Shown here piece by piece: positions 1 through 64,000 of a stretch of 64,000 nt of DNA. How positions within the stretch are numbered: position 1 is the first letter of the stretch; the number at the start of each line of letters is the position of its first letter. Under the pieces are notes generated by a model. It searched no databases and was not told the origin of the DNA. It was given only the letters and a program-made list of their open reading frames with translations. This DNA comes from a virus. The stretch is taken from positions 54,428 to 118,427 of the IMG/VR virus record IMGVR_UViG_3300010355_001758; one strand, given 5' to 3'. Both the position numbers and the translations under genes were made by a program.

Positions 1-1406
1 ACCTCACCAACCCGCCGTCCAACCTGCTCGGAGTGCTGAGCGCGTACATCAACTATAGCACCGGTGAGTGCTCGATCACGCTGACCTCCGACGTCCCGCC
101 GGCGAACGCCGGCGAGCAGCCCATCTCGGACTACGACTACTTCGTCAGCACCGACCCCCTGTCCGCCATCGTCCAGGGTGCCGCCACCGGCGGCGCCGAC
201 CGGGAGGACCTCGAGGCCCTGCGCCAGTCGGTCAAGGTGTTCGTGAAGTCGCAGGACCGCTTCATCACCACCACGGACTACGACCAGGGCCTCCTCCGCC
301 TGCCCGGGGTGGCGTTGGCCAAGACCGACGCCCGCCCCCTGGCGTACACCGGCAACGTCGTGCGCCTGAACGTGTGGGCCGACGAGACGGTCACCTTCCG
401 CTCCGTCCCCTACGACGGCCTGGTCGGCACCGCCAGCTATCGCCGGTACGTGACCGCCGCCCCGGCGCTGAGCGCGCAGGTCCAGCAGTTCGTGAAGGAC
501 AAGTCGCTGGTGTCCGTCCACCACGTCGTGTCCCGTCCCGGCATCCTGTGGGTCGACCTGTACTTCCGGGACCTGGCCTTCGACCCCCGCGCCGACGCGC
601 AGGCCGTCCGCGACGGCGTGACCGCTGCCGTGGTCTCCGCGTTCCAGGAGGGGTCCGGGTTCGAGATGCGCCTGTCTGAGCTGTACGCCGCCATCTACCG
701 GGTGCCCGGGGTGGCGTACTTCACCCTCCACCGCGCCGCCGTGGGGACGATGTCGCAGTCCGCCCCGGCCGAGGCGCTGGGGTTCACCGCCGCGTCCCCC
801 GTGTTCTCCGCCCAGCTGCCCAGCGTGGGGACGGTGCTCGGAGGGGCCCTGCTGCGGCCGCGGTCGCTGCGCGTGAGCATCGACCAGGGCGTCGATCGCC
901 TGATCCTGGCCGACGACGGGGTCGGCGGCATGGTGCAGGTGGCAGGCGTGTCGAACACGCTGGCGCCGACCGGCAACACCGTGGACTACGTGACCGGGCT
1001 CGTGCAGCTGACCTTCAACAGCTCCCTGACCGCCGGCGCCGCCGCCGTGGCCACCTACGACAACATCATCGGGGACTACCGGCAGAATCCCCGGCTGACC
1101 AAGAACAGCCTGGACGACGGCGACTGGTGGCCGTCGCCCTCTCCGCTGGCGGCGCAGTTCTCGCCCGTGTCGACGACCCTGGTGCGCTACGACGGGCGTC
1201 CGCTCACCATGCCGGGGGCGGTCGACATTGAGTATGAGTCGCTGCGCGACATCGTCGTGGAGTCCGCGCTGGTGGACCTCCGGTTCTACGACGACGCGTA
1301 CCTGTACGACAACTCGTTCTACTACGACAGCGAGATGCGCTTCAACAAGCCCATGCGGGCCATCAACCTGCGGCTGCTGGATTTCCGCGCCGCCCCGAGG
1401 GCCTGA
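1..1406 (+). CDS. Baseplate wedge subunit (baseplate J / T4 gp6-like), 5' truncated
   Basis: Frame is open from the window edge. ATGGADREDLEALR...QDRFITTTDYD is the typical baseplate J/gp6 motif; tail-gene context. Confidence 0.8.
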   Translation, partial: LTNPPSNLLGVLSAYINYSTGECSITLTSDVPPANAGEQPISDYDYFVSTDPLSAIVQGAATGGADREDLEALRQSVKVFVKSQDRFITTTDYDQGLLRLPGVALAKTDARPLAYTGNVVRLNVWADETVTFRSVPYDGLVGTASYRRYVTAAPALSAQVQQFVKDKSLVSVHHVVSRPGILWVDLYFRDLAFDPRADAQAVRDGVTAAVVSAFQEGSGFEMRLSELYAAIYRVPGVAYFTLHRAAVGTMSQSAPAEALGFTAASPVFSAQLPSVGTVLGGALLRPRSLRVSIDQGVDRLILADDGVGGMVQVAGVSNTLAPTGNTVDYVTGLVQLTFNSSLTAGAAAVATYDNIIGDYRQNPRLTKNSLDDGDWWPSPSPLAAQFSPVSTTLVRYDGRPLTMPGAVDIEYESLRDIVVESALVDLRFYDDAYLYDNSFYYDSEMRFNKPMRAINLRLLDFRAAPRA

Positions 1407-1409
1407 GCC

Positions 1410-3647
1410 GTGGCCGCACCCACACGAGACCTCAGCCGGTACCGCGGCCCGCTCCCGTTCATCGTGGAGTGGGAGGACGTGGCGACGATGGCGCAGGTGC
1501 CGCCCGCCACCGCGGCCAACCGCGGCAAGTTCTTCCTGGTCGCCACCGGGACGGCGCTCGACCCCGCCCTGGAGGCGCTCGGCGCTGCGCCCGGCTCGTT
1601 GGGCATGGTCGGGCTGGACGCGTACGGGGTGTCGTACGTGTTCCGCTCCCCGAAGCTCGGGGACGTGGTGTGCCGGCCCGATGCGTCGCTCCTCCGCTAC
1701 GTCGAGGTCCGGCGCCCAGACCCGGCCACCAGCGAGAACGTGGTCACCCTGGAGTGGGTGCCGTACCGGACGCCGCCGCAGCGCGCCCTCGACGGCATGT
1801 CGGTGTTCGACATCTTCGACCCCGACGGCGTGTACGACTACTATGCCAGGCTCGTCGGTGCCGTGCTGGCGCAGATGCAGGTCACCAACCTCGACCTGGC
1901 CACCTGGCGCGACCCGCAGAAGCTGCCGGCCGAGTTCCTGGAGCTTGCGGCGTCGTCCGTCGGCGTGCGCTTCTACCCGTGGGACTCCGAGCGGCTGCGA
2001 CGGAGCAAGGTGGAGGCGGCCGTCCCCGCCTCCCGCCTGCGCGGCACCGATCCGAGCTTCAAGCTGAAGTTCCGCCAGCTGGGGTATCTGGGCTACGTCA
2101 CCGAGTCGTGGCAGCGTCAGTCGATGCTGGACTGGAACGTGCCTGTGCGCGAGCGCGTCCCGTTGTACCAGCAGGCCAGCGTGGTGTTCGCGCACAACCA
2201 GAACCCGCATACCGGCGACTCCATCACGATGCAGGTGACCGAGCTCGTGGGGCCGCCGACGGCGTACATGCCCGCCCCGGTCACGCTGACGTTCTCCGGG
2301 CGCGTCGAGGACGAGGCCCAGGGGGTGACGGCCGCCGGGACCTCGCAGCTCGGCGTGCTCCTGCAGCCGCCCGTGCTGCCCTTCAGCGTGCGCATCGCGA
2401 TCAGCGACGGGGGCACGACCTACTACTGCCAGGACAACGGGGCCGGGGCGCTGGTCGGCGATTTCACCGGGACGATCGACTACGCGACCGGCGCCTGGCT
2501 GGCCAACGCCTCTCAGGCGTTCGCGGCCGGGAACCCCATGTCCGCCAGCTACCTGCAGTCGGCCGTGCCGTCGCCGCTGGTCCCCATCGGACTGTCGGCC
2601 CGCGAGACGCTGGAGAACCTGGTCGGGCGCATCCAGACGCTCGGCACGCTGGCGCCCTACATCGAGGCCGGACCCTACCTCGATTCGGTCCCCCACCTCC
2701 TGCTCCAGTCCCGCGTGCCGTACAACGCGGCCGGGAACCCGCGCCTGACCGTGTCCTCGACCCAGTTGTACCTGCGCGTCGTCCAGCCCTCCCAGCCCAA
2801 CACGCCGTGGAACCCGCCGAGCAAGGCGATCGGGTGGCCCGTCATCCACCTTGCGCGCCTGTCGAATGACGCCCAGCTGGAGGTGCGCGCCATCCGCTCC
2901 GACGGGGACCCGCTGTCGCCGTACCTGACCATCGAGGTGCGCCCCGGAAACGCCTACAGGCGCACCCGCGCCGCCATCGTGTTCTACGACCTCTACCTGC
3001 CGCAGCCCGGCGACCGCGTGATCGTCGTCCTCGGGGGCACGGAGACGGTCTTCGAGTACGGCGGAAACTGGCCAGCCGTCCCCGACACCGGGGAGAGGTC
3101 GCAGGATAGCCACCTGGCGGCAGAGAGCCTGTTGGCGACCCTGGCGGCCTACTACCCCACCGGTCTCGCGATCTCTCGCGCGCCGCTCGGGTTCGACTTC
3201 GTCGTCGGCGTCGGAGAGGACGGTGCCGGGTACGTGGACCCGACCGCGGCGTGGATCGAGGTCCCGCACGGGACGCGGTCCGGCGAGCCGGCCATCCACT
3301 CGCCGACCAACCTCATCACCGTGCACATGAATGCCGCCAACGGGGCGCCGTTGTCGTTCCCCGGCATCCCGCAGCCCGGGACGTCGGTCGGGTCGTCCGG
3401 GCCGACCCCGGCGATGGACGAGCTGCGCACCCTGGTCATGTCCGAGCTGGTGGCCGATGTGCTGCCCGCCAACGGACGGGTGCGGCAGTGGGTGACCGAC
3501 ATCAAGATGCCGTCGCTCCTGGAGGGCGCCGGAGAGGTGGTCCTCGTCGGGGACACGCTGCAGGTCGGCGTGCCCGCCAACCTGATCACGCAGACCGGCG
3601 ACGACATCCTCACGCAGACCGGCGATCAGATCTATGTCTACCCGTAG
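1410..3647 (+). CDS. Baseplate/tail protein with P2 gpI-like domain
   Basis: WRDPQKLPAEFLELAASSVG...RLRGT resembles P2 tail protein I; follows the wedge gene; C-terminal LITQTGD repeats. Confidence 0.65.
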   Translation: MAAPTRDLSRYRGPLPFIVEWEDVATMAQVPPATAANRGKFFLVATGTALDPALEALGAAPGSLGMVGLDAYGVSYVFRSPKLGDVVCRPDASLLRYVEVRRPDPATSENVVTLEWVPYRTPPQRALDGMSVFDIFDPDGVYDYYARLVGAVLAQMQVTNLDLATWRDPQKLPAEFLELAASSVGVRFYPWDSERLRRSKVEAAVPASRLRGTDPSFKLKFRQLGYLGYVTESWQRQSMLDWNVPVRERVPLYQQASVVFAHNQNPHTGDSITMQVTELVGPPTAYMPAPVTLTFSGRVEDEAQGVTAAGTSQLGVLLQPPVLPFSVRIAISDGGTTYYCQDNGAGALVGDFTGTIDYATGAWLANASQAFAAGNPMSASYLQSAVPSPLVPIGLSARETLENLVGRIQTLGTLAPYIEAGPYLDSVPHLLLQSRVPYNAAGNPRLTVSSTQLYLRVVQPSQPNTPWNPPSKAIGWPVIHLARLSNDAQLEVRAIRSDGDPLSPYLTIEVRPGNAYRRTRAAIVFYDLYLPQPGDRVIVVLGGTETVFEYGGNWPAVPDTGERSQDSHLAAESLLATLAAYYPTGLAISRAPLGFDFVVGVGEDGAGYVDPTAAWIEVPHGTRSGEPAIHSPTNLITVHMNAANGAPLSFPGIPQPGTSVGSSGPTPAMDELRTLVMSELVADVLPANGRVRQWVTDIKMPSLLEGAGEVVLVGDTLQVGVPANLITQTGDDILTQTGDQIYVYP

Positions 3648-3688
3648 CCTCGCATTGCGGGGCCCTGCCTCGGAGGTATCGTAGCGCC

Positions 3689-4249
3689 ATGAGTGACGGG
3701 ATCCGGGCTTGCGGTCGCCTGCGCATCTATCGGACCGGCGTGAACCGCCGTTTCACGGAGTGCCTCGTCGACACCCACAACCTGATCGTCGACGACGGAT
3801 TGTCGGCCATCAGCCGCCTCATCGGCGGAGGGTACGGCGTCCCGGTCGTCGGCGCCGGGGTGACGACCTACCCGCTGTCGGCCCTGTCCGGGGCGTCGGT
3901 TTCGACCATGCTCCTCGGCACCCGCGATGCCCTGCCGGCGCCGCTGCCGGGGGACGGGGATGCAGGACCCATCCCGACCGTGGACGTTCCCGCCGGGGGC
4001 GGGTTCCGCGGGCAGTTCACCGCCGTAGGCGGGACGTTGGCGATCTCCTACCCTACCCCCACCTCCGTGCGCTTCACCGCCTACGCCGGGACCGGGCAGT
4101 GGAACGACCCCAACCCGCCCATCACCGAGGAGATGCTGCTCACCGAGATGGGCACCGTCTTCGCCCGCGTCGTCCTGCCCATCCCCGTGAACACCACGTC
4201 GTCGTCCGGCCTGTCGTTCGTCCATGACATCATCCTGAGCCGAGCCTGA
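3689..4249 (+). CDS. Putative baseplate/tail-collar protein
   Basis: NLIVDDGL and ITEEMLL...FARV motifs; lies between baseplate and fibre genes; start re-chosen at ATG 3689. Confidence 0.5.
   Translation: MSDGIRACGRLRIYRTGVNRRFTECLVDTHNLIVDDGLSAISRLIGGGYGVPVVGAGVTTYPLSALSGASVSTMLLGTRDALPAPLPGDGDAGPIPTVDVPAGGGFRGQFTAVGGTLAISYPTPTSVRFTAYAGTGQWNDPNPPITEEMLLTEMGTVFARVVLPIPVNTTSSSGLSFVHDIILSRA
3740..3756 (+). repeat. Dispersed 17-bp quasi-palindrome
   Basis: GTGAACCGCCGTTTCAC, intragenic (VNRRFT). Confidence 0.9.
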
Positions 4250-4250
4250 T

Positions 4251-6449
4251 ATGCCCTCCCAGACACTGATCGCAGGCGTTCCGCAGCTCATCACCACCGG
4301 TACCTCCGATGCCGTCGGCGACCTGCCGGCGCCGGTGTGGCCCACGCTCGAGCGCATCGCCGTCATCGACCTCGTGGGGCCCAGCGCCGCCAACCGCCAG
4401 CACCGCTCCCTGCAGAAGCGCACCAGCGTCCTGGCCTTCGACACCAACCTGGCGGTCGCGGCGCTGAACGCCGTCACCGGTGCCACCGCCGTAGGGGCGG
4501 ACTACGCCAGGAAGCCGCACGCGAACGCCGATGTGCCGTTGACGGCCGGGGCGGCGCAGACGCAGGACGATCTCGAGCACTACCTCGCCCGCGACGGCAG
4601 CAGCATCATGTGGGGGCGCCTGAACCTCGGGCACACCCGGTCGCTGATGTACTCGACGGCGTTCGGTGGCGACGACTTCCACTGGACGCAGGGCCCCGGC
4701 AGCGCCGCCGTGGCGAACGCCGATGCCGACCTGGCGTGGGGCGTGAAGCGCCTGGCCGCGAACAGCTACCAGCTCTACGTGTGGTCCGGCGGCAGCCCCT
4801 ACCGCGTGCTGACCACCGAGGACTTCGGCGGCGGCGCCGGCGTGTTCCTGGCGTCCGATACCAACAACCCGCGCGTGGTTGGCGGCGTCGGCGGCGCCTC
4901 GCTTTACATCGAGGCGACCAACGCGACCCCGGGCACCGAGGCGACCCTCGGCACCCGCATCACCGGGCAGGACGCCTTCTCGTGGCGGCAGGCGCGCGAC
5001 GATACCGGCAAGCTGTCGCTGTACCGGGCCGAGGGCATCTCCGGCGTGAACGCGAAGCTGATGGAGGTCGACGCCTCAGGGTCGTACGCTTACGTGCGGA
5101 CCTCGCCGCTGTCTGTGTCGCCGAACCTGACCATCCACGGCATCGCCGTCGCCCATATCCCGCACGGGGCCGTGACCGGCTGGGGGGTGGACGACTTCAG
5201 CTACGAGGCGGTGCAGCTGCCCTACGCCGGCCGCCTGCGCGTGGCCTTCGGGGCGATCGAGTCGGTGCGGATGGCCAACGGCCAGCCCGCCCTGTCGAAC
5301 CCGGCTAACAACGCCACCGTGGCCGTCGACTCCCAGCTGTCCGTCGTCATGGACGCCGCCGGCGAGCCGGCGTTCGGTACCGCTCAGCCGCGTATCGGCT
5401 TCGAGCGTCGCGGCGTCAATAGCTGCGCCCTCTACTACGACGGCGTGAACGGCGGCACCCACCACCTCCGCGTGCGCGGTATGGACGGGTTCGACGACCG
5501 CCTGGCGTTCGTCTCCGAGATCCCCGGCGGAGGGTCCGGGTTGACCGTGCTCGGCGTCGCCGTGCCCGGGTCGCCCGTCAACGTCAACATCACCGCGGCC
5601 GGGTGGTACGCGTACCTGCTCGTCGGTGGCGGTGGAGGTGGTGGCGGTGGAGGCGGAGGTGGAAACGGCGGCAAGAATGGCGGAGGCGGCGGTGCCGGCG
5701 GCTCCGGCGGGCAGGTGCGTTACGGCATGATCTACATCCCGACCGCTTCCGCCGTGTTGACCCTGACGGCCGGTGCGGCCGGTATCGCCGGCGCCGCCGG
5801 CGGTGGGACCGGCAGCGGCGGCTCCGGTACGGCCGGAGGCGTCAGCACCATCACCGGGCTGGCCGGGTTCGAGGCTACGGCCGACGGCGGCACCTTCGGC
5901 TCCGGCGGCGCTCGTGACGCCAGCGGCGGTGGCGGCGGCACCTGCCAGGGCAATGGAGGCGATGGCGGCCGCGGCGGCTACTATTCTACCCCCACCGTCA
6001 GCAATACCCCCGCACAGGCCGGCGGCGGCGGCATGATCGACGCCGTCCTCAGCGGGACCGTGTCGTCCTTCGGCGCCGCAGGGCCGTATGTCGGAAGCCA
6101 CTGGGTGTACGGCGGGCCCGGCGGCGGCGGCGGCGCCGCAGCCGGGATCGTTACCCGGGCGCTGTACATCGACGGCACGCAGCGCGTCATGTACCCGGCC
6201 AATATCGGTCACGGCGGCGTCAGCCTGACCCGGCTGCTCGCCGCCGCGTCGCTGTCCACCGTGTGGGCCGGCGGCGCCGGTGGTCGTAACGGCTATGGCG
6301 GCACCAACCCGCAGCCCGGCGCAGCCGCGACCGGATACGGCTGCGGCGGGGGCGGCGGGGGCGGCGGAGACGGTGCCTCCGGCGGATACGTCGGCCAGGC
6401 CGGGGGTGCCGGAGCGCCCGGCGTCGTAGCACTCTTCAAGCTCTTCTGA
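4251..6449 (+). CDS. Tail fibre / receptor-binding protein with glycine-rich C-terminal domain
   Basis: LLVGGGGGGGG...GGGGGAGGSGG glycine-rich domain typical of phage fibre tips. Confidence 0.7.
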   Translation: MPSQTLIAGVPQLITTGTSDAVGDLPAPVWPTLERIAVIDLVGPSAANRQHRSLQKRTSVLAFDTNLAVAALNAVTGATAVGADYARKPHANADVPLTAGAAQTQDDLEHYLARDGSSIMWGRLNLGHTRSLMYSTAFGGDDFHWTQGPGSAAVANADADLAWGVKRLAANSYQLYVWSGGSPYRVLTTEDFGGGAGVFLASDTNNPRVVGGVGGASLYIEATNATPGTEATLGTRITGQDAFSWRQARDDTGKLSLYRAEGISGVNAKLMEVDASGSYAYVRTSPLSVSPNLTIHGIAVAHIPHGAVTGWGVDDFSYEAVQLPYAGRLRVAFGAIESVRMANGQPALSNPANNATVAVDSQLSVVMDAAGEPAFGTAQPRIGFERRGVNSCALYYDGVNGGTHHLRVRGMDGFDDRLAFVSEIPGGGSGLTVLGVAVPGSPVNVNITAAGWYAYLLVGGGGGGGGGGGGGNGGKNGGGGGAGGSGGQVRYGMIYIPTASAVLTLTAGAAGIAGAAGGGTGSGGSGTAGGVSTITGLAGFEATADGGTFGSGGARDASGGGGGTCQGNGGDGGRGGYYSTPTVSNTPAQAGGGGMIDAVLSGTVSSFGAAGPYVGSHWVYGGPGGGGGAAAGIVTRALYIDGTQRVMYPANIGHGGVSLTRLLAAASLSTVWAGGAGGRNGYGGTNPQPGAAATGYGCGGGGGGGGDGASGGYVGQAGGAGAPGVVALFKLF

Positions 6450-6455
6450 GGCCCC

Positions 6456-6866
6456 ATGCCCGTCACGCACGCCAACTCCCCTACCCGCGACGCCATGTGC
6501 AACGCCGTCGTCGGTCTCGTCGATCAGGGCAGCGCCCTGGCCTCCGGGCGCCTCCAGCTCTCCGTCGATAGCGGGTTCACCGATGTCGTGGTCAGCGTGC
6601 CGCTGCAGAACCCTGCGTTCGCGGTCGCCTCGGCAGGGTCCGGCACCTCGGCCCTGAACACCGGCGGTGGCCTGTCGGTCGTCTACTCCGGCGGGGTCAC
6701 CAAGACGGTGAACTACTTCCGCTTCACCGACCGCGACGGCGTGGAGGTCATGCGCGGCACCGTCAGCGGCCCCTCCGGCACCGGCGACATGAAGCTGGCC
6801 GACAACGTCATCCCCGACAACACCACCATCACCGTCACCGCGTTCGTGTACACGACCATCCCGTGA
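6456..6866 (+). CDS. Small virion structural protein (hypothetical)
   Basis: Beta-rich 136-aa ORF with GC-biased codons in the tail cluster. Confidence 0.55.
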   Translation: MPVTHANSPTRDAMCNAVVGLVDQGSALASGRLQLSVDSGFTDVVVSVPLQNPAFAVASAGSGTSALNTGGGLSVVYSGGVTKTVNYFRFTDRDGVEVMRGTVSGPSGTGDMKLADNVIPDNTTITVTAFVYTTIP

Positions 6867-6879
6867 ACCGCCGTTTCGC
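6863..6879 (+). repeat. Dispersed 17-bp quasi-palindrome
   Basis: GTGAACCGCCGTTTCGC; its TGA is the stop of 6456..6866. Confidence 0.85.
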
Positions 6880-6891
6880 GGGGTAGCCGCG

Positions 6892-6919
6892 TTGCCCTGA
6901 CTCCCCAGGAAGGTAGGCT
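6892..6919 (+). promoter_or_regulatory. Putative sigma70-type promoter (leaderless)
   Basis: TTGCCC-N16-TAGGCT, 7 nt before ATG 6927. Confidence 0.45.
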
Positions 6920-6926
6920 GCTGCAC

Positions 6927-7532
6927 ATGCCTTTGTCCCCCGCCGCGCAGAACGTCGCCATCGCCGCCCTGGCCGCCCAGGCGTCCCACCTGTCCCTGCA
7001 CTCCGATGTTCCCGACGCCGCCGGGTCAGACGAGCTGTCCGGCGGCGTTCCGGCGTACGCCCGGCAGCCCGCCACCTGGAACTTCCCGTCCGACGGGGAG
7101 ATGGCGCTCGCCGCTCCCGTCGTTTTCGACGTGCCCGCCGGGCCTGTGGCCTATGTCGGCCTGTGGTCCGCCCTGGTCGCCGGAGACTTCCTGGGCTACG
7201 CCCCGGTGAACGGCGGCGCGCTGCGCGGTGCGGCGTTCGCCCGAGCGGCGACCGACGACTTCTACGCCGTCGCTCACGGCTTGGTCGTCGGCGACCGGGT
7301 GGCGGTGTCGCCGTTGCCCGGCCAAGGGCTGCCGTCCGGGATCAGCGGCGACCTGTACTTCGTCGTCGCCGTGCCGACCGCCGATACCTTCCAGCTTGCT
7401 ACGTCGCCGTTCGCGTCCCCGGTCGACCCGGGGTCCGACGGGGCTGTGCTGTGGCAGCGTTCTGCCGTGGATGTGTTCTCGGCCCAGGGGGCCGTGTCCG
7501 TCGATACCCTCACCTTCGTAGTGGGGCCCTGA
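6927..7532 (+). CDS. Minor tail / fibre-associated structural protein
   Basis: LSLHSDVP...ELSGG..YARQPATW motif common in phage minor tail proteins; inserted HGLVVGDRV beta domain. Confidence 0.6.
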   Translation: MPLSPAAQNVAIAALAAQASHLSLHSDVPDAAGSDELSGGVPAYARQPATWNFPSDGEMALAAPVVFDVPAGPVAYVGLWSALVAGDFLGYAPVNGGALRGAAFARAATDDFYAVAHGLVVGDRVAVSPLPGQGLPSGISGDLYFVVAVPTADTFQLATSPFASPVDPGSDGAVLWQRSAVDVFSAQGAVSVDTLTFVVGP

Positions 7533-7742
7533 GTGTCCGACAGCTCCTCCACGACGTACGCCTCGGCCTCGTCCAGCAGCACGCGTAGCGTCGGTGCCGG
7601 CCCCGGGGTCGCATCGTCTGCCTCTGTCGCCCGCAGCCGCCTCGGCTATCCGTGGTACAGCACTCCGCCGCGTACCGACGAGTTGCAGTTGTTCGTCCGC
7701 GATGACGACATCGATGTGTTCTTCGAGGAGCCGCTGCGATGA
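7533..7742 (+). CDS. Hypothetical protein
   Basis: Fills the gap exactly; ATGA overlap with the next gene. Confidence 0.45.
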   Translation: MSDSSSTTYASASSSSTRSVGAGPGVASSASVARSRLGYPWYSTPPRTDELQLFVRDDDIDVFFEEPLR

Positions 7743-8503
7743 GCGTGATCACCCCCGGTATCGAGCTGTTCCACGGCAACACTCGTTGGCTGAACCTCCG
7801 CCTGCGGCGATACGGTCAGCGAGAGGCTATGGACGTGTCCACCGCCCAGCGCATCGCCGTCGAGTTCGCCAAGATCGGTGAGGCGCCGCTTCCGCCGGTG
7901 TACGCCTCCCGGACCGCGCCCGGCGCCGATTGGATCGGCGGGCGCGTGCCGGTGCTGGTGAGCCCGGCCGACGTTACCGCGCGCATCGGCAGCTATGACG
8001 TCTCCGTCACCGTGTTCGAGACCCCGGTGGAGCGCACCGCGGCCGTGGGGCGCGTCGAGGTGCTCCCCCGTCCCGTGCGCGGCCTCCTGACGCTCCCCAA
8101 CGGGAACGCCTATGCGTCGTCGAACGTGATGGCCATGGTCAACGCCGGGGCCTACACCATCCCGATGGGTGCCCCCGTGGCTGCGACCGGGGGCGGGTTG
8201 GTACTGGCGCAGGGGGCCGGCCCAGCCCGGCCGGCCGACGGCATCGCTGTGGCGCCTACCGGACCCGGATCGACCTGCCTGTATATCGCCAGCGGACAGG
8301 TGCGGCTGGTCGATTGGACGCCCGTCTTTGGTTCCGGCAGCCTGCCGGCAGGGGCGGCCGAGCTCTGGCTCGGGGCGGCCGCCGGATCCCTCACCGATAC
8401 GATCCCCGTCGCACCCGCCTTCGCCCTGCGTCAGGTCGTGGGAGACGTCGGATCCGACCCCCAGGTGCTGAACGTCAACATCTCGTCTGGATTCGTCCTG
8501 TGA
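7739..8503 (+). CDS. Virion structural protein (hypothetical)
   Basis: Coupled ORF in the tail operon. Confidence 0.55.
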   Translation: MSVITPGIELFHGNTRWLNLRLRRYGQREAMDVSTAQRIAVEFAKIGEAPLPPVYASRTAPGADWIGGRVPVLVSPADVTARIGSYDVSVTVFETPVERTAAVGRVEVLPRPVRGLLTLPNGNAYASSNVMAMVNAGAYTIPMGAPVAATGGGLVLAQGAGPARPADGIAVAPTGPGSTCLYIASGQVRLVDWTPVFGSGSLPAGAAELWLGAAAGSLTDTIPVAPAFALRQVVGDVGSDPQVLNVNISSGFVL

Positions 8504-8892
8504 GCCTACCCCCGCCCCTCGTAGCCGATGCGCGCTTCCCCAAGCAGTCCCCCGCCGGCATCGGCGTGGAGGCGATCGTCCTCAAGCCGCTGGCACAGCT
8601 GCCGGCCGACCCCGAGGAGGGGATGATTGCCCGGTTGGCGTCCGACGGGCTCGTGTACACGCGCCGAGGCGGGGTGTGGACGACCGGTACGGGCGTCGGG
8701 TCGACCCACGTGCACCACCAGGCTCTCGCCGCCGCGGTCTGGAGCATCTCGCACACGCTGGGGTACCGCCCCTCCGTGCACGCCATCGACACGACCGGCG
8801 AGCAGATCATCGGTGAGGTGACCTTTCCCGCGCTCAACCAGGTGCAAGTCGCTTTCCTGATCCCCGTCGCCGGGTACGCTTACCTCACCTGA
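8500..8892 (+). CDS. Small virion structural protein
   Basis: HHQALAAAVWSISHTLGYRPSV motif seen in phage structural proteins; GTGA overlap start. Confidence 0.55.
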   Translation: MSLPPPLVADARFPKQSPAGIGVEAIVLKPLAQLPADPEEGMIARLASDGLVYTRRGGVWTTGTGVGSTHVHHQALAAAVWSISHTLGYRPSVHAIDTTGEQIIGEVTFPALNQVQVAFLIPVAGYAYLT

Positions 8893-8905
8893 ACCGCCGT
8901 TTCAC
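8889..8905 (+). repeat. Dispersed 17-bp quasi-palindrome
   Basis: CTGAACCGCCGTTTCAC; supplies the TGA stop, followed by a GGAG RBS. Confidence 0.9.
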
Positions 8906-8914
8906 GGAGCCGTC

Positions 8915-9715
8915 ATGCCGAAGCTGCTGACCAACCTCGATGCGCAGAACGTGGCCACGTTGGTCAACGTGCCCAACCCTGTCGCCGCTGGTGACGTGGC
9001 CAACAAGAGTTATGTCGACAGCGTCGCGCAGGGGCTGCAGATCAAGTCCAGCGTTCGTGCTGCTACCGTCGGGGACATCAGCCTGTCCGGCCTGGGGACG
9101 CAGGCCGGTGGAGACTGGGCGGCGCCCCTGACGGCCGGTGATCGCATCCTGGTGCGGGCGCAGTCGTCCGGGGTGCAGAACGGCATCTACCTCGCAGCTG
9201 CCGGGGCGTGGGCCCGCTCCGGCGACCTCCCGGCCGGCTCCAATGCCCGGTCGACCTTCGTGTTCGTCGAGCAGGGGGCGACCCTGGCCGACTCCGGCTG
9301 GGTGTGCACCAACGATTCCGGGTCCGATGTCGTCGGCACCAACGCGCTGTCCTTCGCGCAGTTCAGCGGCGCCGGCATGATCACGCCCGGCGCGGCGATG
9401 TCGAAGTCCGGGGATACCCTCAACGTCCTGACCGACGGCACCACCGTACAGGTCAACGGGTCGAACCAGCTGGAGGTCTCTCCCGCTGTCCGCTTCGCCA
9501 GCCACAAGGTCGTCGCCCTCGTAGGCGACGGCGTGGCGTCGAGCTTCGTCATCACCCACGGTCTCGGCGTGCAGAGCGTGCAGGTCGCGATCCGCGAGGT
9601 CGCGACCAACCAGGTCGTGATCGCCGACGTGGTGGCGAACACCGTCAACCAGGTGACCGTGAGCTTCGCCCAGGTCCCGACGCTCAACGCCTATGCCGTG
9701 ACCATCATCGGCTGA
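8915..9715 (+). CDS. Tail fibre-related / decoration protein
   Basis: VANKSYVD and KSSVRAAT...DRILVRAQ...QNGIY...WARS motifs of a widespread phage fibre family. Confidence 0.65.
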   Translation: MPKLLTNLDAQNVATLVNVPNPVAAGDVANKSYVDSVAQGLQIKSSVRAATVGDISLSGLGTQAGGDWAAPLTAGDRILVRAQSSGVQNGIYLAAAGAWARSGDLPAGSNARSTFVFVEQGATLADSGWVCTNDSGSDVVGTNALSFAQFSGAGMITPGAAMSKSGDTLNVLTDGTTVQVNGSNQLEVSPAVRFASHKVVALVGDGVASSFVITHGLGVQSVQVAIREVATNQVVIADVVANTVNQVTVSFAQVPTLNAYAVTIIG

Positions 9716-9722
9716 GGAACGC

Positions 9723-12239
9723 ATGGCCTCCACGACTATCACCGCCCTGACTCCCGTCGCCTCCGCCACCGGCACCGAGGTGGTGCCCGCCGACCTCGGA
9801 CCCGGCGTCACCCGCAAGCTGACGACGCAGCAGATCGCCGACCTCAACAATGCCGCCATCGGTGCCGCCCAGGCGGACGCCACGCAGGCGCTGGCCGATG
9901 CCGCTGCCGCCCAAGGGGTCGCGAACAATGCCCAGGCGGACGCCACGCAGGCGCTGGCCGATGCCGCGACCGCGCAGGCCGATGCCACCACCGCCATCGG
10001 TGACTCGGCTTCCGCCCTCGCCGCTGCCTCGGCCGCCGTCAGCGGTCTGGGCCTGCACACCGCCGATACGGCCAACCCGCACTCGACGACCGCCGCGCAG
10101 ACCGGCGCCGTCCCAGCCGCCGAGAAGGGTGCGGCCTCCGGTGTGGCCACCCTGGATGCCAACGCGCTCCTCCCGCTGGCCCAGCTCCCGCAGATCGCGT
10201 CCGGTAACTTCCTGGCGCGCTTCTCCGGCGGGCCCGGCCCAGCCGAGGAGGCTACCGGCAGCCAGGCTACCGCATTGCTGGACGTGTTCCTGGGGTCCAC
10301 GCCCGGCCTCGTCCCCGCTGGCGGGGCGTCGACGACCGAGTTCCTGCGCAAGGATGGTGCGTGGGGCGTGCCGCCCGGCACCGGCGGCGGATCCTCCGGC
10401 CTGAACTACATCGCCAACAACGGTGCCGAGTTCGACCTCAGCGGCTGGGCCGAGTACGACGACGGCGCCGCCGAGCCCGTCGACGGCACCGGGGGGACCT
10501 CCGCGCTGACCTGGGAGCGTATCACCGTCAACCCGCTGCGCGGCGTCGGCATGTTCCGTCTCAGCAAGGCGAGCCCCACCGCCGCCCAGGGCAGCGGGGT
10601 CAGCTACGACTTCCAGATCGACATCGCCGACATCAACAAGACCCTGTCGGTGTCCCTCGACGTGACGGTGGATGCCGACGCCGCCGGCAGTTTCGCCGTG
10701 TACGTGTACTGCCCTGGGTTCGGGTTCTGCCCCGTCAGCGGCGACCACGTCATCAACAACTCCGGCACCTTCCGCCTGACGTTCTCGACGTTCAACTCGG
10801 TCAGCTATCGCCTGATCATCCACTGCCGGTCCGCCTCCACGGCGTCCATGCAGTTCAACTTCGACAACGTCTATGTTGGCCCCGAGTGGCTGCCCAGCCT
10901 GCCCGCCATGAGCGATTGGCAGGACGCCGGGCCGATGACGATCACTGCCACGACCACCAACCCGACTAAGGGCACCGTCGTCACCGACAAGGTGTGGTGG
11001 CGTCGCGTCGGCGACTCGGCCGAGGTCCGGTTCGAGTTCTACCAGAGCGCCGGCGGTGGTGCGGGCAGCGGGACGTACCTGTTCGAGCTGCCCGCCGGTC
11101 TGGCCGTCGATACCGCCAAGATCGCTCTCGCGCCCGCCACCGCTACCGACGGGTTCGGCAAGTCCGTGGTCGGGACGTGCGCGGTCGGTTCCGGGGTCGG
11201 CAGCCCGTTGCTCGACGGCGTGGTGCAGGTGCATGATGCCACGCACGTGTGGTTCACCGTGCAGAGCGTCAGCGGCACCATCGAGACCCCCGTCGGCTCG
11301 GCCCTGTCGCTGGCCAACGCGACCTACCGCATCTCCGCCACCCTCCGGGTACCCATCGCCGACTGGTCCGCCACCACCCCGGTGCAGCAGGGCAGTCGGT
11401 ACCTGTGGGCGCAGCGGTACGGCGCCGTCGCCACCCAGGTCACCACCACGCCCGCCAACCCCGGCGAGTACCGGTCGTATCGCCTCGGCGTCGATACGAC
11501 GCCCACCGACGGGCCCAGCGCCTTCGCCGGGTTCCGCATCGACAGCGGCAGCGGCCTCGGCGTCGGGCGGATCAACGTCTACGAGGTCTTCGTCGGCCGC
11601 AACAAGGTGATCGGGTTCCAGTACTACGCCCAGCCCGGGAGGCAGCTGGGGCTGCTGACCGAGTACACCTACCTGCCGTCCTTCGTCTACACCGGCGTCC
11701 TGACCGCGTACGATCCGACGCTGGGTGTCGCGTACATCGGGTGCTCGGGCATCAACGCCGGTGACCGCGTGGGCGTGACGTCCGACTTCTCCACCGCCGT
11801 GCAGGAGGGGTACTTCGACATCCTCGTCGCCGACGACCCCGTCGCCGTGGCGCAGGCCCCGGCCGTCTACGTCGAGGCGACCAGCGATGCAGGCCAGGTC
11901 GTGACCGGGATCACGCCCCTGGAGTACGAGGACGTGGCCTACGGTTCGGCGTGGTTCGACGGGACGACGTTCACCGCCCCCGTCGACGGCGTGTATGAGG
12001 TGTCGTTCGTCTTCGCCCCCGATACCGCCATCTACGTCATCCCGATCCTGTACATCGACGGGTCGGTGGTGTGCCAGGGGCTCGTCGGCCCCAACGCCAC
12101 CGGGGCACGCTCCGGGCTCTCCCGCGCCGTCCGGCTCTCCGCCGGCCAGACCATGCAGTTCTACAGCGGGAACGGGTGCACCCGCAGCGTGGACCCGGAG
12201 ATCAACTGGTTGACCATCGTCCGCGTAGGAGACGTCTGA
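9723..12239 (+). CDS. Long tail fibre / receptor-binding protein, C1q-like C-terminus
   Basis: Ala-rich coiled-coil repeat, GVATLD..LPLAQLP motif, C-terminal FDGTTFTAPVDGVYEVSF (C1q-like). Confidence 0.65.
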   Translation: MASTTITALTPVASATGTEVVPADLGPGVTRKLTTQQIADLNNAAIGAAQADATQALADAAAAQGVANNAQADATQALADAATAQADATTAIGDSASALAAASAAVSGLGLHTADTANPHSTTAAQTGAVPAAEKGAASGVATLDANALLPLAQLPQIASGNFLARFSGGPGPAEEATGSQATALLDVFLGSTPGLVPAGGASTTEFLRKDGAWGVPPGTGGGSSGLNYIANNGAEFDLSGWAEYDDGAAEPVDGTGGTSALTWERITVNPLRGVGMFRLSKASPTAAQGSGVSYDFQIDIADINKTLSVSLDVTVDADAAGSFAVYVYCPGFGFCPVSGDHVINNSGTFRLTFSTFNSVSYRLIIHCRSASTASMQFNFDNVYVGPEWLPSLPAMSDWQDAGPMTITATTTNPTKGTVVTDKVWWRRVGDSAEVRFEFYQSAGGGAGSGTYLFELPAGLAVDTAKIALAPATATDGFGKSVVGTCAVGSGVGSPLLDGVVQVHDATHVWFTVQSVSGTIETPVGSALSLANATYRISATLRVPIADWSATTPVQQGSRYLWAQRYGAVATQVTTTPANPGEYRSYRLGVDTTPTDGPSAFAGFRIDSGSGLGVGRINVYEVFVGRNKVIGFQYYAQPGRQLGLLTEYTYLPSFVYTGVLTAYDPTLGVAYIGCSGINAGDRVGVTSDFSTAVQEGYFDILVADDPVAVAQAPAVYVEATSDAGQVVTGITPLEYEDVAYGSAWFDGTTFTAPVDGVYEVSFVFAPDTAIYVIPILYIDGSVVCQGLVGPNATGARSGLSRAVRLSAGQTMQFYSGNGCTRSVDPEINWLTIVRVGDV
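9867..9967 (+). repeat. 38-bp perfect direct repeat, 63-bp period
   Basis: GCCCAGGCGGACGCCACGCAGGCGCTGGCCGATGCCGC at 9867 and 9930. Confidence 0.9.
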
Positions 12240-12664
12240 TGCTCAGAGCCCGCATCCATAACCTGATCACCGACCAGCGGTACTCGTTCACCGCCCCCGA
12301 CCAGGCCGCCATTGACGCCCGCCTGGCCGCCAAGCTGCACGTGTACGGGCAGCCCGAGGACCGCGAGGTCGTCGTGGAGGATATGTCCGCCGAGGAGGCG
12401 CAGCAGCGCATCGACAACGCCTGGGCCATGGCCGATGCGATCTGCCTCGCCGGGGCCGACCACAACAGCCGCGGCCGGTACCTGGCGTGGTTGGTCGACC
12501 CCGCATGCTCTCCCGCCCGCAAGGCCGCCATCCTCGCCGTGCAGGACTGGATGGACACCGTCTGGATGTCGTACCAGGCGTGGCAGGAGGATCCCGCCGA
12601 GCCGTGGGTGCCGCCCACCGTCACCTGCCCGTATACCTTCCGGCAGATCTACCAGATCGCCTGA
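12239..12664 (+). CDS. Putative tail-fibre assembly chaperone
   Basis: Small ORF coupled (TGATG) directly after the fibre gene. Confidence 0.45.
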   Translation: MLRARIHNLITDQRYSFTAPDQAAIDARLAAKLHVYGQPEDREVVVEDMSAEEAQQRIDNAWAMADAICLAGADHNSRGRYLAWLVDPACSPARKAAILAVQDWMDTVWMSYQAWQEDPAEPWVPPTVTCPYTFRQIYQIA

Positions 12665-12671
12665 ATAGCCC

Positions 12672-13064
12672 ATGCCCGCGCTCCTCAAGATCGATACCGC
12701 CCTCAAGAACCTCAGCTCCGAGAACGTCGGTCCGCTGATCGTCGGCAGCACCATCGTCGACCAGGTGCTGGTGGACCAGTACGGGTCCATCGGGTGGACC
12801 GTGACGGTGCGCCGCGACGACGGGGCCCGGGCGCGCTACGACGTGTCGGCCGTCCACGACGGGACGCTGTTCGTCGACGCCGCCGACGGTTCCTACGAGG
12901 TCAGCGGCGGTGCCGCCACCTCTGCGGCCGTCGGCGAGGCGACGTTGTCGGTTGCGCTCAGCGGCGCCGGCCCTACCCAAGTCCTCCAGCTGGTGGTCAC
13001 CGTGACCGCCGGCACGTGGTACTGCGACGTCAGCCGCAGTCCTCACGTCGGAACCCCAGGCTGA
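12672..13064 (+). CDS. Hypothetical virion protein
   Basis: Beta-rich ORF in operon. Confidence 0.5.
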   Translation: MPALLKIDTALKNLSSENVGPLIVGSTIVDQVLVDQYGSIGWTVTVRRDDGARARYDVSAVHDGTLFVDAADGSYEVSGGAATSAAVGEATLSVALSGAGPTQVLQLVVTVTAGTWYCDVSRSPHVGTPG

Positions 13065-13094
13065 CGAAACGCTCAAGATGGAGACACTGAAGTC

Positions 13095-13532
13095 ATGAGC
13101 AACGACGACACCGGCATCTCGGTGAAGAACCGAGACATCCTCAACCTCTTGAAGGCGCTCAGCGCCCTGGACGGGCGCCCGACGCCCGTGACCGTGAAGG
13201 ACAAGGACAGGGAGGTGACGCAGATCGTCATCAAGCCCTACTCGTTCAGCGGTACCGCCCGCCTCGCGATGGCTCGCGCCCTGGTCGCCGTGAAGGACGT
13301 CAATGACGCCCTCAGCCGCACCCACGACGGGCTGGTGAAGCAGTTCGCCGACCCGGCCGACCCGACGCAGGTCTCCGACGCCAACATGCAGGCGTTCACC
13401 GATGAGTGGGAGAAGGTCCTCGATGCCGCGGTCGTTCTGAAGTTCGCCCGCATCTCCTGCACCGAGCTGCGGGTCGAGGAGAATCAGCTCCCGGTTTCGG
13501 TGCTCGCGGCGCTGGACCCCCTGCTCGTCTGA
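13095..13532 (+). CDS. Hypothetical protein
   Basis: GGAG RBS; coding-like codon bias. Confidence 0.55.
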   Translation: MSNDDTGISVKNRDILNLLKALSALDGRPTPVTVKDKDREVTQIVIKPYSFSGTARLAMARALVAVKDVNDALSRTHDGLVKQFADPADPTQVSDANMQAFTDEWEKVLDAAVVLKFARISCTELRVEENQLPVSVLAALDPLLV

Positions 13533-13540
13533 TCCCCGTC

Positions 13541-13571
13541 GGCCGGCGTGAACCGCCGTTTCACGCCGGCC
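13541..13571. repeat. 17-bp motif inside an extended inverted repeat
   Basis: GGCCGGCGTGAA-CCGCCGT-TTCACGCCGGCC, 12-bp perfect arms, intergenic. Confidence 0.9.
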
Positions 13572-13584
13572 AGGAGGCCCCGCC

Positions 13585-14340
13585 ATGCCCGCTAAGTCCC
13601 GCCTCGCACAGCACGGAATCCGCTTCGGCACCCTCGGTGCCGTGAACGACCTCGCCGTCGCGTTCCCCGTCGTCGACGGGCAGGATGATCCCGGTGCGCA
13701 TACCGCGTCCGGGAGCATCGGGTTCTACGCCTCTCGCGCCGCCGGCGTCGAGAAGATCGGCGTCGTCGTCATGGGGTCCGAGGTGCTCGGGATCGGTGCC
13801 GACCGCGTCGCCTTCGGCCGCCGTCTGGACGTGGTCGCGTCGGCTGCGGCATCCGCCGGCCTCCGCCTGGCGGCCGGCGACGACCCCTCCGCTCCGGTCG
13901 TCGGCGACGTGTGGTATAGGGGCGCGTCCATCAACGCCGTTCGGTTCTTCGACGGCACGAATACCGTCAGCGTGTCGGCCCAGGTGCAGAAGCGCGTCGT
14001 CGTCCTGCGCGGCCAGGTGCAGGCCGGTGTCGTGACCGGTGCCCAGGCCATCAACTTCGCCTCCCCCGTCTCCGGTACCATCGTCGGGTGGCGCATCGTG
14101 ACCGATGTGGCGACCACGGCCTCCCTGGACGTCTGGAAGCTCAACGGCGCCAACCCTACTGTGGCGAACACCATCGTCGCTGCGGCGCCACCCGCGATCA
14201 CCGCTGCAACCTATGCAGCCTCGACCACCTTGACCGGGTGGACGACGGCTATCGCCGCAGGGGATGTGTTCGAGCTGAACGTGTCCAGCAACAGCGCGGC
14301 CAAGGTCGTCACCCTTGAACTCGATGTCGTCGTGGATTGA
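13585..14340 (+). CDS. Virion structural protein (hypothetical)
   Basis: AGGAGG RBS; C-terminal SGTIVGWRIV...AAGDVF beta domain typical of fibre-associated proteins. Confidence 0.55.
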   Translation: MPAKSRLAQHGIRFGTLGAVNDLAVAFPVVDGQDDPGAHTASGSIGFYASRAAGVEKIGVVVMGSEVLGIGADRVAFGRRLDVVASAAASAGLRLAAGDDPSAPVVGDVWYRGASINAVRFFDGTNTVSVSAQVQKRVVVLRGQVQAGVVTGAQAINFASPVSGTIVGWRIVTDVATTASLDVWKLNGANPTVANTIVAAAPPAITAATYAASTTLTGWTTAIAAGDVFELNVSSNSAAKVVTLELDVVVD

Positions 14341-14343
14341 GCC

Positions 14344-15717
14344 GTGGCCATCCGCACGATCTCTGCGGCTGGCGGCAACTATAACGCCGTCGGGACGTGG
14401 GACGAAGGAGTCGTCCCTACCTCGGCGGACGATGTCGTCGTCCGCGCCGACGGTACGTCCGGCAGCGTGACCGTCACTGCGGCCGCCGCCGCCAAGACGC
14501 TGAACCTGTCGACTGGTCCATATGATGGCACCTTCACGATCAATGATACCTTCACCTTGACGGTAGCCGGCAGCGTGACGCTGAACAGCTCCGGCGCCTG
14601 CACGGGGATCTCCGGGACTGGTACTGGGACGCTCAATATCAATGTCAGTGCCGCCTCCCTGACCAGCAACGGTAAGACCATCGCCTCCAGGTTCTCGTAT
14701 ACCCCCGCCGGCGGTACCCTCACGCTCGTCGATGACGCCATCGTGACCGGGCGTCTGGATTGGAGCGGGGCGTCCACCCCTGTGATCGCCGGGTCCGGTC
14801 GCACCATCACGGCCTCCGGTGGGGTGAACACGTTGAATCGCGCCGCCATTGGAGCCGGCTGTACTCTACGGATTACTGGAGGCACCTGCACGTCATCCAC
14901 CCGCGGCACCAACTACGGGATCTCCGGCTCCGGGACCGTGGAGTTCGACGGCGATATTACCATGTCGTCGCTGTTTGTCCGGGCCTCGACGATCCGCTAC
15001 ATAAGCGGGACCTGGGGCGCGGGTACCTTCAATATCGGTAGCAGCCCCACCCTCCACGGTTCGCCGCCCGTCAGCAGTATGGCCTATCGTACCAGTGGAA
15101 CGCTCACGCTGATGGATCCGCTGACGCTTACCGGCACCCTCACCGTCCTAGATGCCGTCACCCTGACGGCCGCCGGGGCCCAATCCATAACGGTGCCGAT
15201 CCTGACTACCTCGGGTGCCGGCAGCAGTATCCTCAACTTGGGAGACTGCGCCTGGATTGTCGGACTGTTGCGTCTCGATGCCGCCAATACGTTGTCCATC
15301 CGCCAGGCCGATCTCACCGTCGATGCGCTTACCGTCGATGCCGGCAGCGTCTTCACGTTCGAGGCTGGGCGTACGCTTACGGTGGTGAGCACGATGAGGG
15401 TTGCCGGATCCCCGTCCGCCCCTGTCTCCATCGCATCGGCCATGCCCGGTGCTCCGTTCACTCTCGATCTCGCGTCGACCGATCTTCAGTCCGTCTTCGC
15501 CGCGTACGCCGATGTCTATGTGGCCGCGCCGCGCATCCTGTACAACGCCTTCGGAGGTGCCCTGACGAATACGTCGCGTATCGAGAACAAGGACAATACC
15601 ACGATGCTCGGGGTCGATCCCGGGGAGAGCAATGTGCTGTACGGAGTCGGTTACGTCATCAACGGCGTTGCGCTGACCGGCACGATGCAGTTGCCCACCT
15701 CGCACGGGAGCATCTGA
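14344..15717 (+). CDS. Beta-helix-like adhesin / tailspike, paralog A
   Basis: Thr/Gly-rich beta repeats; N-terminus nearly identical to 15719..17104. Confidence 0.6.
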   Translation: MAIRTISAAGGNYNAVGTWDEGVVPTSADDVVVRADGTSGSVTVTAAAAAKTLNLSTGPYDGTFTINDTFTLTVAGSVTLNSSGACTGISGTGTGTLNINVSAASLTSNGKTIASRFSYTPAGGTLTLVDDAIVTGRLDWSGASTPVIAGSGRTITASGGVNTLNRAAIGAGCTLRITGGTCTSSTRGTNYGISGSGTVEFDGDITMSSLFVRASTIRYISGTWGAGTFNIGSSPTLHGSPPVSSMAYRTSGTLTLMDPLTLTGTLTVLDAVTLTAAGAQSITVPILTTSGAGSSILNLGDCAWIVGLLRLDAANTLSIRQADLTVDALTVDAGSVFTFEAGRTLTVVSTMRVAGSPSAPVSIASAMPGAPFTLDLASTDLQSVFAAYADVYVAAPRILYNAFGGALTNTSRIENKDNTTMLGVDPGESNVLYGVGYVINGVALTGTMQLPTSHGSI

Positions 15718-15718
15718 C

Positions 15719-17104
15719 GTGGCCATCCGTACGATCTCTGCTGCCGGCGGCAACTACAACAGCACCGCGACGTGGGATGAAGGCGTCGTCCCGACGAATG
15801 CCGATGATGTCGTCGTCAGGGCCGACGGGACCTCTGGTAGCGTCACTGTTACCGCCGCTGCTGCGGCCAAGACGCTGGACCTGACGGCGGGGGCCTACAA
15901 CGGAACCTTCACCATCGATGCCACTTTCACCCTGACGGTCTCCGGCAGCGTGACACTCAATAGCTCCGGCACCTGCCCGGGGCCCGTCGGTGGCGGATCC
16001 CTGTCCATCAACACTACCGCCACGCTGACCAGCAACGGCAAGACCATCGGGTGCAACTTCATCTATACGACGGCCCCCGCCACGCTGACCCTCGCCGATG
16101 ACGCGAACATCACCGGGTTGCTCACGGCGACCAGCAGCAGCAACAACATCACCTTCACGAGCAGCGGCAGGACCGTCACCGTTGCCGGCGGGGTCTCAGC
16201 GACGGGGCGCCTGTTCACCCTCACCAACACCACTCTGAAGGTGACCGGCGGAACCCTGAACGGTACCTCCAACGCTTCTTTCGGCATCGCTGGAACGGGC
16301 ACGTTCGAGTTCGCTGGGAATGTCACCTGCGGTGCGACCGGTCCGTTCCTCAGGTGCAGTACCGTCAAGTTCACCAGCGGCACCATCTCCGGCGGATCCA
16401 TCTCATTCGGCGGAAACGTGGCCTTGGTCGGGGCGTGCAGCCTGCCCACGACCAGCTTCCGCATGCGCGTCTCCGGGACGCTGACGCTCGACAGCGCCTT
16501 CTCGTGCGGTGCCGATTTCAACGTGGTCGGGGTCACGCTGACGATGGCCGGGGCGCAGACCGTCACTCTCACTGGCACGTTCGGGGTGACGGCCACTACC
16601 GGTACCAGCACCCTGAATCCCGGTACCTGTACCTTCGTCACCTCGACTGTGACGCTGAATGCTGCGACCTCCACTATGTTGCGGCTCATCGGCAGCTTCA
16701 CCTTCGACACCGTGAACCTGAGCGGTACCGCGACGCTCATCGTCGATTCCGGGAACACGCTCAGCGTCTCCTCGGCGTTCAATCCCGTCGGTACTCCCCT
16801 GCTCTCGCCTACTGTCCGCTCCCAGACGGCCAACGTCGCCTTCACACTGGCGCTCGGAACCGCCATCGTTCAGTCGGCGTTCGCCACCTACACCGATGTC
16901 AGTGTCACCGGCGTCGTGGTGAACAACGCCTTCAGCGGCCCCCTGACGCGGACGAGCGGGATCGTCGCTCTGGCGACGAACGAGTCCCTGGACAGCACCG
17001 ACCCCGGTATCGCCAATGTCCGCGATGGGGCTGGTTACACCATCGATGGCGTCCCTCTCGTCGGGGCGTATACCGGCAGAACCTCCTACGGATACATCCA
17101 ATGA
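15719..17104 (+). CDS. Beta-helix-like adhesin / tailspike, paralog B
   Basis: Tandem paralog of 14344..15717. Confidence 0.6.
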   Translation: MAIRTISAAGGNYNSTATWDEGVVPTNADDVVVRADGTSGSVTVTAAAAAKTLDLTAGAYNGTFTIDATFTLTVSGSVTLNSSGTCPGPVGGGSLSINTTATLTSNGKTIGCNFIYTTAPATLTLADDANITGLLTATSSSNNITFTSSGRTVTVAGGVSATGRLFTLTNTTLKVTGGTLNGTSNASFGIAGTGTFEFAGNVTCGATGPFLRCSTVKFTSGTISGGSISFGGNVALVGACSLPTTSFRMRVSGTLTLDSAFSCGADFNVVGVTLTMAGAQTVTLTGTFGVTATTGTSTLNPGTCTFVTSTVTLNAATSTMLRLIGSFTFDTVNLSGTATLIVDSGNTLSVSSAFNPVGTPLLSPTVRSQTANVAFTLALGTAIVQSAFATYTDVSVTGVVVNNAFSGPLTRTSGIVALATNESLDSTDPGIANVRDGAGYTIDGVPLVGAYTGRTSYGYIQ

Positions 17105-17448
17105 AGTCACGTTACGCCCCTACCGTCAACCCAGGCGACATCCGGCGCCGCGTCAAGAGGATCGAGCTGTCGACCCCCTTGGCTGGGCGCATCGCCGTCA
17201 CCATCTACGAGGAGGACGTGGTGCGTCTCGCTGCCGGGGCCGAGGTGCCCTTGCGCGACCAGGGCGCCATCTCGGTCATCGTCGACCCGTCCGACGCCGC
17301 TCAGATGGCCTCCGTGTTCGCGCTGCGCAGCTACGCCGACGATTCTCTCCTCGGTTCGGACATGGCCGTCGGGTCAGTGTTGATGGCGTTCTTCTCGTGG
17401 GTGCGTTCCCGGCAGCTGGCGCGAGACGCCGCATCCCCGTCGGCGTAG
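17101..17448 (+). CDS. Hypothetical protein (possible chaperone)
   Basis: ATGA-coupled to the upstream gene. Confidence 0.5.
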   Translation: MKSRYAPTVNPGDIRRRVKRIELSTPLAGRIAVTIYEEDVVRLAAGAEVPLRDQGAISVIVDPSDAAQMASVFALRSYADDSLLGSDMAVGSVLMAFFSWVRSRQLARDAASPSA

Positions 17449-17450
17449 CC

Positions 17451-17912
17451 GTGCGCGTCCTCTTCTGGAAAGGCCCCTGCGGATTCTTCGGCACGCTGGT
17501 GCGCATCCGCACCCGCAGCGCGTACATCCACAGCGAGCTGCTGTTCTCCGACGGTGCCCGGTTCCGCATCGCACCCGGCGAGGTGTCACGGTTTTACGTC
17601 CCCGCCGACGCCCCGCGGTGGGACGGCGCCGTGTGGGACTGCCTGGAGGTGGCCGGAGGCGACGAGGCGTTCGTCCGGAAGTGGTGCTTCGAGCAGTCCG
17701 GCACGAAGTACGACTGGCTGGGGCTGGCGCTGTGCCAGGTGCTGCCGTGGGGTCGCGAGCACCCGGATCGGTGGTTCTGCTCCGAGCAGTGCACGGCCGG
17801 GCTGCAGGCCGGCGGGTACCCCGCCGTCGCCGACTTGAAGCCGCACTATCAGTCGCCGGCCAAGTTGGCGGCTGCACTCGTCCATCGTGGCGCTACCTTC
17901 CAGCTGCCGTGA
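17451..17912 (+). CDS. Permuted papain-like NlpC/P60-superfamily protein
   Basis: YIHSELLF (His), KYDWLG and WFCSE (Cys) in permuted order. Confidence 0.7.
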   Translation: MRVLFWKGPCGFFGTLVRIRTRSAYIHSELLFSDGARFRIAPGEVSRFYVPADAPRWDGAVWDCLEVAGGDEAFVRKWCFEQSGTKYDWLGLALCQVLPWGREHPDRWFCSEQCTAGLQAGGYPAVADLKPHYQSPAKLAAALVHRGATFQLP

Positions 17913-17925
17913 ACCGCCGTTTCAG
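17909..17925 (+). repeat. Dispersed 17-bp quasi-palindrome
   Basis: GTGAACCGCCGTTTCAG; supplies the stop and runs into the AGGAG RBS. Confidence 0.9.
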
Positions 17926-17934
17926 GAGTACGCC

Positions 17935-19338
17935 GTGAACCGCGCCCCCGCCATCGGAGTGACCGAGCGCCTCGACACCCCTGTGTCCGAGGCGACCGTT
18001 CCCGCCGTACCAGCCCCCTACGCCGCCGCCCCGTTCATGATGCTGGTCGACACGACCCTCGTGGCAGGGCCGTCGTCGCAGAACCGGACCACCGACACCC
18101 AGTTCCGGTTCCTGCTGAACCCGTACTACGGCGGGTATTACTTCCTCGTCGAGTGGGGCGACGGGTCGAGCAACGTCGTGGTGTGCGGGAAGGCTGTCAA
18201 GCCGGATGTCACCGATACGCGCGGTATGCCGGCAGGCGCCTCCACCGTCGCCAGCCTCATCAACCTGCCGTCGGTGACGCCCGACTCGCCCGCGTTGCTC
18301 CACACCTATGCGCTCCCCGGGCAGTACGTCGTGTCGCTGACGCCGCTGTCCCCCACCGGGCTTCCCGGCATCGCTTTCAACGATTATTCAGGCGCCACGA
18401 GCACGACCAAGAACACCGATTGCCTCAAGGTGCTGGAGATCCAGCAGTGGGGCTCGAACCCGTGGGCGGCTATGGATGGGTTCATGATGGGCGCGCGGAA
18501 CATGACCATCACCGCGTGGGATAGCTCCCGGGCCGTCACCGGCGGTGTGGCGAACTGGGACAGGGCGTTCTGCTACTGCCGCGCTCTCGCCTCGTTCCCT
18601 GGCACGCTGGACTTCGGAGGGGCTGACAACCTTACCTCGTGCTGGAACGGGTGCGTCGGCCTCACGAGCTTCCCGGCGACGCTGGACTTCTCCAAGGTCA
18701 CGACGTTCGTGTTCACGTGGACTGGGTGCTCCGGCCTGACCGCGTTCCCGCTCATCTCCATCCCGTCCGCCACCACCCTGCGCGGAGCGTGGCAGGGCAA
18801 CATCGGCCTGACCTCGTTCCCGCTCATAGACATAGGCCACGTTACAAATCTTAGTTTGGCGTGGGATAAGTGCTCCGGCCTGACCTCGTTCCCGCTGCTC
18901 GATACCGGATCGTGCACCAACTTCTCCTCCACGTGGTCCGAGTGCACCAGCCTTACCGAGTTCCCTCTGCTGGATACCAGCAAGGGCACCAACTTCTTCA
19001 GGACTTGGGACGGGTGCTCCGGCCTGACCGCCATGCCGCCGTTGTCGTTCGAGTCCATGGTCTCCGGGGACGGTACGTTCTGGGGTTGCTCCAACCTGGT
19101 CACGCATCCCGACTATACCATGCCTGTCGGGGCCAGCCTCAACCTGTCCAACTTCTTCCGCAGCTCCGGCGTATCCGACGATGCGTACAGCAACTTCCTC
19201 GTGCGCCTGGAGGCTGCCAACCCGCTCAACACCGGGTCGATCACGCAGACCCCCGCCAAGTACACCCCGGCCGCCGCGGCGGCCCGGTCGGCCCTCATCC
19301 TGCGCGGGTGGACGATCGGCGACAACGGCGCAGCCTGA
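17935..19338 (+). CDS. Leucine-rich-repeat (BspA/DUF285-like) surface protein
   Basis: VEWGDG PKD-like N-terminus, IQQWG, then about eight ~24-aa W..CSGLTSFPL.D repeats. Confidence 0.75.
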   Translation: MNRAPAIGVTERLDTPVSEATVPAVPAPYAAAPFMMLVDTTLVAGPSSQNRTTDTQFRFLLNPYYGGYYFLVEWGDGSSNVVVCGKAVKPDVTDTRGMPAGASTVASLINLPSVTPDSPALLHTYALPGQYVVSLTPLSPTGLPGIAFNDYSGATSTTKNTDCLKVLEIQQWGSNPWAAMDGFMMGARNMTITAWDSSRAVTGGVANWDRAFCYCRALASFPGTLDFGGADNLTSCWNGCVGLTSFPATLDFSKVTTFVFTWTGCSGLTAFPLISIPSATTLRGAWQGNIGLTSFPLIDIGHVTNLSLAWDKCSGLTSFPLLDTGSCTNFSSTWSECTSLTEFPLLDTSKGTNFFRTWDGCSGLTAMPPLSFESMVSGDGTFWGCSNLVTHPDYTMPVGASLNLSNFFRSSGVSDDAYSNFLVRLEAANPLNTGSITQTPAKYTPAAAAARSALILRGWTIGDNGAA

Positions 19339-19353
19339 GGACGAGAGGAGCCC

Positions 19354-19545
19354 ATGCCGCAATCCCACCATGCCGTGTCCGACGGTTACTTCCTGGCTCA
19401 CGACGGTAGCTCCGTATTCGTCTCCGGATCATTCTCCGCCGGGCAGGTGGTCGAGACCGGGCAGCCGCGCCTGGACGTATTTCCGACCATCGAGGAACTG
19501 AATATATGGCTTGCGTCGTTCGGTCAGCCCGCCCACCAGGAGTGA
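19354..19545 (+). CDS. Small hypothetical protein
   Basis: GAGGAG RBS, 63 aa. Confidence 0.5.
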   Translation: MPQSHHAVSDGYFLAHDGSSVFVSGSFSAGQVVETGQPRLDVFPTIEELNIWLASFGQPAHQE

Positions 19546-19605
19546 TGGGCTGGACGTCGTGCGCTGATCCGTATCCTCGTACTAAGCCCGTGCGGAGGGG
19601 CTGAC

Positions 19606-20172
19606 GTGGGCGCCAACGATCATTCCGGCGCCCGCGCAGGTGGGCGGAGCGAGTCCATCGACCTCATCGCCAAGTTGGCGGAGATGGGTGCCCGCCTCCA
19701 GTCGCTTGAGGCCGAGTCGCTGGCGTCGAAGTCCAGCCGGGTGGCGTTCAACGACAACATCAACACCCTGCTGACGCAGATGGCCGGAACTGTCGAAGCC
19801 CACGGTGCCGAGCTGGCCGAGTTCCGTCGCGCCATCTCCCAGATCGCGCGCATCGCCCAGGTGCTCGAGGGCGCCTTCGGGCAGGCCGGCCTGGTCGGAG
19901 AGGTGGCGCAGATGCGCCGCGACATCGCCGACTACAATGCGCGCCTCGGGGAGCTGGAGGCCAAGCTGGAGGCTAAGCTGGATCCCCGCGGCGTCGGGGC
20001 CACCACGCGCATCTCCCCGGCCGTCAGCAAGGGCGCCGACATGCGGGATAACATCATCTCGCTCCTGGTGAAGGTCATCCTCGCCCTCGCGGCACTGCTG
20101 GGCGCTGGCGCCATCGGCTCCAAGTACGGAGGGGTCCTCGATCCTGCCGCTGCCCCCACCACCGGAAAGTGA
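19606..20172 (+). CDS. Coiled-coil protein with C-terminal TM helix (possible lysis protein)
   Basis: Heptad-rich region followed by IISLLVKVILALAALLGAGAIG. Confidence 0.55.
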   Translation: MGANDHSGARAGGRSESIDLIAKLAEMGARLQSLEAESLASKSSRVAFNDNINTLLTQMAGTVEAHGAELAEFRRAISQIARIAQVLEGAFGQAGLVGEVAQMRRDIADYNARLGELEAKLEAKLDPRGVGATTRISPAVSKGADMRDNIISLLVKVILALAALLGAGAIGSKYGGVLDPAAAPTTGK

Positions 20173-20179
20173 GGTGCCC

Positions 20180-20458
20180 ATGCCCGCCGTCATCACGGCT
20201 GTCGTGGTCGTCAACATCCTGGTTGCCGCAGCCGTCGCCCTGCGCTGCATGCGCGCCCGCAAGGCGTGCGATCCGACCCAGCGGCTGTTCATGTGGGTGT
20301 GCTGCGCCTACGTCCTGTCCCGCGCCAGCCTGGTCCTGCCGCCCGCCCACGTCCCCGGCGACATAGCCGTCCTGTCGGCCACCATGGTCGACACCGTCCT
20401 GCTGGCGGCCATCTGGTCCTGGTGTCGGCGCTGCTGCCCCAGCATGGGCCCGTCCTAG
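20180..20458 (+). CDS. Small membrane protein (holin candidate)
   Basis: Three hydrophobic segments; GAGG RBS. Confidence 0.4.
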   Translation: MPAVITAVVVVNILVAAAVALRCMRARKACDPTQRLFMWVCCAYVLSRASLVLPPAHVPGDIAVLSATMVDTVLLAAIWSWCRRCCPSMGPS

Positions 20459-20515
20459 CGTCTTCCCACGCGGGTGCCGCGTTGTAGGCTACCCCCACGC
20501 GAAAGGGAGCCCCCA

Positions 20516-20917
20516 ATGGCATCCAGCCTGACCTACCTCGGTGAGAAGTACGCGCTGTTCGGCGACGGCGCCTCCAACGGGTCCATCGCCCGCCTGGCCA
20601 CCCACCTGCGCCTCTACACCACCGCGCCCACCAAGGCCGGAGGCGCCGTCGAGGTCGTCGGTACCGGCTATGCCGCCATCGTGATCTCGACCGTGGACTG
20701 GACCTTCACCCCGTCCCCCGGCATCGGCAGCCCCATGCAGATCCGGCTCGCCAACAAGCTGTTCACCGCAGGTGGGTCCTGGTTGAACGTGTCCGGCGCC
20801 TACATCACCGACGTCGGCGGGAACGCCCTGGCGTGGTGGGAGCGGTCGGCCGGGGCGGTCACGCTGTCGAACGGCGATACCCTCACCGCCGACCAGCTGA
20901 CCATCCGCTTCCCGTGA
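20516..20917 (+). CDS. Minor tail structural protein (related to 6927..7532)
   Basis: HLRLYTTAP...EVVGTGYA motif parallels that gene; GGGAG RBS. Confidence 0.55.
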   Translation: MASSLTYLGEKYALFGDGASNGSIARLATHLRLYTTAPTKAGGAVEVVGTGYAAIVISTVDWTFTPSPGIGSPMQIRLANKLFTAGGSWLNVSGAYITDVGGNALAWWERSAGAVTLSNGDTLTADQLTIRFP

Positions 20918-20930
20918 ACCGCCGTTTCAG
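20914..20930 (+). repeat. Dispersed 17-bp quasi-palindrome
   Basis: GTGAACCGCCGTTTCAG; supplies the stop. Confidence 0.9.
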
Positions 20931-20940
20931 GGATTGAGCC

Positions 20941-21951
20941 ATGAGCGACCTCAAGATCAGTCAGCTGACGTCCGTCGGCTCCCTGGCGCCGTCGGACGAG
21001 TTCGCCGTCGCGTCCGGGTCCTTCACGCGCAAGGCCACCGCCGCCCAGGTCGGCGCCTACGCGCTCACGGTCGTCAACGCGTTGAAGGGGGTCGCCAACG
21101 GGTTCGCCAGCCTGGACGCCTCCGCGCTCGTTCCGCTCGCGCAGCTGCCCCTGAGCCCCGAGTTCAATACGGCGGTGTTCGGCGTCAGCTCCGAGCGCCG
21201 CATCGTCCCGCGCTGCGTGCACATGCAGTCCGGGACCACCTACAACCTCTCCGCCGCCGACCCCGTCGGCCTGGTCCGGGCCTTCTTCAACAGCTCAGCC
21301 GCCACCGGCATCCCCGCGACGCTGTCGCCCGGTGTCTCTGGCTACATCGACACCCGCCCGGTCGGGCAGGCGATGGCGCTCCTCGGCCGCGAGTACATCG
21401 AGCTGGTCCACCTCGGCAGCGGGGTGTGGGCCACCGTCCGCCAGCGCATGGAGTGGCAGTCGTTCACCCCGGTGTGGGAGGGCAAGTCCAACGCGTTCTC
21501 CGCCCAGCCGTCGTATCTGTGCAGCCGGTTCGTGTGGCGTCGCGAGGGTCTGGACATGCGCATCGCGTGCAGCTTCGTCCGCGTCCCGGCTTCCTCCGGC
21601 AGCGTGAGCCCCGCCCAGCAGTACTTCATGCGTCTGCCTATGCCGCTTACGGCCGCCGCGCCGCGTTCGGACTTCGTCGCCCAGTACAACCCGCCCGGCT
21701 ATACCTCGTACCTGGTGTACGGCCCGCATGTCGGCCACGCCAATGCCGGTGTGCTGTGGTCCAACATCGGTGACGGTGCCGTCGTTCTGTGCCGCAATGA
21801 CGCCCTCACGCAGTGGGGTATCACGGCCTGGTGGAGCACCACCCAGCAGTGGGGCTCGCACGGTAGCGGGTACGCTGTCGCCACCTCGTATTCTGGCAGC
21901 GCCCCTATGTCCGTGTCCGTGGAGGCGCGCGTGCCCATGCAGGGCTGGTGA
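20941..21951 (+). CDS. Tail fibre-like protein
   Basis: MSDLKISQL N-terminus; KGVANGFASLD..VPLAQLP motif shared with 9723..12239. Confidence 0.6.
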   Translation: MSDLKISQLTSVGSLAPSDEFAVASGSFTRKATAAQVGAYALTVVNALKGVANGFASLDASALVPLAQLPLSPEFNTAVFGVSSERRIVPRCVHMQSGTTYNLSAADPVGLVRAFFNSSAATGIPATLSPGVSGYIDTRPVGQAMALLGREYIELVHLGSGVWATVRQRMEWQSFTPVWEGKSNAFSAQPSYLCSRFVWRREGLDMRIACSFVRVPASSGSVSPAQQYFMRLPMPLTAAAPRSDFVAQYNPPGYTSYLVYGPHVGHANAGVLWSNIGDGAVVLCRNDALTQWGITAWWSTTQQWGSHGSGYAVATSYSGSAPMSVSVEARVPMQGW

Positions 21952-21959
21952 GGTAGGGA

Positions 21960-24434
21960 GTGGCCGACTACCTCGTACAGGAGAACGGTAGCCGGATCCT
22001 GCTCGAGGACCCCGTCGTACCCGGAGACGCCCTCCTCCTGGAGGACCTGACCCTCCAGGACTTCGGCGACATCGAGGTGTCCCCGCAGCTGGATGCGCCG
22101 ACCGACTCGCGCCTCGTGTACGCCGGTCTCCTCGACGGCCTGGCCGAGATCTTCGTCGAGTTCTCCGGCGCCGCCGTGGTGCCGCTGCGCGTGTCCGGCG
22201 AGATCGAGGTGTTGCCGCTCCTGCGCGGGAACCTGTTCGTGCTCCTGTTCGGGGCGCAGGCGCTCCCCGTGCGCGCCCTGCTGCAGGGCTCCATCGACGT
22301 GCACCCCGAGATGGGCGGTATCGTCTACACCTACCCGTACCAGACCGTCGATGTCGTCGTCGCCCGGACCGCGCAGACGGTGCAGACGCCGTTGCTCACC
22401 AGCGCCGGGCAGCTCCTCAACGCGTTCGTCTACCCCGGCCAGGAGGTGCAGCTCGACCCCGCGTACTCCGCGCCGTTCCTGCACGACCAGGTGTGGAACC
22501 TCGTCGACCTGTTCCTGCTGGACATCCGCCGCATCCGCGTTCCCCGGTTCTACGATACCGACGGGACGCCGGAGGACTTCGTCACCCTGCACGAGCGTCC
22601 GGTGCTGTGGGCCAGCTTCGACGCGGATCGCGACGTCATCCGCGTCGGCCGCAACACCGACGACGGGCTGGCCCAGGCGGTCTACGGGGTTGCGCTCGAC
22701 CCGTCGGCGGCGCGCCTGACTCGGGACAGCGTCGTCGCCGACACGCACGGCGTGGCCGAGTTCTCCGTGGTCCGCGCCCTCGGGGCGCCGCCGGCGCGGT
22801 TCCAGTTCTCTATCGTCGATCGGACGCACGCCGACGTGGTCATCGCCCTGGATAACTCCAGGACCAGCGTGGCTCCCGGCCTACCCCCGCCGCCTGTTCC
22901 CGAGCCGGTGCAGCAGCACGTCGTGTACGCGCGAGGCGTGCACGTGTGCAACGGCGTATCGGCCACGCCCAAGAACAACACCAGTATCTACACCTACCAG
23001 GTTGCGCGCGGCCTCGGCGACGTGCGCGAGCTCAAGCTGGTGTACATCGGCTGGTACTACACCGGCGGCGTCGACCTGCCGTGCCCGGCGCAGTACACCG
23101 TCAAGGTGGCGGTGGTCCACAACGGCACCGTCTATCCCGTGACGCTGAATGGGTCTAGGAACATCGTTGTCGATCCCGACCAGAACGTCGTGACCGACCC
23201 CATCGCCGGGCTGGTGGTGGCGGAGGGGGACGTCATCACCGTCAGGACGTACCCGACGTCCACCGGCAACGTGCCCAACATGAACGGCCACAACTACCTC
23301 GAGACCATCAACGGGGTCGACGGGCGCGCTGTCGGGGACCAGGTCGATGCCGTCACGCCTCCGACCACGACCGGTGCCACCGCGATGACCGGGCCGCTGC
23401 TCGTCCTCGGTACCCCGGCCAAGCGGAACCGCCCCTTCGCCGTGTTCGGAGACGGGATCATCCTCGGCATGACCGACTTCGGCGCGGTCGTCGATCCCGG
23501 TGATTCCCCCTACGTCGGTGCCGGGTGGGGCCGGCGCTCCATCTACAAGGCCGGGCGACCCGGCCTGTGCCTGGCCTACCGCGCTTCCGTCACCGGCTCC
23601 TCGCTCGTCCGCCGTCGCCCCATCGTCGAGATGGCGACGTGCGAGGGCATCCTGTTCCAGACCGGGGCCAACGACATCTACGCCAACATCCCGGCGGCGC
23701 AGATCGTCAACTCCATGCGTAACGCCTGGCAGCAGCTCAGCGAGTTCGCCCCCGTGCTGCAGGGTACAATCACTCCGCAGACCACGAGTACCGACGACTG
23801 GGCGACCCTCGCCAACCAGGGTCTGCGCACCACGACTCCGCCCGGCAACTTCGGACCCGGCGGCCTCAAGGAGCAGGTGAACGACCTGCTGCGCAACCTC
23901 GATGTGGACAACGAGCCGTACCTGGCCGGCATCCTGGACATCTCCGACGCCGGCGTTGGAGGCATCCAGTCGTCGCCCAACTCCGGCAAGTGGTACGTCA
24001 CCGGGGTGCCCAACCAGGTGACGCGCGACGGTGCCTGGGTCATGCCCTTCGGCGCTGATCGCATCGCCGATTACGCCTGGCAGGCGCTCCGCTCCTCGCA
24101 GAAGCCGGCGTGCGCCGTCGCTCCCGTTGTCACCGGGTTGCCGACCATCGGGGCCACGATTACGTGCGACTCCGGCGTGTGGCAGGTGGACTGCGCCAAG
24201 GATTACCAGTGGCTGCGCGACGGCGTAGCCATCCCCGGGGCGCTCGGTATCACCTACACCCTTGGGCCCGCCGACGTCGGAGCCCGCATCTCGTGCCGCG
24301 TTACCGCCCTGTCCCTGGGCGGGACGACGCGCGTTGTCAGCAACCGCCTCGAGCCCACCGCCGACTCCCTGCCGCTCGACTTCAGCGACTCTTTCGCCTC
24401 CGGTCTCATCGCCACCGTCAGTGGCTCCATCTAA
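21960..24434 (+). CDS. Virion protein with SGNH-hydrolase-like and Ig-like domains
   Basis: FGDGI and GANDI blocks; C-terminal YQWLRDGVAIPGA...YTL..ADVG Ig-like module. Confidence 0.65.
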   Translation: MADYLVQENGSRILLEDPVVPGDALLLEDLTLQDFGDIEVSPQLDAPTDSRLVYAGLLDGLAEIFVEFSGAAVVPLRVSGEIEVLPLLRGNLFVLLFGAQALPVRALLQGSIDVHPEMGGIVYTYPYQTVDVVVARTAQTVQTPLLTSAGQLLNAFVYPGQEVQLDPAYSAPFLHDQVWNLVDLFLLDIRRIRVPRFYDTDGTPEDFVTLHERPVLWASFDADRDVIRVGRNTDDGLAQAVYGVALDPSAARLTRDSVVADTHGVAEFSVVRALGAPPARFQFSIVDRTHADVVIALDNSRTSVAPGLPPPPVPEPVQQHVVYARGVHVCNGVSATPKNNTSIYTYQVARGLGDVRELKLVYIGWYYTGGVDLPCPAQYTVKVAVVHNGTVYPVTLNGSRNIVVDPDQNVVTDPIAGLVVAEGDVITVRTYPTSTGNVPNMNGHNYLETINGVDGRAVGDQVDAVTPPTTTGATAMTGPLLVLGTPAKRNRPFAVFGDGIILGMTDFGAVVDPGDSPYVGAGWGRRSIYKAGRPGLCLAYRASVTGSSLVRRRPIVEMATCEGILFQTGANDIYANIPAAQIVNSMRNAWQQLSEFAPVLQGTITPQTTSTDDWATLANQGLRTTTPPGNFGPGGLKEQVNDLLRNLDVDNEPYLAGILDISDAGVGGIQSSPNSGKWYVTGVPNQVTRDGAWVMPFGADRIADYAWQALRSSQKPACAVAPVVTGLPTIGATITCDSGVWQVDCAKDYQWLRDGVAIPGALGITYTLGPADVGARISCRVTALSLGGTTRVVSNRLEPTADSLPLDFSDSFASGLIATVSGSI

Positions 24435-24443
24435 GGATCTCCC

Positions 24444-26306
24444 ATGCCGCAGCCCACCGTACAGGTCAAAGACGCCCTCGGGTTGACGCAGACCATCAAT
24501 ACGATCAACCCCAACGGTCCCGCCGCGTCCGCCGACGCTCAGCCGGTGGTGATCGCCAACGACCAGACGGTGCCGGTGTCGATCGCCGCCCCGGTCGCGA
24601 TCGACGACTCCACCCCCGTCGACGTGGCCATCCCGGCGCCCATCACCGTGGACACCTCGACCCCGCTCCAGGTCGCCGCGACCGCCGATCTCCCCGTCTC
24701 GATCGCGGCCCCCGTGGCGGTGACCAGCGCGGCCCCGCTGGTCATCGACGACTCTACCCCGGTGGACGTCGCCATCCCCGCTCCGATTACCGTCGATACC
24801 TCGACCCCGCTCCAGGTGGCCGCGACCGCCGACCTGCCGGTGTCCATTGCGGCGCCCGTCGTCATCGATGATACCACACCCGTCGATGTGGCGATCCCCG
24901 CCCCCATCACGGTCGATACCTCGACCCCGCTCCAGGTCGCCGCGACCGCCGATCTCCCGGTCTCGATCGCCGCTCCTGTCGTCGTCGATGACTCCACGCC
25001 CATCGACGTCGCGGTCCCGGCCCCGATCACCGTCGATACCACGACCCCTCTGGACGTCGCCGTCGCCGGCACCGTCCCCGTGTCGATCGCCGCCACCGTT
25101 CCTACCAGCATCGCCGACGGCCCGAACCTCGACGCCTTCTCCCGTCTGCGCGTCAGTTCTCCCACTCTGCTGCTCGAGGTGAAGCGCGTCGGCGACGCCG
25201 GCGTGAACCCGGCGAACTTGATGACCAGTACCGTCGTCGGGTCCGGTGCCCTCACGGCCGACATCGCCCGCGACCAGCTGACGGTGACCGGCAACGTGTT
25301 CGGCATCGCCCGCCGCGCCACCAAGAGCCGGGCCGTGTACCAGCCCGGCAAGAGCCTGCTCATCTTCATCACCTTCCAGGCGGCCGTCTATGATACCGGT
25401 GTCGCTGCCCGCATCGGCTATTTCGATGACAATGACGGGTTCTTTCTCCACGTGACCGCCGGCGGTGCGTTGGCGATGGGTAGGCGCGCCGACGTCACCG
25501 GGTCTCCTTCCGACTTCACCGTCAGCCAGGCCGGGTGGAACCTCGACAAGCTGAACGGAACCGGCCCGAGCGGCCTCACCCTCGACGTGACCAAGGCGCA
25601 GATCCTCGTCATCGACATGGAGTGGTTGGGTGCCGGTCGCGTCCGCATGGGTTTCGTCATCAACGGCAAGATCTACTACGCGCACGAGTTCAACCACGCG
25701 AACTCGATCAGCACCGGCGTCTATATCGGCAATCCGAACCTGACGCTCCGCTGGGAGATCCAGTCGAGCACCTCCGGGACCGCCGCGACCAACACCCTGC
25801 TGGCCATCTGCGGCCAGGTGTCCAGCGAGGGCGGGTACGAGACCAACGGCGTCACCGCAAGCACCGACATGGGCAACACGGTGAACGCCATCGCCTCCGG
25901 GGCCACCGAGGAGATCCTGGCCATCCGCATCAAGTCCGCGAATCGCCAGTATGCCACTGCGTTCGTCCAGGCGCTCTCTGTGATCGCTGCTTCGTCCAGC
26001 AACTTCCTGTGGCGGTTGGTGGTCAACCCGACCGAGACCGGTGCCGGTACGTGGAGCGATGTCGCCACCGGCAGCAGCATCATGGAGAAGAACACGACCC
26101 GCACGGTCACCGCCGGCACCGGGATAGTCGTCGCCTCCGGGTACGTCGCCTCCGCCGTGAATGCCACGCATATCGATGAGCGCCCCGTCCTGACGCTGGG
26201 CCAGACGCTCGCCGGCGTGGGGGACGTCTATTCGCTCCAGGTCTTGAACCTGGGTGTCGGCAGCGAGGACTACCTCGGCAGCCTGACCTGGCGCGAGGTC
26301 TACTGA
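24444..26306 (+). CDS. Virion protein with 40-aa tandem repeats and lectin-like C-terminal domain
   Basis: DAFSRLRVS, YQPGK, IDMEWLGAGRVRMGF motifs; internal repeats. Confidence 0.6.
   Translation: MPQPTVQVKDALGLTQTINTINPNGPAASADAQPVVIANDQTVPVSIAAPVAIDDSTPVDVAIPAPITVDTSTPLQVAATADLPVSIAAPVAVTSAAPLVIDDSTPVDVAIPAPITVDTSTPLQVAATADLPVSIAAPVVIDDTTPVDVAIPAPITVDTSTPLQVAATADLPVSIAAPVVVDDSTPIDVAVPAPITVDTTTPLDVAVAGTVPVSIAATVPTSIADGPNLDAFSRLRVSSPTLLLEVKRVGDAGVNPANLMTSTVVGSGALTADIARDQLTVTGNVFGIARRATKSRAVYQPGKSLLIFITFQAAVYDTGVAARIGYFDDNDGFFLHVTAGGALAMGRRADVTGSPSDFTVSQAGWNLDKLNGTGPSGLTLDVTKAQILVIDMEWLGAGRVRMGFVINGKIYYAHEFNHANSISTGVYIGNPNLTLRWEIQSSTSGTAATNTLLAICGQVSSEGGYETNGVTASTDMGNTVNAIASGATEEILAIRIKSANRQYATAFVQALSVIAASSSNFLWRLVVNPTETGAGTWSDVATGSSIMEKNTTRTVTAGTGIVVASGYVASAVNATHIDERPVLTLGQTLAGVGDVYSLQVLNLGVGSEDYLGSLTWREVY
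24570..25095 (+). repeat. About four copies of a 40-aa coding repeat
   Basis: VSIAAPVxIDDSTPVDVAIPAPITVDTSTPLQVAATADLP repeated with synonymous variation. Confidence 0.85.
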
Positions 26307-26311
26307 CCTTC

Positions 26312-26328
26312 GTGAACCGCCGTTTCAG
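26312..26328 (+). repeat. Dispersed 17-bp quasi-palindrome
   Basis: GTGAACCGCCGTTTCAG, intergenic. Confidence 0.9.
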
Positions 26329-26473
26329 GGTTTCGCGGTTTCACAAACCTTAGCGTTTGCTTATATCGTTTGCTGAGAGCGCTAACTAGCTCGCTCGCTT
26401 CGCTCTAATCTCTCTATCTATACTTCGTATAGATAGAGATCTTCTCGCTCCGCTCGCTCGCCTCACAACCCTC
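26329..26473. other. AT-rich intergenic region with 13-bp hairpin (candidate replication origin)
   Basis: TCTCTATCTATAC-TTC-GTATAGATAGAGA at 26411..26439, flanked by GCTC/TCGC repeats and two 17-bp motifs. Confidence 0.45.
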
Positions 26474-26490
26474 GTGAACCGCCGTTTCAG
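26474..26490 (+). repeat. Dispersed 17-bp quasi-palindrome
   Basis: GTGAACCGCCGTTTCAG, 5 nt upstream of a putative -35. Confidence 0.9.
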
Positions 26491-26495
26491 CCGGA

Positions 26496-26523
26496 TTGCT
26501 CCGCCGGAGGGGTCCCGTACGTT
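26496..26523 (+). promoter_or_regulatory. Putative promoter (leaderless)
   Basis: TTGCTC-N16-TACGTT, 6 nt before ATG 26530. Confidence 0.45.
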
Positions 26524-26529
26524 CGCGGC

Positions 26530-26955
26530 ATGGTCACCGACCGTGTCCGCCTCATGTCGCAGTCCGATCTCATCCTCGAGCTCGGTGCCCGGGCTGCGAT
26601 GCAGCACTTCGGGGCGCGCCACGACGAGGTGCGCGAGGCCGCCGACCTCGCCCTGGTGACCCGCAGCAAGGAGGACATCGCCCGCATCCAGGCCCGGGTA
26701 GCTGCCCGTCGGCTGTTCCGTAGGGCCGTGGCGGCAGAGCGTCGGTCCCCGCTCGTGTTCCGCCGGCTCTCGTCGGATCCGGCGCGCGCCGTGGCTGCCC
26801 ACTACGGCATCCACCGGAACGTCGCGTTCCGACTCGGTGTCATGTTCCGGGACCTTGCCCGACGCATGGGGATGGCCGAGGATCGGCTCCTCAACCGCAT
26901 AGAGGAGGACGCGCGTGGCGAAGATCCGCGTACACGTCGGCGTGATCGACGCTGA
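26530..26955 (+). CDS. Basic hypothetical protein
   Basis: Arg-rich; first gene of the replication block. Confidence 0.5.
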   Translation: MVTDRVRLMSQSDLILELGARAAMQHFGARHDEVREAADLALVTRSKEDIARIQARVAARRLFRRAVAAERRSPLVFRRLSSDPARAVAAHYGIHRNVAFRLGVMFRDLARRMGMAEDRLLNRIEEDARGEDPRTRRRDRR

Positions 26956-28453
26956 GGTAGACTGCAAGGCCGGGCTGTGCGATAAGCTGCTGGCCATCCC
27001 CGACCCCGCGTTGGCGTGGGACCGGGCCGTCCACCTGCGGCTCAGCGACGGGTTGAAGCACTTCTTCGACACCGACACGCGTCGGTACCCCGCCGGCCTG
27101 ACGCATCGCCTGGTGGCGCGCCTGACGAAGCGCGGACACGAGGTCGAGCTGCTGCGTGAACCGCCGTTCCAGTTCGAGGCCGTGGAGGTGGACTACCTGG
27201 TCGGGGTGAACCTGCGCGACTACCAGGTCGAGGCCGTCGATGCGGCGCTGACCCACGCCCGCGGCATCCTGTGGATGGCGACCAACTCCGGCAAGAGCGC
27301 CGTCATTGCCGTCGTGGCCGGAAAGCTCGTGCGGGAGGCGCGGAAGGCGGTCGTCGTGGTCGTGCCCAACGCCTACCTGCTCCACCAGACGTCGTCCGAC
27401 ATCTCCAGGTTGCTGGGTCCCGATGTGCGGGTCGGGGTGGCCGGGGACGGCAAGCGGGTGCTGAAGTGCGACGTCCTCGTCGGGACCTACCAGACGCTCA
27501 TGGCCGGGGCCCCGCGAGGCAGGCAGAGCCCAGAGGACCCAGAGCTGGCGGCGTGGCTGGCCCGGGCCGGGGCGGTCCTCGTCGACGAGGCGCACCACGC
27601 GGCCTCGGACGCCTATGAGCGCATCCTCCGCAGCTGCACCGTCGCCCACTACCGGCTCGGGTTCACCGGGTCGCTGGACAAGAGCGACAAGAGGGCCGCC
27701 GGCGAGCGCAAGGAGGGGTCGGACGTCTCCTCGCGCATGCACCGGTGGCGGGTGGAGGCGTGGCTGGGGCCGCTCCTGTACCGCGTGGACAACGAGTTCC
27801 TGATCTCCAACGGGTACAGCGCCGTCCCCAGGTTCTACATCGTGCGCGACCGACAGGCGTTCGGTCCCGTCGTCAAGACCCCGCGCCCGAACCCCAATGC
27901 GCGCGGGCGCGCCGCGCAGATCTACAACCATGTCTTCACGCTGGCGTGCATCCGCGATACGAAGTGGCACCGGACCGTCGTGGCCGTCGTGCGGCATCTC
28001 CTGTCCCTGGAGCGGCCGCCGTTCGTGTTCAGCCACTCCGTCGTGCTGTTGGACGCCCTGTCGGCGGCCATGACCGCCGGAGGGGTGCCCCACCGGGTGC
28101 TGCACGGCGACCACGAGACCGACGACCGCCGTCGCGTCGTCAAGGAGTTCGAGGCCCACGGGGACTTCGCCGTGCTGGCCTCCTCGATCTTCGACGAGGG
28201 TGCCTCGATCCCCGCCATCAAGTCCGTCGTGTTCGCCGGCGCCCGCAAGAGTCCCGTCGAGCTGCTCCAGAGGATCGGTCGCGGGGTGCGCCGCAAGGCC
28301 GGCGATAACTCCGTGATCGTCGTCGATTTCGATCCCGTGCATACCACCATGCTGCACGACCACTTCGAGGCGCGCCTTGCCTCCTACCGGGACGAAGGGT
28401 TCAAGATCCGTTATGTCGATGACATCCTCCAGATCCCCGGCGTCATCGTGTGA
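26915..28453 (+). CDS. SF2 DEAH helicase (UvsW-like)
   Basis: LRDYQ, MATNSGKS, DEAHH, TGS, QRIGRGVR motifs. Confidence 0.9.
   Translation: MAKIRVHVGVIDAEVDCKAGLCDKLLAIPDPALAWDRAVHLRLSDGLKHFFDTDTRRYPAGLTHRLVARLTKRGHEVELLREPPFQFEAVEVDYLVGVNLRDYQVEAVDAALTHARGILWMATNSGKSAVIAVVAGKLVREARKAVVVVVPNAYLLHQTSSDISRLLGPDVRVGVAGDGKRVLKCDVLVGTYQTLMAGAPRGRQSPEDPELAAWLARAGAVLVDEAHHAASDAYERILRSCTVAHYRLGFTGSLDKSDKRAAGERKEGSDVSSRMHRWRVEAWLGPLLYRVDNEFLISNGYSAVPRFYIVRDRQAFGPVVKTPRPNPNARGRAAQIYNHVFTLACIRDTKWHRTVVAVVRHLLSLERPPFVFSHSVVLLDALSAAMTAGGVPHRVLHGDHETDDRRRVVKEFEAHGDFAVLASSIFDEGASIPAIKSVVFAGARKSPVELLQRIGRGVRRKAGDNSVIVVDFDPVHTTMLHDHFEARLASYRDEGFKIRYVDDILQIPGVIV
27156..27172 (+). repeat. 17-bp motif variant
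   Basis: GTGAACCGCCGTTCCAG, intragenic (REPPFQ). Confidence 0.8.
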
Positions 28454-29228
28454 CGACGCCGCTCCCGGCTGTTGGGGCCGGTTCCGTGGAGACGATACCT
28501 GTGCCGCGTGCGTGTGGCGGCCGCGATGCCGGAGGTTCACCGCCGCCGTGAAACGGCGTTCCACCGTCCGCGAGGCGCTGGAAGCGGCCGCTGCGGATAC
28601 CGCCACCGTCTCCCGACGCGACTTCCCGCACGCCGCCTACCGGCTGTGGCGCCAGGCCGGCGGCGTGCCCCGCCCAGCGTGGACCCGGTCCCGCGCCCAC
28701 CTCGACGCGCTCGAGGTCGTTTACGCCGCCTGTACGGCCCAGCGCGCCGATCCTCTCCTGTACGTCCAGGCGCAGGTGGAGACGGTGGGGTTCCACGCCA
28801 TCCAGGCCGGGAGGAGGCTGCAGGCCGGCGCGCTGCGCGGGCCTAACGCCGACGAGAGGTTTGCCAGGTGGATGGCCCGGAAGAACGGGAAGCGCGCCTC
28901 GCTGACGCGGAACCGGTCCGACGAGGCGGAGAGGGAGCGCCGGGAGGCCGCCGCCTCCGCCTTCGGCGTCGCCTACCTCGCCGACGGTGCCGACCTGCGT
29001 GCCGCTGCCGAGGCGTCCGGCGTGGTTCTGGAGAACCTCTCGCCCAGGGAGCGTCTGACGGCCCTCGCCGCAGGCATGGATGCGCTGGTGCCCAACATGA
29101 GCAGCCGTGTCCTGGTGCCCGACCGGTGGACGTTCCCGGAGGCGCGGAGGTTCGTCCGAGAGGTCGCCGAGGCCGCAGACCGGGCCGTTGCGCCGGTGGG
29201 GGACGGCTCGTTAGGATCCTTCATATGA
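28377..29228 (+). CDS. Hypothetical protein with N-terminal Cys cluster (start uncertain)
   Basis: CWG...CAACVWRPRC; lies between two helicases; ATGA-coupled to the next gene. Confidence 0.5.
   Translation: MPPTGTKGSRSVMSMTSSRSPASSCDDAAPGCWGRFRGDDTCAACVWRPRCRRFTAAVKRRSTVREALEAAAADTATVSRRDFPHAAYRLWRQAGGVPRPAWTRSRAHLDALEVVYAACTAQRADPLLYVQAQVETVGFHAIQAGRRLQAGALRGPNADERFARWMARKNGKRASLTRNRSDEAERERREAAASAFGVAYLADGADLRAAAEASGVVLENLSPRERLTALAAGMDALVPNMSSRVLVPDRWTFPEARRFVREVAEAADRAVAPVGDGSLGSFI
28548..28564. repeat. 17-bp motif variant
   Basis: GTGAAACGGCGTTCCAC, intragenic. Confidence 0.8.
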
Positions 29229-30640
29229 CCGACCAGATCGACCTGTCCCTGCCCCTCCAGAAGCACATCCTTGCGGCCCTGCTCAAGGTGCCCGGCCTGA
29301 TGGCGCGCGTGCGCCCGGCGGTGAACCCCGACCACTTCCCCGACAACGGCGTGTCCGACGTGTTGGCGTGGACGCTGCACCACTGGGACGAGCACGCCCA
29401 GCTGCCCAGCAAGGCCTCGCTGCTGGACGTGTTCAAGTCCGACGAGGATGCGCAGGAGGTCGTCAAGCGCGCCTTCAAGGCCGAGGTGCCCGACTCCGAG
29501 CACATCGAGTCCCGCATCCGCGGGTACGCCAAGCACCGGGCCCTCAGGTTGGCCATCGCCGAAGCCGCTCGCGCCGTCGCCGCGCACGGCAAGGGAGAGG
29601 TGCTCAAGGACGACCGCAATAGGCCGCTATATACGGACGTGGATGCGTACATCCGGAAGATGGTCGAGCAGGCCATGTCGGCAGGCGGTGAACACGCATC
29701 GCTGGGCGAGTTCCTCGACGAGACGCTGGAGAAGGGCATCAAGGAGGTCCTGCACCCGCAGCAGAGGGAGCTGTTCTACACCGGCATCGCGCACCTGGAC
29801 GAGGCCGGGGTGTGCCTGGAGCGCGGCGAGGTCGGCTGTGTCCTGGGGGTGGCTAAGGGAGGGAAGTCCCAGGTCCTCCTGAATATCGCCCTGGCCCAGC
29901 TGCGGCAGGGGCACGACGTGGTCCTGTACAACCTCGAGATGCGCGAGGACCGCCAGCGGCAGAGGTGGTATCGGCGCATCGCCGGGCCGAAGGGCGACGT
30001 CAAGACCGACCCCGAGGCGTTCGTGAAGCTCCTCAAGGATCGTTTCCCGCGCTTCGTGAAGGGTCGCCTGCTGGTGAAGCGCGCCATCGCGAAGACCTTC
30101 TCCCCCGCCGACATCCGGGCCCACCTGCACGCGTGCCGGGAGCAGGGGTTCAACCCCGCGGTGTGCATCGTCGATTACGTCGGCATCCTCAAGCCCGAGA
30201 AGGTCTACGACGAGATGCGGTTCAACCTGGCCAGCCTGTGGCTCGACTTCCGTGCCATCTGCCAGGAGTTCGACATGGCCGGGTGGTCCGCGGCGCAGGT
30301 GAACCGCGGCGGCGCCGGGGTGGAGCTGGTGACGATGCGCGACATCGCCGAGTCGTTCGAGGTGGTGCAACATATCGATGTCGGGTTCTCGATCAGCATG
30401 ACGCAGCAGGAGCGTGAGGCCAACCAGGGGCGGTTCTTCGTGTTCGCGTCGCGCAATGATAGGGACGGGACGATCATCGACTTCACGCACGACTTCAGCC
30501 GCAGCCTGATCAAGTCCGTCGGGGTGCATCAGCCCACCAGCGAGAAGCGCAGCCGCGGGACCCGGCCCTCGTCCGGCGAGGAGGCGGTCGAGGCCGTCAT
30601 GACCGAGGACCGGGAGAGGAAGGCCAAGCGTGGATCCTGA
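29225..30640 (+). CDS. Replicative DnaB-like (SF4) helicase
   Basis: Walker A GVAKGGKS, YNLEM, IVDYV, SAAQVNR, DIAESF. Confidence 0.9.
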   Translation: MTDQIDLSLPLQKHILAALLKVPGLMARVRPAVNPDHFPDNGVSDVLAWTLHHWDEHAQLPSKASLLDVFKSDEDAQEVVKRAFKAEVPDSEHIESRIRGYAKHRALRLAIAEAARAVAAHGKGEVLKDDRNRPLYTDVDAYIRKMVEQAMSAGGEHASLGEFLDETLEKGIKEVLHPQQRELFYTGIAHLDEAGVCLERGEVGCVLGVAKGGKSQVLLNIALAQLRQGHDVVLYNLEMREDRQRQRWYRRIAGPKGDVKTDPEAFVKLLKDRFPRFVKGRLLVKRAIAKTFSPADIRAHLHACREQGFNPAVCIVDYVGILKPEKVYDEMRFNLASLWLDFRAICQEFDMAGWSAAQVNRGGAGVELVTMRDIAESFEVVQHIDVGFSISMTQQEREANQGRFFVFASRNDRDGTIIDFTHDFSRSLIKSVGVHQPTSEKRSRGTRPSSGEEAVEAVMTEDRERKAKRGS

Positions 30641-31625
30641 CCGCGTCCGGCAGCTGCTGGAGCCTACGCTGGGCATCCCCGACGAGATGCGCCCCGGCGG
30701 GGACCACGATTACCCGTGCCCGTTCTGCGTGAAGTCCGGGCGGGCGCGGATCAGCCACCTGCACGTCAACTACAGCAAGGGGAAGGCGCTCTGCCACGGG
30801 TGCGGGGCGAAGTTCGCCAGCCTCAGGTCGCTGATCCTCGCCCTGCTGGGCCGCATCCCTAAGTCGCTGCGCGTGGAGGACGGCGGGGCCGAGTTCGAGA
30901 CCTACGTGGAGGCGTTGCTGTTCGGCAAAGGCGAGGATCGTGAAACGGCGGTCCACCGGCCCGCGCTGCCCGAGGGGTTCGTGCCGCTCGTCCCGAAGCC
31001 CGGGGACCGCGCCGGCCGCATCACCGCCCGCTACCTGTGCGAGGAGCGCAAGGTCCCGTTCGCGCGCCTGGCCGAGGTGGGCGCCGGGTACTGCACCGAT
31101 GGCGCCATGCGCGGGTACGCGATATTCCCCGTGCACATCGGCGGACGGCTGGTCACCTACACCAGCCGCAGGGTGCCGACGCTGCGCCTGGGCGGCCCCA
31201 AGGCGAAGCACGGCAGGTTCGGGCGGTCGGCGTCGATGGCGCTGTTCAACTACGACAACTGTGAGGGCGTGCGTCGGCTGTTCCTCGGCGAGGGGCCGTT
31301 CGACGCCTGGGCGTTCCATCGCAGGTTGCGCCCAGACGACTGCGGGGTGTCGGCGCTGGGGACCGTGCTGCATCGCAGGCACATCCGCCTGATCGAGGCG
31401 CTGGATCCCGAGGAGGTCGTCGTGTGCTTCGACCCCGACGCCACCGACAAGGCCGTGAAGGCCGCCGAGACGCTGTCCTCCGTCGGGCTGCGCGCGAGCT
31501 ACATGGAGGTCTCCGCCGATCCGGACGAGTTGGACGAGCAGTTGCTCCGCGACTGCGTGCGGTACCGTCAGGTTGCAGACCCCGAGCTTGGCGCCGTACA
31601 TTCCTGGGGAACCAACCGAGGATAG
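30630..31625 (+). CDS. DNA primase (Zn finger + TOPRIM)
   Basis: CPFC...CHGC zinc finger; EGPFDA; FDPDA DxD motif. Confidence 0.85.
   Translation: MDPDRVRQLLEPTLGIPDEMRPGGDHDYPCPFCVKSGRARISHLHVNYSKGKALCHGCGAKFASLRSLILALLGRIPKSLRVEDGGAEFETYVEALLFGKGEDRETAVHRPALPEGFVPLVPKPGDRAGRITARYLCEERKVPFARLAEVGAGYCTDGAMRGYAIFPVHIGGRLVTYTSRRVPTLRLGGPKAKHGRFGRSASMALFNYDNCEGVRRLFLGEGPFDAWAFHRRLRPDDCGVSALGTVLHRRHIRLIEALDPEEVVVCFDPDATDKAVKAAETLSSVGLRASYMEVSADPDELDEQLLRDCVRYRQVADPELGAVHSWGTNRG
30940..30956. repeat. 17-bp motif variant (reverse orientation)
   Basis: GTGAAACGGCGGTCCAC, intragenic. Confidence 0.75.
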
Positions 31626-31629
31626 AACC

Positions 31630-32724
31630 ATGCCGCGTTATTTCGCACCCCCTCCCGTGTCGTCCTCCGACGATGCCCCGTTGTTCGAGTATGCGACACC
31701 TAGCGTCGCCGTACTCGATCGGCAGCCCATCGACGCCGTGCTCGCCGAGGCGCGGCGTCGCACCGACAACGCCGAGGTGATCCCTGTCAACCGGCTGAGC
31801 ATCAGCGACGACGGGGTGCTGGACAACGGCATGGCCTTCACCGAGGACGGGTTCAGCCGTTTCGCCAAGGTCATCGGCGTGCCCAAGGGGTTCGTCGACC
31901 GCATGTGCCGGACCGGCGGGCGCCGCACGATCATGGACGCCGTCCGCCACACCATGGCCAGCGCCGATGATGACGTGTTCGTCACCGCGATGGACGCCGT
32001 GGTCGAGGGTGCCGGGTCCGACGAGCACGCGAGGATCAGCAACATCGATGCCGCCGAGCTGCTGCTGGAGGCGGCCAGGGAGAAGTCCGGGCAGCTGGGT
32101 GAGCTCCGCGTCGCGCGGGCCGCGTTCTCCGGTACGCGCATGCACCTGTCCGTGACCGCCGAGGCGCCCGACCACCTGCAGATCCCCGGCGACAAGATCC
32201 GCGCCGGCGTCGAGATGAACAACGGCTCCGACGGCAGCTATTACACCGACCTGGAGGGGTTCCTCTACCGCCTGATCTGCGCCAACGGGGCCATCGCCAA
32301 GGTCAACTATGGCGAGGGCCGCGAGCGCGTGCGCGGATCCGGCCGTAAGGCGCTGACCGACCTGGCCGATCGCGTCGAGGGGGCCATCGGGTCGTCGCTG
32401 ACGCTGTTGGCCAAGGTGCTGCCGTCCGTGCAGATCAACCTCGATCGCACCGCCGGGCACGACCTGTTCCTGCGCGGCATGGAGAAGTTCGGGCGCTCCT
32501 TCGCCGAAGACGTCAGCAAGATGGCTGACGTCGAGGCCGGCAAGTGGAAGCGCCAGGATCCCACCGCGTACGACTGGTGGAACGCTGTCACCGCCCGCGC
32601 CAAGCAGGCGCCGTCCTTCACCCGCCGTCGCGCCATCGAGATGTACTCGGCCGACGTGTTGGACTGGGCCGACCGCCGGTACCAGAAGCTCCTCCTCAAG
32701 GCCAAGGCAGACGGCCCCAACTGA
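31630..32724 (+). CDS. DUF932-like protein
   Basis: GVEMNNGSDG...FLYRLICANG and TAYDWWNAVT resemble the DUF932 family. Confidence 0.6.
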   Translation: MPRYFAPPPVSSSDDAPLFEYATPSVAVLDRQPIDAVLAEARRRTDNAEVIPVNRLSISDDGVLDNGMAFTEDGFSRFAKVIGVPKGFVDRMCRTGGRRTIMDAVRHTMASADDDVFVTAMDAVVEGAGSDEHARISNIDAAELLLEAAREKSGQLGELRVARAAFSGTRMHLSVTAEAPDHLQIPGDKIRAGVEMNNGSDGSYYTDLEGFLYRLICANGAIAKVNYGEGRERVRGSGRKALTDLADRVEGAIGSSLTLLAKVLPSVQINLDRTAGHDLFLRGMEKFGRSFAEDVSKMADVEAGKWKRQDPTAYDWWNAVTARAKQAPSFTRRRAIEMYSADVLDWADRRYQKLLLKAKADGPN

Positions 32725-33263
32725 TGCACCCCAGTTGCTATGGGCGCTACAGCGCGCACCCCTCCCAGCCGTGCGGGGGGTGCGCGCTGCGGGGACCCTG
32801 CTCCTCCCGCGTGGGCGACGTCTGCGAGGGCTTCGCCGTCCTGCACCACCCGAGGTACGCCGCGCCGGCGTCGCTGGTGCGCGTCGTGGCCGCGACCGTG
32901 GCCGATCCCGCCCCGTTCGTCGCCCGCCTGAGCGCCGCCGGGTTGGCGCGCCGGGGTCAGTGGTGGACGTCCCGACGGCTGCCGGTGGCGCGCCTGGCGC
33001 TGTGCGCCCCGTCGCGCGTCGAGGTGGCCTTCGCCGACCTGTCGGTCGCGTCCGTGGCCAGCCTGCGCGAGGCCGCGGCGGCCGACGTCTTCCCGACGTA
33101 CGACACCGCCCCCCGCCGGAAGGCCGCCAACATCACCCCCGCCCAGGCCCGCGCCCGCAGGGCCGAGGCGTGCGGCTGCGTAGCGGTTCTGGAGAACCTC
33201 GACGTCGCTGCAGCCCTTGTGGTGGGGGCCGCCGCCACCTGCTATGGTGAGGCATGCCCATGA
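32724..33263 (+). CDS. Hypothetical protein with N-terminal Cys cluster
   Basis: CYG...CGGCALRGPC; TGATG-coupled. Confidence 0.5.
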   Translation: MHPSCYGRYSAHPSQPCGGCALRGPCSSRVGDVCEGFAVLHHPRYAAPASLVRVVAATVADPAPFVARLSAAGLARRGQWWTSRRLPVARLALCAPSRVEVAFADLSVASVASLREAAAADVFPTYDTAPRRKAANITPAQARARRAEACGCVAVLENLDVAAALVVGAAATCYGEACP

Positions 33264-36200
33264 GTGAACCGCCGTTCCACCCCGAGGTCGCCTCCGGCGA
33301 CGTCGTACCCCTCAACGCCTGCGAGCGGCTCCGGGTGCCGCCCGGCAAGGCCTTCGGCTGCCAGTCCTGCCCGCTGTTCCAGTACGCCAAGTGCTTCACC
33401 GACCAGGATCGGGCGTCGTACCAGGCGTCTCTGTCCAAGGACAGTCCCGCGTGGCTCGAGAAGGCGGTCGAGCAGGCCGCCGCTGTCGTAGCCTCCCTCG
33501 CCGAGGGCGGGGACGCGAAGGCCGGGGCGCTGGCCGAGGCCGAGGAGACGCTGGACGACCTGCGCTCCCGGCTGAAGGCGTCGGCCGAGGAGTGGCCGAA
33601 GCTGCAGAACCGGTTGTACATGGCCGACGGGCTGGGGCCGAAGGATGCCGATGTGCTCGCCGTGTTCGAGAGCCCGACCGGTCCCGAGGACCGCGCCAAG
33701 AAGTCCTTCGAGGGAGGCGCCGCCCGCCTGGTGCGCAAGCGTATGGCCGAGGCCGGCCTGAACCCCGACCGCATCCGGTTCACCTACCTCGTCCGGTGCC
33801 GTCCGCCCGGAGAGGCCGACTGGCGTGCCGCAGCCCGCTGCCAGAGGTTCCTGTCCGAGGAGGTGCGCAGCATCCAGCCGCGCGTCATCGTGACGTTTGG
33901 AGCCCTGGCCACCGCCGCCGTCCTGGGGAAGCCGGACGTCTCCATCCAGCACTATGCGACCGTCGCCCAGCGGGCGGTCGTAGCCGGCAGGGAGGTCGAC
34001 GTCTTCCCGATGCTGGCCCCTGGGTTCATCCTGCGCAACGACTGGATGGCCCCGAAGTACGCCAAGCACTTCGACGCCCTAGCCGGGTTCGTGAAGGGGC
34101 GCGCCGAGGTGCTGGTCGACGGGTCGCAGTACGAGATCGTGGATGATCCCGATCGCGCCATCGAGGTGTGCCGGTACCTGCTGGAGCTGGCCCGCTCCGG
34201 GAAGGTCGTGGACGCCGACACGGAGACCAGCGGGCTCAACCCGTACAAGCTGGGTATGCGGCTGTCGGTGATCAGCCTGGCCGTCGGGGCGAAGCACGGG
34301 TACGCGATCATGTTCGGGCACGACGAGGTGCCGTGGACCGACGACGATCGCCTCCGCGTGGTCGTGGAGGGGTTGAAGCCGCTGTTCACCGACCCCGCGG
34401 TCAAGCTGCGGTGGCACAACGGGAAGTTCGACGTCAAGTGGATCAAGGCGCAGCTGGGGTTCTGGCCGCGGGACCAGTGGGAGGACACGATGCTCGCCCA
34501 CTACGCCGTGGACGAGAACATCGAGCACGGCCTCAAGCCGCTGTCGCTCATGTACACCGACATGGGGGACTACGACGAGGAGCTCGACCGGTACCTGGCC
34601 GTGCAGGATTGCCCCGACCGCCCGCGGTACGACCTCGTGCCGAAGGCGCTGCTGGGCAAGTACGCGGCCATGGACGCCGTGGCGACGTGTAAGCTGGCGC
34701 GCGCCATCCGGAAGGACGCGGAGCGGCAGGACGAGCACGTCCAGGCGCTGGCCTACCGGGTCATGCCGGCCATCTCCGCCATGGGTGCCCGCCTGGAGCA
34801 CGCCGGGGTGGCTATCGACCTGCCCTACGCCCGCGACGTGGCCATGCCCCACCTGCGCCGGGAGGAGGAGAAGTCGCTGGCGGCCATCCTGTCCGACCCC
34901 GTCGTGCGGCGCTTCATCCGCGACAAGGAGGAGGGGAAGCGGGCGAAGATGAAGAAGCCGAAGCCGATCGAGGTGAAGCGGTACTTCACCTTCAGTCTCG
35001 ATTCACCCAAGCAGATGCAGGAGCTGCTGTACGGGGAGCGGTATTACAACCACGAGGTGCTGGTGCTGTCCGAGTCCGGCGCGCCGAGCACCGACAAGGA
35101 GGCGATGACCGAGCTGGTCAAGGCCGGTTCCCCGATCGCCAAGGCGCTGCAGGAGTACCGCCTCGACCAGAAGCTGCGCGCCACCTACTGTGAACCGGTG
35201 GTTCAGAAGTGCGTCGACCAGGGCGACAACACCCTGCACGTGAACCTCCTGATCCACGGTACGGTGACCGGGCGCGCCTCTACGCGGGACCCCAACCTGC
35301 AGTCCACCCCGAACAAGGGCGCGTCCGTGATCAAGCGCATGTTCGTGTCGCGGTACGGCGAGGAGGGGTGCATCGTCCAGTTCGACTACAGTCAGATCGA
35401 GCTCAGGGTCCTCGCCGCCATCTCCGGCGACCCGAGCATGATCGACGCATACGCCAAGGGCGAGGACCTGCACACCCTGGCCGCGTGCATGATCTTCGGG
35501 ACCACGGTGGAGGAGCACAAGGCGCTGCCCAAGGACGAGCAGAAGCGGCGCCGCACCGTGGCCAAGCGCATCAACTTCGGTATCGCGTACGGCATCGGCG
35601 CGCCCGGCATCCAGCACTCGCTGAAGGCCGACGGCGTCAGTGTGACCGTGGACGAGGCCAAGGGGTTCCTCGACGTGTTCTACCGCAAGTTCCCGCGCGT
35701 GGCGCGGTGGATCGAGAAGGTCGAGGCCTCGACCGAGGACGACTTCTACAGCCGCAGCCTGTTCGGCCGCCGGCGGCGCGTGGAGCAGATCCGGTCCTTC
35801 GACAAGGACGTGAAGTCCTCCGCCAAGCGCCAGGCCGTGAACCACGTCATCCAGTCCACAGCCGCCGACTTCACGTGGACGTCCATGGTGCTGATGGACC
35901 AGGAGATCGCCCTGCGCAGCGGCAAGAAGCGCGAGCTCATCCTGCCCACCATCGACCACCGTGACTTCCCGGTGGATAAGCGGTGGCGGGATGTGCACCT
36001 CGTGCTCCAGGTGCACGACTCCATCCTCGCCGACTGCCCGCTGAGCATGGCCGGGGAGGTGGTCGACATGTTCCACCGGACCATGCCGCACGTGACCACC
36101 CTGGCCCCGCTGGTGTGGGGGCCGCAGGTGTCGCAGCTGCTGAAGCCCATGCGTAAGGTGGCGCCGGAGGTCGACGGCGAGGTCGGGACCAGCTGGCGCG

Positions 36201-36349
36201 ATGCGTACAAGGTGAAGTCCGGCGCCGACGTCCCGCTGGCCATGCACGTCGCCCGGACCAAGCGCCGGGCGCTGGATGCCGACCCGACGTACAAGTGGGG
36301 CGCGGAGGACGACGCCAAGGCCGTCGCCGCCTTCAAGGGGGCCGCGTGA
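33254..36349 (+). CDS. polA: Family A DNA polymerase with N-terminal uracil-DNA-glycosylase-like domain and 3'-5' exonuclease
   Basis: UDG4-like VRCRPP; Exo motifs DTET, HNGKFD, YAAMD; Pol motifs DYSQIELR, KRINFGIAYG, QVHD. Confidence 0.92.
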   Translation: MPMSEPPFHPEVASGDVVPLNACERLRVPPGKAFGCQSCPLFQYAKCFTDQDRASYQASLSKDSPAWLEKAVEQAAAVVASLAEGGDAKAGALAEAEETLDDLRSRLKASAEEWPKLQNRLYMADGLGPKDADVLAVFESPTGPEDRAKKSFEGGAARLVRKRMAEAGLNPDRIRFTYLVRCRPPGEADWRAAARCQRFLSEEVRSIQPRVIVTFGALATAAVLGKPDVSIQHYATVAQRAVVAGREVDVFPMLAPGFILRNDWMAPKYAKHFDALAGFVKGRAEVLVDGSQYEIVDDPDRAIEVCRYLLELARSGKVVDADTETSGLNPYKLGMRLSVISLAVGAKHGYAIMFGHDEVPWTDDDRLRVVVEGLKPLFTDPAVKLRWHNGKFDVKWIKAQLGFWPRDQWEDTMLAHYAVDENIEHGLKPLSLMYTDMGDYDEELDRYLAVQDCPDRPRYDLVPKALLGKYAAMDAVATCKLARAIRKDAERQDEHVQALAYRVMPAISAMGARLEHAGVAIDLPYARDVAMPHLRREEEKSLAAILSDPVVRRFIRDKEEGKRAKMKKPKPIEVKRYFTFSLDSPKQMQELLYGERYYNHEVLVLSESGAPSTDKEAMTELVKAGSPIAKALQEYRLDQKLRATYCEPVVQKCVDQGDNTLHVNLLIHGTVTGRASTRDPNLQSTPNKGASVIKRMFVSRYGEEGCIVQFDYSQIELRVLAAISGDPSMIDAYAKGEDLHTLAACMIFGTTVEEHKALPKDEQKRRRTVAKRINFGIAYGIGAPGIQHSLKADGVSVTVDEAKGFLDVFYRKFPRVARWIEKVEASTEDDFYSRSLFGRRRRVEQIRSFDKDVKSSAKRQAVNHVIQSTAADFTWTSMVLMDQEIALRSGKKRELILPTIDHRDFPVDKRWRDVHLVLQVHDSILADCPLSMAGEVVDMFHRTMPHVTTLAPLVWGPQVSQLLKPMRKVAPEVDGEVGTSWRDAYKVKSGADVPLAMHVARTKRRALDADPTYKWGAEDDAKAVAAFKGAA
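33264..33280 (+). repeat. 17-bp motif variant
   Basis: GTGAACCGCCGTTCCAC in the first codons of polA (SEPPFH). Confidence 0.85.
35190..35206. repeat. 17-bp motif degenerate variant
   Basis: GTGAACCGGTGGTTCAG inside polA, using codons rare for this genome. Confidence 0.55.
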
Positions 36350-36921
36350 CCCCGCAGGAGTACATCGAGGCCCGCCTGGGCAGCTCGACCGTCGTCCTCG
36401 AAGGGAAGAACGTCGACCTCGCCGACGAGGTGGCGCTGCCCGCCGACGATGCCATCGAGGACCAGCTCCGCGAGCACCCCGCCAGGGCGGCCGTGTGGCG
36501 CCGCATCCGCGCCCGGGCGGTGCGGGCCAAGTCCAAGCTGCTGGACGAGCTCAAGGAGCTGGAGTCGGTCAAGTTCCTCCACTACTACCGGGCCAACGAG
36601 GAGCAGGAGCGCCAGGAGTGGGCCCGGTTCCACGGCGACGAGGACGGGGAGCGCGACGCCTTCGGTCGCCGCCAGGCGGCCCGCGAGCGCATCGCCAGGG
36701 GGGACCGTTCGGGCCCATCCCGGTGGCGCCGCAACTTCAGCGACGATCTGGTATGGGCTTACGTCAGATCGGACGACGAGGTTCTGGAGAAACGCAAGGC
36801 GCTGAGGGCGGCCGCCGCACAGGTCGAGCTGTCCGAAGTGCTCTGCGAAGCCATGGACCACCGAGCCAGGTGCCTGTCCCACCTGGCCGCCCTCCACCGG
36901 GACCTTGGCAAGGGTGCATAG
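36346..36921 (+). CDS. Putative recombination mediator (UvsY-like)
   Basis: Helical protein between polymerase and SSB/RecA; call rests mainly on position. Confidence 0.4.
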   Translation: MTPQEYIEARLGSSTVVLEGKNVDLADEVALPADDAIEDQLREHPARAAVWRRIRARAVRAKSKLLDELKELESVKFLHYYRANEEQERQEWARFHGDEDGERDAFGRRQAARERIARGDRSGPSRWRRNFSDDLVWAYVRSDDEVLEKRKALRAAAAQVELSEVLCEAMDHRARCLSHLAALHRDLGKGA

Positions 36922-36959
36922 GTCCCGCTAAGATTCACCCCACAAGGAGATCAGCCAAC

Positions 36960-37877
36960 ATGGCCCAGATCAGCGCAGAGCGCCGCGAGCGCATGAACCG
37001 CGAGAAGCAGCAGAACGCCAGCGGAGGCGGGAACTACTTTTCGTTCAAGAACCTCACCAAGGCCCGGATCCGCCTGGCGCCGCTCTCCCCCGACGAAAAC
37101 ATCGGGACGAAGATCGTCTACTACTTCATCAACAACAAGTCCTACCTCTGCAACGAGCAGACCAACGGCAAGCCCGGGGCGATCGGGGCTACCATCCGCG
37201 CCCTGCAGAAGCTTGGCACCGAGGAGGCCAGCGAGCTGGTCGAGGCCTTCACCAGCCAGCGGAAGTTCCGCTACCTGATGAAGATCATCGACCGCTCCGA
37301 GCCCGAGCGCGTCATCTGGGCCGAGACGCCCAAGGCGATCTATGACGTCATCTTCAAGGCCTACGACGAGGACGGAGAGGACCTGTCCGACCCCAAGGAG
37401 GGGCGCGACATCCGCATCAGCAAGACCGGCAGCGGCCTGAATACCGAGTACAGCGCCCGCATCCTCGACCAGAGCCTCCTGCACGACGAGAAGGAGAAGC
37501 GCATCGCCCTGCGCGAGGCGGCTGCCGCCATGCGCGTGGTCGACGAGTGCCGTACCGACGAGGCCAAGACGCTGGAGGCCATCAAGGGCGTCATCCCGAA
37601 GCCCATCTGGAGCAAGATCTCGGCCGAGGTGCTCAAGAGCGTGCCCGGGCTCGGCGATGACGATGACGATGACGATGACGACGATGACGACGATGCGCCC
37701 AAGGCGAAGGCGAAGCCCGCCAGCGACGACGACGACGACGACGATGACGATGATGCCCCGCCCGCGAAGCCCGCAGGCAAGAAGGCACCCGTCGCTGACG
37801 ACGACGATGACGAGGCCCCGCCCGCGCCGAAGGCCGGGGGGAAGAAGAAGTACCAGGTCGACGACGACGACGCCTGA
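36960..37877 (+). CDS. Single-stranded DNA-binding protein (gp32-like) with acidic tail
   Basis: DLSDPKEGRDIRISKTGSGLNTEY motif; poly-Asp C-terminus; AAGGAG RBS. Confidence 0.75.
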   Translation: MAQISAERRERMNREKQQNASGGGNYFSFKNLTKARIRLAPLSPDENIGTKIVYYFINNKSYLCNEQTNGKPGAIGATIRALQKLGTEEASELVEAFTSQRKFRYLMKIIDRSEPERVIWAETPKAIYDVIFKAYDEDGEDLSDPKEGRDIRISKTGSGLNTEYSARILDQSLLHDEKEKRIALREAAAAMRVVDECRTDEAKTLEAIKGVIPKPIWSKISAEVLKSVPGLGDDDDDDDDDDDDDAPKAKAKPASDDDDDDDDDDAPPAKPAGKKAPVADDDDDEAPPAPKAGGKKKYQVDDDDA

Positions 37878-37896
37878 CGTATAGGCGCCCCACATC

Positions 37897-37935
37897 GGCC
37901 CGTACGCGTGAACCGGCGGTCCACGCGTACGGGCC
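37897..37935. repeat. 17-bp motif variant inside a 14-bp-arm inverted repeat
   Basis: GGCCCGTACGCGTG-AACCGGCGGTC-CACGCGTACGGGCC between SSB and RecA. Confidence 0.9.
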
Positions 37936-37957
37936 CCCTCTCGTTCTAGGATCCACC

Positions 37958-39124
37958 ATGGCCGACAAGAAGCCCCGCTACCGCGTCATCGAGGAGCCCG
38001 AGCAGCCCGACCCCGAGGACCTGCCGCCGTTCAGCGGCATCGTGGTCGAGAAGCTCAATCCCAAGTTCGCCAAGCTCGGAGGTTCCGTGGCGCGTGCCGA
38101 CGCCATGGAGTACCTGCACGAGCCCAAGACCTTCGTCAAGACCGGCATCTATCCGCTGGACGAGGTGCTCAGCGGCGGCAACGGCATCCCGTGCGGGCGC
38201 TTCATCGAGGTGTTCTCCCCCGAGAGCGTCGGCAAGTCTGCGCTGTGCGAGTTCCTCGTCGGTCGCTTCAAGCAGCTGCGCGGGACCAACCACTACATCG
38301 ATACCGAGCAGACCATCTCCTACGACCACCTGGCGTGCTACGGAGTGCAGAAGGGCGACTTCATCATGCCCGACCTCCCCGACCTGGAGTCGGTGTGGGA
38401 CTACGTCGTCGGGGTCGTGAAGGCGCTCAAGGAGCGCAACGAGGAGAGGCAGGCGAAGAAGTTGAGGCCGGAGGCGCCCAACCTCATCGTCCTGGACTCC
38501 CTGGCAGCCACCCCTTCCCGCGCCGAGCTGGACGAGGACGAGCACGACGATAGCCACGTCGGCCTGCAGGCCCGGTCCAATGCCAAGGGCGTGCGCAAGA
38601 CCCTGCGGTCGTTCAGCGCGTCCGATGTCGTGTTCCTGTGCGTGAACCAGATCCGCGACAAGATCGGTTCGACCGGGTACGGTCCCAAGACCGACACGCC
38701 CGGAGGCAGGGCGCTGAAGTTCGCCTACTCCATCCGTCTCAAGCTGGCGAAGATCGAGACGCTCAAGAAGGGCGACATCCCCGTGGGTCACGTGATCGAG
38801 GTCACCACCGTCAAGAACAAGCACGCCCCGATGGGGCAGAAGTGCCAGATCGTTCTGTCCTACCTGCGCGGCATCGACGTGAACTGGTCCAACTTCCTCT
38901 GGTTCCAGAAGCACCGCATCATCGTCGCCAAGGGTAGTGCCGGCTACGCGTTCCACGGCAGCAGCGAACGGTTCCGTAGGTCCGACTTCGGGGACTTCTG
39001 CTCCCGCAACAAGGAGCTGGTGGCCGAGGCGGCCAAGAAGTGCATCCAGAAGGACAGGGCGACCTTCCTCGCCGAGGCCGGCGACGCCCGGGATGAAGCC
39101 GTCGACGATGACGAGGCGGAGTGA
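37958..39124 (+). CDS. recA: RecA/UvsX-like recombinase
   Basis: GIPCGRFIEVFSPESVGKS, VLDSLAA, NQIRDKIG, TPGGRALKF, VKNK. Confidence 0.93.
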   Translation: MADKKPRYRVIEEPEQPDPEDLPPFSGIVVEKLNPKFAKLGGSVARADAMEYLHEPKTFVKTGIYPLDEVLSGGNGIPCGRFIEVFSPESVGKSALCEFLVGRFKQLRGTNHYIDTEQTISYDHLACYGVQKGDFIMPDLPDLESVWDYVVGVVKALKERNEERQAKKLRPEAPNLIVLDSLAATPSRAELDEDEHDDSHVGLQARSNAKGVRKTLRSFSASDVVFLCVNQIRDKIGSTGYGPKTDTPGGRALKFAYSIRLKLAKIETLKKGDIPVGHVIEVTTVKNKHAPMGQKCQIVLSYLRGIDVNWSNFLWFQKHRIIVAKGSAGYAFHGSSERFRRSDFGDFCSRNKELVAEAAKKCIQKDRATFLAEAGDARDEAVDDDEAE

Positions 39125-39137
39125 ACCGCCGTTTCAG
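39121..39137 (+). repeat. Dispersed 17-bp quasi-palindrome
   Basis: GTGAACCGCCGTTTCAG; supplies the recA stop, upstream of the ParB-like gene. Confidence 0.9.
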
Positions 39138-39227
39138 GGGATTGGCGCCCGTCCGGCCGATCCCGTAGAGTCAGGTCCATAACCCAAGCGCCGGCCGTCG
39201 GCCGGACAGTACAAGGAAGACGCCACC

Positions 39228-40352
39228 ATGGCCAAGACCCCCGATGCCGCTCCCGCGGCTCCCAAGATCCCGCGCGGCGGGCTCAACCTCCAGAACCTGC
39301 CCATGGACAAGGTGTCCATCAAGAAGGGCTTCAACCCCCGCTCCGACCTGGGCGACCTGGGTGAGCTGAAGCGCTCGCTCACCGAGCAGGGCATGCAGGT
39401 GCCCGTGATCGTGTGCCCGACCAAGGACGGCGCCGACACCTACTACATCGTCGCCGGCCACAGGCGCTTCACCGTGTGGCAGGAGATGGGCAAGACGACC
39501 ATCCCCGCCAGCGTGCGCAACGACCTGACCATCGCGAGCCCCGAGGCCTTCGCGCTGGCCGTGTCCGAGAACAGCGAGGACGTGCGCTCTAGCCTCAGCC
39601 CGCTCGACCAGGCCAACGCCTTCAAGAAGATGCTGGAGCAGGCCGGGGGCGACGGGAACGAGGCGAAGGTCGGCAAGATGGCCGGCTACACCGTGACCCA
39701 CGTGCGCCGCACCCTCAAGCTGTTGGTCGTGCCCAAGGCGATCAAGGAGCGCCTGCAGAAGGGCGAGATCAGCACCCGCGCCGCCGTGGCGGTGGCCGAC
39801 GTGCCCGACGACATCCGCGATCGCGTGGTCCAGCGCGTCCAGGCCGGCACCACCGAGGGCGAGGTCGCCCGCCTGGTGAACGAGATCCGCCGCGAGGCGC
39901 GTTCCGCCGGGCAGACCGCCCCCGCCGCCGGGCGCGGGCAGTCCCAGGCGCAGGCCGGCAGCCGCCACAACGTGCCGGTCGGCACGACCGGCGGCACCTT
40001 CGTCAGCCCCAAGGGCATGCGCGAGGTGCGCAAGATGCTGGAGCACGTGGCCGCCGATGCGCTGAACGCCCGCGAGGATCTCAAGACGGCCGAGGATGAT
40101 TCCGACGAGGCCAAGGAGGCGGCGACGCAGTATCTGACCAAGGCCAACCAGCTCGTGGCCCTGCTGTGGCAGGTCGGCGGGGTGGACAAGATGGACATCA
40201 ACACCAAGGACTTCAAGCGCGCCCTGGACGAGATCGCCGAGCGCCTGGAGGCCCGGATGGCGAAGGACAAGAAGGCCGATGCGCCGCCCGCCGCGGCTGC
40301 GACCGCGGCGGCCTCCGCGTCCGGCAGGGACGACGACGGCGAGGAGGAGTGA
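39228..40352 (+). CDS. ParB/Spo0J-family protein (CTPase domain + HTH)
   Basis: FNPR, LKRSL..QG..VPVIV, IVAGHRRF, EN..R..LSPLDQA, HTH KVGKMAGYTVTHVRRTL. Confidence 0.88.
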   Translation: MAKTPDAAPAAPKIPRGGLNLQNLPMDKVSIKKGFNPRSDLGDLGELKRSLTEQGMQVPVIVCPTKDGADTYYIVAGHRRFTVWQEMGKTTIPASVRNDLTIASPEAFALAVSENSEDVRSSLSPLDQANAFKKMLEQAGGDGNEAKVGKMAGYTVTHVRRTLKLLVVPKAIKERLQKGEISTRAAVAVADVPDDIRDRVVQRVQAGTTEGEVARLVNEIRREARSAGQTAPAAGRGQSQAQAGSRHNVPVGTTGGTFVSPKGMREVRKMLEHVAADALNAREDLKTAEDDSDEAKEAATQYLTKANQLVALLWQVGGVDKMDINTKDFKRALDEIAERLEARMAKDKKADAPPAAAATAAASASGRDDDGEEE

Positions 40353-40360
40353 CGCTGGCG

Positions 40361-40391
40361 GGCCCCCGTGAAACGGCGTTTCACGGGGGCC
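40361..40391. repeat. Perfect 31-bp palindrome containing the motif; possible terminator
   Basis: GGCCCCCGTGAAACG-G-CGTTTCACGGGGGCC followed by TTT, 8 nt after the ParB-like stop. Confidence 0.9.
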
Positions 40392-40422
40392 TTTCACCTC
40401 TATCCGTTATCGTGGAGGCGTC

Positions 40423-41331
40423 ATGCGCATTCTCGTAGTCGATGGCAACAACCTGATAGCGCGCGGCACCTATGTACTGCCCAACGCGCAGACCCCCGAC
40501 AACCGCCCCGTCGGAGGGCTGTACATCGCCATCAAGATGATCCGCGCCTTCCTGGCGGTGGAGAACCACGATGCCGTCCTGGTGGCCCTGGACAACGGCG
40601 TGCCCGCCTTCCGCAAGGAGGTGTGCCCCGAGTACAAGGCGCAGCGGCGCGAGGCGCGGACCCCCGAGGAGGAGAAGGTGCACCGCGCCTACGTGGCGCA
40701 GGTGGACATGTGCCAGGAGCTGTTCAGGCCGTTCGGCCTCGTCACCGCCCGCGCCAAGGGGTGGGAGGGGGACGATGTCGTAGCCGCCTTGGCGCTGTCG
40801 CGGCTCAAGGAGCACACCGTCACCGTCCTGTCCTCCGACCGCGATTTCACGCAGTTGGTCGACGGGTCCCGGGTGCGCATGTGGGACGTCGGCAAGGACC
40901 GCTGGGTCGACCCCGACCCGCACTTCTGCCTCAAGCGGTGCATGGACCCGAAGGCGTCCGACAACCTCGACGGCGTGCCCGGCATCGGCGCCAAGAAAGC
41001 CGACAAGCTCGTGGAGGCGTGCCTGACCTCCGGGGCCGAAGCTACCCTGCCCGGGTTCCTGGCGTGGTGCGCGGAGCGGGAGAAGGTGGACGACCCGCTG
41101 GGGCGCATGTGCAAGAAGGTCGTCGCCGAGCAGCAGAAGATGCGCGCCAACTGGCGGTGCACCTCGCTGGCCGCGACCGCCTCCGAGTGCGATGCCGTGC
41201 TCAAGTTCAGGCGTACCGAGCCCGACAAGGACCTGGCGCGCGCCGCCATCCGGGAGCTCGGCCTCAAGCCGCTGGCCGAGGAGTTCTCGGCGCTGTGGCC
41301 GCCGTTCGGGAGCCTGCGATGCCCGGTGTGA
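40423..41331 (+). CDS. 5'-3' exonuclease / flap endonuclease (PolI 5' nuclease, T4 RNase H-like)
   Basis: ILVVDGNNL, EYKAQR, EGDD, SSDRDF, DNLDGVPGIGAKKA. Confidence 0.92.
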   Translation: MRILVVDGNNLIARGTYVLPNAQTPDNRPVGGLYIAIKMIRAFLAVENHDAVLVALDNGVPAFRKEVCPEYKAQRREARTPEEEKVHRAYVAQVDMCQELFRPFGLVTARAKGWEGDDVVAALALSRLKEHTVTVLSSDRDFTQLVDGSRVRMWDVGKDRWVDPDPHFCLKRCMDPKASDNLDGVPGIGAKKADKLVEACLTSGAEATLPGFLAWCAEREKVDDPLGRMCKKVVAEQQKMRANWRCTSLAATASECDAVLKFRRTEPDKDLARAAIRELGLKPLAEEFSALWPPFGSLRCPV

Positions 41332-42794
41332 GCTATCGCGTCGTCGCCGTCGATGGTACCCCCATAGGTGCGCCCAAGGACAAGCCGTTCGAGTGGATGG
41401 AGCTCATGTTCTCGATCTGCCCCGACGGGAGCAGGTACGAGATGGACGACGGAGGGGCTGACCCGGTCGTCCTCAAGGTGCGTCGCAACGGGGTGTGGCA
41501 CGATTGGGAGCCGCCGCTGAGCGAGGCGCAGCAGGCCGCCTACGACGCCGCGATGCGCGGGGAGACGGTCATCATCACCGGCCCCGGCGGGACCGGCAAG
41601 AGCGAGGTGGTCCGCCGCATCGTGCGCGACCTGCGGTGCGAGCGCGGGAGGCAGGTGGCCGTGACCGGCAGCACCGGCCTGGCGGCTGTCAGCATCGGCG
41701 GGACGACGATCCACTCGTTCCTCGGTACCGGCATCGCCGGGGTGCGCGAGGCGGCCCAGCGCCAGATGACGTCCGAGAAGCTGTCCAAGGCCGGGGAGCG
41801 CATCGGCGCCACCGATGTCGTGGTCGTGGACGAGATCAGTATGCTGCACGGCGACTACCTCGATATGGCGCACTGGTGGATGAACCTCGCGTACGGGAAC
41901 GGGACCGACGGCCCGCCGTTCGCCGGGAAGCAGTTCGTCTTCGTCGGCGACTTCCTCCAGCTGCCGCCCGTGATCCAGCCCGACGAGCGCATCCGCAGTA
42001 AGTACGCCTTCCAGGCGCAAGCGTGGAAGGACGCCAACCCGGGGTACTACTCCCTGCTGCACAACTACCGCCAGGTGGACGACGGCGACTTCCGCAAGCA
42101 CCTCCTCCGCGTGCGCCGGGGCGCTGCCCCGCAGGACACCCTCGATTACTTCAACGCCCGCGTCGGGCAGTCGCCTCCCGCCGGGTCGCAGCCCACCCAG
42201 CTGTATCCGACCAACAAGAAGGCCGATGCGGTCAACGACGCCAAGCTGGATGCGCTGAAGGCCCCGGCGAAGGTCTTCAATGCGACGTACGAGGGGCACC
42301 CCAAGTGGCAGGAGGCGCTGCGGCGTAACCTGCCCTGCGAGGACCCGTTGGAGCTGAAGGTCGGGGCCGAGGTCCTGTGCACCTACAACAAGCCCGACAA
42401 CGGGTACATCAACGGGACGCGCGGCGTGGTGGTCGACTTCGCCGACGACGGCGTGATGGTGCAGACGCGTTCCGGCGCCGTGGTCAAGGTGGTGCGGAAC
42501 AAGTGGGAAATGCGCAACGCCAGCGATAAGCCGCTGGCGGCCGTCGTGCAGTACCCGCTGCGGCTGGCCTGGGCCATGACGATCCACAAGAGCCAGGGGG
42601 CGACGCTGGACGAGCTGGTGTTCGATCCCAGCGGCGTATTTGAGCGGGCCCAGGCGTACGTGGCCCTCTCCCGCGTGCGCACCATCACCGGCCTGTACAT
42701 GCTGTCCCACCTGCGCCCCGAGCACGTCCGGGCGTCGAAGATCGTCGTCGATTGGTATCGGGCCCAGCGGGATAGGATGGCGGGTAAGCCTTGA
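41319..42794 (+). CDS. Pif1-family SF1B helicase
   Basis: TGPGGTGKS, GGTTIHSF, DEISM, GDFLQLPPV, QYPLRLAWAMTIHKSQG, QAYVALSR. Confidence 0.92.
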   Translation: MPGVSYRVVAVDGTPIGAPKDKPFEWMELMFSICPDGSRYEMDDGGADPVVLKVRRNGVWHDWEPPLSEAQQAAYDAAMRGETVIITGPGGTGKSEVVRRIVRDLRCERGRQVAVTGSTGLAAVSIGGTTIHSFLGTGIAGVREAAQRQMTSEKLSKAGERIGATDVVVVDEISMLHGDYLDMAHWWMNLAYGNGTDGPPFAGKQFVFVGDFLQLPPVIQPDERIRSKYAFQAQAWKDANPGYYSLLHNYRQVDDGDFRKHLLRVRRGAAPQDTLDYFNARVGQSPPAGSQPTQLYPTNKKADAVNDAKLDALKAPAKVFNATYEGHPKWQEALRRNLPCEDPLELKVGAEVLCTYNKPDNGYINGTRGVVVDFADDGVMVQTRSGAVVKVVRNKWEMRNASDKPLAAVVQYPLRLAWAMTIHKSQGATLDELVFDPSGVFERAQAYVALSRVRTITGLYMLSHLRPEHVRASKIVVDWYRAQRDRMAGKP

Positions 42795-42819
42795 TCGGTT
42801 CCGGGGAAACCCGGAGGAT
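42791..42819 (+). promoter_or_regulatory. Conserved promoter-like element, copy 1
   Basis: TTGATC-GGTTCCGGGGAAACCCG-GAGGAT. Confidence 0.55.
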
Positions 42820-42844
42820 GAGGTCCTCAACCCAGGAGTCCGTC

Positions 42845-43474
42845 GTGACCAAGAACGCAGAACCCGCCATCGACCGCACCCTCGACGTGCGCGCCGACCT
42901 CAACATCACCAAGGATGACCTCGTCGCCATCCGCATCGCCGACGTGGAGAAGCTGCTCCACGAGCAGAAGCTCCAGGTGCAGGAGGACCGCCGGAAGGCC
43001 GACGCCGCCCTGCGCAAGGCGCAGGAGGAGCTGCCCAAGCTGCAGGAGAAGATCGCCGCCCAGACCGTCGGGCACGAGCTGGCCGACCTGCTGAAGCTGG
43101 CCAACAAGTTCCGCTGCGACAAGAAGGCGTTCGAGGTGTCGACCTTCCTCCGCACCGAGGAGAAGCCGCGTCGCACCTACGCCGTCGCGGTGATCCACGG
43201 CATCGACGGGGTCGAGGCCGCGCGGGCGCTGTCCGCGCAGGATGCCGGCACCCTGGCGATGGCGCACCAGGCGGTCGACGAGGCCGAGAGGGCGATCAAG
43301 GAGTGCGAGGAGAGGATGCTCGACATCAAGCGCAAGCTCGCCGACATCCCGATGCTGGAGCGCCAGGCCAAGGCCGCCGTGGCCCGCGCCGTCATGGGCG
43401 ACGGCGACGGCAAGACCCTGCTCTCCATCGTCCAGCGCGTCACCCTCGCCGGCCTGCCCGCCCCGAAGGAGTGA
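42845..43474 (+). CDS. Coiled-coil hypothetical protein
   Basis: AGGAG RBS before GTG 42845. Confidence 0.55.
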   Translation: MTKNAEPAIDRTLDVRADLNITKDDLVAIRIADVEKLLHEQKLQVQEDRRKADAALRKAQEELPKLQEKIAAQTVGHELADLLKLANKFRCDKKAFEVSTFLRTEEKPRRTYAVAVIHGIDGVEAARALSAQDAGTLAMAHQAVDEAERAIKECEERMLDIKRKLADIPMLERQAKAAVARAVMGDGDGKTLLSIVQRVTLAGLPAPKE

Positions 43475-43477
43475 GTC

Positions 43478-44668
43478 GTGTCCAAGGTCGAGCGCGTCCC
43501 CGATGCCGTACTCCGGCTGCCCACCAAGCAGTGCTTCGTCATCCGTAAGGAAGGCAAGTGGGTGCTGTCGGACAAAGCCGGGGACGTGTTCGACCTTGAG
43601 CCCGGGGAGTACCTGGAGGTCGAGCTGCCCGTGGCCGACTACATCGATCACGACTGGGAGAACGGGAAGTCGGTTCAGAAGCGCAAGCCGGTCATGCTGA
43701 CCTATCCGGTCGAGGAGGCGCTGGCGCGGCTGGAGACCATCCCCGGCGTGACCCACGCCGTCGATCGGTCTCAGCACATGTACGACCACCATGCCCCGCC
43801 GGAGCTGCACTCCTCGGCAGGGGTGTCCGACCGGTTCCGTCGGTATGCCGCCATCGGCGGCGAGGTGGCGACCGCCTACGATACGCCGTACTGGCACGAT
43901 CCGCACCCCGCGCCCGAGGACGCCCCTCGCATCGCCGAGGTGGTGGCGAAGGTCGGCGGGAGGCTCGGGTGGCAGCGGCCGTACCATCCCACCGACAGCG
44001 GGTACAGTAAGATCGCCGACGCCCTGGCCCCCTTCGGGATAATCATCGACACTGGGACCGGGTCGTTCGTGCACGATCCCGTCCTCGCGGAGAAGCGCGC
44101 CAAGGGGCGCGCCCGCCGCAAGCAGTACGTCGCTGGCTCCGAGGACCGCGCCCGCCGGCAGAGGGAGGAGGCGCAGCGTGCCGACGAGGAGGAGCTGAAG
44201 ACCATCCATTACGCTGACCTGGAGTTCTTCGACAGGGCGCTCGCGAGCGCCCTGGCTTCCGGAGTCGTCGCCGCCCTGCTGGCGTCGGAGTCCGATCCGC
44301 GCGTGTGCGCTTACGGTGAGGGCGCAGGCAGGGTGCGTGAGTGCTACGACGCGTGGGTGCTGTTCGGCAGCGACCCCGTCGCCTTCGGCCAGCGGCCCGT
44401 ATTCATCGGGCGCAACAACGCCGCCGCCGAGAAGGTCGTCGCTACGTTCGTCGCGCGCCTCGGCGACCACTACCGGCGTGTCGCCAACCGCGCCCGCCGG
44501 GCGAAGGTGCCGAAGCCCAAGCCGCGCTTCGACCTGCGGTACTGGCAGCACGTCGGAGCCGTCGTCTCCGAGTTCTACGCCGATGCCGCCGCCTACACGG
44601 CAGCCGAGGAGGCCCGCGCCGTACGGGAGGCCGAGGAGGAGGCGAAGGCTCAGCAGGGTGTCGCGTGA
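43478..44668 (+). CDS. Hypothetical protein
   Basis: 396-aa ORF with coding-like codon bias. Confidence 0.6.
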   Translation: MSKVERVPDAVLRLPTKQCFVIRKEGKWVLSDKAGDVFDLEPGEYLEVELPVADYIDHDWENGKSVQKRKPVMLTYPVEEALARLETIPGVTHAVDRSQHMYDHHAPPELHSSAGVSDRFRRYAAIGGEVATAYDTPYWHDPHPAPEDAPRIAEVVAKVGGRLGWQRPYHPTDSGYSKIADALAPFGIIIDTGTGSFVHDPVLAEKRAKGRARRKQYVAGSEDRARRQREEAQRADEEELKTIHYADLEFFDRALASALASGVVAALLASESDPRVCAYGEGAGRVRECYDAWVLFGSDPVAFGQRPVFIGRNNAAAEKVVATFVARLGDHYRRVANRARRAKVPKPKPRFDLRYWQHVGAVVSEFYADAAAYTAAEEARAVREAEEEAKAQQGVA

Positions 44669-44681
44669 ACCGCCGTTTCAC
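44665..44681 (+). repeat. Dispersed 17-bp quasi-palindrome
   Basis: GTGAACCGCCGTTTCAC; supplies the stop, upstream of the second ParB-like gene. Confidence 0.9.
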
Positions 44682-44716
44682 CGGTAAAATACGTCATATT
44701 CGTCGAGCTGGCGGGG

Positions 44717-44743
44717 TTGACAGAGGGGTTTTCCTGTTATGAT
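44717..44743 (+). promoter_or_regulatory. Putative sigma70 promoter
   Basis: TTGACA-N15-TATGAT with extended -10 TG; spacer is short. Confidence 0.5.
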
Positions 44744-44762
44744 GAAGGACCCAGGAGCCGAT

Positions 44763-46154
44763 ATGACCGCCCCTGCTGCCTCCCCCGACATTCTGCGCGT
44801 ACTCTGCGGAGACGCCGACGCCCCCACCCGTACCGCCCGCACCCACCACGCGGAGTTCCCGCTGGAGAAGGTGAAGCTCGACCCCCGCGAGAACTACCGC
44901 TGGGGCTCCGAGGAGGCGATGCTGGCCGACCTCAAGGCCACCTCCCGCGATCCGTCCGACGGGTCGCAGGTGTGCACCTACGAGGTGCTGAAGGGCTCCA
45001 TCCGCACCATGGGCGTCGAGGAGCCCGTCGGGCTCGTGCCTCGCGCCGACGGCACCTACCGCGTGGTGTACGGCTTCACCCGCGTCCTGGCGGCGAAGGA
45101 GGTCGGGCTGGCCGAGGTGCCGGCTTACGTGTACGACGCCGCGCTGCCCGAGGAGGAGGCGCAGCTCCTGCAGCTGCGCGAGAACAGCCTGACGCTGAAG
45201 CGCCAGGTCAACTGGGTGGCTGAAGTGGAAATGTACGACCGCCTGCTCGGCATGGTGCGGAAGGCCTTCGCCAAGACCCCGGCCGACCAGCTGCCGCGCG
45301 GGGACGCCGGAGAGCGCCTGACGCCTAAGAAAGCCGCCGCCCGGGTGGTGGCCAAGGCGTTGGGGGTCAGCTCCGCGACCATGCGGAACCGGCACTTCAC
45401 GCTGCACCACATCGACCCGCGCGTGGTGGCCCTGTCCCGCGAGGGGAAGCTGAACTACGCCGCCGCCTGCGAGTTCTGCACCGGCGACGCCGCCGTGCCG
45501 TTCAAGGCCGAGTTCGTGACCAGCGTGATCGAGGCCCTGCAGTCCCGCGACGCCGCGATGGCCAAGGTCACGGCCGATACCGTGCGGCAGACCATGCGCC
45601 GCCTGCGCGCCGACAAGAAGGAGGCGTACGAGGGCGACCAGAGGCCGTCCACCGTCTGCGGCCAGGTCGCCGCCGGCACCCGTCAGAGCCCCGGCGCGCT
45701 CCGCGACCTGTGCGTCGCCATGTGGCGGCCCGTCCTGACCAAGTACCGCCTGACGCTGGCCTCCCCCGCCGAGGAGTGGGAGAAGATGCGGACGACCATC
45801 ACCTGGCAGCGCATCGTCGGTATCGGCATCGCCGCCGCCGACGTGACCGAGCCGGTGCTGGAGCGCGGCGAGGATACCGGCCGGGCCGAGCTCCAGCACG
45901 AGGAGACGGCCTTCCGGTACGTCGTTGGCGCGCTGGTGCAGGCGGCCCTGGCGGCCGATATGCGCTACTCCGCCGAGAGGTTCCGCGAGTGGATCAGCAG
46001 CAGCAGCTTCGACGGTCTGAAGGCGAAGCGGTCCAACCGCCTCGAGTTCTACGGCGCCGTCCAGGCGGCCATGGATAAGGCCATGCACCGCAGCCAGATC
46101 CTGCCCATCGTCAAGAAGGCCCGCGAGGAGCTGCGCGAGCGGCTGAACGTATGA
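44763..46154 (+). CDS. Divergent ParB-like protein
   Basis: ENYR, SIRTMGVEEPV, YGFTRVLAA, LRENS, HTH VVAKALGVSSATMRN; AGGAG RBS. Confidence 0.75.
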   Translation: MTAPAASPDILRVLCGDADAPTRTARTHHAEFPLEKVKLDPRENYRWGSEEAMLADLKATSRDPSDGSQVCTYEVLKGSIRTMGVEEPVGLVPRADGTYRVVYGFTRVLAAKEVGLAEVPAYVYDAALPEEEAQLLQLRENSLTLKRQVNWVAEVEMYDRLLGMVRKAFAKTPADQLPRGDAGERLTPKKAAARVVAKALGVSSATMRNRHFTLHHIDPRVVALSREGKLNYAAACEFCTGDAAVPFKAEFVTSVIEALQSRDAAMAKVTADTVRQTMRRLRADKKEAYEGDQRPSTVCGQVAAGTRQSPGALRDLCVAMWRPVLTKYRLTLASPAEEWEKMRTTITWQRIVGIGIAAADVTEPVLERGEDTGRAELQHEETAFRYVVGALVQAALAADMRYSAERFREWISSSSFDGLKAKRSNRLEFYGAVQAAMDKAMHRSQILPIVKKAREELRERLNV

Positions 46155-47179
46155 CCGGCGGCATCGTCGTCGTATCCGATACCCACCTGCACGCCTACCC
46201 CGGGGCGGCGAGCGCGCAGGGCGGGAACCAGCGGTTGGGCCACATCGTGCAGGCTATGGATGCGGTGCTGGATTACGCCCGCGCCGTGAAGGCCGCCGCT
46301 ATCGTGCACGCCGGCGACCTGTTCCACGACCGCAAGGGCGTGCGCCCCGAGGCGCTGCACCGGGCCGGGGAGTGGATGGACCGCGTGCACTCCGTCGGCA
46401 TCGACCTGCACCTGCTGGTGGGCAACCACGACCTGTCGCTGGACTGCATGACCCACTCGCTGCGCGGGTTCAACGGGCGAGCCCTCGTGCACGCCGCGAC
46501 CGAGCTGGCCGACGTTGGGCCGTTCCGCTGCGGGTTCACGCCGTACGACGAGGACCCGGCGAAGGTGCGGGAGTCGTGCCGCCGGTTGTCCAAGCAGCGC
46601 GTGCAGTTCCTGTTCGGGCACCTGGGGTTGGGCGATCCCAAGTTCTCCAACTGCGTGCCGGCCGAGTACGAGGTGCCCGGGCGCATCGCCGTGGACGATT
46701 TGTACCCCGACGACTTCGCGCAGGTGCTCCTGGGGCACTACCACCTGGCGCAGCAGGTGACGCCGCGCGTCCGGTACATCGGGTCGCCGTTGCAGCTGTC
46801 CTTCGGGGAGGCCGACCACCCGAAGGGGTGGCTGTACGTCACCCCAGCGGGGCGCGTCGACTGGGTGGAGAACAAGGCCAGCCCGCGGTACCACATCGTG
46901 ACCGATGCCCGCGTCATCCGCGACCTGCCGGAGGCCGACTTCGTGTGGCTGCGCGCCGCGACCAGGGAGGACGAGAGGGCCGGAGCGGCGCTGGCCGTGG
47001 ACCGGCCAGGGATGCGCGTGGATAGGGCCGTCGCGCCCGGAGCGCCCGCGCGCCTGGACCCCGCCGCGAAGGGCAAGAAGCTGCTCGAGTCGTACGTACG
47101 CGCCGTCCGCCCCGATGCGCTCGACTATGAGGTCGACGCGCTGGTGGCCGAGGGCATCCGCCTCAAGGAGGGCACATGA
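46151..47179 (+). CDS. SbcD/Mre11-like nuclease
   Basis: SDTH, AGDLFH, VGNHD, FGH, LGHYH, YIGSPLQLSFGE. Confidence 0.9.
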   Translation: MTGGIVVVSDTHLHAYPGAASAQGGNQRLGHIVQAMDAVLDYARAVKAAAIVHAGDLFHDRKGVRPEALHRAGEWMDRVHSVGIDLHLLVGNHDLSLDCMTHSLRGFNGRALVHAATELADVGPFRCGFTPYDEDPAKVRESCRRLSKQRVQFLFGHLGLGDPKFSNCVPAEYEVPGRIAVDDLYPDDFAQVLLGHYHLAQQVTPRVRYIGSPLQLSFGEADHPKGWLYVTPAGRVDWVENKASPRYHIVTDARVIRDLPEADFVWLRAATREDERAGAALAVDRPGMRVDRAVAPGAPARLDPAAKGKKLLESYVRAVRPDALDYEVDALVAEGIRLKEGT

Positions 47180-47484
47180 CCACCCAACCCGTATCCGACG
47201 TCGTCCGCGTGAACCTCAACGACGCCGTGCGCGACCTCGCCGTCAAGGACGGGGTGACCGACTCGTCCGAGCTGCAGAAGGTCGTGGGCGTGAAGCGCTT
47301 CGACCAGTATGCCGCCCAGGTGCGCTCCTACTATGCCGGCTACGACGTGGGGTATGCCGAGGGCCTCCTCCTGAACGGGCCCGCTCTCGGCCGGTACGGT
47401 CTGCGCATGGCGCTGCTCGGGGCGGTAGCCGGGGCCGCCCTGGCGCTCTCCGCCTGGGTGTTCGTCGTCCCCTACTTCCGCTGA
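47176..47484 (+). CDS. Small membrane protein
   Basis: C-terminal hydrophobic helix; ATGA-coupled. Confidence 0.55.
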   Translation: MTTQPVSDVVRVNLNDAVRDLAVKDGVTDSSELQKVVGVKRFDQYAAQVRSYYAGYDVGYAEGLLLNGPALGRYGLRMALLGAVAGAALALSAWVFVVPYFR

Positions 47485-47497
47485 AACGCCGTTTCAC
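47481..47497 (+). repeat. 17-bp motif variant
   Basis: CTGAAACGCCGTTTCAC spans from the stop to the next ATG. Confidence 0.9.
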
Positions 47498-47498
47498 C

Positions 47499-49367
47499 AT
47501 GCGCTACCGCTTCCTGTGGGCCGAGGCCGAGGACTTCATGCCGTTCAAGTCGGTGCGGTTCGACCTCGCCAAGCTGCCCGGCTTGGTGATGGTCGCCGGC
47601 GACCGGGGGCCCGACCGGTCGAACGGTGCCGGGAAGTCGGCGCTGCTCGAGATGCTGGCGTACGCGTGGTATGGTCGGACGGTGCGGAAGATGGCCGCCG
47701 GCAAGGAGATCCGGCGCGGGGCCAAGGCCTGCGTCGTGCGCTCCGGCCTGCGACGGGAGGACGGCCTCGAGGTCGTCGTGGAGCGAGGCCGCGGCCCCTC
47801 CGGACCCTTCTGCCGCGTGTCCGGACTGGATGCGCGCGCCCTGGCGTCCGGGGCCCAGGCGGCGATAGACGGGCTCATCGGCGACTTCGACCTGTTCACC
47901 AGCACCGCCATGTTCACCGGCGAGGCGGCCTCCTTCTGCCGCAAGACCGACGCCGGGCGCAAGGAGCTGCTGGAGCAGATGCTGGGCATCCACGGTTACG
48001 AGGAGGCGTCCAAGAGGGCGAAGGACGGGAAGGACGCCGCCGAGGTCGAGGTGGCCCGCGCCGAGGGGGAGCTGACCTCCCTGCAGGGGCGATGCGAGCT
48101 GCTGGTCGAGCAGCGCGCCCAGCTGGCAGCCAACGCCCTGGCCAAGCGGGCGCGCCTCGTGGCCCGCCACCGGGAGGCCGTGGCCGAGGCCGTGGAGGCG
48201 GCCGACCACGCCGATCGGGCAGCCGCAGCCGTGGCCGAGTGGACCCGGCAGGCCGCCGCCAAGGAAGCGGTCGCCAGGAAGGCGCGGGAGGCCGCCCAGG
48301 AGCGCCAGGAGGCCGCCCAGGAGAGGATCGACGCCCTGACGGCCGAGAGGGCCGAGTGCTCGTCCAAGCAGGCCGTAGCCCTGGCGCGCGAGCGCGAGGT
48401 GCGCCGCCAGGTCGAGCAGCTGAAGTCCGGCGGCCACCCCGACGTCTGCCCCACCTGCGGGCAGCGGTGGGAGCAGGAGGCCGACCCGGACGAGGTGGCG
48501 AAGGTGCTGAAGCGCCTGGACGGCGACATCCTGGCCGCCCGCAGGGAGTCCGAGCCCTACCGGGCGCGCGTGGCCGAGATCGACGCCGAGCTGGAGGACG
48601 CCCGCCGCGAGAGGGGGCTCGCCGTGGCGGCCGAGAGGGCGGCCGTGTCCGACCTCAACTCCGCCGCCCTGCGGGAGCTGCTGGCCGACGCCGCAGAGGC
48701 CGAGGCCGAGCTGCGCCGGAAGCAGGAAGCCGTCATTCTGGCCGCCGAAGCCGTGCCGGAGGACCCGGAGCCGGACGAAGGACTTTCCGCCCTAGATCGG
48801 GAGCTTTCCGCCCTTCGCAGGCAGGAATCCGAGGTCATGGAGAGGGCCGAGGAGGCGCGGGAGCTTGCTGGGCGCCTGGACTTCTGGCGGAAGGGCTTCA
48901 GCCGCGCAGGCCTGCCCAGCTACCTCGTCGACTCGTCCGTCCCCGGCATGAACGCCGTCGTCGCCGAGGTCGCGGCCGCCCTGACCGACGGGGAGCTGAT
49001 GGTGCGGTTCGACGCCGCGGCCGCGAAGGGCAGCCAGAGCGTCCTCGCCGTCGAGGTCGACTACGCCGCCGGCGGGGAGGGGTTCGAGGCCGCCAGCCGC
49101 GGCGAGCGGACCCGCGTGGACGTGGCCGTTCTGTTCGCCCTGCGGGACGTGGCGTCCCGCGCCGGAGCCTCAGAGTGCGAGCAGCTGTTCCTGGACGAGG
49201 TCATGGACGGCGCCGACCCGCACTTCAGCCAGGCCTTCATCCGGATGCTCAGGAAGCGGTACCGCGACCGCCAGGTGGTGCTCATCAGCCACGACCCGAC
49301 GGTCGTGTCCCTGGTCGACCGCGTGGTCACGGTCCGCAAGAACGGGGACGTCGCCGTCTTGTCATAG
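47499..49367 (+). CDS. SbcC/Rad50-like SMC ATPase
   Basis: NGAGKS, CPTC zinc hook, SRGE signature, LFLDE, LISH. Confidence 0.9.
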   Translation: MRYRFLWAEAEDFMPFKSVRFDLAKLPGLVMVAGDRGPDRSNGAGKSALLEMLAYAWYGRTVRKMAAGKEIRRGAKACVVRSGLRREDGLEVVVERGRGPSGPFCRVSGLDARALASGAQAAIDGLIGDFDLFTSTAMFTGEAASFCRKTDAGRKELLEQMLGIHGYEEASKRAKDGKDAAEVEVARAEGELTSLQGRCELLVEQRAQLAANALAKRARLVARHREAVAEAVEAADHADRAAAAVAEWTRQAAAKEAVARKAREAAQERQEAAQERIDALTAERAECSSKQAVALAREREVRRQVEQLKSGGHPDVCPTCGQRWEQEADPDEVAKVLKRLDGDILAARRESEPYRARVAEIDAELEDARRERGLAVAAERAAVSDLNSAALRELLADAAEAEAELRRKQEAVILAAEAVPEDPEPDEGLSALDRELSALRRQESEVMERAEEARELAGRLDFWRKGFSRAGLPSYLVDSSVPGMNAVVAEVAAALTDGELMVRFDAAAAKGSQSVLAVEVDYAAGGEGFEAASRGERTRVDVAVLFALRDVASRAGASECEQLFLDEVMDGADPHFSQAFIRMLRKRYRDRQVVLISHDPTVVSLVDRVVTVRKNGDVAVLS

Positions 49368-49392
49368 ACCGGGCCTCTGCTAACCTAGCGGC

Positions 49393-49875
49393 ATGCTTGT
49401 CGCCGGGATCGACCCAGGAGTGTCCCCCGCCGTCGCCTTCGTGGGCGACGGGGCGGCGTTCGCCGAGCGCATCCCGCAGGTCGGGCACCTCTTCGACGAG
49501 AAGGCCCTGCGCAAGGTCCTGAGGCTCCACCGCCCGGCCTGCGCCGTCGTCGAGCTGGTGGGTCCCATGGCCGGGCAGGGGCTGTCCTCCACGGCGCACT
49601 TCATGGCCGCCTGGGGCCTCATCCGCGGCATCCTGTGCGGGATGGGCATCCGGTACGACCTCGTCACCCCGCAGGTGTGGAAGCGGGACGTACTACCGCC
49701 GTGCGAGGAGTCGGACCCCGGCAAGCGCAAGGCGGCGCAGAAGGCAGCCGCAGTCGCCCTGGTGGCGAGGAAGTACCCCGGCATCGTCCTCGTGCGACCC
49801 AGGTGCCGCACGCCTGACCACAACCTGGCCGAGGCTGCGTGCCTCGCCCACTGGAAGCTCCATGGCCAAGACTGA
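49393..49875 (+). CDS. RuvC-like Holliday junction resolvase
   Basis: AGIDPG, VVE, VTPQVWK, NLAEAACLA. Confidence 0.8.
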   Translation: MLVAGIDPGVSPAVAFVGDGAAFAERIPQVGHLFDEKALRKVLRLHRPACAVVELVGPMAGQGLSSTAHFMAAWGLIRGILCGMGIRYDLVTPQVWKRDVLPPCEESDPGKRKAAQKAAAVALVARKYPGIVLVRPRCRTPDHNLAEAACLAHWKLHGQD

Positions 49876-50533
49876 ACCGCCGTTTCACGCGCCGCCGCCC
49901 GACGATGAGGACAAGCGAATGGAGTCGGCGCTCACGCCGGCCGACGAGGAGATCTGCCAGAACATCGTCGTGTTCGGCGTGGAGTACCTGCGCGTCGCCA
50001 AGGGGTGGACCGGGTACGCGGCCGAGAAGTTCCTCAAGCGCGTCCAGGTCCGGAAGCACATCGAGACCCTGCAGAAGCAGTACACCGACCGCACCGGCAT
50101 CCAGGAGCGCACGCAGTTCTTCGCGCAGCTGAAGATCAACACCATGGTCCCGGCGGCGATCAACACCTTGGCCAAGGCGCTGCGCGGGCCGTACACCGAC
50201 CCCAATACCGGCAACGTCGTACCCCCGCCGGCGCGCGGGCAGTTCGACGCCGCCCTGGAGGTGCTGAACCGCGCCAACATCCAGGGCAGCAAGTGGGGCG
50301 GCAACGATTCCGTGCCCGCGATCGACGCCCGCACGGTCAACCTGGCGCTCGGCAGTGCGTCCGATCCGCTCAGCGGCCTGACCGGCACCGGGCGCGAGAA
50401 GCTGCGCAGTCTGCTCTCCGCCGTGGCCTCCCGGGCGCGCTCGGTGGCCACCGCCGACGCCGAAGTGCGCAAGCGCGTGCGCGATGTCGCCGCCGCCGCC
50501 GAGACCGACGACGATTCGGAGCGCGACCGGTGA
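49862..50533 (+). CDS. Putative terminase small subunit
   Basis: Coupled immediately upstream of the large terminase; helical. Confidence 0.5.
   Translation: MAKTEPPFHAPPPDDEDKRMESALTPADEEICQNIVVFGVEYLRVAKGWTGYAAEKFLKRVQVRKHIETLQKQYTDRTGIQERTQFFAQLKINTMVPAAINTLAKALRGPYTDPNTGNVVPPPARGQFDAALEVLNRANIQGSKWGGNDSVPAIDARTVNLALGSASDPLSGLTGTGREKLRSLLSAVASRARSVATADAEVRKRVRDVAAAAETDDDSERDR
49872..49888 (+). repeat. Dispersed 17-bp quasi-palindrome
   Basis: CTGAACCGCCGTTTCAC; supplies the resolvase stop and codes TEPPFH in the next gene. Confidence 0.9.
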
Positions 50534-52479
50534 TCGATCGAGCGGAGCTGCGCAAGGTCCTAGGCGACCTACCAGAGCTGGAGACGCTGACCGAGGCCGA
50601 GCTCGTCGTATTCCAGCAGTGCCTCGACGAGATGGTCGAGTCGGGGTCGTCGCCCCTGGCGGCCTCGCTGGTCCTGACGGACTACAAGTGGGAGCCCGTC
50701 AGCATGGCGCAGTTCCTCAGCGACCCGTATTACGCCGGCGAGCTGACCCACGACCTGTTCCCCGCCTGCCGGGGACTGCTGATCGAGGCGTTCGATAACG
50801 GTCGCCGGCCGACCGAGCTGGTGCTGGCCGGGGCGACCGGCTGGGGCAAGACCACCTGCCTGTCGCTGTGCTGCATCTACCTCGCCTACCGCCTGACCTG
50901 CCTGCGCGACCCTCACGACTACTACGGGCTGATGAAGGGCGCCCCGATCGTGCTGGGCCTGTACTCCATCAACCTCGACCAGGCGTTCGACACCGTCTAC
51001 GGCAAGGTGCTGAACTGGGTCGATGCCATCCCGTACTTCTCCGAGAAGTCCCCGCGGGTGAAGCGCATCAGCAGCAAGATCAAGTTCGCCCAGTCGCCCG
51101 TCGAGATCATCGCCGGGTCGAAGGAGCTGCACTCGATCGGCAAGGACCTGTTCTTCGCCGGTATCGACGAGGCCAACTTCATGATGGCTGCCAACGGCGA
51201 TGTGGACGAGGGCGTGGCGTCCGCCATCTACACCTCGGTCAGCCGCCGCCTCAAGTCGCGCTTCATGACCAGCACCGGTGAGCCCGCCGGCATGGCCGTG
51301 ATCTCCTCTTCCAAGAGGACCAAGGCCAGCTTCGTCGAGAACCACCTGCGCGATAACCAGGCCGACGTCGCCTCCGGCCTCATCAAGGTGGCCGCCTTCA
51401 CGCAGTGGGAGGTGCGCGACCCGCGCCGGTTCACCCGCCCGAAGTTCCGTGTCCAGCTCGGCGATCGCGTGCACCCCGCCCGCGTGCTCCTGGACGGCGA
51501 GGACCCCCGGCCAGGCGCCGAGGTGATGACGGTCCCCGGCGAGTACCGGCGCGACTTCGACCAGGACATCGACAAGGCGCTGCGCGACATCGCCGGGGTG
51601 GCGTCCGAGAGCATGGTGCCGCTCCTCCACGATAAGTCGTGCCTGGCGCGTTGCGCCGCCCTGGCCACCCATGTGCACCCGTTCACGCGCGAGGTCATCA
51701 ACATCTCGACCGACGACGACATCGGGATCGACGCCTACCTGCGCCCCGAGCTCCTTTTCAAGATCGTCCGTAGCTCGTACCGGTTGCGCCTGAATCCCGA
51801 GGCCGCCAGGTATATCCACGTCGACATCGGCCTGACCGGCGACTCGATGGGTATCGCCATGTCGCACATCTCCGGGTTCAAGACCGTGAAGCGCCCGCGC
51901 AAGGACGGCACCTGGTACGAGGACAAGGCCCCGGTGCACGTGGTCGACTTCCTGCTCAAGGTGCGGCCGCCGCAGATCGGCGAGATCGACCTCGGGAAGG
52001 CGCGCGCCTTCCTCATCGCCCTGCGCGACTACGGGGTGCCGATCTGGCGGGTCAGCTACGACGGCTTCCAGTCTCGCGACAGCGTGCAGATCATGCGCAA
52101 GCTGGGGTTCGACTCCGTGGTGTATTCCGTGGACCGCACCGACGAGGCCTACCTGTCGCTGAAGCAGGCGTTGGTTGAGGAGCGCATGATCGTGTACCAC
52201 TACCCCGAGTTCGTGCGCGAGATCAGCGAGCTGGAGCGCGACCTGGACCGCGGGAAGGTGGACCACCCGCGGGTGTCCTCGTCCACCGGCCAGCCCGGGT
52301 CGAAGGACGTCAGCGATGCCCTGGCCGGGTCCATGTGGAACGCCTTGTCCGACAAGCGTCTGGCGTTCCCCAGCCTGGCGCGCACCTCGGCTCCCGGGGT
52401 GGACAACGTGGGGGCGAAGGTCGCGGTCCCCGGCGGCACGATGCTGTGGTCTGACCTCGAGAAGGAAGTACGCTCGTGA
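50530..52479 (+). CDS. terL: Terminase large subunit
   Basis: Walker A GATGWGKT, Walker B GIDEANF, ISSS, nuclease HVDIG, YDGFQS, KVDHP...SKDVSDA. Confidence 0.88.
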   Translation: MIDRAELRKVLGDLPELETLTEAELVVFQQCLDEMVESGSSPLAASLVLTDYKWEPVSMAQFLSDPYYAGELTHDLFPACRGLLIEAFDNGRRPTELVLAGATGWGKTTCLSLCCIYLAYRLTCLRDPHDYYGLMKGAPIVLGLYSINLDQAFDTVYGKVLNWVDAIPYFSEKSPRVKRISSKIKFAQSPVEIIAGSKELHSIGKDLFFAGIDEANFMMAANGDVDEGVASAIYTSVSRRLKSRFMTSTGEPAGMAVISSSKRTKASFVENHLRDNQADVASGLIKVAAFTQWEVRDPRRFTRPKFRVQLGDRVHPARVLLDGEDPRPGAEVMTVPGEYRRDFDQDIDKALRDIAGVASESMVPLLHDKSCLARCAALATHVHPFTREVINISTDDDIGIDAYLRPELLFKIVRSSYRLRLNPEAARYIHVDIGLTGDSMGIAMSHISGFKTVKRPRKDGTWYEDKAPVHVVDFLLKVRPPQIGEIDLGKARAFLIALRDYGVPIWRVSYDGFQSRDSVQIMRKLGFDSVVYSVDRTDEAYLSLKQALVEERMIVYHYPEFVREISELERDLDRGKVDHPRVSSSTGQPGSKDVSDALAGSMWNALSDKRLAFPSLARTSAPGVDNVGAKVAVPGGTMLWSDLEKEVRS

Positions 52480-52492
52480 ACCGCCGTTTCAC
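52476..52492 (+). repeat. Dispersed 17-bp quasi-palindrome
   Basis: GTGAACCGCCGTTTCAC; supplies the terL stop, then AGGAG RBS. Confidence 0.9.
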
Positions 52493-52503
52493 AGGAGACC
52501 GTC

Positions 52504-54366
52504 ATGCCCGCTGAGCCAGGACCCTTCGGATGGGTCTCCAACCTGTTCCGCTGGAGCGCCGCCGACCACATCATCCGCGGCCAGGGCGGCCCCCTGCCGC
52601 CGCCCAAGTCCCGGCCGTTCGACCCCACCGAGCACGAGATCTACCAGGGTCTCGCCGACGGGTGGCTCCACGGAACCGTCGGTGCCGCCCTCAGCTCGTT
52701 CTTCAGCGAGCCGCGCACCCGCAAGGAGCTGTACGTCCTGTTCGAGAAGATGGATATGACCGACGTCTGCGGTGCGGTGCTGGACCTGTACGCCGACGAC
52801 GCCACCCAGCCCGACCCGGACAAGCTGCGCACCATCTGGGTCGAGGGTTCCGATGCCATCGTCGCCGCGTCCATGGACATGCTGCGCCGGTTGAACGCCG
52901 AGGAGGAGATCACCGCGCTGACGCGCGACATCGCCAAGTTCGGCGACGACTTCGAGCGCCTGGTGTACCGCAGCGGGCCGGATGGCGGGGTGCGCCGCAT
53001 GCTCCCCGTGCCGCCCATCAACGTGACCCGCCGGGAGGACAAGGAGGCGCGCCTGCTCGGCTACGTGCAGGTGGGCAAGAAGTTCCGCAACGATAACTCC
53101 GACACCAGCTACCCGTGGGACTTCGCCCACTTCCGCCTGCGCGGTAAGGACCGGCGCTACCCCTACGGCACCTCGATCCTCCACAACGCCATCCGGCCGT
53201 GGAAGCAGCTCATCGTGTTCGAGGACTGGATGGTCGGCTACCAGATCAACAAGCAGCCCGACCGGAACATGATCCTCCTCGACATCGGGACGGCGAGCGA
53301 CGTGGAGGCCGGCGACGTGGCGAGGCGGTTCCGCCAGAAGCTGCGCCGCCACATGATCATCGACCCCGGCAGCACGACGCCCCGCGGCGCCATGGGGCAG
53401 CGGTTCGATCCGTGGTCGCCGATGGACGACCTCATCGTCCCCATGCGCCCAGACTCGCAGACGCGCATCGAGCGCCTGTACGGGTCGTCGAATGCGACCG
53501 ACGTGACGCCGTTGCATTTCACCCTCGACAAGCTGTACGCCGCCCTGCGCGTGCCCAAGGCGTTCTTCGGGATCGACTTCCAGGGCGGGGTGCCGGTCAA
53601 CATGAAGGCCAGCCTGGTGAACCAGGACGTCCGCTATGCCCGCGGCGTGAAGCGCCTGCAGCGGGCCGTGAAGGCTGGCTACCGGTACCTGTGCGAGCTG
53701 AACCTGATGCTCCTCATGTCGCCCGGCGAGGGCGCGGCCGCGAACGCCGATGACGGTCTGCTGAACGCCCTCGACTGGCGCCAGGAGGGGAACGACTTCG
53801 AGGTGCACATGGCGCCCATCTCGTACCTGGCCGAGCTGGAGCGGCTCGAGGTCGAGCAGATGCGCCAGCAGGTGGCGCTGGCCATGTTGGAGCTGGGGGC
53901 CAACAACCCGGCGGTCGACGTGGCGATGTGGTCCGAGTATGTCCTCAAGGAGATCTGCCAGATCCCCGTCGAGGTGCTGGATGACGTCATCCGCGAGATC
54001 GACCCCAACGCTGTCGACGCGATGCGCTTCAACATCCCGCCGGAGGCTCAGGCCCAGGCGCAGGAGGCGCGCAAGCACCATGCTCGTGGGCTCATCGGGA
54101 AGAACCTCAACGAGGATCAGATGGCGCAGCTGGCGGCCGCCCTCAAGGCCAGCCCCAAGCTGCGGGAGGCCATCTCCCGGGCGCGTATCGTGTTCGACCG
54201 CGAGGATGCCCTGCCCGACACGCCGCTGGCCCCCAGCCTGCTGCCGTCGCGGGACAACGAGCTGTTCAAGAAGGGCTACCTGTCCGACGTGCTGACCGAG
54301 TCCGACGTGGCCGAGATGGTCGCCGAGTCGCGGCGAGAGGCGGGGTCCAATGCCGAAAGCGATTAG
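52504..54366 (+). CDS. Portal protein (T4 gp20-like)
   Basis: LDLYADD, AHFRL, PYGTSIL, KQL..ED, IDIG-like LLDIG, KLYAALRVPKAF; follows terL. Confidence 0.85.
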   Translation: MPAEPGPFGWVSNLFRWSAADHIIRGQGGPLPPPKSRPFDPTEHEIYQGLADGWLHGTVGAALSSFFSEPRTRKELYVLFEKMDMTDVCGAVLDLYADDATQPDPDKLRTIWVEGSDAIVAASMDMLRRLNAEEEITALTRDIAKFGDDFERLVYRSGPDGGVRRMLPVPPINVTRREDKEARLLGYVQVGKKFRNDNSDTSYPWDFAHFRLRGKDRRYPYGTSILHNAIRPWKQLIVFEDWMVGYQINKQPDRNMILLDIGTASDVEAGDVARRFRQKLRRHMIIDPGSTTPRGAMGQRFDPWSPMDDLIVPMRPDSQTRIERLYGSSNATDVTPLHFTLDKLYAALRVPKAFFGIDFQGGVPVNMKASLVNQDVRYARGVKRLQRAVKAGYRYLCELNLMLLMSPGEGAAANADDGLLNALDWRQEGNDFEVHMAPISYLAELERLEVEQMRQQVALAMLELGANNPAVDVAMWSEYVLKEICQIPVEVLDDVIREIDPNAVDAMRFNIPPEAQAQAQEARKHHARGLIGKNLNEDQMAQLAAALKASPKLREAISRARIVFDREDALPDTPLAPSLLPSRDNELFKKGYLSDVLTESDVAEMVAESRREAGSNAESD

Positions 54367-54928
54367 GAATCCCGAGCTGCCGACGCACCGCGTGTCCGAG
54401 GGCGACACCGGGAAGCTCGGTTGCACCACCTATGGGGCGTACGGCGGCGGACCCACGTCGACCCTGTCGCTGCTCGCCGTGGACGTCATCGAGGCGCTGG
54501 CCCGAGAGGGCCTGTCGCTGGAGCAGGCCCAGAAGTTCCTCTGGGCGTTCGGCCGCGTGGCGCAGGACTTCATGCTGTCCGGGAAGGTGATCGCCATTCC
54601 CCATATGGGCATGCTGTTCGTCCAGCAGCAGCGGACGTTCCTGCGGACGACCGAGCTGTCGCAGGCCATGCGGAAGGCCGGGCGGACGCGGCTGGCAGAC
54701 AAGCTGGCCGAGAAGGACCGCCAGATGGTGCTCCGCAACCAGGTCGTGTTCCGGACCACGTTGCACCTGCGCAACTTCTTCGACGACTGCGGCGTGCCGT
54801 GCGGTCCGTGGAAGCACTATGTCAGGGCCGAGTCGACGCGCCTGAAGGCGCGTAAGCGTGGTCTGAACCCCTTTGCCCAACGTCGTCCCAGGAGAGCCGC
54901 CATCGCGGTCGGAGGAGAAGCGTCATGA
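54350..54928 (+). CDS. Divergent HU/IHF-like DNA-binding protein
   Basis: IEALAREGLSLEQAQKFL...SGKVIAIPHMGMLFV...VVFRTTLHLR follows the HU pattern. Confidence 0.5.
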   Translation: MPKAIRNPELPTHRVSEGDTGKLGCTTYGAYGGGPTSTLSLLAVDVIEALAREGLSLEQAQKFLWAFGRVAQDFMLSGKVIAIPHMGMLFVQQQRTFLRTTELSQAMRKAGRTRLADKLAEKDRQMVLRNQVVFRTTLHLRNFFDDCGVPCGPWKHYVRAESTRLKARKRGLNPFAQRRPRRAAIAVGGEAS

Positions 54929-55095
54929 CCGATTCCCGTGAACCGCCGGTTCAGGTGAAGCCTCGCCCCGGCCTGCTGGTCGAGGACCGGAACGCCGCCG
55001 TGCGTACCGAGCCCGACGGCCGACAGACCATCGTGAAGGTGCCCAGCCGTCCGGCTGAGGCCGACCGCCAGGGCGTTTCCGAGTCGAAGATTTGA
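54925..55095 (+). CDS. Small hypothetical protein (56 aa, not in ORF track)
   Basis: GGAGG RBS, ATGA overlap, MTDSREPPVQVKPRPG... Confidence 0.45.
   Translation: MTDSREPPVQVKPRPGLLVEDRNAAVRTEPDGRQTIVKVPSRPAEADRQGVSESKI
54938..54954 (+). repeat. 17-bp motif variant
   Basis: GTGAACCGCCGGTTCAG. Confidence 0.8.
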
Positions 55096-55120
55096 CCCTC
55101 CAGCCGTTCGTCGGTAAGGT
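55092..55120 (+). promoter_or_regulatory. Putative promoter (leaderless)
   Basis: TTGACC-N17-TAAGGT, 6 nt before ATG 55127. Confidence 0.55.
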
Positions 55121-55126
55121 GTAGCC

Positions 55127-55714
55127 ATGTTGGCCGACGTCCGATTCGGTTTCGGGGAACACGGGCACCTGAGTGGCCGTCCATGCCTCATCGGCGTCGT
55201 CGATGACGGGACCACGACCTGTCGGGTCGACATGCTGACGCTGCCGTCGCGTATGCCCGGCCTGCCCATGCTGTTGATGGTCATGCCGCGGTCGATGGAC
55301 GAGCAGCGGGCCGAGGCGCTGGTGCACCTGTACCGCGACCTCACCGCCCTGGGCCGAACCGTGTACACCTGCGTGCGCCCGCTGGTGCCGCTTAGGGACG
55401 CGAAGCTTGCGCACACCAGCATCCTCAGGGTCCTCGATGCCGACGATTTCGGATTCCCGCCCGACTGCGACGACCGGTACCTGAGCGTCAGCGTCCACTG
55501 TTGGCCCGGCAGTCACGTCATGGAGCGGCTATCGCGCATCCCGGCCGACCAGGGGCGGTACCTGTTCGTGGACGGCGAGGAGTTTGGCGCCGCCAAGGTG
55601 TGGCTAGGCAGCGAGGACCCGTCAGCGGCCGCCTGGACGCTCCAGAAGCCACACGATATGAACGACAACCTCGAGCCCGCCGAGCTGGACGAGATGCTCG
55701 TCAGGGGGCGATGA
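55127..55714 (+). CDS. Hypothetical protein
   Basis: 195-aa ORF coupled to the ParB-like gene. Confidence 0.55.
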   Translation: MLADVRFGFGEHGHLSGRPCLIGVVDDGTTTCRVDMLTLPSRMPGLPMLLMVMPRSMDEQRAEALVHLYRDLTALGRTVYTCVRPLVPLRDAKLAHTSILRVLDADDFGFPPDCDDRYLSVSVHCWPGSHVMERLSRIPADQGRYLFVDGEEFGAAKVWLGSEDPSAAAWTLQKPHDMNDNLEPAELDEMLVRGR

Positions 55715-56367
55715 TGGCGAAGACCCCGCAACCCAAGGCCGTCGTCTCCGGGTCGTATAGGCTCGTCCCGGTCGACGACCTGGAGCCCAACCCGAAGAAC
55801 CCCAACCGGCAGAGCAAGTACACCCACAAGAAGCTGGTGCAGTCCATCAAGGACTTCGGGTTCACCGACCCCGTCATCGTGCGCCGCATCGGGTCTCGTA
55901 TGCAGATCGTGGGCGGTGAGCACCGCTGGCGGGCGGCGCAGGACCTGGGGATGCCGGAGATCCCCGTCATCGACCTGGGGCCTATCGCCGAGCATGAGGC
56001 CTCCCGGCTCATGATCGTCCTCAATGAGACGCGCGGGCAGCCCGACCAGGACGCCCTGGCGGCGTTGATCCAGGGCATCCGCGACGAGGTGGGCGAGGGC
56101 GGGTTGAGCGTGCTGCCCTACTCCGAGGCGCAGCTGGCCGACTTCCTCGACGAGGACCCCGTCGTGCCCGTCGCCGAGGACGAGCCCGTCGCCCCGCAGG
56201 GGCCGGTGAAGCTGAAGCCCGCCGACCTGCTGGCCGTGCTCGAGCTGCGCGCCGCCGACCAGGCAGGCCTGCAGCAGCTCCTCGACGGCCTGCGAACCTG
56301 GGCCCGCAGCAGGGCCCCCGATGCGCCTCCAGCCTGGCAGGGGCTGCTGGAGCGCCTGGAGGGTTGA
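55711..56367 (+). CDS. ParB/Srx N-terminal-domain protein
   Basis: PNPKNPN, LVQSIKDFGFTDPVIVR, IVGGEHRWRAA. Confidence 0.85.
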   Translation: MMAKTPQPKAVVSGSYRLVPVDDLEPNPKNPNRQSKYTHKKLVQSIKDFGFTDPVIVRRIGSRMQIVGGEHRWRAAQDLGMPEIPVIDLGPIAEHEASRLMIVLNETRGQPDQDALAALIQGIRDEVGEGGLSVLPYSEAQLADFLDEDPVVPVAEDEPVAPQGPVKLKPADLLAVLELRAADQAGLQQLLDGLRTWARSRAPDAPPAWQGLLERLEG

Positions 56368-56393
56368 CGGTTTCCGGGGAACCCGGATAGGAT
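56364..56393 (+). promoter_or_regulatory. Conserved promoter-like element, copy 2
   Basis: TTGACG-GTTTCCGGGGAACCCGGA-TAGGAT, 6 nt before ATG 56400. Confidence 0.6.
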
Positions 56394-56399
56394 GCGGCC

Positions 56400-56720
56400 A
56401 TGCCCACCGCCTCCCAGGTCTACCTCGCCCTCGACCTCCTATCGACCCTGCCCGAGGACCTCCGCAACTCGTCCACGTTCGCCCTGCGTAAGCAGGCGAC
56501 CGAGATCCTGGCCGCCGCCCTGACGACCGACGGGTGGACCGGTGCCACCAATGCGTGCAACGATTACGGACGTCCGCCCGTGGTGACCGACCCTCAGGCG
56601 CAGAAGGATGCCCTGACCGTCGTCGCCGTGCGGACCGCCCTGCTCGACAAGGCCGCGCCCGATGCCGACGTGGGGCGCACCGTGCGCCTCCTCATGGAGC
56701 GACTGGAGCAGCAGGGATGA
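56400..56720 (+). CDS. Hypothetical protein
   Basis: ATGA-coupled to RecQ. Confidence 0.55.
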   Translation: MPTASQVYLALDLLSTLPEDLRNSSTFALRKQATEILAAALTTDGWTGATNACNDYGRPPVVTDPQAQKDALTVVAVRTALLDKAAPDADVGRTVRLLMERLEQQG

Positions 56721-58300
56721 CCGTCGTCGAGAGGCGTATGGCGGCGGCCACCGCGGCCGCCGCCGAGGTCTTCGGGCACGCGTCGTTGCGGCCCTTCCAG
56801 TCGCAGGTGCTCCCGCACCTGATGGGGAAGCGGGACGTGTTCGCCGTGACCGCGACCGGCGGCGGCAAGAGCCTGTGCTTCCAGCTGCCCGCCCTGGTGC
56901 TGCCGGGGGCCGCCGTCGTGGTGAGCCCGCTCATCAGCCTGATGAAGGACCAGGTCGACAAGCTGCGCGGCCACGGGATTCGGGCGGTGCGCCTGTCCTC
57001 CGACGTGTCGCGGTCCGAGCAGGCCGCCGACCTGGCGGAGCAGGACCTGATCTACGTCAGCCCCGAGAAGCTGGCCACGCCGGCGTTCCGCAAGGCCATG
57101 CGCGGGGTACGCGTCGGCATGGTCGCCCTGGACGAGGCGCACGCCGCCATCGAGTGGCAGGACTTCCGCGCCTCGTACGCCCACATCCGCGCCTTCGCCG
57201 AGCAGCACCCCGAGGCCGTCAGGTTCGCCTGTACGGCGACGGCGGACGACGAGGTGGAGGCCGGCGTCCGGGCGCTGCTGGGCCTGCGTGACCCCGCCCG
57301 GGTCGTGACCTCGCCGTGGCGCGACAACATCGAGTACGTCGTGCGCCGCGAGGCCGGGATGTCGGACCTCGTGGATCGAGTGGCCAAGGCCCAGGAGGCC
57401 GCAGGCTCCCAGGTGGTGTACGTCGCGTCTCGGAGAGCTGCCGAGGACGTGGCGACGGAGCTGCGACGGTACGGACTGGACGCCGTGCACTACCACGCCG
57501 GAATGTCCGGCGGCATCCGGACGCAGGTGCAGGAGCGCTTCATGCGCGGGGCGGTGCGCTGCGTGGTCGCGACCAACGCCTTCGGCATGGGCGTGGACAA
57601 GCCCGACATCCGCCTCGTGGCCCACTGGCAGATGCCCAAGAGCCTGTTCGCGTATCTTCAGGAGACCGGGCGCGCGTCCCGAGACGGACAACCAGCCGTC
57701 GCCTGGCTGAACATCAGCAAGGACGCCGAGCGGGTGCACAACTTCCTGATCGAGCTGTCCAACCCCGAGTTCTACGTGTACGAGCGCATGTGGCAGTTCC
57801 TGACCGCGTCGGAGCGGCAGCCCGTGCGCGTGCCGATGGGCATCCTGGCGCGCGCCAGCGGCGTGGCGAAGGATAGCCTGCGCGGTCAGGCCGATTCCGC
57901 CTTGGCGTACCTGGAGTACACCGGGCACCTGCGGACGTCGTCCGTCGGCGTCTGCTATGAGCTGCCCATCATCAACCGTAGCATCGCCGAGTCGGTGTGC
58001 CGCGGCATCCGCGGGGCTCGCGTCGACCGCGGGGTCGTGCGGTACGAGCTGGAGGGCGACCAGCCCGACAACCATATGCGCTTCGTCACCAGCGGGGCTT
58101 GCCGTTCGGCCGATGCGTCCGACATCGCCATGATCGAGCTGCTGCGCCCCGCCCTGCAGCTGACGGCGGAGCAGGTGGCCGACAAGAAGCAGCGAGCCAA
58201 GATGAAGCTGCTGATGCTGCACCGGTTCGCTGACTCCCTCGACCGTAGGGCGTTCGTGGAAGCGCTGTTTGCCCAGGCCGGGGTCGATTCCGTAGGATAG
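56717..58300 (+). CDS. recQ: RecQ-family helicase
   Basis: LRPFQ, TGGGKSLCFQLP, SPLISLMKDQV, DEAH, TATA, YHAG, ATNAFGMGVDKPDIR, QETGRASRDG. Confidence 0.93.
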   Translation: MTVVERRMAAATAAAAEVFGHASLRPFQSQVLPHLMGKRDVFAVTATGGGKSLCFQLPALVLPGAAVVVSPLISLMKDQVDKLRGHGIRAVRLSSDVSRSEQAADLAEQDLIYVSPEKLATPAFRKAMRGVRVGMVALDEAHAAIEWQDFRASYAHIRAFAEQHPEAVRFACTATADDEVEAGVRALLGLRDPARVVTSPWRDNIEYVVRREAGMSDLVDRVAKAQEAAGSQVVYVASRRAAEDVATELRRYGLDAVHYHAGMSGGIRTQVQERFMRGAVRCVVATNAFGMGVDKPDIRLVAHWQMPKSLFAYLQETGRASRDGQPAVAWLNISKDAERVHNFLIELSNPEFYVYERMWQFLTASERQPVRVPMGILARASGVAKDSLRGQADSALAYLEYTGHLRTSSVGVCYELPIINRSIAESVCRGIRGARVDRGVVRYELEGDQPDNHMRFVTSGACRSADASDIAMIELLRPALQLTAEQVADKKQRAKMKLLMLHRFADSLDRRAFVEALFAQAGVDSVG

Positions 58301-58303
58301 GGC

Positions 58304-58522
58304 ATGGCCAAGCAACACCCCCTCATCGGACGCACCGTCACAGCCGTCCGCCCCATGACCGCGAAGGAAGCCGAGGCGGCCGGATGGGAGTTCGGCCGAC
58401 ACGGCGCTCCCCAGGTCGTCGCCCTCGATGATGGGTCGTACATCTTCGCGTCGTGCGACCCCGAGATGAACGACACAGGTCATCTCATGTTCGGCAAGAA
58501 CGGGAAGCTGTTCGATGCCTGA
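58304..58522 (+). CDS. Small hypothetical protein
   Basis: 72 aa; upstream TTGCCC-N18-TAGGAT. Confidence 0.55.
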   Translation: MAKQHPLIGRTVTAVRPMTAKEAEAAGWEFGRHGAPQVVALDDGSYIFASCDPEMNDTGHLMFGKNGKLFDA

Positions 58523-59096
58523 CCTCCGTGAACCGCCGTTTCAGATCGGTCTGGTGAAGGCGGAGGACCCGCTGAACCGAGGGTCGCGTAGCGACTACGC
58601 CCAGTACCTCCGTCGGTTTTACTACCCGCAGGTTGCGAACCCGGTCCACCTGTTCGAGGCCAAGTACAACTGGGACTTCTTCCAGCCGTACGTGGCGAAG
58701 GACGAGGGCCCGCTCAGCGTGTTCCGGCGCAACGCCGCGTTGCCGCGCGGCATGACCGGCGGCCTGGTCTACTGCCACTGGGAGCGGCGCTTCCGCGACG
58801 GCCCGAAGTCCGTGCCGTTCTCCTGCTACGCCGTTGAGGGCATCTTCCCCGGCGAGGCGGTGATGGCCGAGTACGGGTGCGCGTCGGCCAGCATCTTCAT
58901 GGACGTGGCGCGCCGAGGCTGTGACGGGGCCTGGTTCGACCACGTGAAGCTGATCGACTGGGCCGACGGTAGGACCCTGTGCCTGCTGGGTTCGGGCGGT
59001 GGCTCGATCGCCACGCCGTGGGTCACCCTCCTCGACACCGCGTTGTTGGAGGTGCACATGGCCAAGGCCGAGAGGCTGGAAACGAGGCCGCTGTGA
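58515..59096 (+). CDS. Hypothetical protein
   Basis: Overlapping ORF in operon. Confidence 0.55.
   Translation: MPDLREPPFQIGLVKAEDPLNRGSRSDYAQYLRRFYYPQVANPVHLFEAKYNWDFFQPYVAKDEGPLSVFRRNAALPRGMTGGLVYCHWERRFRDGPKSVPFSCYAVEGIFPGEAVMAEYGCASASIFMDVARRGCDGAWFDHVKLIDWADGRTLCLLGSGGGSIATPWVTLLDTALLEVHMAKAERLETRPL
58528..58544 (+). repeat. Dispersed 17-bp quasi-palindrome
   Basis: GTGAACCGCCGTTTCAG in N-terminal codons (REPPFQ). Confidence 0.9.
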
Positions 59097-59284
59097 GCAC
59101 CCCTACCTTGGAGTCCCTGGCCAAGCAGGCCCTCTCCGGCGTTCGGGAGTGCCTGCCAAAGTGGGGTGACTCCCCGGCCAACGCAGCCAGGTGGCTCCGC
59201 GAGTGGAAGCAGGCGCATCATGATCAGCTCCTCAAGGCCGGTTGTCCCGAGCCGCGTCACTTCGATCCGTGGGCGCACCAGTGA
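59093..59284 (+). CDS. Small hypothetical protein
   Basis: GTGA overlaps at both ends. Confidence 0.45.
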   Translation: MSTPTLESLAKQALSGVRECLPKWGDSPANAARWLREWKQAHHDQLLKAGCPEPRHFDPWAHQ

Positions 59285-59973
59285 CCTACCTCCACGTCAC
59301 CACCAAGTGCAACATGGCCTGCGCCCACTGCATCCACGACTACGGGGCTGGCAAGCGCGGCAGGCATATGGACTGGAACACCTTCCTGGGCGCCGTGAAC
59401 TTCGTGAAGGACTACGCCGGCTGGGAGCACATAACCCTCGGGGGCGGCGAGCCGACCCTCAACCCCGACATCCTCAAGATGCTGGACCACCTCGTCGAAT
59501 GCGGCGGTTTCGACTACGTCCTCATGGTGACCAACGGCAGCAAGGCCAAGGTCATGCGCGAGATCATCGAGCGGTACGAGAGCGGGCAGTGGGAGATCCC
59601 CAAGCACGGCGGCAACATCGAGGTGGTGCTGAGTTGGGACGTCCACCACGACCAGAGCATGGTCGAGCCCTTCGTGTCCGATTACTTCATCCAGCGAGGG
59701 CTGACCCACGACGTGGGCTGGAACCTCATCCGCGGCGGCCGGGCGGCGAAGCTGCCTGACTCCTATACCGCGCTGGAGGACAAGTGCGTCTGCAATAACC
59801 TCGTCGTATATCCCGACGGCAGGGTCACCGCCTGCGGTTGTCCAGGTAGCCCGAAGATCGCGCAGATCGTGCACCATGGGTACGACATGGAGCACGACGC
59901 CCAGGAGCTCCTTGAGTCCCCGCAGTTCATGGATACGCGCTGTGCCCGCCCGCTCCCCGCGGAGGTCGCGTGA
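59281..59973 (+). CDS. Radical SAM protein with C-terminal SPASM/twitch-like cysteines
   Basis: CNMACAHC, GGGEPT, VTNG, CVCNNLVVYPDGRVTACGC. Confidence 0.85.
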   Translation: MTYLHVTTKCNMACAHCIHDYGAGKRGRHMDWNTFLGAVNFVKDYAGWEHITLGGGEPTLNPDILKMLDHLVECGGFDYVLMVTNGSKAKVMREIIERYESGQWEIPKHGGNIEVVLSWDVHHDQSMVEPFVSDYFIQRGLTHDVGWNLIRGGRAAKLPDSYTALEDKCVCNNLVVYPDGRVTACGCPGSPKIAQIVHHGYDMEHDAQELLESPQFMDTRCARPLPAEVA

Positions 59974-60287
59974 CCCTCACCGTCCACACCGCCACCGGCA
60001 AGAAGATCCCGGTCGACAGCATCTACCAGGTGCGGGCCTACGCCATCCACCCCGTCACGGTCACCTGCTCGGCGTGCCAGATCGTCGTCATCAACGGCCA
60101 CGTCTGCCATGAGCTCGGGTGCCCGGAGGCGTGGAAGGACGAGACCCGAGAGTGCCGGTGGTGCGGTAGTTCGTTCAAGCCCGAGTCGAAGGGGCAGGGG
60201 TTCTGCTCCAATGACTGCCACGCCTTCTACAACGGGTGGGATCACGATCCCGATCGCTCAACCGCTGAGGACGACACCAATGGATGA
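59970..60287 (+). CDS. Cys-rich zinc-finger-like protein
   Basis: CSAC...CHELGCP...CRWC...FCSNDC. Confidence 0.6.
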   Translation: MTLTVHTATGKKIPVDSIYQVRAYAIHPVTVTCSACQIVVINGHVCHELGCPEAWKDETRECRWCGSSFKPESKGQGFCSNDCHAFYNGWDHDPDRSTAEDDTNG

Positions 60288-60642
60288 CGACCTTTACATC
60301 GTGAAGCTCATCCAGCTCCAGACCGAGACGGACACCGTCCGCAACGACAGCTGGCAGATTCAGCGCGAGCGTATTCGTCTGGTGCCGTCCTCCGACCTTC
60401 CGGCCCTCGCGTGTTCCCCGAGCACCGTGCGATGGCTGCACGTCCAGAAGGTCGTCGAGGTGCGGGATTACGCCGTCGATGCGGAGGCTGAGAAGTTCCG
60501 CCAAGGGTTCGTGACCGTCGCGAAGCGCGCCCTGGAGAAGCGCGAGGCCGCCCTGCGGCTGGCGATCGCTAAGGAAGCGCAGGCGCGGGCCCAGGCAGAC
60601 CTGGAGGAGATCGCGGCCCGCGAGAAGGGGCAGCTCCCGTGA
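60280..60642 (+). CDS. Hypothetical protein
   Basis: GAGG RBS; coupled ORF. Confidence 0.5.
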   Translation: MDDDLYIVKLIQLQTETDTVRNDSWQIQRERIRLVPSSDLPALACSPSTVRWLHVQKVVEVRDYAVDAEAEKFRQGFVTVAKRALEKREAALRLAIAKEAQARAQADLEEIAAREKGQLP

Positions 60643-60875
60643 TCAGCATCGACCGTCGCGCAGGAGGGGACGGCTACTGGGTGGCCGACTCCATGGACGA
60701 CCTCAAGAGGGACGGGTGGACAGTCTTGCTGAACGAGGCGTTCAAGCCCGGCGTGGCGAGGTGCCACTGCACGCGCGGGGGCGCAGGGTCGCTTCGCCCC
60801 GAGTTCCAGATCATCTACGTGTCGGTGGAGCCCACGCCCGCCGAGTCGTTCTCACAGTGGGCGCGGGGCGGGTGA
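60639..60875 (+). CDS. Hypothetical protein
   Basis: GTGA overlap. Confidence 0.45.
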   Translation: MISIDRRAGGDGYWVADSMDDLKRDGWTVLLNEAFKPGVARCHCTRGGAGSLRPEFQIIYVSVEPTPAESFSQWARGG

Positions 60876-61186
60876 TGGCGCTGCACATAGGTCCGCTTTC
60901 GCCCGTGCAGCTCGAGATCGAGTTCGACCTACCGCCCCGGTACACCGGTCCGGTGTTGACGAGCATGCAGATCCGCGGGAAGGGCAGCAAGGCGTTCGAC
61001 GCTGGCGCCCGAGACTGTGCACTCGGCATCCGCGATCGAGGCCAAGGGATCGAATACGATGACGGGTGGCTGACCATGATGGCGCACATCTGCTTCCCGC
61101 CGCTGGACGGGAAGCCCGTGCACCACCTGTACAACGAGGCGTACCGCATCGCGCGGTGCCGAGAGAACTGGAGGATTCCGGTATGA
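60875..61186 (+). CDS. Hypothetical protein
   Basis: TGATG coupling. Confidence 0.45.
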   Translation: MALHIGPLSPVQLEIEFDLPPRYTGPVLTSMQIRGKGSKAFDAGARDCALGIRDRGQGIEYDDGWLTMMAHICFPPLDGKPVHHLYNEAYRIARCRENWRIPV

Positions 61187-61692
61187 CCCACCTCAACTCC
61201 CATTGCCGCGTCGGGCCCGGGCCCATGTACGAACCCGTCGAGCGGTGGTGGAACCGTAAGCTCGTGGTCGAGGAGCGCGTCAAGATGCTCGCCGTCGAGA
61301 TAGGTGCCGACCCCGCGCGTAGCCTGCGGTGCGGAAACGCCCTGGAGGGCTTCTATCGGTTCGGTCACCCGCCGAAGGGGTGGCGAGCGGCCGGCAAGAA
61401 GTTCCCCGGCTACATCATGCCTAACAAGCGTAGCGTGGACGGGGGCGCGTTCGCCTACCGCATGTCGCAGCTCAAGCTCGAGACCTGCGAGGACCTCGCA
61501 AAGGAGCTCGGCTTGCCGCCGTTCTTCACCGACAGCACTGGGCAGTGGTGCTCTGCCGTGGGGTGCTTCGCCCTCGACGGCAAGTATTACCTCGAGTTCC
61601 CTACCGCCCTCGTTCGACACTTCACCGGCGTCTCCGGAGTCGACCTGCTCAAGGAGTGGGAGTACCTGCGCGACAAGGAGCGTGCGCCGTGA
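61183..61692 (+). CDS. Hypothetical protein
   Basis: GGAGG RBS, ATGA overlap. Confidence 0.5.
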   Translation: MTHLNSHCRVGPGPMYEPVERWWNRKLVVEERVKMLAVEIGADPARSLRCGNALEGFYRFGHPPKGWRAAGKKFPGYIMPNKRSVDGGAFAYRMSQLKLETCEDLAKELGLPPFFTDSTGQWCSAVGCFALDGKYYLEFPTALVRHFTGVSGVDLLKEWEYLRDKERAP

Positions 61693-61916
61693 CCGTTCGC
61701 CACCTCGGAGAGAGCGCCGCTATCCGTGCCCTCATAGCCAAGCCCGACCAGTGCCCGTATTGCGGCAGCACCGATACCGAGGGCGAGGGCGTGGACGTGC
61801 AGGACGACGCCCGACGAGCCGAGCAGGAGGTCGGGTGCAACGCCTGCGGCGCCTCCTGGTACCTGCGCTGGCAGCTCAACGGTGCCGCCATCATCAACCC
61901 CCCGTCTACGGAGTAG
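61689..61916 (+). CDS. Zinc-ribbon protein
   Basis: CPYCGS...CNACG. Confidence 0.55.
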   Translation: MTVRHLGESAAIRALIAKPDQCPYCGSTDTEGEGVDVQDDARRAEQEVGCNACGASWYLRWQLNGAAIINPPSTE

Positions 61917-61918
61917 CC

Positions 61919-62335
61919 ATGCACACCAAAGCCGCCCGCGAGGGCAAGCACGTCGCCCTCACCAAGTGTTTCTTCTGCGGGGAGGACGCCCACATCGTTC
62001 TCCACAAGCGTCTCGGGGACGTTTCCGAGATGCACGGGAAGGTCTGCAGCATGGAGCCCTGCTCCAAGTGCGCCGAGCACATGAAGGCCGGTATCATCCT
62101 CATCGGCATCGACGACGCGAAGTCCGAGAAGGGGTGGCATCGGTCGAACGGTCGCGAGAACTTCATCCCCAACCCCTACCGCACCGGCGCGTTCTGCGTC
62201 ATCCGCGAGGAGGCTCTGGACCGCATCTTCAACAACCCCGAGTACAACGCCTGGGCCAAGCGCACCCGCTGGATCTTCGTCGAGCACGAGGTGCTGGTGA
62301 AGATCGGCGCCGTCAAGGAGCCGGTGCCCGCGTGA
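61919..62335 (+). CDS. Zinc-binding hypothetical protein
   Basis: CFFCG...CSKC; GGAG RBS. Confidence 0.55.
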   Translation: MHTKAAREGKHVALTKCFFCGEDAHIVLHKRLGDVSEMHGKVCSMEPCSKCAEHMKAGIILIGIDDAKSEKGWHRSNGRENFIPNPYRTGAFCVIREEALDRIFNNPEYNAWAKRTRWIFVEHEVLVKIGAVKEPVPA

Positions 62336-62772
62336 GGCTGTTCCACATCCATCCGACGGCGCTGCCGACCGGAATGCTGACCCATCAGCACCGCACCTGT
62401 CACCTCCTGCTCTCCGGGCTGGCCGAGGTCAACGGCGTGGTAGGCAAGTACGGTCGGCACGCCGGATTCGTCGCGTGGGTGCACTGGCAGTGCGTGCAGG
62501 AGATGGTCATGCGCGGCATGAACCACGATTCCCCGGTGTGGGCGCTGTGGCAGCGCATCCCTGCCCTGCGGAGGGGTCACGACATCTGGGTGCCGTCGAG
62601 GGCGTACATCCGCGACGCCCAGGACCTCAGGGCCAAGATGGACAGCAACGATAAGAGGGGCGACCCGTCAGGCGCCCGTGTCGCCATCCCGCAGGGCATC
62701 GCCGCCTTCCAGCGCGACCTGGATATGCTGCGGGCCGGGAAGGCTCTCCCCGGGCACGTACTCGCGGTCTGA
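62332..62772 (+). CDS. Pyrimidine-dimer DNA glycosylase (T4 endonuclease V / DenV-like)
   Basis: MRLFHIHP..LP...L..QHR and H..CVQEMVMRGMNHDS resemble the Pyr_excise family. Confidence 0.55.
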   Translation: MRLFHIHPTALPTGMLTHQHRTCHLLLSGLAEVNGVVGKYGRHAGFVAWVHWQCVQEMVMRGMNHDSPVWALWQRIPALRRGHDIWVPSRAYIRDAQDLRAKMDSNDKRGDPSGARVAIPQGIAAFQRDLDMLRAGKALPGHVLAV

Positions 62773-62774
62773 CC

Positions 62775-62803
62775 TTGTGGGGTTCCGGGGAACCCGGGAG
62801 GAT
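62775..62803 (+). promoter_or_regulatory. Conserved promoter-like element, copy 3
   Basis: TTGTGG-GGTTCCGGGGAACCCGG-GAGGAT. Confidence 0.55.
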
Positions 62804-62829
62804 GGAAGCCTACCCACGAGGAATCCCCC

Positions 62830-63498
62830 ATGACCCGCGTACTCAAGTCCCTCATCCCCGAGCGGGGCGGCACCGTCATGCTGCCCGTCTGCGCCAAGCC
62901 CGTCAGCGTCGGGTTCCAGCGCGAGCGTCGATCGGCGCCCATTGTCGGCGTTCCCAGCGTCGACCCCTCCTGGCCGGTCGACCAGGTCGATCCCGGTCAC
63001 GACCCGTCGGATCTCGCCCGCTTCGTCGTGAGGATGACCGATATGCGCACCGGCACGCAGGTTCAGCATGTCGCCGTCGCGCCCCTCGGTTTCGACGAGG
63101 TCGATGCCGACGGCGTCTTCAACGAGGCGGCGTCGTACTACGGCTCGCGCGGGTACTGCGACTTCCAGGTGACCCCGTGTGCGCCGAGCGCCCCCGATGA
63201 CCACGGCATCGCCCCGCCCGCCGCCAACCTCGTGCCCGTGCTGTGGTGGGAGGAGCCCTGCCTCGACTCCGTGGACGGCGACGCCGAGGGCATGGAGTTC
63301 GTCGGTGTCGACGAGAACGACTATGCGTCCCGCTGGCCCAAGGCCTGCGTCGAGTTGTTCGTCGTCCCGACCGGGGAGCCCGCCCCGCGGAACGCCGTCT
63401 TCATGGGCACCCTGCAGCGCCCCCAGCGCCAGGACCCGTCCAGGGACGCCGTGTTCCATATCTATATCCTGCGCACCAGCCTGCTCCGGTTCGCCTGA
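62830..63498 (+). CDS. Hypothetical protein
   Basis: GAGG RBS; 222 aa. Confidence 0.55.
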   Translation: MTRVLKSLIPERGGTVMLPVCAKPVSVGFQRERRSAPIVGVPSVDPSWPVDQVDPGHDPSDLARFVVRMTDMRTGTQVQHVAVAPLGFDEVDADGVFNEAASYYGSRGYCDFQVTPCAPSAPDDHGIAPPAANLVPVLWWEEPCLDSVDGDAEGMEFVGVDENDYASRWPKACVELFVVPTGEPAPRNAVFMGTLQRPQRQDPSRDAVFHIYILRTSLLRFA

Positions 63499-63511
63499 AC
63501 CGTCGTTCCAC
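63495..63511 (+). repeat. 17-bp motif variant
   Basis: CTGAACCGTCGTTCCAC; supplies the stop, then GGAG RBS. Confidence 0.8.
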
Positions 63512-63522
63512 GGAGACTCACG

Positions 63523-64000
63523 ATGAGCGACATCATCTACTTGGTCTGTTCCTCGACGGGGAAAACCTCAACGTCGAGCAGCAATAGCAACAAATACCAC
63601 AAGTGGGTGAAGCAGCCCTCAGGGGACTACGAGCACACCTACGGCAGGGTGGGGACGCCCGGGGTGTCGCACGTCGTGAGCGCCTCCAAGATGCAGCAGA
63701 AGATGCGGGACGCGCTCTCGCACGGCTATACGCAGGTCGAGGTGGCTGCCGACGTGGGGACCGGGGCCGTGAACGGCCCGGTCGTCGCGAAGGCCGACAT
63801 CCGGCAGAAGGCGATCGACGAGATCGCCGGCGGCGACAAGGGGCTGGCCGACCTCGTCGGCGTCCTGGTCGATCGCAACACCCGTGAAATCACCAGCACC
63901 ACCACGCTGAAGCTCGACACGGCGACCGGCCTGTTCAAGACCGACGCCGGCATCATCGTGACCCGGAAGGTGGTCGACGAGGCGCGCGACATGCTGGGCA
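63523..64000 (+). CDS. WGR-domain protein, probably PARP-like ADP-ribosyltransferase (3' truncated)
   Basis: Hand translation gives SNKYH...YGRVG...K...GY (WGR-like), then LADLV..LVDRN...TGLFKTDAG.IVTRKVVDEARDML; frame is open to the window end. Confidence 0.55.
   Translation, partial: MSDIIYLVCSSTGKTSTSSSNSNKYHKWVKQPSGDYEHTYGRVGTPGVSHVVSASKMQQKMRDALSHGYTQVEVAADVGTGAVNGPVVAKADIRQKAIDEIAGGDKGLADLVGVLVDRNTREITSTTTLKLDTATGLFKTDAGIIVTRKVVDEARDMLG

Follow-up and report, generated by a model that had tools for sequence, protein, structure and literature searches.

In the IncP-alpha plasmid RK2, the ParB-family CTPase-HTH protein KorB, which has a ParA partner, IncC, acts through OB, an odd-centred palindrome; the available text of the reports describes 12 dispersed OB sites in about 60 kb (PMC13768133), some of them adjoining promoters (PMC13768133, PMC11790492). 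Noc of the Firmicutes is described, again in the text available, as an orphan ParB-type protein with a changed DNA specificity whose N-terminus forms an amphipathic helix and whose target is the host chromosome (PMC7333895, PMC7383237). Cluster O mycobacteriophages such as Corndog contain 17-mers with a 7-3-7 dyad, of which each genome has >30 and roughly one in three lies in a gene, and encode gp90, in which we detected a ParB_N domain followed by an HTH-like segment. These phages lack an integrase and ParA according to the accessible sections of that report, which leave the function of the repeats open, count gp90 among three candidate binders and regard a role in genome stability as unlikely (PMC4351075). 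Cluster A stoperators, as far as the same sections describe them, also occur at many sites genome-wide and often at gene junctions, but have no dyad symmetry and follow the direction of transcription (PMC4351075). Orphan ParB proteins of phages are widespread and largely uncharacterised (PMC12704722).

Here, we analysed a complete 150-kb myophage genome (G000) with T4-like modules, in which a position weight matrix with a cut-off of >15 bits identified 52 copies of a 17-bp palindrome. By comparison, each of five Markov-4 simulated genomes contained 0-1 such sites. The initial annotation of the window, a stretch of 64,000 nucleotides of this genome, had proposed that the palindromes, instead of forming a single centromere, are genome-wide loading sites of a phage ParB; comparative evidence now supports this part of the proposal. 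The three ParB-family genes in the window are not equal candidates. We assign a probability of roughly 0.6 to the reading that the 52 palindromes load a ParB-type clamp that the phage itself encodes, that has no partner and that would cover the entire genome.

The motif was present at all 23 start positions listed for the window, and the exact 14-mer reported there occurred 13 times, always on the + strand. No further window site was found within four mismatches of the consensus, except for two weak matches (34373 and 34973). Stop codons are overlapped by 18 of the 52 sites genome-wide, including the + strand sites at 6863..6879, 8889..8905, 17909..17925, 20914..20930, 47481..47497 and 49872..49888, as well as 44665..44681, upstream of the second ParB-family gene, and 63495..63511, which precedes a PARP-domain gene and has no counterpart in relatives. 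Intergenic + strand sites are located at 13548..13564 and, as a pair, at 26312..26328 and 26474..26490. Additional + strand sites were found at 3740..3756, at the DNA polymerase start (33264..33280; retained in a relative), in the terminase/portal interval (52476..52492), near the start of a short ORF (54938..54954) and at 58528..58544, where relatives have the site one small ORF earlier. Sites on the - strand lie at a called gene start (28548..28564), in the ssb/recA interval (37908..37924) and 15 bp past the parB stop codon within a GC-flanked hairpin (40368..40384).

Genome-wide, 43 sites are oriented + and nine -, a bias that at non-genic sites counts against a clamp lattice and that would also suit an artefact or recombination sites. 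Only two sites (genome positions 3628 and 4050), with minus-strand genes on both sides, bear on a polarity independent of transcription, and orientation flips at homologous sites in relatives. The symmetric form GTGAAAC-GSC-GTTTCAC turned out to be exceptional: on the + strand, positions 6 and 12 read C/T at 39 sites, C/G at five, A/G at four and A/T, the "parS-like" symmetric core, at only four. We rejected the idea that this asymmetry stems from an avoidance of palindromes such as CCGG, as 4-mers showed no depletion (observed/expected 0.85-1.24).

Because the symmetric core is so rare, the residues that read parS are missing from the candidate binder P0001 (V156 and R184 occupy the positions of R173 and G201), and the motifs of relatives are unlike parS, we abandoned the earlier suggestion that the sites arose from swapped parS half-sites. 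Chromosomal ParABS shares with this phage the ParB_N and HTH layout and a 7-bp resemblance of one half-site; however, no sequence within two mismatches of parS was found in the whole genome, ParA is missing, and the sites are evenly dispersed instead of clustered at an origin.

The spacing of the 52 sites was far more regular than expected by chance, with a coefficient of variation (CV) of the gaps of 0.45, whereas the null distribution averaged 0.97. Such evenness was never reached when sites were placed at random or at gene ends (20,000 trials each); the window sites alone gave a CV of 0.50 (P=0.0008). The sites recur at intervals of about 2.9 kb. Every base lies at most 2.7 kb, and 95% of bases at most 2 kb, from the nearest site. 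The largest gap, previously put at about 5.4 kb for the window, measured 5398 bp, and the genome-wide maximum is likewise 5.4 kb. These features set the genome apart from RK2, which has fewer sites and, in the available text, a different site sequence (PMC13768133).

Ten sites lie within genes in codon phase 1 (four + and six -), among them 27156..27172 (+; SF2 helicase gene, codon 81) and 30940..30956 (-; primase gene, codon 104). At nine of these ten, codon usage falls below the 5% quantile. The intragenic site at 35190..35206 (-; DNA polymerase, codon 644) is identical in a relative. The intragenic sites are retained through rare codons, which points to selection at the DNA level. Chance, a protein motif, repeat expansion or recombination sites could be invoked for the palindromes as well, and recombination between Cluster O repeats has been reported. 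This explanation is largely refuted by the site counts, the even spacing, the rare codons and the independent motifs that relatives carry in the same layout; no tyrosine recombinase was found either, and we consider the probability of this explanation negligible.

The initial annotation counted three ParB-family genes, but the whole genome contains five ParB_N genes. Only one of them, the parB-like gene P0001 (39228..40352, +, 374 aa), matches HTH_ParB and passes TIGR00180 (81 bits, cut-off 58); its PF02195 score was 40 bits, and its central HTH matched PF17762 with 34 bits (cut-off 22.6). The protein combines a CTPase fold containing FNPR, GHRR and SEN with HTH_ParB and a helical C-terminus. 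These three motifs align to Box I, the GxxR Box II and Box III of solved ParBs, and N36, P37, R38, G77, R79, R80, E114 and N115 are invariant in nine of nine close homologues. Residues 125-200 are predicted to be helical (pLDDT about 80-88), the N-terminus to be disordered and the C-terminus to form three helices, for which no PF23552 match was found. The best PDB and Foldseek matches were ParB, Spo0J, Noc and KorB. Noc resembles P0001 in having arginine at the G201-equivalent position (R201 of Noc), the only specificity residue shared, as Q173, K179 and K184 are missing from P0001, and the Noc profile gave 66 bits, far below its threshold of 315. We have good confidence that P0001 would be the binder of the 17-bp sites, and it probably acts as a CTP clamp, although the nucleotide specificity of ParB-type proteins is not predictable from sequence (PMC12704722).

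The second ParB-family gene, P0002 (44763..46154, +), encodes ParB_N and a weak HTH and was found only in close relatives. It was rejected as the main binder because no copy is present in the 17 larger records tabulated, in G005 or in any distant relative examined, and is retained as a candidate secondary binder or cofactor. P0003 (55711..56367, +) was likewise rejected as the main binder, as it has the N-terminal ParB_N domain only and no HTH match, and is unlikely to bind here.

A search for ParA by AAA_31 and CbiA profiles was negative in the complete G000 and in G027, G015 and G033; G039 gave one sub-threshold CbiA match. The ParA-binding motif (L/F/I)G[KR]G(L/F/I), as defined in PMC12704722, is absent from P0001, which has IPRGGL instead. 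These results argue against the possibility that the sites serve as many scattered centromeres through which ParA or SMC of the host would partition the phage genome. The domain layout of P0001 is ParB-like, and canonical ParB recruits both SMC and ParA according to the available text of PMC7333895; yet 52 evenly spaced sites are not needed for partition, and we regard it as very improbable.

The site at 39121..39137 (+) overlaps the recA stop codon, 90 bp 5′ of the parB ATG, and ends 4 bp upstream of a predicted sigma70-type promoter-like sequence, TTGGCG-N18-TAGAGT (39142..39171, +), which also lies beside a site in the relatives L093 and L095. This site is likely the autoregulatory operator of parB, judging by its placement: G000, L093, L095, G015, G012 and G013 all have a -35/-10 pair next to, or overlapping with, the parB-upstream site, and a site was found within 200 bp upstream of parB in seven of 10 distant relatives (P=2.3e-4). 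Among 32 shared orthologue groups, parB was the best, and the only one, for retention of an upstream site; sites at particular genes other than parB are not conserved in distant relatives.

The promoter next to parB is also what would be expected if the same ParB bound the lattice for silencing, as a KorB-like global repressor whose clamps reach every promoter while the phage persists as a quiet episome (a plasmid-like prophage or pseudolysogen). Promoter-like sequences accompany a minority of sites in G015 (9/39) and G013 (6/27), counts that involve some circularity, given the likeness of the half-site to a -35 box, and a strict promoter match was found near only two of the 52 G000 sites. A tyrosine integrase (PF00589) was absent from five of five near-complete genomes, the lattice-bearing phage DLP5 is reported to be a phagemid (PMC7326821), and KorB represses at a distance from its 12 OB sites in the available text of PMC13768133. 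However, parB sits in an ssb-recA-exonuclease replication cluster, ParA is missing, and no Pfam match to a KorA/TrbA-like partner was found among 174 scanned proteins. RK2 and R751 have their OB sites in conserved positions as far as the accessible text goes, whereas positions here are reshuffled among distant relatives except before parB, and the same text holds that sliding by itself would repress poorly (PMC13768133). Silencing as the main function therefore appears unlikely.

In close relatives, read by eye, 17 of 20 covered sites were in the same place. Where gene content differed, one site was shifted, two had no counterpart and two were new, and the largest gap in such regions was 5.6 kb. 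Orthologues of P0001 were detected in 13 of 40 terminase-related records and in G005, and an unbiased dyad search against a Markov background revealed odd-centred 15-17-mer palindromes in most orthologue-bearing records. The palindromes of distant relatives have the same geometry and other sequences, for example AYTGACA-YSR-TGTCART and WTCAAMG-AWT-CKTTGAW. Their spacing was significantly even in G027, G017, G015, G013 and G033, but not in G025 or G022. The complete relative G027, in which the P0001 orthologue is the sole ParB_N gene, contains 58 sites with a largest gap of 5.5 kb. Only weak sites were found in G021 (5) and G018 (3-5), the best-14-mer count of G005 was not above its null (6 versus 4-6), and in the complete G039 no motif could be detected even though the orthologue is intact. 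Single-protein scans of IMG/VR returned no parB and capsid relatives, and no close cultured relative was found in the phage or plasmid collections searched.

Across 11 genomes, which are not phylogenetically independent, motif similarity correlated most closely with terminase identity (r=0.63, p=0.004); correlations were lower for the recognition helix (r=0.37, p=0.044) and for the CTPase domain (r=0.29, p=0.13), so motif covariation mostly reflects shared ancestry. Coevolution of HTH and motif as proof of the binder is thus unsupported beyond ancestry. A motif that tracks phylogeny more closely than it tracks the HTH would suit stoperator- or LexA-like operators or roadblocks, bound by a host regulator or by another protein of the phage, with ParB as a bystander. 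Further points in this direction are the frequent stop codon overlap, the many G000 genes without a family match and the even-centred 14-mer lattices of G043, G041, G031 and the cultured DLP5, all of which lack a P0001 orthologue; the two terminase-linked ParB proteins scanned, of G043 and DLP5, matched only ParB_N. LexA sites have the spacing GAAC-N4-GTTC, in contrast to N5 in the sites here. At tblastn sensitivity, no annotated HTH protein other than P0001 is common to the motif-bearing relatives, the one upstream of parB is the sole site whose position is deeply conserved, and even spacing through genes is not accounted for by a repressor. Stoperators differ in being asymmetric and transcription-oriented in the sections available (PMC4351075), whereas the sites here are dyads that flip between relatives. 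We consider such a binder improbable.

On the preferred clamp-loading reading, P0001 would close around DNA with CTP at each site, and the closed clamp would slide a few kilobases until the full genome is coated, while one site would repress parB's own promoter and hold the clamp level steady. Selection would then act on gap length (about 5.5 kb maximum here and in two relatives) and not on particular promoters. The purpose may tentatively be seen in a phage nucleoid that compacts and organises phage chromosomes inside infected cells, while KorB-like repression, confined to a minority of promoters, would be secondary; complete clamp coverage would compact, individualise or shield the phage DNA. 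In the literature searched, largely outside subscription journals and supplements, we found no account of a phage genome with ParB sites in a regular lattice. If true, full-genome coverage set by maximum gap would be a third way of using the CTP-clamp known from bacterial chromosome segregation, differing from one centromere and from a few operators, and would assign to the orphan ParB proteins of phages a function open to experiment.

It is conceivable, at somewhat less than even odds, that this represents a widespread chromosome-organising system of phages, an orphan ParB CTP clamp with a self-maintaining site lattice and no ParA, in which spacing rather than position is selected, the palindrome is re-tuned per lineage and the Cluster O 17-mers are an independent, gp90-bound case. 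The dozen natural ParB-palindrome pairs could be used to study changes in HTH specificity, and Corndog, DLP5 and SSP002 are indicated as cultured models. Five cultured phages gave a tblastn match to P0001, of which only SSP002 has a strong dispersed palindrome. gp90 aligned to the P0001 family by hhalign (91%, E 1e-6; 23% identity over 120 columns), and would, if the reading is true, be a named binder of the Cluster O repeats, which have lacked an explanation since 2015. These repeats share the 7-3-7 geometry of the G000 motif but not its sequence, and the 37 sites of Corndog are uneven overall (CV 0.93), with a CV of 0.51 in the left 48 kb.

The window covers bases 54,428-118,427 of a virus record (G000; 150,229 bp, 68% GC) rated 100% complete. 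The last 100 bases of that record duplicate the beginning of a gene located at 416, so its closure point does not lie at base 1. All 23 site starts listed in the initial annotation were confirmed at their coordinates, as were the 13 occurrences of the exact 14-mer, all on the + strand. A position weight matrix (PWM) scan found 52 sites in the whole genome versus 0-1 in each simulated genome. Their consensus is GTGAACCGCCGTTTCAS, with C/T at positions 6/12 in 39 of the 52; the symmetric parS-like core is found at only 4 of 52.

The gaps between these 52 sites averaged 2.9 kb with a coefficient of variation (CV) of 0.45 and a maximum of 5,398 bp; sites placed at random had a CV of 0.97 and left a maximum gap of around 13 kb. 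Neither 20,000 random nor 20,000 gene-end placements included a layout as even as the real one, and no base of the genome is farther than 2.7 kb from a site. Structural, replication, accessory and tRNA regions carry sites alike. The structural genes encode a T4-like capsid, portal, sheath and baseplate, and the replication genes DNA polymerase A, RecA, a gp32-like SSB and a Mre11/Rad50-like pair. There are 34 tRNAs (one called SeC, one Ile(TAT)) plus a tmRNA, and the spacing persists across this region (L004:9739-19791, L005:7316-7929). Three close site pairs, 141-162 bp apart and flanking short non-coding stretches (window 26312/26474; genome 16518/16659 and 125264/125414), may mark promoters or an origin. 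Separately, a 23-bp perfect inverted repeat opens the contig (L001:1-58), and the accessory genes include a PARP-domain gene (window 63523 onward) and a TROVE-domain gene (L004:12095-13744).

With respect to genes, 18 of the 52 sites overlap a called stop codon and 12 lie within called genes, 10 of them in codon phase 1 and two in phase 0, where starts may be miscalled. The phase-1 sites use codons that are rare in the genome (CGT 7.5%, GAA 5.5%, GTT 2.8%, TTT 1.7%), and nine of the ten fall below the 5% background quantile of codon usage. The dispersed array of sites, or lattice, is a real, selected, lineage-wide feature.

Close relatives were represented by overlapping fragments of about two phages (L093/L094, G001-G004), mostly at 45-80% protein identity. 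These cover 20 G000 sites, of which 17 were kept in place in an alignment read by eye, some with flipped arms; one was shifted past a small ORF and two had no counterpart. Two extra sites were found, one within a 1.6-kb insertion and one ahead of a dUTPase gene, and the largest gap was 5.6 kb. Because site positions are free over long times and gap length is not, we infer that coverage is the selected trait. The DNA polymerase A of G000 (window 33260-36349) has an N-terminal UDG-like domain, and in a close relative a 1.3-kb insertion splits this gene at codon 674 (L093:1195-2474).

Three ParB-family genes had been claimed; G000 has five with ParB_N matches, and only P0001 (window 39228-40352) also matches HTH_ParB and passes TIGR00180. 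Its best matches by sequence and fold are ParB, Spo0J, Noc and KorB. It retains the CTP-site motifs but has V156, R184 and V187 at the positions of Caulobacter R173, G201 and R204. Because its model reached a pTM of 0.33, statements are kept to the domain level. P0001 is the likely binder of the sites. The site that follows its gene lies inside a GC-flanked inverted repeat; with the T-rich run behind it, this element (window 40359-40392) resembles a terminator. Two tandem ParB_N-only genes immediately 5′ of a C5 cytosine methyltransferase gene (L004:6114-9173) probably belong to a DNA-modification module that has nothing to do with the sites.

A terminase profile retrieved 80 IMG/VR loci, and 40 of their records were searched; 13 contained a P0001 orthologue, with G005 as a fourteenth. 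The G000 motif came up again in the close relatives when dyads were searched for without bias, and elsewhere this search gave other odd-centred 15-17-mers; the G000 matrix, with 52 sites in G000, had 0-1 matches per record in 17 others. After PWM refinement, in a whole-record scan that left out G014, sites were more even than chance (P<=0.001) in G027 (58 in 150 kb, CV 0.52, largest gap 5.5 kb), G017 (52 in 95 kb), G015 (39 in 143 kb), G013 (27 in 98 kb) and G033 (17 in 156 kb, CV 0.40, one per 9 kb). Evenness was not significant in G025 (23 sites) or G022 (9 sites); the fragments G005, G012 and G023 held 6, 4 and 14 sites, and G021 and G018 only weak ones (5 and 3-5). At the opposite extreme from G033, L287 of G016 holds a very dense lattice, with 19 sites across 12 kb or roughly one every 0.6 kb. 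Most orthologue carriers have odd-centred dyads; the complete G039, an orthologue carrier with no detected motif sites, is a counter-example. The P0001 orthologue is the sole ParB_N gene in G027, G017, G013, G025 and G022. P0002 (window 44763-46154) was rejected as the main binder, its gene being absent from all distant records.

The strongest link between parB and the lattice is positional. In 7 of 10 distant relatives a site lies within 200 bp upstream of parB (P=2.3e-4, ~0.007 corrected for 32 orthologue groups, each in at least 4 distant relatives); the next-best group reached 4 of 7 (P=0.016). In six genomes this site adjoins or overlaps a -35/-10 pair; a strict promoter match lies near only 2 of the 52 G000 sites.

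Several observations count against the pairing. Non-genic sites are biased to the + strand. Resemblance between motifs correlates better with terminase identity (r=0.63) than with the recognition helix (r=0.37), so the binder cannot be read from sequence covariation. Even-centred 14-mer lattices occur without a P0001 orthologue in G043, G041, G031 and the cultured Stenotrophomonas phage DLP5, and the terminase-linked ParB proteins of G043 and DLP5 match ParB_N without HTH_ParB. DLP5 (MG189906; L475/L496-L498) has 35 evenly spaced TGCAATYRATTGCA 14-mers (CV 0.46, P<0.001), a type also found in G043, G041 and the terminase loci L303, L324, L325, L327, L333, L352 and L355. Among five cultured phages matched by P0001, a strong dispersed palindrome was found in Vibrio phage SSP002 (29 sites, CV 0.68) and in none of Bowser, AH2, Maja and VarioGold. 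The SSP002 palindromes (L482-L485) are of the type TTTACT-N3-AGTAAA, one at 65452, ~230 bp before the annotated parB.

In established biochemistry (PMC13768133, PMC12704722), a ParB or KorB dimer recognises its palindrome and closes when CTP is bound; it then moves off the site and can diffuse for kilobases before hydrolysis reopens the clamp. By analogy, P0001 would load at the palindromes, close on CTP and slide away over kilobases. Sites occur every 3 kb and gaps do not exceed ~5.5 kb, so sliding zones would merge to cover the genome; the site upstream of parB would keep clamp levels stable. Because parB lies in the replication cluster and no ParA match was found in G000, the lattice would most likely serve to compact and organise phage chromosomes inside infected cells. 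The main rival is KorB-like silencing of an episomal state. DLP5 is reported to form a phagemid (PMC7326821), and the text of the DLP3 paper contains no match for 'palindrom'; G000 has no tyrosine integrase match. The proposed mode of action resembles that of KorB/OB, but the G000 system differs in having no IncC, another site sequence and positions that are not conserved. It belongs neither to canonical ParABS nor to Noc, and the ParA-binding motif, as defined in PMC12704722, is absent from P0001.

The literature searched yielded no description of a phage ParB lattice with even spacing. The G000 lattice is probably a new form of ParB-family site architecture. Among described features, the nearest is the 7-3-7 repeat of Cluster O mycobacteriophages, to which PMC4351075 assigns no function. 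In the Cluster O phage Corndog, evenness is confined to the left 48 kb. Corndog gp90 (L476:14425-15933) has a ParB_N domain that carries GQRR and EN motifs, and behind it an HTH-like segment; it aligns to the P0001 family from the CTPase fold into the HTH. It is a candidate for binding the 17-bp repeats of Cluster O.
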